Assembly: GCA_963760075.1 (NCBI GenBank)
Contig: CAVXBQ010000003.1
Location: forward strand, 1 to 32,000
Source of the DNA: an uncultured delta proteobacterium
GTDB taxonomy: Bacteria; Desulfobacterota; Desulfuromonadia; Geobacterales; Pseudopelobacteraceae
Direction of reading: 5' to 3'
DNA length: 32,000 nucleotides
The translations under genes were made by a program, and so were the position numbers. Below are positions 1 to 32,000 of this stretch, piece after piece. The notes under the pieces were generated by a model. The model made no database searches. It had not been told where the DNA came from and was given only the letters and a program-made list of their open reading frames with translations. How positions within the stretch are numbered: position 1 is the first letter of the stretch; each line of letters opens with the position of its first letter.

Positions 1-34
1 GTCCAACAAAATCCTGCGGTGCAACCAGACGGAC

Positions 35-63
35 AACCTACCCAATTCACTCTCAACTGTCAA
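35..63 (-). promoter_or_regulatory. Putative sigma70-type promoter firing leftward out of the window
   Basis: The minus strand reads TTGACA (58-63), a 17-nt spacer, then TAGGTT (35-40). No gene is visible downstream because the window ends. Confidence 0.3.
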
Positions 64-200
64 CAACTTTTTTCGTCCCGACAATCTTTTTTTCTTGGGC
101 GCCCCGCAAAACTTCCGTCTCAAAAGGGACTCGCTTTCTATCATAAACAATTTCAACTTGTCAAAATAAAAATGACTCCATGCGCCAAATAATGCGAGAG

Positions 201-1436
201 TCAGTGGACAGCACAGGAGATGCATGGGTCGAAGCAGCGGATCAGAATTTCTGCGGCGACCCTGATCTGGTCATAGTCGGCGCCATCCATTGCGACTATC
301 AGATCCTTTAGAGACGCGGCTATTGCCCCCTGATTGATGGCGGTTGGAGTTATAATGTTTGCAGCAGTGCAGATTCCCCCGTCATCGAAGCGGTAACTAT
401 GGAGGAGCACGCCTCGCGGCGCTTCAACAAGTGCCGTTCCTTCTCCCTGTGCTGCAACGACAGTGACTGGTGGCTCTTTTTTCAGACCGACGTCAAGGAG
501 TTGCTTGATTAAGGACTGCGCTCGCTCCACCGCCAGCTGTAGTTCAATTATCCGGGCTTTTAGAGATGACCTGATTGACACATCTTCGATAAGGTGTGCA
601 TACGCTGCCGGCATCGATAACGTCACACGGGCCAACGGCCCCACCAGAAAGGTGGCTTTTTCATCGAAGTGACTGACCTTGGCATGGGTATGCGACTCAA
701 CGTGCTCGTTCAGCCACGCAGCTGCGCAACTCACGGGAATGGCCGTTGCTGTTGACGTGACCAGGCGATCACCAAAGAGCGGCGCCCCGCCGCTGACTGC
801 GCAGACAGAATGGGTTGTCAACGATGGCAGAATATCCTTCAGGCCGAACACATAGGTAATGCTTGCCGCCACATCGTCGCGGACCTCCGCAAGGTGTTCA
901 CCCAGATACCGCAGCTGATCCGCTTCCGGCATCCTCCCCAATCCCCCCACCAGCAGATTGAACGGGTGTATGGCACGCCCTCCGACGATTTCCTGAATCA
1001 AGTTGCCCAGCTTCTTGATCCTGAGCCCCATCTGCAGCTTTTCCGGCGCACATGTTGCCAGCTCATGAATACCGTTCACCCCCAGATAATCAGGCAACGC
1101 CAGGCAAAATATGTGCAGGGCATGACTCTCGATCTGCCCCCCCTGCACCGCCAGTTCGCGCAACAGTCCGGTCTGCCGCGATATGGCAACCCCCAACGCT
1201 TGCTCAACCGCCTGAAGTGCCGCGACTTTGTGAACGGTCGAACAGATTGAACAGATCCGGCAGGCGATGTCTGCTATCTCATCAAAACGCCTGCCTACCA
1301 GCAGCGCCTCGAACAACCGGGGCGATTCGTACAGATTCAGGCGGGCATCCACCACCCGCCCACCATCCCGGATCAGTTCGACAGAGCCATGCCCCTCCAC
1401 CCTGGTCAACATATCAATCGTTCTTACGCCACTCAT
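201..1436 (-). CDS. hydA: [NiFe] hydrogenase large (alpha) subunit, group 3b sulfhydrogenase-type
   Basis: The translation has TRVEGHG near the N-terminus, the N-terminal Ni-binding pair RICSICS and the C-terminal DPCISCAVH. The likely start, ATG 1436-1434, forms an ATGA overlap with the stop of the upstream small-subunit gene. The ORF track offers an alternative start at 1445. Confidence 0.9.
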   Translation of the reverse strand: MSGVRTIDMLTRVEGHGSVELIRDGGRVVDARLNLYESPRLFEALLVGRRFDEIADIACRICSICSTVHKVAALQAVEQALGVAISRQTGLLRELAVQGGQIESHALHIFCLALPDYLGVNGIHELATCAPEKLQMGLRIKKLGNLIQEIVGGRAIHPFNLLVGGLGRMPEADQLRYLGEHLAEVRDDVAASITYVFGLKDILPSLTTHSVCAVSGGAPLFGDRLVTSTATAIPVSCAAAWLNEHVESHTHAKVSHFDEKATFLVGPLARVTLSMPAAYAHLIEDVSIRSSLKARIIELQLAVERAQSLIKQLLDVGLKKEPPVTVVAAQGEGTALVEAPRGVLLHSYRFDDGGICTAANIITPTAINQGAIAASLKDLIVAMDGADYDQIRVAAEILIRCFDPCISCAVH

Positions 1437-2177
1437 GGTTTCCACTCCGGCCAGAAGCGGCGTAACCGTTCCAGCACCGTCTGACGATCAAAACCTTTTT
1501 GTTCATAGATCTTAAGAGCTTCCGTCAGATTAGCCTCCGGCACCGGCCCACGACACCCCTCACAGGGGACCGCCATGCTCGGGCAGCGCGCACCGCACCC
1601 CCCCAATGTCAGCGGGCCGAGACAGAGCGCGTCCCGCTCGGTCAGCAGGCAGAGATTTTCCCGCATCCTGCATTCGGTGCAGACAGGGTAGTCGATTACA
1701 ACAGGAAGTGCCCCCCGAACCAATCCCGCCAGCAGCCTTAGCAGCTCTTCCTTTTCCGGCGGGCAACCGGTGACAGTGGCATCCACCTGCACCACGCTCT
1801 GCAGCGGCAGTGGATCATATGTTTCACGAGCAACCGGGCTCTGACCATACACCTGTTGGCGAAGCAGCTCACGCCCCTCGCCATTCCGAAGAGCCGCCAC
1901 CCCGCCCCAGGCGGCGCAGGTTCCCAGGGCAATCAGATACTGACTTCGTTTCCGCAACTCCTGCAGCAACTCTTTTTCATGGGGCATGGAAAGACACCCC
2001 TCCACTAACGCCGCGTCATACTCGCCATCCAGCAAAGCAGGCAGAACAGGCCATCGGAAAGAACTGGAACTCAAACTGCTCCAACAGCCCCGGTAACTCG
2101 TCTTCACAGTTCAGCAAGGACAGCTGGCAACCGGAACAGGCCGTTAACCCCACGATGGCAAGCCGCAGCCGCTTCAT
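1433..2177 (-). pseudogene. hydD: [NiFe] hydrogenase small (delta) subunit, apparent frameshift
   Basis: The frame 1433-2107 encodes the conserved body (LLDGEYDAALVEGC, GTCAAWGG, GCPPEKEE, Cys-rich C-terminus). The expected N-terminus MKRLRLAIVGLTACSGCQLSLLNCEDELPGLLEQFEFQFFPMA lies in a different frame. That frame starts at ATG 2177-2175 (ATGA overlap with the hydG stop) and hits a stop at 2016-2018. The frames must switch near 2036-2045. Confidence 0.75.
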
Positions 2178-3010
2178 ACGAAAGCCCCCTCTATGCCGGC
2201 CAGTTCTGCATCGCTGAACACAGGTCCGTCAACACAGCACAAGCGGGTTCCTACGGCGCAGTGCCCGCAACGTCCGACGCCGCACTTCATACGCCGTTCC
2301 AGCGAAAGATGAATCCGGTTTGACTCCAGCCCCAGCAGCCGCAACCCGGACACCAGAGGTGGGTAAACCACCGGTGGGCCACACATGGCGGCGCAGGTCC
2401 GGCCCGGATCGACCTCAAGCTGATCCAGCAGGGCTGGCAGCAGGGCAATACGGCAATCAGGAGGTCCAATCAGACAGTGTCCGGGGCGATCTACCGCCAG
2501 TAGCAGTTTTATCTCTCCGCGTTTTTGCAGTTCCAGCAGTTCATCCAGAAAGAGCAACGCTCCGGTTTCGCGGGCCCCGTACAGAAGGGTTAGCTGTCCC
2601 CAGAGGTCACGCTGCTTCAGGAGCGCCAACAGGAGCGAGCGGAGCGGAGCCATCCCCAAACCGCCGGCGATCAGCAGCATATCCTGGCCGGTATACGCGG
2701 ACATCGGGAATCCCCTCCCAAAAGGGCCTCTCACTCCGACAGCATCACCCGGGGATGCAGCCTTCAGCGGAGCAGTTACGTGTCCGACGTGCCGGATGCA
2801 GAGTTCGATGCTGCCATCCGGCGAGGGAGAGCCGCAGTACGATATCGGAATCTCACCGACCCCGGGCAGGGAGAGTTCCAGAAATTGGCCGGGAAGAAAC
2901 GATGATGCAACGGGGTGATCCGCTTCCATACGTAGCGTAAACAACGAGGTATCAACCGTCAGTTGACGGATTGCCGAAATGACTGCCGGGATGGGAAGAG
3001 TGCTGTTCAC
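2174..3010 (-). CDS. hydG: Hydrogenase gamma subunit (FAD/NAD(P)-binding, 2Fe-2S; AsrB-like)
   Basis: 278 aa with a ferredoxin-reductase-like fold (LIAGGLGMAPL) and a C-terminal cluster motif CGVGRCGHCAVG..CC. It sits between the beta and delta subunits, as in hydBGDA operons. The ends overlap the neighbouring genes by 4 bp. Confidence 0.85.
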   Translation of the reverse strand: MNSTLPIPAVISAIRQLTVDTSLFTLRMEADHPVASSFLPGQFLELSLPGVGEIPISYCGSPSPDGSIELCIRHVGHVTAPLKAASPGDAVGVRGPFGRGFPMSAYTGQDMLLIAGGLGMAPLRSLLLALLKQRDLWGQLTLLYGARETGALLFLDELLELQKRGEIKLLLAVDRPGHCLIGPPDCRIALLPALLDQLEVDPGRTCAAMCGPPVVYPPLVSGLRLLGLESNRIHLSLERRMKCGVGRCGHCAVGTRLCCVDGPVFSDAELAGIEGAFV

Positions 3011-3997
3011 TGTGCGCCCCCTTCCAGACGCTCCGCCAGCGGTCGCAGATCAAGGCCGGCCGGACAGACGACCCGGCAACGACCACAGCCGACACAGGCG
3101 GGAATCCCCTGAAGCGGTCCGAAACCTCGATATTTGTGACGGTAGCGATAGCGGAAGCGCTCTGCGCGATCCTTCCGAAAGCTCATGCCGCCGGCCACCT
3201 GAGCGTGGCTTTTGAACAGACAGTTATCCCATTGTCGTACCCGGACTGCCGAGCGGCCATCCAGCCCGCCGAATTCCAGCACATCGAAACAGGAGCAGGT
3301 GGGACAGCAGACCGAACAGGCCCCGCACCCCAGACAGCGGTCGGCAAGCTCCTGCCACTCCGGGAGCGTTGCATCAAGTTCAGGAGGCAACTGTTCTGGG
3401 ACGCCCCGGCCAAAGAAGCGGCGAGTATCTTCAGGGATTTCGACATCCCGCTCTTCAAGGATATCCTTGATCCGATCGAGGAGTTCATCGCCACGGGGAG
3501 AACTACTGGTGACGGCAAAACCACCATCCAGAGAGTGAAAAAACAGGTCGGATAGCGCTTTCAGCGGTGAGACAGAGCGATGGCATGAGCAGAATTCATC
3601 CGGGGCGCAGGAGATACCGATCAGCGTCAGCGCAGAGCGACGGGCGGCATAAAGCGGATCAGGGTCGTCGCCCAGAAAGATCCGGTCAAGATAGTCGATT
3701 CCGGCCAGATCGCAGGGGTGGAGGCCGAACAGGATCAACGGGGAAGTCTCCGCCGACGGCAGCTGATAAGCCGGAATCAGCCGTATAGTTCAGAATCGTT
3801 TCCCGTGGGTGCAGCAGATATTTTTTCGGGGGGAGCAGCGTACGGATGGCAGAAAGGTCGGGAAGCAAACCTGGAGTGAGGACGGCGAAACGAACCACCC
3901 CGTCGTCGCCTCGAACGGGGCCGTGCACTTCGGCATATCGTCGCAACTGATCTAACAGAGGTTCAAGGTTCTGGTTTGCAATAAATCGAGTCGCCAT
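3007..3997 (-). pseudogene. hydB: Hydrogenase beta subunit (4Fe-4S, AsrA-like), apparent frameshift
   Basis: The N-terminal part MATRFIANQ...PPKKYLLHPRETILNY is in the 3686-4042 frame; ATG 3997-3995 is preceded by AGGGTGG. The remainder, LILFGLHPCDLAGIDYLD...CLGCGACSVCCPTCSC...CVGCGRCRVVCP, is in the 3007-3738 frame, which carries an in-frame TGA at 3790-3792. The frame switch must lie within about 3740-3790. Confidence 0.75.
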
Positions 3998-4041
3998 AAA
4001 CGCCACCCTGCTTGGGACAGCATTAACAAGCCAACAGGACA

Positions 4042-4069
4042 ATTATAGCAGCCAGCGGCACATAGTCAA
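4042..4069 (-). promoter_or_regulatory. Near-consensus sigma70 promoter upstream of hydB
   Basis: The minus strand reads TTGACT (4069-4064), a 16-nt spacer, then TATAAT (4047-4042), about 45 nt upstream of the hydB ATG. Confidence 0.5.
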
Positions 4070-4099
4070 TTTTTGGTATTTACGGAATATCGTTCTCTA

Positions 4100-5144
4100 C
4101 TATCCACCAGCCAAAAGAATGGCGCCAGCACCCCCATAAACCAGACGAAACAGACTCACTCCGGTCAGCGCATTAAACACCGCAAAGTTTGTGCATGGGC
4201 CGAAGACCCGATCATGGAAACTCAAACAAGGATAGCGGCCGCCTCCAAGCAGCGGCCGCAACATGACATCGAGAAAAAAGAACATCTGCCAGGAATTCTG
4301 CCGGATATATCTCCCCAGAAGATAGAACACCCGGATTGATCCCCAGAGTCCCCAGTCGCCACAGATCATGCGCCAGATAAGACCAAAGTACGGCGACAGG
4401 AAAAGCGTGCCGGTATCCTGCTGCACCCGGTACACCCCCGGCGCCCGGACGAAGAATTCCTCCGCACCGACACTGTACAGTCCCATCATCATGCTCATCA
4501 GGATGTAACGGCGATGAAATCCCTTCCGTCTCGAACCGGCGCGCCGAGGTTTTGAGATACCCCGGAAGGGTAATCCATTTTCCCTGAGACCGGATTTTCC
4601 CGGCAATGCGCTGATCCTCCAGAAACGGCATACTTTCATCAAAGCCGCCAAGATACCGGAAGAACTCCTTTGAAAGCAATAGCCCCTGATCACCGTTTGT
4701 GGTGTTGGCGCGATTAAAGGCGCTCTTCTCCTCGGCGTAGCGATACGCCATTGAGTTTCGTTTCGTACTACGAATAAAACGTAGGCAAAAATGACCGGCA
4801 ATCCGGTCATCTCCGCATGCCGCATCTGTTATTGCCTGTACGGCATTTACCAGAAGAAACGGGTCAACTATCCGTGAGTCGGCATGCAGAAAAAGAAGAT
4901 TATCGCCGGATGCGCGGCCTGCTGCAGCGTTCATCTGCACACCCCGGCCCCGGCCGGCACATACGAAGTGAACGCCGAACGCATCCGCCACCGACCGCGT
5001 TGCATCCGAAGAGCCGCCATCACCGACAATAATTTCGAGGGTTATATTCTGTTGTTTTTTGAGATCGTCCAATAACTGAGGGAGGTTTTCAGCTTCATTG
5101 AGCGTCGGAATGACGACTGATAACAGTTGGGGTCTATTGTTCAT
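4100..5144 (-). pseudogene. Family-2 glycosyltransferase with a hydrophobic C-terminal extension, apparent frameshift
   Basis: The N-terminal GT-A motifs (LSVVIPTLNEAENLPQLL, VGDGGSSD, LFLHADS) are in the 4212-5144 frame up to ...TSARRFETEG. The sequence continues sensibly (FHRRYILMSMMMGLYSVGAEEFF... and hydrophobic segments, stop at 4100) only in the 4100-4825 frame. The switch lies near 4517-4524. The start overlaps the DUF3047 stop (ATGA). Confidence 0.7.
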
Positions 5145-5827
5145 TTGGACTGCTTACCCTCCGTCGAGAGGGATATTTCCCCATACCATGCTTCCGTATT
5201 TCCGCCGGTATTATCGGTATCGGTCATGATGGCAATGGCATCGGCTGCCGGGGGTTCGGCTCCGAACAGGAGTCGATAATCTGCGAGCAGATCGCGCTCC
5301 TCGTATACCCATTGACCGGCCTTCCCGTTTCCGGTCTCCACTGCCAGCATCTTCGCGTCCGAAGCGAACGGATTGGGAACGTGCTCTCCCACCGGCAACC
5401 TGTTCGCCCAAATGTAGTTGATCGCTTTCATCTGCCAGAAATACCGCCCCGGGAAAATCACATACAGACGTGCGGCATAATCATCGCCGGCTTTGGACGT
5501 CTCGTCTCCACCCTTGATCGTGTGGGCAATTTTCCACGACCACCGCAAATACCTATACGTTGAGGGTGCAAAGCGAATCTTCCGTACCATCCCGGAAGCA
5601 GCGGCATGGCTGACTGCCTTTACAACGGCTCGCCCATTTTCCTGCTGTATCAGGTATTCCGTACTCCCCTTGAAGATTTTAGGTTTCCAGCCCGCCAATC
5701 CTTCAGTACTGAAATGACTGACCTGAATTTCGCCGGCCGGCACGCTCGTTACATCCGCACACAGAGGAGCGACGAGAATAAAAAGGACGACAGGTAATTT
5801 GACGTATCTGAGCATTATGAGTTGCAT
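5141..5827 (-). CDS. DUF3047-family exported protein
   Basis: Signal-peptide-like N-terminus. Recognisable DUF3047-type motifs include AVSHAAASGMVRKI, YRYLRWSWKI and KAGDDYAARLYVIF. The start could be 5827 or 5815. Confidence 0.75.
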   Translation of the reverse strand: MQLIMLRYVKLPVVLFILVAPLCADVTSVPAGEIQVSHFSTEGLAGWKPKIFKGSTEYLIQQENGRAVVKAVSHAAASGMVRKIRFAPSTYRYLRWSWKIAHTIKGGDETSKAGDDYAARLYVIFPGRYFWQMKAINYIWANRLPVGEHVPNPFASDAKMLAVETGNGKAGQWVYEERDLLADYRLLFGAEPPAADAIAIMTDTDNTGGNTEAWYGEISLSTEGKQSK

Positions 5828-5897
5828 CCATCCTTTACAGTCAGCGTGCGGACAACTCGCGGTCGGTCACTGTACTCATCTCTCTGCGCGCAGCCTG

Positions 5898-5937
5898 GAA
5901 AACAAATATCCCCCGGCAGAGCCAGGGGATATTTGTT
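5898..5937 (-). terminator. Intrinsic terminator, the displaced glmS terminator
   Basis: A perfect 14-bp stem (5899-5912 pairs with 5924-5937) with an 11-nt loop, followed on the minus strand by a U-rich run (UUUGUUUU). It lies 12 bp outside the left end of the insertion. Deleting the insertion would place it about 40 bp downstream of the glmS stop. Confidence 0.7.
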
Positions 5938-5948
5938 TCGGACAGTTT

Positions 5949-5953
5949 TTTCC
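5949..5953. repeat. Target-site duplication, left copy (TTTCC)
   Basis: TTTCC immediately precedes the terminal TGT at 5954. An identical TTTCC sits at 29938-29942, immediately after the terminal ACA. Confidence 0.85.
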
Positions 5954-6095
5954 TGTCCCTGTAAAGTAAAGTTGTATACTTGCAGCAATTATTTTTCAAT
6001 AGTTTACAAAAGTGAGCGCCTGTCAACCAGAAAATAAAGTTGTATACCGACTTCATTCAGACCTCCCAATGGGTGGAAAAAAAAAGTTGTATACT
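5954..6095 (+). repeat. Left end: terminal TGTCCCT plus three spaced 20-bp putative TnsB-type binding repeats
   Basis: L1 5961-5980 GTAAAGTAAAGTTGTATACT; L2 6029-6048 AGAAAATAAAGTTGTATACC; L3 6076-6095 GAAAAAAAAAGTTGTATACT. All three are in direct orientation. Confidence 0.85.
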
Positions 6096-6208
6096 GGCGA
6101 AACAGCCCCAATCTATGGCAAATGAGCTATTCGCCCCTTAGCCTTGAAACCGCTCATCCTATTGGCATGCATCTTCGCTAACTCCAACCCAAAACCCATT
6201 TTATTAAC

Positions 6209-6355
6209 TATTGGTGGCTGTACTTTATTATGTCTATGTGATGCTTACCTTCATTGAGAGGTATCAACCGCCAGATATAACCACATTCACATTCCTTTAT
6301 TGGACTTCCCATTGACGTATATCCCTGTGCTTCGTAGACATCTATCTTCCTGTTT
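6209..6355 (+). repeat. Copy 1 of a ~146-bp inverted repeat pair
   Basis: By eye about 90% identical to the reverse complement of 22595-22740. For example, TTACCTTCATTGAGAGGTATCAAC and CATTCACATTCCTTTATTGGACTTCCCATTGACGTATATCCCTGTGC are shared. A 2-nt indel breaks any common reading frame. Confidence 0.8.
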
Positions 6356-6496
6356 TGGCAATTCGGACATTTCATTTACATTACCTCATGATTGTTTTTA
6401 ATTTACATACAATATAACTAAGTTATCGGAGCCGTATTCAGTCCAAACCGTATCTATACCCTTTTTAAACCAACCAAATTGTTGATGGCAGAATTA

Positions 6497-7489
6497 TCAA
6501 ACAAGCTGATTGACAGCGCCGTCAGGTTTTTCGTTATTCAATGCCCGTATGATGTTCCAAGCAGCTTCCATAGCTATCTCTCTCCGGACATCATCGACTG
6601 CCGAGCCGATATGAGGAGTAAGAAAGGTTTGTTCAGCATTGTCCAAAAGGGGCTGAGGAATGGCGAGGGAGCGATCTGTGCGCGCCCAGTCCTCCATCTC
6701 AAATACGTCTGCGGCATAACCGGCAAGGCATCCAGAAGCAAGTGCATCCACAACTGCATTTTCGTCCACAACAGAACCCCGACAGGCATTAATGAGCAGA
6801 CTGCCGTGCTTCATCATCGCAATTGCTTTGGCGTTAATCAGATGCTTGGTGGCCGGCCTGAGTGGAACCAGCGGAATGATGAAATCGCTTGTTTTCAATA
6901 GTTCTTCAAGGGAGACGTAGGTTACATTTAGCGCTCCCTCGCTTTCTTTAGCAATGGGTGTGATATCATTATATATTACCTTTGCACCGAATCCCGACAA
7001 TCGCATCGCTACTGCCTGGCCCACGGATCCCATTCCTATGATGCCAACTGTTGCGCTATTTAGTCCCATTCCATAGAATTTCGGCAACCAACCTCTAAAC
7101 GATCCACTGCGCACATACCTGTCCCCCTGAGGCATTCTGCGAGAAAGGCCAATGAGCAAACCGATGGTTAGTTCAGCAGTGGGAACTGTCAAAAGGTCGG
7201 GAACTATAGTGAACCATACTCCATGGTGCGTGCAAGCTTCGATATCAAAGTTATCGTACCCCTTCAGTGCGGCGGCCACGATTCTCAACTCCGGACAGGC
7301 CTTGAGAAACTCGTTATCGATGCTGTCAGGCATAAACACCATGATGGCCTGTGCGTCAACAGAGCGACGGATTATTTCCTCTTTCTGCAAGGTCTCACGG
7401 GTAAGGTTCGGTATGACCTCACAATGCTGACCCAAGAGTTCCACGACTTCTGGATGCACCCAGTGAGTTATGACGACTTTTGGTTGCAT
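6497..7489 (-). CDS. ptxD: NAD-dependent phosphite dehydrogenase
   Basis: 330 aa, collinear with Pseudomonas stutzeri PtxD as I remember it. Shared segments include [75 protein letters not shown] and TPHIGSA. It lies directly downstream of ABC transporter genes. Confidence 0.9.
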
Positions 7490-7501
7490 GCATTCACCCC
7501 G

Positions 7502-8317
7502 CTACTTAAATCGTTTGCGTAAGAATTGGCCAGACCCGTCAACAATAGTGACCATAATGAGAATTACCAGCAAAATGGCCGAAACATCCCGATACTGCAT
7601 GATACGCAGGGAACTCATTAACTCAAATCCGATGCCGCCCGCGCCGACCATCCCCATCACCGTAGATGCCCGGAAATTGTATTCCCAGCGATAGATCGTG
7701 ACATCGGCCATGTGAGGCACCACTTGTGGAAGAACGCCATGGAGTATGACCTGAAGGGGGCTCGCGCCGGACGACTTTACAGCTTCTATTGGCCCTTCGG
7801 AGGCATGCTCGATGGATTCGGCAAAAAACTTGCCGACCATGCCGACCGAGTGGAGTCCGAGCGCCAGCACGCCGGGCAGTGCCCCGAAGCCGACGGCGGC
7901 GACGAACAGTATCCCCATTATCAGTTCCGGTATCGAGCGCAAACCGTTTAATATCCCGCGTGCCGCGTGGTAGACGACCGGGTGAGGCGAGGTGTTGCGT
8001 GCCGCGAGGAGAGAAAGAGGGAGGGAGATCACAACCGCCAGCGCCGTTCCGGCGACGCTCATTGCCAAGGTGTCCGCAAGCGGCCTGAACCAGTTGCGGG
8101 CATCGTGGAAATTGGGCGGCATGCATTCCCGGATCAATCCGATGATGCTCGGTATGCCTTCCTGCAATCTCTTCGTGTCGAGAAGGCCGGTATACCATGC
8201 GCATAGTACCACGATGACGATGGCAGCCGTCATCCGCAAAAGGGAACCGTACCACTTCCTCTTCTGGTGAAGGATCAGATGGGCATAGGCATGGTCTATC
8301 GACTGGGCGTCTTGCAT
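7502..8317 (-). CDS. ptxC: Phosphite/phosphonate ABC transporter permease (PhnE family)
   Basis: 271 aa, multi-TM, with the PhnE-type motif EAVKSSGASPLQVILHGVLPQV...GAGGIGFEL. Operon position between ptxB and ptxD. Confidence 0.85.
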   Translation of the reverse strand: MQDAQSIDHAYAHLILHQKRKWYGSLLRMTAAIVIVVLCAWYTGLLDTKRLQEGIPSIIGLIRECMPPNFHDARNWFRPLADTLAMSVAGTALAVVISLPLSLLAARNTSPHPVVYHAARGILNGLRSIPELIMGILFVAAVGFGALPGVLALGLHSVGMVGKFFAESIEHASEGPIEAVKSSGASPLQVILHGVLPQVVPHMADVTIYRWEYNFRASTVMGMVGAGGIGFELMSSLRIMQYRDVSAILLVILIMVTIVDGSGQFLRKRFK

Positions 8318-8320
8318 TGC

Positions 8321-9193
8321 CTAGATTTTTGCCAGATCAAGGTTGAGAATGTGGGCAAGGTCACGGATCACGTTGTATTCCTTATCGGTAACCGCGCCGA
8401 AGCCGTCCGCCTTGAAGGGTTTCAAAACGCCCTTGTCCGTAAGGTTCAGAAATGCGTTCCGTATTTTTTCCTTCAGTCCCGGAGTTAAATCGGAGCGCAT
8501 GGTCCAGGGATATTCCGGATAGGGTTTCGATTCGGCGAGGACATGCACCTTGGCCAGGTCGATGATCTTGCGCTCAACGAGTGATTCGAAGATGGGTTTG
8601 CTCAAACCTCCGGCCTGGGCCGTGCCGTTCTGGACAGCAATCGCGACCGCGTCGTGGGAACCGACAAAATGTTCTCTGTAGTTTTTCTTTGTTTCCAGCC
8701 CTTTTTCTTTCAGCATCGACTTGGGTATCAGATGACTCGAAGTTGACGCTACGTCGCCGTATGCCATGTCTTTCCCGGCTATGTCGGAAATGGAACGGAT
8801 GCCGGATGCCGCGTTCGCAATGACGACTGCCTGATACGTTGTACGTCCTTTTTTCTTAAGCGCCGCAAAGGCCTCGATATTGCTCTTCGACTTCGCCAGC
8901 ACGTAGGACAACGGTCCAAAGTAGGCAAGATCCAGTCGGCCATGGCGCATGGCCTCTATCATCGACGAATAGTCGGTGGTCACCACGAGTTCAATTTTCT
9001 TGCCGAGACTGGACTCGAGGTAACGTTTCAATCCATCGTTATTCTTGATTACGGTCGACCCGTTTTCATCGGGGAGCAGCGCCACCTTGAGGGTTTTCGG
9101 ATCAGGATCGCTTGCAGCGAACAAGGTGTTGAAGCAGAACAGGGTGGTGAGCACCACTCCGATAACAACCAGAACTTTTTTTTGCATTTTCAT
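8321..9193 (-). CDS. ptxB: Phosphite/phosphonate periplasmic binding protein (PhnD family)
   Basis: 290 aa with a signal peptide. PhnD-like motifs include LKVALLPDE, TDYSSMIEAMRHGRLDLAYFGPLSY and SHLIP. Confidence 0.85.
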   Translation of the reverse strand: MKMQKKVLVVIGVVLTTLFCFNTLFAASDPDPKTLKVALLPDENGSTVIKNNDGLKRYLESSLGKKIELVVTTDYSSMIEAMRHGRLDLAYFGPLSYVLAKSKSNIEAFAALKKKGRTTYQAVVIANAASGIRSISDIAGKDMAYGDVASTSSHLIPKSMLKEKGLETKKNYREHFVGSHDAVAIAVQNGTAQAGGLSKPIFESLVERKIIDLAKVHVLAESKPYPEYPWTMRSDLTPGLKEKIRNAFLNLTDKGVLKPFKADGFGAVTDKEYNVIRDLAHILNLDLAKI

Positions 9194-9210
9194 TCCCCCT
9201 TTTGACAGGA

Positions 9211-10017
9211 TTAGATGGCTGCGAAGTCGGCAAAGTTTTCGGCCCAGCTGCCTGCGTATGAATCATACCGGCCGCTTTTTCGAAGCTCCCCGCTATTGTA
9301 AATCTTATCCACCATGTTATTAGTCAATTCATCAGGACTCCCCTCGAAAACGACTCTGCTTGATGCCAGTCCTACGATGTGATCAGCAAACCTCCTTGCC
9401 ATTTCAACCTGGTGAAGGCTGACTACAGCGGTGATGCCGTCCTCTTTGCATATGTCATGAAGCAATGACAACACTCTGATTGCTGAGGCAGGGTCCAGGC
9501 TGGCAATCGGCTCATCGGCCAAGACGATCTGAGGTCTTTGGGTAAGAGCCCGGGCGATACCGACACGCTGTTGTTCTCCACCGCTCAGATTACTCACCCG
9601 CTCCATTGCCTTGTGCAACAGTCCGACGCGGTCCAGGGATTCGATCGCAATAAGGATTTCGGTCTTTGGAAGGGGGAACAGGCTCCGCAACGCGGTATGA
9701 TAGCCGAGACGGCCTATCAGTACGTTTTGGAGTACCGTGTGACGGCCGATCAACTGGTGCTGCTGGAAGATCATGGCCGTATGCCTGCGGTGCATCTTGA
9801 GCAGTCTGCCTTCGCTCAGAACACCCAATCCCTCAACGGAAACATGCCCCGAATTGGGTCTGACCATAAAGTTCAGACAGCGCAGTAATGTGGACTTGCC
9901 CGAACCCGAAGGTCCCAGCAGCACGGTAAACCGGCCCGCTTGAAAGGTGGTGGAAGTAGAACAGAGGGCTGCCGTACCTCCCGGATAGGTGACGCTGACA
10001 TTATTCATTTGCAACAT
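9211..10017 (-). CDS. ptxA: Phosphite/phosphonate ABC transporter ATP-binding protein (PhnC family)
   Basis: Walker A GPSGSGKST, ABC signature LSGGEQQRV and Walker B IVLADEP. It is the first gene of the ptx operon. Confidence 0.9.
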   Translation of the reverse strand: MLQMNNVSVTYPGGTAALCSTSTTFQAGRFTVLLGPSGSGKSTLLRCLNFMVRPNSGHVSVEGLGVLSEGRLLKMHRRHTAMIFQQHQLIGRHTVLQNVLIGRLGYHTALRSLFPLPKTEILIAIESLDRVGLLHKAMERVSNLSGGEQQRVGIARALTQRPQIVLADEPIASLDPASAIRVLSLLHDICKEDGITAVVSLHQVEMARRFADHIVGLASSRVVFEGSPDELTNNMVDKIYNSGELRKSGRYDSYAGSWAENFADFAAI

Positions 10018-10235
10018 CTGAACGCCTATTGGATATCAGTAATATGAACTTTTGTGAGGTGACTATATCAGTTAATTGTTGCAGGGATATGACGATACAG
10101 TTAAATGTTTGTGTTTGATAAACCACATGCACTATTGGCCCTACTTAGTGGCGAGGCGGCCAACCTCGGACGCAACCTCGTGGCCGTGGAGAGATGATGA
10201 AAAGCGCATTTCCGCACCATACAGAAATGCCAAGA

Positions 10236-11015
10236 TCACATATGTTTTGTCACCGATGTTGCCTGGACGGAATACGAGTTTTTCTCTCCTTTGCCATCTT
10301 GACGGTACATAGCCACTGCAGCCCCATCCCACGCAATCCAACGCTGAACCTTATCATTTTGATCCGAATATTCAATTATCCGGCAGGGATATTCCTTCCC
10401 CGCCATCGAATAGTGAGTATTACGAACCAGTCGGTATTTCCGTTTGACAATGGCCATTCTTTCTATGACCAAAATCCTTAGTGTAACCGGCATGTTGTCG
10501 GGAAAATTCAGACGCGCCTCGGGGCATTCCAGGGAGTTAAAATCGTAGCTGTTACGTGGAATAACGATGGTACGCGTCATCCCATGCTCATGGGCATCAT
10601 AACGGAAGGAAGAGTTTTCGAGTCGCCCCTCAATATCAACCGTGGTTCCATTATCCTCACCCTTGCGAGAATAGCTAACCAACTCTTGTTTAAGAAAAGT
10701 TCCTTTCTCGATTGTATTCAGATTGTAGTCCACCCACAAAAAAGATGCGTTGACGGCTGTTCTCGTTTCAAAGTGAGTGCGGGATGTTCCACCTTCATCA
10801 GCCAGGTGTTGGGTGGTGGTTACATCACCAATGGTCAGGCCCATTGAGGACACCTTATAACGTGTCACTGTTTTCACAGGAACACCGGCAAGAGAAGTAA
10901 CCAATGGAACCATAGAAAAAATGAAGAATGCAGACAGCGAATAAAAATATCGCTTTTTGATATGGCCCAGTTTTGAATGATATCTATCTAATTTTGAAAA
11001 AGATTTTGTTTTCAT
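10236..11015 (-). CDS. Hypothetical exported/membrane-anchored beta-rich protein
   Basis: Long ORF upstream of ptxA on the same strand. It has an N-terminal hydrophobic segment (SLSAFFIFSMVPLVTSLAG) and I recognise no motif. The start is uncertain: ATG 11015, or TTG 11084 as in the ORF track. Confidence 0.55.
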   Translation of the reverse strand: MKTKSFSKLDRYHSKLGHIKKRYFYSLSAFFIFSMVPLVTSLAGVPVKTVTRYKVSSMGLTIGDVTTTQHLADEGGTSRTHFETRTAVNASFLWVDYNLNTIEKGTFLKQELVSYSRKGEDNGTTVDIEGRLENSSFRYDAHEHGMTRTIVIPRNSYDFNSLECPEARLNFPDNMPVTLRILVIERMAIVKRKYRLVRNTHYSMAGKEYPCRIIEYSDQNDKVQRWIAWDGAAVAMYRQDGKGEKNSYSVQATSVTKHM

Positions 11016-11885
11016 GGCGGCAGTGTATATGAAGATAAAAACTGTTGGTACAGTTAATATCTGGAACTGTAAATGTTCACGCAATAGTCACACTACATCA
11101 GTAAATTCGTAACAATATCATTATGTATAATGCAAAAGCACAGACAGACAGCAACTCTCGTCATGAATGTTGCCAATAAAAAAATATCCATCGAGGAGAG
11201 CAGTCAATTCATAGAACTTTTAGACCGGATGCTCATGGGGTATACATATTTAGTGTAGCAAGTCTCCAAAGGTCATTGTATATCCTAAAAAACTTAGAAA
11301 CTTTAATAATCCAAAAATCGGTAAGAACGGTTCGATTGACTTCGCTTGATGCCACTTATTTTTTACCTAAAATTTACTCGATTGGCACAATCTTTTGAAT
11401 TGGTTGTTGTATGCTGACCATGCGTTGAGAACTTCACTGCAATACTGTCGATCCGGCATAACTGGAGCCAACCATTATCAATCCTATCTCTCAAGGCTGC
11501 AATAAATCCCCGATTTTCATATCAAAAAACCTGCCGGTTCGGGTAGGAAATACGATACCCCTCGCTCAGCCTTTTCTAAAAAAGAGCAGTCCTAGCTCAC
11601 CTTGCGGATAATATTGTTTTTCTATGAGTTTGTTGCAAATGCCGCAACAGAGTAGTTATAGGCGTTTGTAGGTAAATGTTTTGTCGGTTACTGCTTTTTG
11701 CCAAGAGTCACAGCGTTGGTATCCTTCCCTAAATGTAGTGCTTAAACTTGTGAGTAAGCTCTTTCTAAATTGAGAGGATTAGTTGGCCGAAGAATAGATA
11801 TTTAATAGCAATGCATGCAAATTTATTATTGGCAAACTTACCCAGTAATATTGAACAAAATAAAATAATAAGGAATTAACACGAC

Positions 11886-13205
11886 ATGCCAAAAAACTTC
11901 ATCTTAGACACCAACATCATTCTTCACGACTGCCAATCAATTTTTAATTTCGACGACAACAATGTCATTATACCAATGACTGTCATCGAAGAGCTTGACC
12001 ATTTCAAAAAAGAGATGAATGAGCTTGGGAGAAACGCAAGACAATTTAGTAAAATAATGGACTCGTTTAGAGAGAAAGGCTCTTTGATAGAAGGGGTTAA
12101 GGTAGGTAAAGGGACTGTCTCAGTAGGATTCAGCAGACAAGATGCCCTGAATCTGCTTCCTTCTGAGCTGGATCCGAAGATAGCTGATAACCGCATACTT
12201 GCGATTGCGCTTTTTACTCAAAAACACGACTCCAACCCGACAATTTTAATCACTAAAGACACTAACCTCCGAATAAAGGCGGATGCATTAGGGTTATCAG
12301 CAGAAACGTACGAAAATGATAAAGTGGATTTTGAAACTCTGTTCTCAGGTCACACAGAGTTCGTTGACCAGCTCAAAGCAAACCAGTTTGTATCCAGGGA
12401 TGATGAAAGTGCAATTAAAAGGTACGACAAGACTCAGGATATGCTTGTGCCTCTCAGATCAGATTTGGATGCTTGGGGACTATCGCCGAGAAACAATGAG
12501 CAAAAGATGGCAATGGATCTACTTCTGAATGATGAAATAAAGTTGGTGACTCTAGTAGGAAAGGCCGGGACAGGAAAGACCCTGCTGAGCATAGCCGCAG
12601 GTCTGCGAAAAGTAACGGATGATTTTGTTTACAAAAAAATGCTGGTTTCTCGTCCTGTATTTCCGATGGGTAAAGATATTGGCTTTCTCCCAGGTGACAT
12701 TAACGAGAAACTTGCTCCTTATATGCAACCAATTTATGACAATATAGAATTTCTCATGTCAGGGCAGCATGCTCCCAAAGTTAAGGTTGTAAAGACATCA
12801 AAACGCCAAACCAAAGCAGACAACCAGGCGCAGGCAGACCTGGATGAAAAAGAGTACGGCATGCTGGGCAAAGGGCACATGGAGTTGGTCGCTGCGGGTA
12901 TTATGGATATTGAGGCTCTAACCTACATCCGTGGCCGCTCAATTCCCAATCAATACATGATTATTGACGAAGCACAGAACTTAACTCCTCATGAAATTAA
13001 AACTATTGTGACAAGAGCAGGCACAAACACCAAGTTGGTTTTCACAGGGGATCCGGCACAGATTGATAACCCATACCTCGATGCATCCTCTAACGGACTT
13101 ACTTATCTGGTGGAGAAGTTTAAAGATGAAGCCATTGCTGGGCACGTAACCCTGACTCATGGTGAGAGGTCTGAATTAGCGGAGATAGCATCAAATATTT
13201 TATAA
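11886..13205 (+). CDS. PIN-domain / PhoH-like ATPase fusion (PhoH2 / YlaK type)
   Basis: N-terminal PIN (FILDTNIILHD ... ADNRIL ... ITKDTNLRIKA). C-terminal PhoH P-loop ATPase (GKAGTGKTLLS, IRGRS, IIDEAQNLTPHE, GDPAQID). Confidence 0.9.
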   Translation: MPKNFILDTNIILHDCQSIFNFDDNNVIIPMTVIEELDHFKKEMNELGRNARQFSKIMDSFREKGSLIEGVKVGKGTVSVGFSRQDALNLLPSELDPKIADNRILAIALFTQKHDSNPTILITKDTNLRIKADALGLSAETYENDKVDFETLFSGHTEFVDQLKANQFVSRDDESAIKRYDKTQDMLVPLRSDLDAWGLSPRNNEQKMAMDLLLNDEIKLVTLVGKAGTGKTLLSIAAGLRKVTDDFVYKKMLVSRPVFPMGKDIGFLPGDINEKLAPYMQPIYDNIEFLMSGQHAPKVKVVKTSKRQTKADNQAQADLDEKEYGMLGKGHMELVAAGIMDIEALTYIRGRSIPNQYMIIDEAQNLTPHEIKTIVTRAGTNTKLVFTGDPAQIDNPYLDASSNGLTYLVEKFKDEAIAGHVTLTHGERSELAEIASNIL

Positions 13206-13269
13206 AAGTTGAAATTTAACTAATAGAATGTTGACTGGCGTTAAAGCTTTTGAAGCGTTCTACAATTTA

Positions 13270-13644
13270 TTAGACGATCTTACAAGAGATCACTTCGTCT
13301 TCGTTGAAGGAGTAGACTGCACACATCCGGTGATAACCGTCTGCGACGGTTACTTTGCCATTGCGTTCATCTCTGACAAGAAGAACAGGCGACAGGGGGG
13401 TACCGTTTTTTATTTTCTCGCGGTCTTTCTCTACATGGAAATTACTGATCCCCAATAACGACAATCCGGATGCCCTGAAGATATCTTTGGCCTTAAATTG
13501 AGACATTGGAGCCTTCTTCAATTTGCTCACGAGGGCTTTGGTGGTCTCATCATCATAGATTAGGCAAAGGTATGAAGCTGCTGCGGGAAAATCCTTTTCC
13601 TCTGGTTCCGGAAGCCATTTGATCTCGATCTGTTTACCCATCAT
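13270..13644 (-). CDS. Small ParB/sulfiredoxin-fold protein (tentative)
   Basis: 124 aa. The C-terminal half PLSPVLLVRDERNGKVTVADGYHRMCAV resembles the ParB-like nuclease-domain DGxHR motif. It is convergent with the PhoH2 gene. Confidence 0.6.
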   Translation of the reverse strand: MMGKQIEIKWLPEPEEKDFPAAASYLCLIYDDETTKALVSKLKKAPMSQFKAKDIFRASGLSLLGISNFHVEKDREKIKNGTPLSPVLLVRDERNGKVTVADGYHRMCAVYSFNEDEVISCKIV

Positions 13645-14001
13645 CTGACTCCTTACGACCTATTATTTATGACATCCATCAGTATATCGTCGCATCGAGT
13701 TCGGCTTGGTCGCGGCTGGAGTTGCCAGTTTTACCGAGAATTACCTTGGCCCGGTTAACGCGTTTGAGATTAGTACTGAAAATAGCTTTTGTCTGATTTT
13801 TTCATTGGATTGTAGGAATAGAAATTTACTTTTTGTACGTAGAATAATACTACGAAACCAACCATCGTCAATGCATGCAATAGCCGCCTACCGCGTAATT
13901 TTGATCAGTGGAAACAGTAGTAAATCCTTCTTCGCACTTCTATAATTAGGAGTGACCTTTATAATTGTTAACTCGTACTAAGCTAAGTTTGAGTTATAAA
14001 T

Positions 14002-14805
14002 CTAAAGACGCGGGCTGTAGTGACGCTTGAGCCAGCGGCTCAGGCCGTCAAGCCCTGGAAAGAGGACCCGTTCATTGATATTTGCCTGGTCGAGTTTGTC
14101 GCGTACCTCCCATTTCAGGGAGGAAGGGATGATGATCTTGCGGGCAATGCGTGGATACAAGGCCAGCCAATCGTCTAATACCATGCAGGGGTCCGACATC
14201 ATCGAACAAAAGGCGTACTGATTAACGATGCGGTCGTCGATGGAGGGTGGCTCGAAAAAGATGGCAACCTTTTCATTTGCCAGGGAATCCAGCTCCTGGA
14301 GTGAATTAATCGACTCAGACAGCATCTCGACCGTCATGACATTTGCTCCCTCCAGCTCCAGCCTACTCTTTAATACCGCCGGGAGCAGCTCGTGTGCTTT
14401 GACATAATTGACCGCCCAGATAACTCCGTCTGCATTAAATTTATCGATATTGGCCGTCGCAAAATGCATGGCAATGAAGGGGGAATAAGTCCAGTCGAGT
14501 ATCCGCGTTGGCAGCCCATAATGTTGGGCGACTGAGAGCCAATGCCAGATGGAATCGCGCTCCACTACACTGCGGTGCGCGTATTTTTTAAAATTCCGCA
14601 ATAGGTGCCGTTCCAGCTCGCCATAAGGCCCACCCAGCCGATTCAAGGTGGTCTCCAGACGATAGGAGGAATCCGATAGGCCCCGAAAGGCGAAGCGCGA
14701 ACGGAAACGTCTTAGGTCCTGATTCCAGGAGTCGGCAAAAAGTTCGCTCTGTAGTTCATCCCATGAGCTGACGACGAGTGTTTCCACGTAAGATATCCTT
14801 TCCAA
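14002..14805 (-). CDS. FRG-domain protein
   Basis: FAFRGLSDSSYRLETTLNR and QHYGLPTRILDWTYSPFIAMHFA match the FRG domain signature as I know it. It lies 41 bp downstream of the phosphoesterase gene on the same strand. The start is TTG 14805 or GTG 14787. Confidence 0.8.
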   Translation of the reverse strand: MERISYVETLVVSSWDELQSELFADSWNQDLRRFRSRFAFRGLSDSSYRLETTLNRLGGPYGELERHLLRNFKKYAHRSVVERDSIWHWLSVAQHYGLPTRILDWTYSPFIAMHFATANIDKFNADGVIWAVNYVKAHELLPAVLKSRLELEGANVMTVEMLSESINSLQELDSLANEKVAIFFEPPSIDDRIVNQYAFCSMMSDPCMVLDDWLALYPRIARKIIIPSSLKWEVRDKLDQANINERVLFPGLDGLSRWLKRHYSPRL

Positions 14806-14846
14806 TCGGGTTCATTGATGTTTTTCTGTAGCACAATACCGGACAG

Positions 14847-16583
14847 TTATCTGTTCGGCGGCGTCCCCTTGGCGTTTCCTGCACCTTTGGCCGTAAAAAT
14901 TGTACTCAGATCCTTGACCGCTGCGTCCCTATCACCCAGTGGGGAAAGGCCGAAGCGGCGTTCAATAGTGGCCAAGATCGAGGTCGTGTCGTGCCCCTCA
15001 TGATCTACCGCGTAATCATGGCTCAGATTTGGAGCAAAGATCAGGGCCGGAATACGCGTGCCGGGCCCCCACTGGTCATAGGGACCTTTGAAATTGCCGG
15101 GACCTGGCGGCGCTACATGGTCGGCCTGGCCGCCGAACTCGTCGTAAGTGATGATAACCATGGTATCCTTGGCACAGATACTTTCTTCGATAGACTTGAT
15201 CAGTTTCACTAAGTGGTTGTTGCCGGTCCATTCGCTGGCGTAACCGGGGTGTTCATTGTCGGCGCCGAGTGGCTTGATAAAGCTGACCGTCTTGAGGTTG
15301 CAGCGGTCGCGCTTGGACGACGTGGCTAGCTGGGTGAATTCGACTTCGTCACGCAGATGTTTTTTCCGTGCCTCGCTGCCGGGGGCGTATGCGGCGAAAT
15401 AGTTGAACGGCTGGTGATGGAACTGGAACAGCTTGTCCGGGCACTGCGGCCAGGTCGATCCTGCAAAGGCGTTTGTAGGGCAGGTCGGACCGTTGCCGTT
15501 GGAGAAGCCCATCTGCGCCAGGTCACCTTCGGCATTTGCCCAGCCGCCTGAGTACCAGGCCCAGTCGATGCCCGCCATGGTCAAGCGGTCGCCAATGGTT
15601 GGCGTTGTCAGCGGCGGCAAGCGTTTTGCGTCGGCTGTTAGCGGATCGTAGGGCCATGCCTTTGGCTGTATGGTATTGATCGCATAATTACCACAGACTA
15701 CGCTGGCCGGGGTTGCGCTATGCGTCACCGGCGGTGTGCAGGAGGCGGTTAGAGCTAGGTCTTTCACCATGTCCTTGACAGGCGAAACGTAGAGTGGAGT
15801 GTTCTTTGGCATGCCGTTGCCATCAACAACCGAGTGCAGATCAAGGGACGAACCATCATTGACGGCGTCGATCCACTCGGGGGTTCGTGCCGCGATCAGC
15901 CACTGGTGATTGAGAAATGAGCCGCCGAACGCCGCTTGAAAAAAATTGTCGGCAATGACGTAGTGAGGATGTCCGGTTGTATGCAGATATTTGTAGACCG
16001 GCAGGTCCTTTGTCTCGTAATAGCCCATAGTCAGGCCGGCGGCATTGCAGCCGACCACGTAACGATCCTGCCTTCCGCCGTCAAGCTGGTACTGTTCCTG
16101 GTAGAAGCGATGATCCAGGTCCATGGTGCATCCACCCACTTCCCCCTTGCCCTTGGCAATGCCGTTGGGGGATTTCTCATCCGGCTTCGGGCAGGTCGTG
16201 TCCCCGGTGGCGATATACCTCCCGATCGGAAAAGGGGTATTGCCGAAATTGCTGACGATATGGCGGTTTGTGTCGGTGCAGGTCACGGCAAGCGGGTCTG
16301 GCGAAGTCAGATTGACGTCTTTCTGTGGCAGGCACCCCAGTACCCCGCCCTGCTGGTCGATTTGGGGTATATGCGCGTTGGCCAGTCCATTGACCCCTTC
16401 CCATCCACCGAAGAGGTTGTCGAAACTGTGGTTCTCCTGGTAGATCACGACGATGTGATTGATATTCCGCAGGGGCTCCCGTACGTCGGCGGCATGGGTA
16501 ACCGCAAATGGATAGAGCAGCATGGCGCTTACCGCCAGAACGGAATGTGTGAGAGGTGTGAGAGGTCGTATTGCAAAAGTCAT
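14847..16583 (-). CDS. Secreted phosphoesterase-family enzyme (AcpA acid phosphatase / non-haemolytic phospholipase C type)
   Basis: IVVIYQENHSFDNLFG near the N-terminus, TMVIITYDEFGGQADHV and PGTRIPALIFAP toward the C-terminus, and a signal peptide. The preferred start is ATG 16583, preceded by AGGAG. The ORF track start is 16625. Confidence 0.85.
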   Translation of the reverse strand: MTFAIRPLTPLTHSVLAVSAMLLYPFAVTHAADVREPLRNINHIVVIYQENHSFDNLFGGWEGVNGLANAHIPQIDQQGGVLGCLPQKDVNLTSPDPLAVTCTDTNRHIVSNFGNTPFPIGRYIATGDTTCPKPDEKSPNGIAKGKGEVGGCTMDLDHRFYQEQYQLDGGRQDRYVVGCNAAGLTMGYYETKDLPVYKYLHTTGHPHYVIADNFFQAAFGGSFLNHQWLIAARTPEWIDAVNDGSSLDLHSVVDGNGMPKNTPLYVSPVKDMVKDLALTASCTPPVTHSATPASVVCGNYAINTIQPKAWPYDPLTADAKRLPPLTTPTIGDRLTMAGIDWAWYSGGWANAEGDLAQMGFSNGNGPTCPTNAFAGSTWPQCPDKLFQFHHQPFNYFAAYAPGSEARKKHLRDEVEFTQLATSSKRDRCNLKTVSFIKPLGADNEHPGYASEWTGNNHLVKLIKSIEESICAKDTMVIITYDEFGGQADHVAPPGPGNFKGPYDQWGPGTRIPALIFAPNLSHDYAVDHEGHDTTSILATIERRFGLSPLGDRDAAVKDLSTIFTAKGAGNAKGTPPNR

Positions 16584-16834
16584 AGGGTCTCCTGCGGAGG
16601 GATGGATATTCTGGAAGTGTACCATAAGGAAATTATTTTAAACAATGCGGGGTCTGAATACATTCCTGTCTTTTTCCGTATTGGCTACCGGGTCGTAAAA
16701 TGAATATTGTGACTGAGCCTGATAAGAATCGCGCAACAAGCGCAGCTTATAAATCTGTATATCTAGTTCGGCAAAACCGCCCCTAAAAGGTTGGTGACAC
16801 CATGTGACCAGTGATGCCAGATACCCAACCATGG

Positions 16835-17005
16835 CTAGCACAACCCCGTGGCAATCGCACTGTTAATTATGTCCGGCATGTTCATCGGCCGTTTGCAAAT
16901 ACTGCAAGTGGCTCCATCTTGCAGTTTTGCCCAAAGGATCAGATTTCCCGAGTCACACATGTTGCAGCACCAGAAGTAATAGTCTTCGCTATGTCTAAGT
17001 TTCAT
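16835..17005 (-). CDS. Small zinc-ribbon protein
   Basis: Two CxxC pairs (CNMC ... CSIC) lie 17 aa apart. GGAGG sits 9 nt upstream of ATG 17005. Confidence 0.5.
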   Translation of the reverse strand: MKLRHSEDYYFWCCNMCDSGNLILWAKLQDGATCSICKRPMNMPDIINSAIATGLC

Positions 17006-17190
17006 CCCTTGGTTCCTCCACATATTGTCCAGTATATACGACCCGTATTACAATTATGTAGTGATCGGATGAAATCTTTGTAAATGTATAATGCTGCTAT
17101 TTTTAGCCGTCACCGATGTGCAAATCCGTTGTAACAAACAATTAGTAATATCGGCACACCATTGTATTATTGATTACGGTATAAATAGCT

Positions 17191-18387
17191 ATGATTCCTA
17201 ACAGTCAATTCAGTGCGGCTTTTCTCAAAGATGTAATTCGTCCGGTTACATCGATATCCTCTTCTACAATAGTCGCAGATGTAGCTTCAATCTTCACAAG
17301 TAATTCTACAGTTATGATGATCCCTATAAGTGGGGATTCCGGCTTTGAAGGGGTAATCAGTCGCCGGGATCTCTTCTCACGTCATCTATCTCACAAATTT
17401 GCAAATGAGCTCTACGGCAATAAACCCATTCGTCTTCTGATAGATACGCAACCAATTACCATGTCTCCTGAAATGGACATCAACTCGGCACTTTCGATCC
17501 TGCTGAAGCACGATCCCGAACTGGAATGTGACTCATTTCCTGTCTTAGATGAGGGAAACTGTGTTGGAATTATACATGTAGCCGAACTGATCATGGCCAT
17601 ATCTAAGGCTCAAGCGTCTTTGCTCAAACAGTTGGAGAATCTGAGTTCACGAATTCGCGAAGAAGTGGACAAGGCCCGCCAAATTCAACAAAACCTGTTG
17701 CCAGCCTCATCATTCAGCTTTTCCAACACAGTACTGGAAGCAGTGCTGATAAACTCAAGTGAGATCAGCGGGGATTTATATGATTACTTTATAATTGACA
17801 GCCATCGTCTGGTGGTCATGGTGGGAGACGTAAGCGGCCATGGTGTTCAGTCAGGTATGGTTGCAACCGCTGCCAAGGCTGGCCTTCACTTGATGCTCGA
17901 AAGAGGCTACACTACTCCTTCTGAGTTGTTGTCTGGCATGAATAAGGCCGTTCTTGTTACTGCATCGAATTCACTGATGATGACTGCGGTGGTTGCAGTT
18001 ATTGATCTTGCTGATCAAAAAATTTCTTACGCCAATGCTGGCCATAATTATCCCTATATCTATCAAGCTTCATCAAGAACGATTATCACGCTTGATAACA
18101 CCAGTGGATTTCCTTTGGGATTTGAATTAGAGAGCACATACGACGAGGCTGAAGTGGCTTTTCACCCTAATGACCGGTTGTTGCTCTATACAGACGGGAT
18201 TGTTGAAGCGCGCAATAACAACGAGGAATTCGGGTACGACCGAATGGAAGCATACCTACTTAACGAACTTGGAGGTCATCCGGCTCATGTTCGGCAGGGT
18301 TTGGTTGAAGCTGTTCGGACATTTACAGGTGCTGAAGATTTTGAGGATGACGTAACTCTTCTGATAGTCGGCAACGAATCAGAATGA
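17191..18387 (+). CDS. CBS-domain / PP2C (SpoIIE, RsbU-like) serine phosphatase
   Basis: An N-terminal CBS pair (VMMIPISGDSGFEGVISRRDL ... FPVLDEGNCVGIIHVAEL), a coiled linker, then PP2C motifs (ISGDLYDY, VGDVSGHG, YTDGIVEA). Confidence 0.85.
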   Translation: MIPNSQFSAAFLKDVIRPVTSISSSTIVADVASIFTSNSTVMMIPISGDSGFEGVISRRDLFSRHLSHKFANELYGNKPIRLLIDTQPITMSPEMDINSALSILLKHDPELECDSFPVLDEGNCVGIIHVAELIMAISKAQASLLKQLENLSSRIREEVDKARQIQQNLLPASSFSFSNTVLEAVLINSSEISGDLYDYFIIDSHRLVVMVGDVSGHGVQSGMVATAAKAGLHLMLERGYTTPSELLSGMNKAVLVTASNSLMMTAVVAVIDLADQKISYANAGHNYPYIYQASSRTIITLDNTSGFPLGFELESTYDEAEVAFHPNDRLLLYTDGIVEARNNNEEFGYDRMEAYLLNELGGHPAHVRQGLVEAVRTFTGAEDFEDDVTLLIVGNESE

Positions 18388-18417
18388 ATTGTTTCAAACT
18401 ACTATGAAGGATTTGCA

Positions 18418-19005
18418 ATGAGTATACAGACGTTTCGCTACGGCGATAGAGGTACGATTATATCAGTATCTGGTGTGGTACCTTCACTTAATACACGTTG
18501 CTGGACACGGGAATGGGATGTTTTATCATCTCAGGACAAAGCCGGAATAATGGACCAACTACAGATTCTATTTGACGGTAAAGATGAAGATCATGATTTT
18601 CTTGGTCAGCGAGCCGGGCTTATAGTAGATGAAATGCTGGAAAATGCTCTCTATTCCGCTCCTCGCAATGACACCGACACCCCTCTATTTACAAAAGGAA
18701 GCAAGCGCAAACTTCTTCCGAATGAAAAAATTTCACTCCGGTGCGCATTTGACGGTAAAGAGCTTTTTCTGGAGGTAAGGGACAGTTGGGGAAGCCTGTC
18801 ACCAGAAATAGTAGAGTTCTATTTAACTTTGAACCAAAGCGGCGCTGATCCTGTAGGTGACAGAGCCGGACGTGGTCTATATATCATGTGGAAGTTTTTG
18901 GATTATTTTTATGTAGATATAGATCCAGGCGAAAAGACCTCAATGGGTGGAATCCTTAGCCTATACCCAACAAATTTAGAAAAAGGAGAAACAAATGGAT
19001 ATTGA
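18418..19005 (+). CDS. HATPase-fold serine kinase / anti-sigma-like protein (RsbW/SpoIIAB type)
   Basis: N-box-like EMLENALYSAP, a G1-like motif VRDSWG and a G2-like motif GRGLYIM. AAGGA RBS. The 3' end overlaps the STAS gene start by 11 bp. Confidence 0.7.
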   Translation: MSIQTFRYGDRGTIISVSGVVPSLNTRCWTREWDVLSSQDKAGIMDQLQILFDGKDEDHDFLGQRAGLIVDEMLENALYSAPRNDTDTPLFTKGSKRKLLPNEKISLRCAFDGKELFLEVRDSWGSLSPEIVEFYLTLNQSGADPVGDRAGRGLYIMWKFLDYFYVDIDPGEKTSMGGILSLYPTNLEKGETNGY

Positions 19006-19306
19006 ATTCAAATATGAAATATTTAAGGATAGAGTGGGTGATAACATTTCATTTTACGGTAACATCGACTCACATGCAGAGCCGCATTTTGAACAGCTTG
19101 TCCAGAGAGTCACTGGGAAAAAAGTTATTATGGACTTTAGTAATACCGTGCGCATCAATTCGATGGGTATTGCCATCCTGCTTAGAACGATCAAGAGCAT
19201 CAAGACGGTGAAAAATTCAGAAGTTTCAGTCATCGGAGAGAATAAGACGAATGCCTTGGTGTTCAAAATAACTGGCCTTTATACACTCACGACTCCGCAC
19301 ACGTAA
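18995..19306 (+). CDS. STAS-domain anti-sigma-factor-antagonist-like protein (RsbV/SpoIIAA type)
   Basis: 103 aa. DFSNTVRINSMGIAILL contains the conserved phosphorylatable Ser context. AAGGAG RBS. Confidence 0.8.
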   Translation: MDIEFKYEIFKDRVGDNISFYGNIDSHAEPHFEQLVQRVTGKKVIMDFSNTVRINSMGIAILLRTIKSIKTVKNSEVSVIGENKTNALVFKITGLYTLTTPHT

Positions 19307-19900
19307 TACTAAATTTGTAATTAAGTAACGGGCCCCATTCTTAGTTAGGTACCTCTGTTCGACCTCCCTCACGACCCGCGATTTACATTTAACCAACTCG
19401 ACACCCCTATGTAACCTTGCTTTTGCTATGGTACCGCTTGGCACCTCCATTGGTGTTGGCATTTCATAATCAATTCGGCAAGGAACGTTCATGAACAACC
19501 CGATAGTTAACAAATACATGCTGAAGCAGGAAATTGCGACATTCGACAATAGATTACGCTATTTTTCCAGATTCACTTAACGGATAACAAGCTCTGCTTT
19601 ACTCGTAGTCAAATCAACGCCAGGTTTGTAAGAATACCCCGAGTTAAATGCTTTCATATTAGCACGGATCAAACACGACCCTTCAGTTCATTAGCCCCAT
19701 TAATTTGATTGTTACAAAACATTCACTTGATGCGAACGTGATCGTATTATTTTTAGTGTACTATTCAGTTCGGACTAGATAATACTATTTATTTTATTAA
19801 ATCTTTTGAATGCTATCCGTGCATATGGATGTTGAATAAATAGTGTGCTTCCCGTTTCAGCCTCATATCAGTGAAAACGATATATGAGAAAGGAAAGGTC

Positions 19901-20206
19901 ATGCAAAAGTGCCTTACAAAGCAATTCTTGTTCTCAGAAACTTCAGGGTGTCTAGTAGAAAAGCCAGAGTGCCGTTTCGCGCATAAATTTGGTTTTAGTT
20001 TTGTGTGCCGCCATCCTGATCATTCAAAATTTCACGCACACACTGTGGGGGCATTAACATGCGATGGTGCGCTTGAAATGTACAATTTGTTGAGACGTAA
20101 ACGGCGCGACGAATTTACGGCAACCCTTGATGAAAGCGGCAGAAGATTTTTCTGCCATGAGGTAGACTTCTTCGGTGACGCTCCAGTAAACATGGATAAC
20201 TTTTGA
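19901..20206 (+). CDS. Small Cys-rich protein, HPDH-motif family member A
   Basis: AGGAAAGG RBS. The motif is C-x6-C-RF-x9-CRHPDHSKF. It is paralogous to 20662-20871 and 29090-29299. Confidence 0.65.
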   Translation: MQKCLTKQFLFSETSGCLVEKPECRFAHKFGFSFVCRHPDHSKFHAHTVGALTCDGALEMYNLLRRKRRDEFTATLDESGRRFFCHEVDFFGDAPVNMDNF

Positions 20207-20403
20207 TGATTATTGTCTCACGAAATATACTCTAATTTAGGCTGAGAGCAATGTAACAAAACAATTTACCCCTTCTCAACTCCGGCTCAATAGTGTTCTG
20301 CTATGGTGTCTACATTGGAGGATGAATCGTTAAGCCGATTGCCTGCCGGTAATACGAGTAAACTCTACAAAATCTTATGATAATTAGGCGCTAGGAGATC
20401 AAA

Positions 20404-20613
20404 ATGTTTGTTGATAACTTGTTGGATGATTCAAGCATGGCTCATAGAATTGAGGCTTTTTGCAATGCCCTTGAACTGGTTGGGGGTATGGATATTACAC
20501 CGGTGCGTGGCGAAAGCTGGTTTGATGATCTGTATGACATGGATTATGATGGACCGGAAGACGAGACGCAGAATGGTGAAAGTTGGATGGATGACTTGGA
20601 TGAAGCTGCCTAA
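20404..20613 (+). CDS. Highly acidic 69-aa protein
   Basis: AGGAG RBS. By my count it has 20 Asp/Glu versus 2 Arg. The motif GESW[FM]DDL occurs twice. Confidence 0.65.
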   Translation: MFVDNLLDDSSMAHRIEAFCNALELVGGMDITPVRGESWFDDLYDMDYDGPEDETQNGESWMDDLDEAA

Positions 20614-20661
20614 CTGGTTGTTGGTACCCTCTCGAGAGTTGTTAGATGAGAACGGTAAATC

Positions 20662-20871
20662 ATGAAACCTGATACAGATTGTTACGTTCAACCGCTTGGT
20701 ACAAGCGATTTTTATGCATGCAAGTCGAAGGACATATCTACGAATGAATGTCCCTATTTAATGTTCTGTGGTCTAGAAGATAACGTTTGCACCAATCCTG
20801 ACCGGCACAACATTCCCAATATTAACTCATCTCACACAATTCAAGACGGCTCGATAAAGGACATTTTTTGA
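20662..20871 (+). CDS. Small Cys-rich protein, HPDH-motif family member B (divergent)
   Basis: The segment C-x9-C-PY-x10-CTNPDRH aligns with members A and C. Confidence 0.55.
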   Translation: MKPDTDCYVQPLGTSDFYACKSKDISTNECPYLMFCGLEDNVCTNPDRHNIPNINSSHTIQDGSIKDIF

Positions 20872-20980
20872 CATCATAATTGTGCATATGCCCTTTGTAG
20901 GGTTATTTGGAATGCATGGGTAGCCTTTTTCCGTAATTGATTGACCAGATGGCAAACAATAACAGCTAAATGGAGTGGTC

Positions 20981-21262
20981 ATGCACACTTTTGTCGAATT
21001 AATAATAATTGTTATTCTGCTTATATTTTGCGTCCAGATGTACTTTTTCTCAGTAAACAGCAAGGGTACACAGAGACAGGACAGGTGTCTGAGACTCGGA
21101 ATTGCATACATGACTATTGGTATCGTCGCATTGGTATTCAAAACAGCTTCTATCGTATCTTTCGGACTTGTTATGATGATGTTCGGTTTTAGTCTGATAG
21201 CCAAAGGTCTTGATAGATTGAATAAGAGTATTTATATCGACCAACTTGAGGATGATTTGTAG
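20981..21262 (+). CDS. Small integral membrane protein
   Basis: Three hydrophobic segments (ELIIIVILLIFCVQMYFF, LGIAYMTIGIVALVF, IVSFGLVMMMFGFSLIA). GGAG lies 5 nt upstream of the ATG. Confidence 0.6.
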   Translation: MHTFVELIIIVILLIFCVQMYFFSVNSKGTQRQDRCLRLGIAYMTIGIVALVFKTASIVSFGLVMMMFGFSLIAKGLDRLNKSIYIDQLEDDL

Positions 21263-21541
21263 GTTTACTCTACTATCGGCTGCAACATACATTGATTACA
21301 TCTCCTCTGAGATTAAACGAAAGGGGCATATGCGATAAAACACATGCCCCACAATTCGTCAGTTCTCAACTTTATCTACCAGTTCCCAACATTATTCTTT
21401 GCGAACACATCAGATCTCATTACCACTAGTTGTTTTGATGGAAGGAAAGATTAATGTCACCATTTGCTGTCAAAATTGCCACAGATATTCAAATCACAAA
21501 TTTTTATTTCTCAGAAAAAGCTGAGAAATTGGGAAAATTAT

Positions 21542-22468
21542 ATGCACAAGAAAATTCAAAACATGGCGGTATTCATTGAATTTATCGCCAGCTCCGGACT
21601 AGCAATATTCTTCCACCTCGTTCTCCACCATGCGGAAACTGCTTACGTCATCTTCGGTGTTGGAATCCTCCTGTCACTCGCCACATATCTCTTGCGGGAA
21701 GATATCGAACAAACACGAGAAAAACTTATTGATCAGTATAATCACGCCCATGAGATAACCTTTACTATTGCCAGAATTGTCGATCCAGAATGCCAGAACA
21801 AGGCTCACGAAATAGTGGCTGGGGCAAAACGGATGCTTGCGCTCTTGTTGCAAGGTTACGTCCCCCTCGACGAAACTGAATTCTACATGAAAGGGGCTAA
21901 ATACTTTGATGAGAGCAATCACCGGGTCAAGGCGGTCGATCCGATGACGTCAGGCTGGGACAGCCGTGGTTCCCTCCTCAATTACTATCAGGCCAATCTA
22001 AGGGCTCTCGAGAGGGGGGTATTGGTTACACGCATCTTTGTTCTCAATCAGGGCGATATTGAGGACAAAGAGGTGCAGAAGGTTCTTCTCATCCAGTTGC
22101 GAGACGGTGTCGAAGTGCGCATCGCTTATCGCGACGAACTTCCGGCAGCGAGCGAAATCTCCGGTCGGGATTCTGCCGGTTCCTTTGACTTCGCAATCTA
22201 TGACAATAAAGTAGCAACAGAGGTTTTCATCAATCCGGGGAAGTATTTTGGTCGTAAGACCCGCGAGCCGGCTCTAATTGGTAATTATCAGCGTTTCTAC
22301 GATTTGATTGAGCACAGCTCTCACACCGTTGTGTTAGAAAACGACCGTATCGTCCTTGCTGCCTGCTCCTGCGTAATACCTCGTAATGATTCGCAGCTCA
22401 GTGGACTTTCTCCCCGTAAACAGGACCCGTCTCAGCGGAGAACATCAGTTGTCATCGTACCAGCCTAA
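21542..22468 (+). CDS. Membrane-anchored hypothetical protein
   Basis: Two N-terminal TM segments followed by a soluble domain of about 240 aa (LVTRIFVLNQGD ... VEVRIAYRDELP ... FDFAIYDNKV). I recognise no family. The start is chosen at the ATG before the TM region; the ORF track starts at 21464. Confidence 0.6.
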   Translation: MHKKIQNMAVFIEFIASSGLAIFFHLVLHHAETAYVIFGVGILLSLATYLLREDIEQTREKLIDQYNHAHEITFTIARIVDPECQNKAHEIVAGAKRMLALLLQGYVPLDETEFYMKGAKYFDESNHRVKAVDPMTSGWDSRGSLLNYYQANLRALERGVLVTRIFVLNQGDIEDKEVQKVLLIQLRDGVEVRIAYRDELPAASEISGRDSAGSFDFAIYDNKVATEVFINPGKYFGRKTREPALIGNYQRFYDLIEHSSHTVVLENDRIVLAACSCVIPRNDSQLSGLSPRKQDPSQRRTSVVIVPA

Positions 22469-22594
22469 GCAACTACAGGTCTTGAGTTTAGTAGTTGTGA
22501 CCGGAGTTTCAAGAAATTTTCAAGCCTACGACTCCAATCTTGATTTGGGCCTCCGGTGGGTGAGTGCACAATCTTAAGGTTGCCTAATTCCAAT

Positions 22595-22740
22595 AAAACA
22601 GGAAAATAGATGTCTATGAAGCACAGGGATATACGTCAATGGGAAGTCCAATAAAGGAATGTGAATGAGGTTATCTGGAGGTTGATACCTCTCAATGAAG
22701 GTAAACATTACATGGACATAATAAAGTATGAACACCAATA
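22595..22740 (-). repeat. Copy 2 of the ~146-bp inverted repeat pair
   Basis: The reverse complement aligns with 6209-6355 (see copy 1). Confidence 0.8.
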
Positions 22741-22870
22741 GGCCTAAGGCTAATTGCCCTCTAGTCACAGAGAAATAATCAATAAATATTTCAAAAAGTT
22801 GTGACAGGTTTTGTGTTTTATCAACTGAGATCTTAAGTCTGCAAGCAGGTCGCTAAGGAGAATAAATAAT

Positions 22871-23179
22871 ATGAGATTAACTACTGTACTGCTTGCCACG
22901 TTTGTTGTGATTATTGGGTTACCTCTTTCCATTCTGGCAACGGAAACACCTGAAAATCTTGGTCCCGAAACAATCGAACTCAAGATGGGTAATTATACCT
23001 TGAACTTCCAACATCGAAAACATCAGATTTTGAATAATAATGAGTGCTTTCACTGTCACAAACCGCAAGAATGGAAAATTAAAAAATGGGACAAGGAAGT
23101 CGCTCACCAAGTATGTATCGCCTGCCACGATCTTAACGACAGAGGCCCGGTAGAATGCAAAGGGTGTCATAGGTCTTGA
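22871..23179 (+). CDS. Triheme cytochrome c7 (PpcA-like), periplasmic
   Basis: Signal peptide, three CxxCH motifs (CFHCH, CIACH, CKGCH) and FQHRKHQ / EVAHQ spacing like Geobacter PpcA-family cytochromes. AAGGAG RBS. Confidence 0.85.
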   Translation: MRLTTVLLATFVVIIGLPLSILATETPENLGPETIELKMGNYTLNFQHRKHQILNNNECFHCHKPQEWKIKKWDKEVAHQVCIACHDLNDRGPVECKGCHRS

Positions 23180-23232
23180 TTTTATAAATATCTAGTGACC
23201 CCGGGCCTGTAAAATAGTTTGTGTAAGAGGTG

Positions 23233-23358
23233 AAAATGGACTTCTGAAACAACTGACCAAGAGACTTTTAGAACGGGCAATGCAAGCTGAACTAACCGAG
23301 CATCTTGGTTACGAGAAACACGCTCCTCAAGCCAGGAACACTGGCAACTCCCGAAACG
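23233..23358 (+). pseudogene. IS256-family (mutator-type) transposase N-terminal remnant
   Basis: GLLKQLTKRLLERAMQAELTEHLGYEKHAPQARNTGNSRNG matches the conserved N-terminal region of IS256-family transposases. There is no start codon, and similarity is lost after about 42 codons. Confidence 0.75.
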
Positions 23359-23993
23359 GTGGCCACGTTCCTGCGCCTCATGCACGTCCTGAAGCCTTCC
23401 AGATTTATCTTTGCGAACTTTGCTTATCGACCAGGAGCAGAATTCCGCATTCCACCGCGAGTTACTCGACTTCTTGATTGAGAACCCTGTCCCAGCCATT
23501 GCTTTTGGCAAAAGGCCAATTTTTGTCAAAGTCCCAAAGCCAGCACGATTCGCCGTGTATAATTTGATTATCTTCCAAATGCAAGGGTCTGATCAAAACC
23601 TGGCAGATAAATATCTTCGGCAGGCTTATGTGATTATGGATGTTCTTAAGAAGGACATTCCACAGCGTTTGCGGGAGCAAAAAGTCAGCTCAGGCGAGAA
23701 ACCATGAATGGGGAGACTTAATAGAATCAGCTATAAAAACTATGTGTGAGAGAATGAAAAGGTAGCAGCAACCGCTCATAAATAGTACAAGGGGGAATAC
23801 ATGAAAATAGGAAGTATGTAGAAAGGTCATCCTTGCTCACTCCAGAAGAGAAACAGAGGTTCGGACTTATTGTTCACCAGTTGAGGAAGAAAGGCTTTAG
23901 CTTGAAGGCTGCTCAGGAGTTAGCATATAGTAGCGTTTTGTGCGAGGATATACCTATTGAGCCTACATGAAGGTAACGTGTGAAAAAAGGATA

Positions 23994-24506
23994 TTACTGT
24001 CCGACCAGAGTTGCCCCCTCCCCCTCTATCTCAATGAGTCTACTGCGTTCTGCAATAGCTCCTAGATGACCCTGATCATACTTTTCCATTTTTATAAACA
24101 AATCCGAAAGCCCATAATCACCATAGGTTATAATTGATTCAATATGTCGCTCTGCTAAATCCATTTCAATCACCAATGCCATTTCAAACACCTCTGATAA
24201 AGATAACTGACTTGTTTCTACTGCACGATGAATTGATTCCAGTTTATCTAATATTGCAATTAATTTTTTGTCTTTGAATTCAACGTCAACATTATCATGT
24301 ACCAGTTGGCTTGCCGCTAATTTAAATTGAGCAGAATGGTTGTCCTCGTCATTTGCGATCTTATGCCAAAGAGCTTCGATCTCGGGGGCATCAGAAAACA
24401 TCTGTTCAAAATGACGGTAAATATGAGCACATTTTTCCTCGATCAAACTACATGTATCAAGAATGTGTATTTTGTTGAGTGGTAACTTATCTGTGTTATT
24501 AGGCAT
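23994..24506 (-). CDS. Ferritin-like / rubrerythrin-family di-iron domain protein
   Basis: 170 aa, helical, with spaced E...ExxH-type motifs (EEKCAHIY, NDEDNHSAQF, EMDLAERH). Confidence 0.65.
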   Translation of the reverse strand: MPNNTDKLPLNKIHILDTCSLIEEKCAHIYRHFEQMFSDAPEIEALWHKIANDEDNHSAQFKLAASQLVHDNVDVEFKDKKLIAILDKLESIHRAVETSQLSLSEVFEMALVIEMDLAERHIESIITYGDYGLSDLFIKMEKYDQGHLGAIAERSRLIEIEGEGATLVGQ

Positions 24507-24792
24507 CCTAGCCTCCAGTAAAGTGTATTGAAAAGCTGGAAAATATACAGTATACCCCCTCTTGCAATATTTAAAGATTTATCCTCTGTCCCTGTGGCTA
24601 AAGTGAAAACTTCGGTACCTTCAATAAAAGGTCAAAGCTTCTATTCCAGCCGTTATAAAGAAAGCTGGTGTACCAGCCGTAAAAGTAAAAGCTGCTGTAC
24701 CTGCAAAGGTTGCTAAGAAGAAGTAGTCTGCTGAGATCGACACAATGGTATCGAACTTTCACATCTAAGCAAACAGCGCAGTAGTAGCATTA

Positions 24793-24906
24793 ATGCGTCA
24801 CTATCGACATGGTGCTTACCGAGTAATAAGAGATCCTGAAGGTGCCATTTCACTTTGGGCAATAGAAGAAGAGGCTATAGAGGTCATTAAGGAACTGAGG
24901 AAATAA
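24793..24906 (+). CDS. Possible 37-aa leader ORF coupled to the next gene
   Basis: MRHYRHGAYRVIRDPEGAISLWAIEEEAIEVIKELRK. Its TAA overlaps the ATG of the next gene (TAATG). It falls below the ORF-track threshold and has no other support. Confidence 0.3.
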   Translation: MRHYRHGAYRVIRDPEGAISLWAIEEEAIEVIKELRK

Positions 24907-25397
24907 TGCACATTAAAATATTAGCTATCGGAATCACTCTATTTCTTTGTCTAAATATACCTGCAATGGCAGAAATGTATAAAATTGAGAATCCAGCATC
25001 TAATATTGACAATCCAGCAAGTCGGATGGATAACCCAAATCCATTATCACCTCCTACGCAACCTATGCCACAGCCACCAGTGGAAAAAAATACTACTACA
25101 CCTATACCATCATCACAGGGCATAGAACGACCACATCCTAAACATCAATTCAAACATAATACCCCTCAAAATAGCTATCACTTCAAAACAGCTAACGAGT
25201 ATTTAGATGCAGTTAAAAAAACATTTAATCGTAAAAACTATCAGAAAGCACTTTCAATCACAGAGGAGGCTCTTGGACGCATAAGGTCCGGAACGCTTAA
25301 AGCCTCTAAGAAAACAAAGAATAAACTCAATGAGTACAGAGTATCTGGATATGAGTTTCTGAATAAAATGAAGAGTAAAGAGGTTAAAGAACCATGA
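24906..25397 (+). CDS. Secreted hypothetical protein
   Basis: Signal peptide (ILAIGITLFLCLNIPAMA), a Pro/Asn-rich linker containing a repeated NPAS[NR][IM]DNP motif, and a basic C-terminal domain. The stop overlaps the next start (ATGA). Confidence 0.65.
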   Translation: MHIKILAIGITLFLCLNIPAMAEMYKIENPASNIDNPASRMDNPNPLSPPTQPMPQPPVEKNTTTPIPSSQGIERPHPKHQFKHNTPQNSYHFKTANEYLDAVKKTFNRKNYQKALSITEEALGRIRSGTLKASKKTKNKLNEYRVSGYEFLNKMKSKEVKEP

Positions 25398-25702
25398 CCA
25401 AGGCTGATATTGCAGAACGCATACAATTTAATACTGGCATGACAAAGAAGGAATCTCTTGAGATATTGGAAGGCATCTTTACAATTGTGAAGACCACACT
25501 TGAGGCAGGTGAGAAGATTAAGATATGTGGCTTTGGGAACTTCGAGGTTAAGCAGAAGAAAGAGCGTAGAGGACGTAACCCACAGACAGCAGAAACCATT
25601 ACCATTGAAGCCAGGAAGATATTAAGCTTTAAGCCGAGCATGGTGCTAAGGTCTGCAATAAATGAAAACATTAATAACTCTTGTGCTCAATATGGTGAAT
25701 AA
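25394..25702 (+). CDS. HU/IHF-family DNA-binding protein, IHF-alpha-like
   Basis: MTKADIAERI...GFGNFEVKQKKERRGRNPQTAETITIEARKILSFKPS is collinear with IHF alpha (GFGNF...GRNP.T...F.P). Confidence 0.85.
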   Translation: MTKADIAERIQFNTGMTKKESLEILEGIFTIVKTTLEAGEKIKICGFGNFEVKQKKERRGRNPQTAETITIEARKILSFKPSMVLRSAINENINNSCAQYGE

Positions 25703-25703
25703 C

Positions 25704-26546
25704 ATGTCAGGACAGGTAGTTACAAAAGCCATAAAAAACCTTATACTTTCTCAACCTATTGACATTCCAGTCTTTCATGAAGTGGCCTTGCGTTTGCTGC
25801 AAATGATGAATGACCACTCATATAGAATTGAAGAAGCAATAACATTAGTCAATGAAGACACAGCATTAGCTTCTTTAATGCTTAGATACGCTAATAGTAC
25901 TTATAATTCAGGTAAAACGCCAATTACTACAATAAAGAATGCAATCGTTAGGCTAGGCTCTCAACAGATCGTAAATCTCGCATTTACAGCAAGCATGGCA
26001 AATAGTAAATCTGACAATCCAGTTATAAACACATATATAAAAAATCTTTGGCATCATAGTCATGCTGTAGCTATTACGAGTGCATGGTTGGCAGTACAGG
26101 TAAGGCATGACAACAAAATACCCGATATAAATACTGATGAAGTATATTTGGCTGGATTATTTCATGATATTGGGAAGTTGTACTTATTGAAGTCAATGGA
26201 TAGATTTATTAAAGCTGAACTATTGCAGGCTGATAACGGTTTAATAGATGAATTTATTGAGGAACTTAGTATTCAGCAAGGCATAAGAGTAATGCAGTAT
26301 CTGAACATTCCAAAAATATATTCAAATTCGGTAGAAAGACATATCACAAATAATTGGAAGTGTGGAACAAATGATAATTTAGTAGCTGCTGTCAGATTGG
26401 CCTGTAAAATTCATCATTATATTGAGCAAGGAATTGAAGTAACAGAAACTGGTGAAGAATTTGAACTGGTTAAAGATGAGTTATTCTTGTTAGATATAGA
26501 TGATGTAACTTATGTGTGTGATTTTGTAAAGTCTATATCTGGTTAG
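25704..26546 (+). CDS. HDOD-domain signalling protein
   Basis: PVFHEVALRLLQMM, AIVRLG and AGLFHDIGKLYLL are typical of HDOD. The start is chosen 1 nt after the IHF-like stop; the ORF track starts at 25662. Confidence 0.8.
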   Translation: MSGQVVTKAIKNLILSQPIDIPVFHEVALRLLQMMNDHSYRIEEAITLVNEDTALASLMLRYANSTYNSGKTPITTIKNAIVRLGSQQIVNLAFTASMANSKSDNPVINTYIKNLWHHSHAVAITSAWLAVQVRHDNKIPDINTDEVYLAGLFHDIGKLYLLKSMDRFIKAELLQADNGLIDEFIEELSIQQGIRVMQYLNIPKIYSNSVERHITNNWKCGTNDNLVAAVRLACKIHHYIEQGIEVTETGEEFELVKDELFLLDIDDVTYVCDFVKSISG

Positions 26547-26716
26547 TGAGCGTCTAAAAGCTTTAACCTACAAACACAGATGCCATATCAATTATGAGAT
26601 CACTTCGCCCTCTTATTCATATTCCCTACGAGCTTTAATATACATCCCCGAAGTTCAACATTCTTGATCTTCCTGAATGCCTGTAGCAACTGGTCCTCTT
26701 CACCAGTAAGCCTCAC

Positions 26717-26911
26717 ATGCTGCGTAGGAACTGTACGTTCTATCAATTAACAGCAGCAATGGGACTCAATGCCTTCATGGTGCCAGAACCAGATCCAATC
26801 AATTCTATATGTCTGCTCAATAACAAAGAAATACGCGAATACCTGGGCAACAAATGGGAGGGTATGAATCCACTAGCAATAGTCAAGCAGCTAATCAACT
26901 ACCTGTACTGA
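26717..26911 (+). CDS. Small protein, P-family copy 2 (N-terminally diverged)
   Basis: The C-terminal EPDPINSICLLNNKEIREYLGNKWEGMNPLAIVKQLINYLY is near-identical at DNA level to 28395-28517. The true start may be ATG 26759. Confidence 0.5.
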   Translation: MLRRNCTFYQLTAAMGLNAFMVPEPDPINSICLLNNKEIREYLGNKWEGMNPLAIVKQLINYLY

Positions 26912-26949
26912 ATGGCATAAAATATGTGTCCGAGCGGATAACGTGGGAA

Positions 26950-27342
26950 CTATCGGTCAATGTATGGCGATATGAGGTCATCGAATTCATCAGCAGACTT
27001 GCACTTCGTTTTTCCAACCCAACAATCTGAACTCTGCGAATCAATATAGCTGACGAAACCAATTATCTTGCTATCAGAAACACTGTAGAGATAGATCGTA
27101 GCATGGACTTTCCCATCATTCTGATGCTGATAAAATGCAGCACGAGCAAAGCATCCTGCAAGTTTTTTACTGTAATGGATATTACTAGAGAAGGGTTTAC
27201 CAATGCGGTTGATCAGTTCATAGCCATCATTGACACATTTGTCTTCAAGCGAAAGTGGGCTTTGTTGAGCATATGCAGTTGCAGACAGAGCTTGAACGAA
27301 AAGGAAAAACGAGAAAATTATGGTTGATTTCGCAGTTGTCAT
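26950..27342 (-). CDS. Secreted hypothetical protein
   Basis: Signal peptide (IIFSFFLFVQALSATAYA) and 4 Cys in the mature part. It is the last gene of a four-gene minus-strand cluster. Confidence 0.65.
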   Translation of the reverse strand: MTTAKSTIIFSFFLFVQALSATAYAQQSPLSLEDKCVNDGYELINRIGKPFSSNIHYSKKLAGCFARAAFYQHQNDGKVHATIYLYSVSDSKIIGFVSYIDSQSSDCWVGKTKCKSADEFDDLISPYIDR

Positions 27343-27395
27343 AAGCCAGGTCCTTTAAGATGTACCCAATGACTGCCATTACATATGCAGACTGG

Positions 27396-27737
27396 TTATA
27401 CGTACAGGTTTACTATCCCAGAAGAACTTTCGGCAGTCGTATTTTTCTTATGTGCCGCTTTTTGAGATGGTTTAGCCTTACTCTTACTGTTGCCCATATC
27501 TTTTTTCTCAGAATCCTTTTGAACAGATGTCTCATTGGTATTGGTAGCAGATTTGGTATCACTGGAACTTTTCAACAATTTACCAAATATTTGGCTGGCA
27601 AATGTTGGTGCTGACCCTTTAGTAGCATTAGTTTGTTGTGCCGTTTGGTTGGCTTTGCTTTTGTGTCCGCCTCCCGATTTATGGGCAGCTTGAGTCTGAT
27701 CGGGAACAGGTGGTATCTGAATTAGTGCTACTGACAT
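27396..27737 (-). CDS. Low-complexity Lys/Ser/Thr-rich (probably disordered) protein
   Basis: 113 aa, biased composition, in an operon with the IHF-beta-like gene. Confidence 0.5.
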   Translation of the reverse strand: MSVALIQIPPVPDQTQAAHKSGGGHKSKANQTAQQTNATKGSAPTFASQIFGKLLKSSSDTKSATNTNETSVQKDSEKKDMGNSKSKAKPSQKAAHKKNTTAESSSGIVNLYV

Positions 27738-27758
27738 AGAACAGGCTCCTCCTACGTT

Positions 27759-28061
27759 CTATTCAACATGTAACTGCTCTCTGCCACTCTCCAGAATCCG
27801 ATCTCTTAGATCCTTACCAACCTTGAAGAATGGACGCTTTTTAGCAACAACAGTAACTTCATTACCTGTCTTAGGATTCCTACCTGTACGGCCATCATAG
27901 TCTCGAATCTGAAAACTACCAAAACCTCTTAACTCAATTCCATCACCAGCAACAAGGGATTCAGACATACTGACAAATACTTCGAGAATAATAGTCTCAG
28001 CAGTTTCCATGTTGAGGTTTTTACTCTTAGCCAGCATTTCTATCAATTCAGATCTTGTCAT
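27759..28061 (-). CDS. HU/IHF-family DNA-binding protein, IHF-beta-like
   Basis: MTRSELIEML...IELRGFGSFQIRDYDGRTGRNPKTGNEVTVVAKKRPFFKVGKDLRDRI is collinear with IHF beta. Confidence 0.85.
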   Translation of the reverse strand: MTRSELIEMLAKSKNLNMETAETIILEVFVSMSESLVAGDGIELRGFGSFQIRDYDGRTGRNPKTGNEVTVVAKKRPFFKVGKDLRDRILESGREQLHVE

Positions 28062-28213
28062 AAATCCCTCTCCGCAAGTGCAATTACCCGCTTAGACCAC
28101 TCAATAGCCCGATAGTAGCGTTCTATTTGTTCAGCAGAAGTATGCTTGCCATTGGTCATATCCAACGATGCCTCTTGCAATTCCTTCAATGCCGCCAGTA
28201 GATCATCTTCCAT
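28058..28213 (-). CDS. Small helical hypothetical protein
   Basis: MEDDLLAALKELQEASLDM...RVIALAERDL. The stop overlaps the IHF-beta-like start (ATGA). The start is uncertain; the ORF track gives TTG 28279. Confidence 0.45.
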   Translation of the reverse strand: MEDDLLAALKELQEASLDMTNGKHTSAEQIERYYRAIEWSKRVIALAERDL

Positions 28214-28305
28214 CAGTGTCACAGCTAACCTCCATAAAATCAGAATGCTATCTAGCACAACAAATCCATTCAAGTCCAAGACTTTATTAAGAAAGGAGTA
28301 TTACC

Positions 28306-28517
28306 ATGACGCTACACACCCTATTCGGAACTAACGTAACAAAGCCACAGAAGATCCAGCTTAAACAGATCAAAGCAGTGTATGAGGTGTCAGAGCCTGA
28401 TCCAATAAATTCAGTATGCCTGCATAACAACAGGAAATACGGGAATACCTGAGCAACAAATGGGAGGGCATGAAACCAGTATCGATGGTGAAGCAACTAA
28501 TCAACTACCTATATTGA
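28306..28517 (+). pseudogene. Small protein, P-family copy 1, 1-nt frameshift
   Basis: AAGGAG RBS. MTLHTLFGTNVTKPQKIQLKQIKAVYEVSEPDPINSVCLHNN then stops at 28450-28452. The conserved tail EYLSNKWEGMKPVSMVKQLINYLY continues in another frame to 28517. Alignment with copy 2 shows one missing nucleotide near 28425-28432. Confidence 0.6.
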
Positions 28518-28531
28518 AAGGAGGGAACACC

Positions 28532-28753
28532 ATGAGATGCGTGTACTACACCAGAAAGTTAAGTAACAGAGAGATTGTACATGGTATCCGATATGGAACT
28601 ACTGATGATAGAACTGATACTTTCCTACCAGATCGAGATTCAGCACCAGTGGTAATTTGTAATGTTTGTGGAGAAAAACTGCTCCGTCTGATCTATGTAA
28701 AACTCAATAGGCCAAATACCCATCCCACCTACAATACATTCAAACATACCTGA
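28532..28753 (+). CDS. Small hypothetical protein
   Basis: A strong AAGGAGG RBS lies 7 nt upstream of the ATG. 73 aa with one CxxC (CNVC). Confidence 0.6.
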   Translation: MRCVYYTRKLSNREIVHGIRYGTTDDRTDTFLPDRDSAPVVICNVCGEKLLRLIYVKLNRPNTHPTYNTFKHT

Positions 28754-28788
28754 TAACCTCCTTGTCAATTTAAGTACAATTTCAATAG

Positions 28789-29004
28789 TCACATTCCACA
28801 AAAACACCTTGGTCTCTTAAAGCCATCAGGTAATAGATTATGCGGTACATTATCTATTCCACGAGACAAAGCCATTTTGCGACGTGCACAGTTGGCAAAT
28901 TCACTATTACAGTATTCGACGCGTAATATTTCTTTGGTTTGGGTCTTATCTGAAGGTTCTTCATTGTAGAAACAACAGGTATTACAAAATTCACAGTTAG
29001 CCAT
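28789..29004 (-). CDS. Small Cys-rich protein (CxxCxxCC ... C...C type)
   Basis: MANCEFCNTCCFYNEE...YCNSEFANCARRKMALSRGIDNVPHNLLPDG. GGAGG lies 6 nt upstream of ATG 29004. It resembles an uncharacterised small-protein family I recall from anaerobes; this is unverified. Confidence 0.6.
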   Translation of the reverse strand: MANCEFCNTCCFYNEEPSDKTQTKEILRVEYCNSEFANCARRKMALSRGIDNVPHNLLPDGFKRPRCFCGM

Positions 29005-29089
29005 GATGACCTCCATTTTCAAAAAAATGGAATCTGGATAAAAACGACCATAATTCAGGTCAGTCAAACTATCAGATGAGGGTGATCTA

Positions 29090-29299
29090 CTATAAATAGC
29101 TCTGCTTATCATCAGGTAATTTAAGGAACTTCATATGATCGGGATGCAGGCAATAGGTGCAAGTCTTGCCGGCAAAGAGACCATATCTACACGCTTTATT
29201 GTTAACGGAGCATCTGGATAACTCGCAAGTAATCCGCTCTGTAGTACAAAACATTGTATCAGGTTCTGACTTCAATATTTCAACGTCCGGAGTCTGCAT
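29090..29299 (-). CDS. Small Cys-rich protein, HPDH-motif family member C
   Basis: C-x6-C-RY-x10-CLHPDHMKF aligns with members A and B. Confidence 0.6.
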   Translation of the reverse strand: MQTPDVEILKSEPDTMFCTTERITCELSRCSVNNKACRYGLFAGKTCTYCLHPDHMKFLKLPDDKQSYL

Positions 29300-29435
29300 T
29301 TAATTCCCCAGCAAGTGAATCAATCCTTCAGAAGCATACCATCCAAAACGTAGATGTAAATATTCCCAGCATAAAAAACCATCATCAGTACACAAAGGTC
29401 ATAAAGCCCTATTTTTGTTCTTAAAAGGAAATGCC

Positions 29436-29618
29436 GTGACACTACGTACCCCATTCGGAGCTAACGTAACAAAGACCGACTGCAAAGGTTTGAAACAGTT
29501 ACGTCAATTTATTGATAAAGAAATGACTGCCCAGTACGGTCCTAATTGGCCGAAGAAAAGACTAGCCCCCAAGACTTATCCATGTCTTATCCTCTTTTCT
29601 TTCAAACAATTAGTATAG
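29436..29618 (+). CDS. Small protein, P-family copy 3 (N-terminal homology only)
   Basis: GTG start after AAGGA. VTLRTPFGANVTKTDCKGLKQLRQF parallels MTLHTLFGTNVTKPQKIQLKQIKAV of copy 1. Confidence 0.5.
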   Translation: MTLRTPFGANVTKTDCKGLKQLRQFIDKEMTAQYGPNWPKKRLAPKTYPCLILFSFKQLV

Positions 29619-29716
29619 TGCACAACACAACTGCTTAAGGTTGCACGAGAGATTGCATACCCGTAAAAAAAACACTGGGTCACGACAAGTACTTATCGCA
29701 ACCCATATTTATTTTT

Positions 29717-29764
29717 TGGTGGAGCTGAAGAGGATCGAACTCTCGACCTACGCATTGCGAACGC
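29717..29764 (-). pseudogene. 3' fragment of a tRNA-Ala(CGC)-like gene (anticodon loop to CCA end)
   Basis: The minus strand reads ...CGCGTTCGCAATGCGTAGGTCGAGAGTTCGATCCTCTTCAGCTCCACCA. This gives a T-arm (GAGAG-TTCGATC-CTCTT) and a 3' acceptor strand CAGCTCC-A-CCA, with U70 as in tRNA-Ala. The loop TTCGCAA would give anticodon CGC. No D-arm or 5' acceptor strand lies upstream. Confidence 0.7.
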
Positions 29765-29816
29765 GGCGTGACATAGGGGTAAAATAAAAGGGCGAGGTCC
29801 GACAAACACCGCCCAC

Positions 29817-29937
29817 CAGTTCCACTTTATTTTCCCGAACTTTGAGGATGGAGCCCCTCCCTTTCGGCCTAGTATACAACTTTATTTTCCGGTATAAGAC
29901 ATTATTTTCCAGTATAGAACTTTATTTTCTGAGGACA
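29817..29937 (-). repeat. Right end: terminal TGTCCTC plus three abutting 20-bp repeats and a fourth degenerate one
   Basis: Read as reverse complement from the tip: TGTCCTC, AGAAAATAAAGTTCTATACT (29911-29930), GGAAAATAATGTCTTATACC (29891-29910), GGAAAATAAAGTTGTATACT (29871-29890), a 34-nt gap, then GGAAAATAAAGTGGAACTGG (29817-29836). Confidence 0.85.
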
Positions 29938-29942
29938 TTTCC
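29938..29942. repeat. Target-site duplication, right copy (TTTCC)
   Basis: Identical to 5949-5953. It lies 20-24 nt downstream of the glmS stop codon. Confidence 0.85.
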
Positions 29943-29961
29943 CCCAGCGCATCACGTCCGG

Positions 29962-31791
29962 TCACTCCACGGTAACACTCTTGGCCAGGTTTCTCGGCTG
30001 ATCGACGTCGGTACCCTTCAATACGGCAATGTGGTACGCCAGAAACTGCAGCGGCACTGAGAGCAGCAGCGGATCAAGATCTTCGTCAAGGCTCGGTATT
30101 TCAATCACCGTTTCCGCCCTGCCACGCACCTCTTCATCACCTGCGGAACAGACGGCGATCACACGACCACTCCGGGTGATAACCTCTTCCATATTGGAGA
30201 GCGTTTTTTCGTAAGAGCTTCCTTTCGGTACCAGAACAACAACCGGCACATCTTCATCTATCAGGGCGATCGGACCATGTTTCATTTCACCCGCCGGGTA
30301 CCCTTCGGCATGAATGTAGGAAATCTCCTTGAGCTTGAGAGCGCCTTCGAGGGCGATCGGAAAGTTTTTCCCACGGCCGAGATAGAGAAAATCACGGGCG
30401 TTCATATATTTTTTCGCTACTTTTTCAGTGTACTCGTTCAGTTTCAGCGTCTCTTCCAGCAGACCCGGTACTTTCTTGAGCGCCGCGATCATCTGCTGCC
30501 CACGGACGGCATCAATCGTACAGTTAGCTCTCCCCAGACGGATCGTAAAGAGATACAGTGCGGTCAACTGGGTAACAAACGCCTTGGTTGAGGCAACACC
30601 GATCTCAGGACCGGCATGAGTGTAGATGACGCCGGCAGATTCACGGGCGATGGATGAATCAACCACGTTGCATATCGCCATGTTCATCGCGCCGCGCGAT
30701 TTTGCTTCACGCAGAGCCGCCAGCGTGTCGGCAGTCTCACCTGATTGGGAGATGACAATTGCCAGCGTGCTTTCATCTACAACCGGATTGCGATAGCGGA
30801 ACTCGGAGGCGATATCAACCTCAACCGGAATGCGGCAGTGTCCCTCGATATAGAATTTACCCAATAGCGCGGCGTGCCAGGAGGTTCCGCAGGCGATGAT
30901 AACGATCCGCTTGACTGCTGCCAGCTGGCGGTCGCTAAACTGCAGATCTTCGAGGTACACATCACCCTCACCCTCAAGCAATCGACCGGCGATAGTGTCG
31001 CGTACGGCGCGAGGCTGTTCGTGGATCTCCTTCAGCATGAAGTGCCGGAATCCCCCCTTTTCGGCCATCATGGGCGACCAGTCGATATGGCGCGCTTTTT
31101 TATCGAGGGGATCTCCTGAGATGGTTGAGAAATGCGCCTCGCCGTCTCTGAAAATTACCAGCTCGCCATCCTCCATGAAAACCATCTCACGGGTATAGGT
31201 TAAAATGGCCGGAATATCGGAAGCGACGAAAAACTCTCTCTCGCCGAGTCCAACAACCATCGGCGACCCCAGTTTGGCGGCGATCAAACAACCAGGATCC
31301 TTTTCGTTGAGGATACAAACCGCATATGCCCCGCGCAATTGCGCCAGGGTCTGCCTGACGGCCTTTTCAAAGTCGGTTTCAGTTCTCAGCGTTTGTTCGA
31401 TCAGGTGCGCTATAACTTCCGTATCGGTTTCGCTTTTGAACGTATGGCCAGCCTGTTTCAATTGATCTTTAAGTTGCAGATAATTTTCTATGATGCCGTT
31501 GTGCACCAGAATTACCGGACCGGCTTTGTGAGGATGGGCATTTATTTCAGAGGGTCTGCCATGCGTGGCCCAGCGGGTATGACCGATACCGACAGTCCCG
31601 ACGAGCGGCTGATCGCGCAGCATATTTTCAAGGTTAATCAACTTGCCCTGGCTTCTCCGAATGGCGGACACGCCATCCGCCAGTGTGGCAATTCCTGCTG
31701 AATCGTAGCCACGATATTCAAGCTTTTTAAGTCCTTCCAGAATGATCGGGGTTGCCTGCTGCCCACCGATGTATCCAACAATGCCGCACAT
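29962..31791 (-). CDS. glmS: Glutamine--fructose-6-phosphate aminotransferase
   Basis: 609 aa. N-terminal MCGIVGYIG (catalytic Cys2), two SIS domains and the canonical C-terminus [20 protein letters not shown]. Confidence 0.95.
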
Positions 31792-32000
31792 ATACTCTCC
31801 TCAAAACGTGTAATAAACATGTATGAAATAATTGGGCATGGTACCATAAAGATACTCTCAGTAACACGATTTTTTTGATGGCGAAACCATTATCGCCATA
31901 CTCCGTCCCGCACTTCCACATTTGAATATACTTGAATTCCTACAATGATATGCTATTTTGCTGGAGTTGAAAATTGCAACAGTTGTAGGTCATTCAGACT

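Follow-up and report, generated by a model that had tools for sequence, protein, structure and literature searches.

A cargo-only Tn7-type element with complete ends and no recognised tns genes in the glmS attachment site of a Geobacteraceae-like genome

Target immunity is established for Tn7, and laboratory mini-Tn7 vectors, in which the left and right ends surround a cargo, insert into attTn7 only with helper TnsABCD. Class 1 integrons and other derivatives of the Tn402/Tn5053 family without tni have kept the terminal inverted repeats, carry adaptive cargo and can be moved by Tni in trans. Genomic islands in attTn7 were reportedly treated by Parks and Peters in 2007. In A. baumannii, fewer than half of the Tn7-like insertions at the glmS site are predicted to be functional, and the cargo outlives the tns genes (PMC11014353). 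For degraded Tn7-like elements that have retained intact ends, it has been stated that they "could be mobilized in trans" (PMC11837452).

The window analysed here, a 32-kb stretch of a source contig of 486,871 bp, contains a Tn7-type element of 23,984 bp (5954-29937) with TGT...ACA tips; the remainder of the window consists of host genes and has no other transposase sites. As complete cis ends and the attTn7 site are combined with an interior free of tns genes, the element derives from a close relative of prototypic Tn7 and carries cargo only. Judged by its sequence, it works like the members of the Tn7 family, from which it descends, but it is not autonomous; unless a cognate TnsABCD acts in trans, it is immobile. 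It is a neat instance of a situation already described for the Tn7 family, and represents neither a new kind of element nor a new mechanism. The features are listed in Table 1.

Table 1. Features of the element and its flanks, in window coordinates.
Feature	Position	Strand	Basis
Hairpin (putative glmS terminator), split from glmS by the insertion	5900..5938	-	folding; also in L050, L051
Left target-site duplication copy, TTTCC	5949..5953		read directly; same as 29938-29942
Left end: tip TGTCCCTG and three spaced TnsB-type sites	5954..6094	+	repeat matches
ptxABCD-type phosphite uptake/oxidation operon	6497..10017	-	Pfam
PtxD	6497-7489	-	Pfam; E 4e-142 to phosphite dehydrogenase 6ih2
ptx operon permease	7502-8317	-	Pfam
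ptx operon binding protein	8321-9193	-	Pfam
ptx operon ABC ATPase	9211-10017	-	Pfam
PIN-PhoH (PhoH2-type) protein	11886..13205	+	Pfam PIN_4 and PhoH; NCBIfam PhoH2 below cut-off
FRG-domain protein	14002-14805	-	Pfam FRG
Acid phosphatase, phosphoesterase family	14847-16625	-	Pfam Phosphoesterase; TIGR03397 acid_phos_Burk 341 bits, cut-off 363
Partner-switching-type module: CBS-SpoIIE phosphatase, HATPase_c_2 protein, STAS protein	17191..19306	+	Pfam
IS256-family transposase, N-terminal fragment	about 23220-23360	+	six-frame Pfam
NTP_transf_8 gene, C-terminal fragment, abutting the IS256 fragment	about 23423-23680	+	six-frame Pfam
HU/IHF-type gene, first	25394-25702	+	Pfam
HDOD protein	25662-26546	+	Pfam
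Small ORFs without assigned function	within 25394..28061
HU/IHF-type gene, second	27759-28061	-	Pfam
ssrA (tmRNA) 3'-end copy	29717..29770	-	Rfam tmRNA E 1.4e-4, 15.7 bits, below gathering score
Right end: tip TGTCCTCA, three abutting 20-bp sites and one degenerate	29819..29937	-	repeat matches
Right target-site duplication copy, TTTCC	29938..29942		read directly
glmS, attTn7 landmark	29962..31791 incl. stop	-	NCBIfam TIGR01135 glmS, 831 bits

With prototypic Tn7 (tnsABCDE), the element shares the TGT tips, the sites spaced on the left and abutting on the right, the 5-bp duplication, a right end that faces glmS with the insertion slightly more than 20 nt past the stop, and a similar site motif. 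Moreover, elements with ends of the window type encode clear homologues of Tn7 TnsA and TnsB. Unlike Tn7, the window element has no tns genes, its 18-mer consensus is another one, its host belongs to the Geobacteraceae/Desulfuromonadales, and its cargo serves phosphite use and phosphorus scavenging, whereas that of Tn7 is an integron.

The architecture of the ends was found as an earlier note on this DNA had described it. The termini lie at 5954, where TGTCCCTG starts, and at 29937, TGTCCTCA being the reverse complement of 29930-29937, and the identical TTTCC adjoins both tips as a 5-bp target-site duplication. The 18-mer GAAAATAAAGTTGTATAC, searched with up to three mismatches, has six matches in the 32 kb, where 0.05 are expected and none of 100 shuffles reached six; all of them are at the two tips and inverted between left and right. 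The left copies are spaced by gaps of 30-50 bp (5962-5979, 6030-6047 and 6077-6094, plus strand), whereas the right ones abut with a period of 20 bp (29912-29929, 29892-29909 and 29872-29889, minus strand), followed by a degenerate fourth copy, GGAAAATAAAGTGGAAC, at 29819-29835. This asymmetric layout fits putative TnsB sites of the Tn7 family. The right tip, 24 nt past the glmS stop as the note had measured, faces glmS in the orientation specific to attTn7. The resemblance to the TnsB sites of Tn7, which the note had pointed out, was checked against an annotated tnsABCDE element on an A. baumannii plasmid (L053): four abutting sites of the type ACAATATAGTTTTAAAC / ACATTAAAGTTGTAAAC lie directly upstream of its tnsA, and differ from the window consensus at 3-4 of 17 positions.

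The same site layout occurs in at least 15 related loci, and the same 18-mer architecture stands behind glmS in Geobacteraceae, Peptococcaceae, Heliorestis and cyanobacteria. The left sites of the window are offset from the tip by 14/82/129 bp, compared with 14/81/134 in L004 and 14/84/129 in L028; the first two offsets recur in L034 (14/82) and in L011 and L032 (14/81). The left end is 75% identical to that of L046 across 146 bp, and the right end is 82-89% identical over ~60 bp to those of L013, L024, L033, L041, L047 and others. From the glmS stop to the 18-mer end there are 23-26 nt in L013, L022, L027, L035 and L007 and 51 nt in L033; in L041 the end adjoins a partial glmS. In L022, L024 and L047 the right end is followed by TnsA (Pfam), with tnsA starting 139-249 bp from the tip, and in L047 TnsB comes next; the L047 proteins match Tn7 TnsA (1t0f) with E 1e-49 and Tn7 TnsB (7pik) with E 1e-103. 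Ends like those of the window thus occur on elements that encode Tn7-type proteins. The survey delimits a close relative of Tn7 with a wide distribution, whose 18-mer transposase site hardly varies among Desulfuromonadales, Peptococcaceae, Heliobacteria, Nitrospirota and cyanobacteria.

An autonomous Tn7 element carries TnsB, TnsC and TnsD/TniQ, usually with TnsA by the right end. Pfam searches of all plausible internal ORFs and of six-frame segments (all six frames of 26547-29941; elsewhere segments of at least 45 aa in stretches without a recognised gene) found no TnsA, TnsB, TnsC or TnsD/TniQ in the window element. Likewise, the scanned ORFs and the six-frame scans contained no other intact recombinase and no integrase domain, and the longest internal ORF (592 aa) is the acid phosphatase. 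The sole trace of a transposase is a 47-residue Transposase_mut (IS256) fragment (Pfam E 2.8e-5). These searches bear out two statements of the earlier note, namely that there are no tns genes inside and that the IS256 remnant is the only transposase trace. Its view of the whole as a Tn7-family element in attTn7 with complete cis ends and no tns genes also stands; its opinion that such a state is unusual for the family does not. In 8 of the 11 related right ends with a readable interior there is no tnsA beside the end, a count that covers the 2-5 kb visible in loci of at most 8 kb and a sample of ends biased by a pattern search that demanded a perfect first site. TnsA was not found in the 2.2-5.5 kb of interior in L013, L033, L027, L035, L038, L039 and L041. 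Published cases also speak against that opinion (PMC11014353, PMC11837452).

Among the closest known systems are the decayed glmS-site insertions of A. baumannii, in which cargo likewise persists in attTn7 after the transposition functions have gone, and where most occupied glmS sites are predicted to be non-functional (PMC11014353). In contrast to them, the window element has intact ends and an intact duplication, and its tns module is wholly absent and not pseudogenised; it stands at the clean end of the range of cases described so far. The cyanobacterial degraded array-targeting Tn7-like elements share with it intact ends and defective or missing core genes, and mobilisation in trans was proposed for them, but they keep tnsD and wrecks of tnsAB and tnsC and are small, cargo-free and multi-copy, as described in PMC11837452, whereas the window element is a 24-kb stretch of cargo known from one site only. 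The Tn402/Tn5053 derivatives are relatives of the Tn7 superfamily and have also lost the transposition module and kept their ends; they differ in belonging to another branch, with no TnsA, with res-site targeting and with different ends and targets. The logic of mini-Tn7 is the same as that of the window element, but mini-Tn7 is man-made, and no helper is known for the window element.

The window GlmS is 94% identical to that of Geobacteraceae bacterium GWC2_53_11. In L048 and L049, whose GlmS is 94% identical, glmS is directly followed by VTT-domain, glycosyltransferase and NiFe-hydrogenase genes, which are the left flank of the window element. Joining 5948 to 29938 puts the hairpin ~35 nt after the glmS stop. 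It has 19 pairs counting G-U and an MFE of -39.7 kcal/mol (z = -5.8), and its perfect 14-bp core agrees with the earlier claim that excision would rejoin glmS with a terminator. The part of that claim that calls the hairpin a terminator is to be taken as putative, as the T-run, part of which is inside the stem, kept a simple terminator scan from calling it. When empty glmS sites were sought in relatives, as had been proposed, they were found in L050 and L051: the glmS stop is followed by ~35 nt and then by the same hairpin, and L050 has a single GGAAA (TTTCC on the glmS strand) at the matching position. Related Geobacteraceae/Desulfuromonadaceae contigs do not have the element in this site. 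L054, the nearest relative by GlmS (97.2%), carries there a right-end remnant that differs from the window's and lacks its tip.

The visible payload appears to be directed at phosphorus scavenging, with ptxABCD phosphite oxidation, PhoH2 and acid phosphatase. The GC content of the element is patchy (0.37-0.57), reaching 0.53-0.54 in the region of the phosphite operon (window 7-10 kb) compared with ~0.37-0.45 in most of the element. Near the right end, the last 31 nt of the ssrA fragment align with high posterior probability, and ARAGORN found no whole tmRNA gene there. The fragment starts ~167 bp from the right tip, a position at which autonomous relatives have the beginning of tnsA, and the likeness to right ends of the family stops ~120 bp from the tip.

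The history that we favour, with a probability of roughly 0.55, is that an autonomous ancestor inserted and that its tns module, proximal to the right end, was afterwards lost or replaced; we rank such a loss in place above a scenario in which the element came in whole, already without tns. Delivery would have followed the TnsABC+TnsD pathway, in which TnsC would be recruited by TnsD bound to the 3' end of glmS, and TnsA with TnsB would cut at the TGT tips, joining the element ~24 nt downstream of glmS. The tns genes may then have disappeared by deletion or by exchange with foreign DNA, the edge of which would be the ssrA 3' fragment. The result would be a fixed genomic island that moves only when a cognate TnsABCD is supplied in trans, and its intact right-end sites should still give target immunity to this attTn7. 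Signs of remodelling in place are the patchy GC, the IS256 stub, a truncated gene and a 150-bp inverted duplication inside the element. As in attTn7 islands formed by decay, the cargo is kept, tns is lost and rearrangement is visible, but the usual decay of the ends is absent. Two points weigh against loss in place: the element contains no tns pseudogene fragments, though these might be expected after piecemeal decay, and the contents of the window give no date for the loss.

It is also possible, although less probable, that the 24-kb structure was already without tns when TnsABCD in trans transposed it into attTn7, that it can still be mobilised, and that the cognate autonomous helper is elsewhere in the cell or has since been lost. 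The zero tns debris agrees with this, as do both complete ends (TGT tips and all sites) with their perfect duplication, the start of the foreign DNA exactly at the end of the cis-acting region, and the existence of autonomous relatives with near-identical sites (L022, L024, L047). Laboratory mini-Tn7 elements are known to travel in this way. Degraded Tn7-like elements have been found in several identical copies (PMC11837452), whereas no second copy of the window element was seen: an exact 28-nt right-end query had 0 matches in the metagenome collection, and a search of limited depth with the exact cargo proteins tested gave no matches beyond the source contig and short contigs from two sequencing runs. 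The two of these short contigs that are readable are 99.98-100% identical in DNA, and they therefore come from the same population. At this search depth, the single known location is weak negative evidence on whether other sites or hosts also have the tns-less element. The perfect duplication had earlier been used in this question, which was an over-reading: since the same 5 bp are used whenever an element enters attTn7, their duplication says nothing about movement as one unit and cannot separate loss in place from arrival without tns. The right-end sites are all kept up to the start of the foreign DNA, which is equally expected of a selected element mobilised in trans.

An origin from two successive insertions is unlikely. 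A newcomer would have entered between glmS and a resident element, and a deletion in this tandem array would have taken the newcomer's tns genes and left end together with the resident's right end and tns genes, so that the cargo still present would now lie between a left end from one element and a right end from the other. Tandem ends are known in the family (in L046 a left end, 5 bp and a right end follow one another), the re-use of the same 5 bp at attTn7 would keep the duplication perfect, and the cargo is patchy in composition; on the other hand, there is no internal orphan end or site and no further match to the 18-mer (up to three mismatches) in the window, and target immunity disfavours a second insertion beside a cognate end (PMC11014353 for Tn6022). 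That the segment is no transposon at all, its repeats being due to chance or ancestry or the island having been placed by a tyrosine integrase targeting ssrA or a tRNA, is scarcely credible. The ssrA 3' fragment inside the segment would suit an integrase, but it is single and internal, no integrase domain appeared in the scanned ORFs or six-frame scans, and the borders are Tn7 tips (TGT) with a 5-bp duplication and not a duplicated tRNA/tmRNA end; an integrase-type island was thus rejected. Likewise, the repeats as ancestral intergenic DNA were ruled out, as the same architecture adjoins TnsA/TnsB in other phyla; the excess of site matches, all at the tips, and the empty sites in relatives also argue against this origin.

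The locus offers a clean and fully delimited case of attTn7 becoming a genomic island, with both ends, the duplication and an empty site in relatives. Its ecological interest is that a Tn7-type vehicle brought a complete ptxABCD operon for phosphite oxidation, PhoH2 and an acid phosphatase into a Geobacteraceae-like genome. The ends of this family could be used to find cargo-only elements, which are invisible to searches seeded with TnsB. A broader reading, which we regard as rather doubtful, is that cargo-only Tn7 elements are a recurrent selected class of large "natural mini-Tn7s" and not wrecks. If so, they would have dropped the ~8-kb tns module while their cis ends stay perfect, depend for movement on TnsABCD from autonomous relatives and occupy attTn7 by means of target immunity, and the class would include the window element, L013, L033, L027, L035, L039 and L041, from four phyla. 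The candidates listed each have a right end behind glmS whose immediate interior holds genes other than tns.

Judged from its sequence, the 24-kb insertion behind glmS has a complete Tn7-type cis apparatus, in the attachment site and orientation of its family, and no predicted trans functions. The element is 23,984 bp long, and its right tip is located 24 nt from the glmS stop codon. A search for the 18-mer GAAAATAAAGTTGTATAC, the putative TnsB-type site, with up to three mismatches gave six copies in the 32-kb window, against 0.05 expected, and none of 100 shuffled sequences gave six. All six copies are at the two element tips, in inverted orientation. The GC content of the element is mostly 0.37-0.45 with patches of 0.53-0.57, while that of the host flanks, away from the junctions, is 0.49-0.60. 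The tips, the repeats, the flanking TTTCC and the spacing to glmS had been described in the earlier note, and on re-reading this description was accurate to the base.

Features of the element ends, the duplication and glmS (window coordinates)
Feature	Position	Strand	Basis
Left tip TGTCCCTG	starts 5954	+	direct reading
Right tip TGTCCTCA (on reverse strand)	ends 29937	-	direct reading
Left-end 18-mer sites (n = 3, spaced)	5962-5979, 6030-6047, 6077-6094		pattern match
Right-end 18-mer sites (n = 3, abutting, 20-bp period)	29912-29929, 29892-29909, 29872-29889		pattern match
Degenerate fourth right-end site	29819-29835		sequence reading
TTTCC at both tips	5949-5953 and 29938-29942		direct reading
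glmS ORF	29962-31791	-	TIGR01135, 831 bits

The Pfam scans covered every plausible ORF, the six frames of the 3.4 kb beside the right end and, in the other unannotated stretches, every stop-to-stop segment of 45 aa or more. They gave no domain of the TnsA, rve/Mu-type transposase, TnsC/TniB, TniQ/TnsD, integrase or resolvase kind, so that the claim that the element lacks tns genes, made earlier with HMM searches proposed as the check, still holds. The longest ORF inside the element (592 aa) encodes an acid phosphatase. The sole transposase trace is a 47-residue N-terminal piece of the IS256 family at about 23220-23360. Directly adjoining this stub is the C-terminal third of a gene for an NTP_transf_8 nucleotidyltransferase, and the pair (23220-23680, plus strand) amounts to two successive truncations in the cargo.

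The GlmS of the window is 94% identical to that of MAGs named Geobacteraceae, Pelobacteraceae or Desulfuromonadaceae in their sources, and the left flank codes for a group-3-type NiFe hydrogenase and a glycosyltransferase. In the loci of Geobacteraceae bacterium GWC2_53_11 (L048 and L049), glmS is directly followed by a VTT-domain gene, a glycosyltransferase gene and the same hydrogenase genes, which is the gene order of the window's left flank minus the 24 kb. Two other comparison loci, L050 and L051, carry a hairpin about 35 nt after the glmS stop codon (ATATCCyC...GGGGGATAT), the same as at 5900-5938 in the window, and in L050 the corresponding position holds one copy of GGAAA, which is TTTCC on the opposite strand. 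Conceptual excision of the element gives back this arrangement, and the reconstructed empty site of the window reads ...GCGCTGGGGGAAAAAACTGTCCGAAAC.... The empty site that the earlier note had proposed to look for is thus present in related genomes, which carry glmS and the same hairpin without the insertion. The hairpin of the rejoined site has a free energy of -39.7 kcal/mol (z = -5.8). A simple terminator scan did not call the hairpin at 5900-5938 because its T-run sits partly inside the stem, and we therefore only infer that it is the glmS terminator. In megablast, the left flank had no match to E. coli genomes, which ruled out an enterobacterial host, and the element gave only spurious 60-bp matches to Rhizobium plasmids.

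The distribution of the end family was analysed by scanning one genome per species for the terminal pattern TGTNNNNNNAAANTAAAGTTNTATAC (18 specified bases). This gave 35 loci, against about 17 expected by chance according to our estimate from the information content of the pattern. Roughly half of the 35 loci are real multi-site ends; about half, e.g., L003, L005 and L008-L010, were set aside as single-site chance matches. A second pattern that required two abutting sites gave 10 metagenome loci, and, as both searches demanded exact matches, the collected loci are biased towards well-preserved first sites. Right ends with three to four abutting sites, 23-26 nt past the stop codon of an ORF of about 610 aa, were found in Geobacteraceae (L013, DASRZQ010000187.1), Pelotomaculum (L022), Synechococcus (L027), Gloeomargaritales (L035, OV696605.1) and Peptococcaceae (L007), and in Heliorestis (L033, NZ_WBXO01000003.1) the right end lies 51 nt past this stop. 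The ORF is GlmS by Pfam in L013 and L033, and the same right-end arrangement adjoins a partial GlmS in L041. At the left ends, the site offsets from the tip are 14/82/129 in the window, 14/81/134 in L004 and 14/84/129 in L028; for the first two sites only, they are 14/82 in L034 and 14/81 in L011 and L032. The good three-site left end of L028 (514-2743) has an apparent interior of infC and a DEAD-box helicase gene and may be an orphan end left in the core genome, for which reason this locus was left out as evidence.

The right end is followed by TnsA in L022 and L024 and by TnsA and then TnsB in L047, with TnsA starting 139-249 bp from the tip. Both predicted L047 proteins are clear homologues of those of prototypic Tn7, the TnsB matching Tn7 TnsB (7pik) with an E value of 1e-103 and the TnsA matching Tn7 TnsA (1t0f) with 1e-49. 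On an A. baumannii plasmid (L053), an element annotated as tnsABCDE carries, directly upstream of tnsA, four abutting ACATTAAAGTTGTAAAC-type sites that differ from the window consensus at 3-4 of 17 positions; the likeness to Tn7 TnsB sites stated in the earlier note has in this way been tested. The GAAAATAAAGTTGTATAC-type site motif is absent from the Calothrix tnsABCD plasmid element (L052). Since the same ends occur behind glmS and beside TnsA/TnsB, those of the window are assigned to a widely distributed, glmS-targeting close relative of Tn7, in which the repeats would serve as TnsB sites and glmS would be recognised by TnsD. In L046 (850-950), one element's end is followed after 5 bp by the right end of another, forming a tandem array. 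In the metagenome Ga0272446 (L040, L042, L043 and L044), at least four different flanks adjoin one and the same right end, whose internal sequence is also shared, and the contigs break just inside this end, as expected of an active multi-copy element.

Inside the right end of the window element, the likeness to the end family extends only to about 120 bp from the tip. About 167 bp inside the tip there is a copy of the tmRNA (ssrA) 3' end, ...GUAGGUCGAGAGUUCGAUCCUCUUCAGCUCCACCA (29717-29770, minus strand). This tRNA-like fragment came to light only when Rfam was searched locally by E value (tmRNA, E 1.4e-4, below gathering), and ARAGORN and Rfam at gathering thresholds gave nothing in the window. 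It lies where tnsA starts in autonomous relatives, which suggests an exchange with foreign DNA. Pieces of this kind are usually found at the borders of islands carried by an integrase, and no integrase accompanies this one in the Pfam scans of the element. A 150-bp stretch with a small zinc-ribbon-like ORF (MKCPNCQNRKIDVYEAQGY...) is present twice in inverted orientation (6208-6356 and 22595-22741, 89-96% identity). The two copies lie 16 kb apart and could allow inversion of the segment between them. This inverted duplication was rejected as an internal second end, since the homologous stretch ends well before the Tn7 sites are reached and the region around 22.8 kb has no such sites.

The element would work like prototypic Tn7 and derives from a close relative of it; lacking tns genes, it does not qualify as an autonomous Tn7-like transposon. 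By analogy with known Tn7, a TnsD-type protein would have bound the glmS 3' end and recruited TnsC, and TnsA and TnsB would have cut the element out at its TGT tips and inserted it about 24 nt downstream, which would have given rise to the 5-bp duplication. The present segment should be movable only with cognate TnsABCD in trans, and the sites at its right end should still confer immunity on this attTn7 against further cognate elements. Every attTn7 insertion uses the same 5 bp, so the matching duplication is no proof of movement as one unit, and a hybrid of a tandem insertion and a deletion, or an element that lost its genes in place, would look the same.

The tns genes were probably lost or replaced in place (probability about 0.55). 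This is supported by the patchy GC, the IS stub, the truncated gene and the 150-bp inverted duplication, as well as by the end of the family likeness about 120 bp from the right tip and the ssrA fragment behind it. It also agrees with the related right ends with readable interior, where tnsA is adjacent in three (L022, L024 and L047) and not in the other 8 of 11 (L013, L033, L027, L035, L038, L039, L041 and L054), these loci being at most 8 kb long and absence meaning no tns gene within 2-5 kb of the right end. The same attachment site in a sister lineage, L054 (JGI Ga0586909_0054952, 2460-2560), whose GlmS is the nearest relative (97.2%), shows three abutting GAAAAATAAAGTTGGCTAC-type sites that immediately follow the glmS stop codon, with no TGT tip and no tnsA within the 0.6 kb available; it is a different, clearly decayed Tn7-like visitor, and likewise argues for loss in place. 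The intact sites and tips and the lack of any scrap of a tns gene would also fit a tns-less unit that arrived by mobilisation in trans; however, an exact right-end query of metagenome contigs gave no second copy of the element, and we consider this origin possible but less probable. That such elements form a selected class of cargo-only 'natural mini-Tn7' is rather doubtful. The hybrid of a tandem insertion and a deletion is improbable, even with L046 showing that tandem ends occur in this end family.

Replacement of tnsA may not be restricted to the window element. In the cyanobacterial loci L035 (5570-7513), L039 (216-2223) and L027 (424-3849), Uma2-family and HNH endonuclease genes lie directly inside the right end, in the place of tnsA. 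Subterminally, L035 is similar in sequence to L047, a locus in which tnsA does come next, and therefore the same kind of replacement may have occurred in these relatives.

Conceptually, such an element has precedents in class 1 integrons, which are Tn402 derivatives without tni genes, and in laboratory mini-Tn7 vectors. The literature search gave no paper on this end family, nor on a Tn7-like element that has two intact ends but no tns genes whatsoever. Cargo may persist as islands once transposition genes decay, and of 54 A. baumannii genomes carrying an insertion at the glmS site, just 21 had a predicted functional element (PMC11014353). Other Tn7-like elements, degraded but with their ends intact, occur as several identical copies that 'could be mobilized in trans' (PMC11837452). 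The situation of the element is already described in the literature, to which it adds one more case of a known kind of island or degraded element. The earlier note was right about what the element is, Tn7-type ends without tns genes, and its view that this is unusual is not supported, given both papers and the 8 of 11 right ends without tnsA. The element stands out as a clean extreme case, since it combines 24 kb of cargo with two perfect ends, a perfect duplication and a total absence of tns sequence.

The clearest functional reading of the cargo is a phosphorus theme. The phosphorus-scavenging genes at 6497-16625 comprise a ptxABCD-ordered operon, whose PtxD matches phosphite dehydrogenase 6ih2 with an E value of 4e-142, and genes for a PIN-PhoH2 protein and a Burkholderia-type acid phosphatase. 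The cargo further encodes an FRG protein, a small multihaem cytochrome, an HDOD protein, two HU/IHF-type proteins and many small unknown ORFs. A compact partner-switching-type module (17191-19306, plus strand) consists of a CBS-SpoIIE phosphatase, an HATPase_c_2 kinase-like protein and a STAS protein, without a recognised sigma factor gene beside it. Two stretches of the window, 7-10 kb with the ptx operon and 14-17 kb with the genes for the FRG protein and the acid phosphatase, have a GC content of 0.53-0.57, well above that of the rest of the element.
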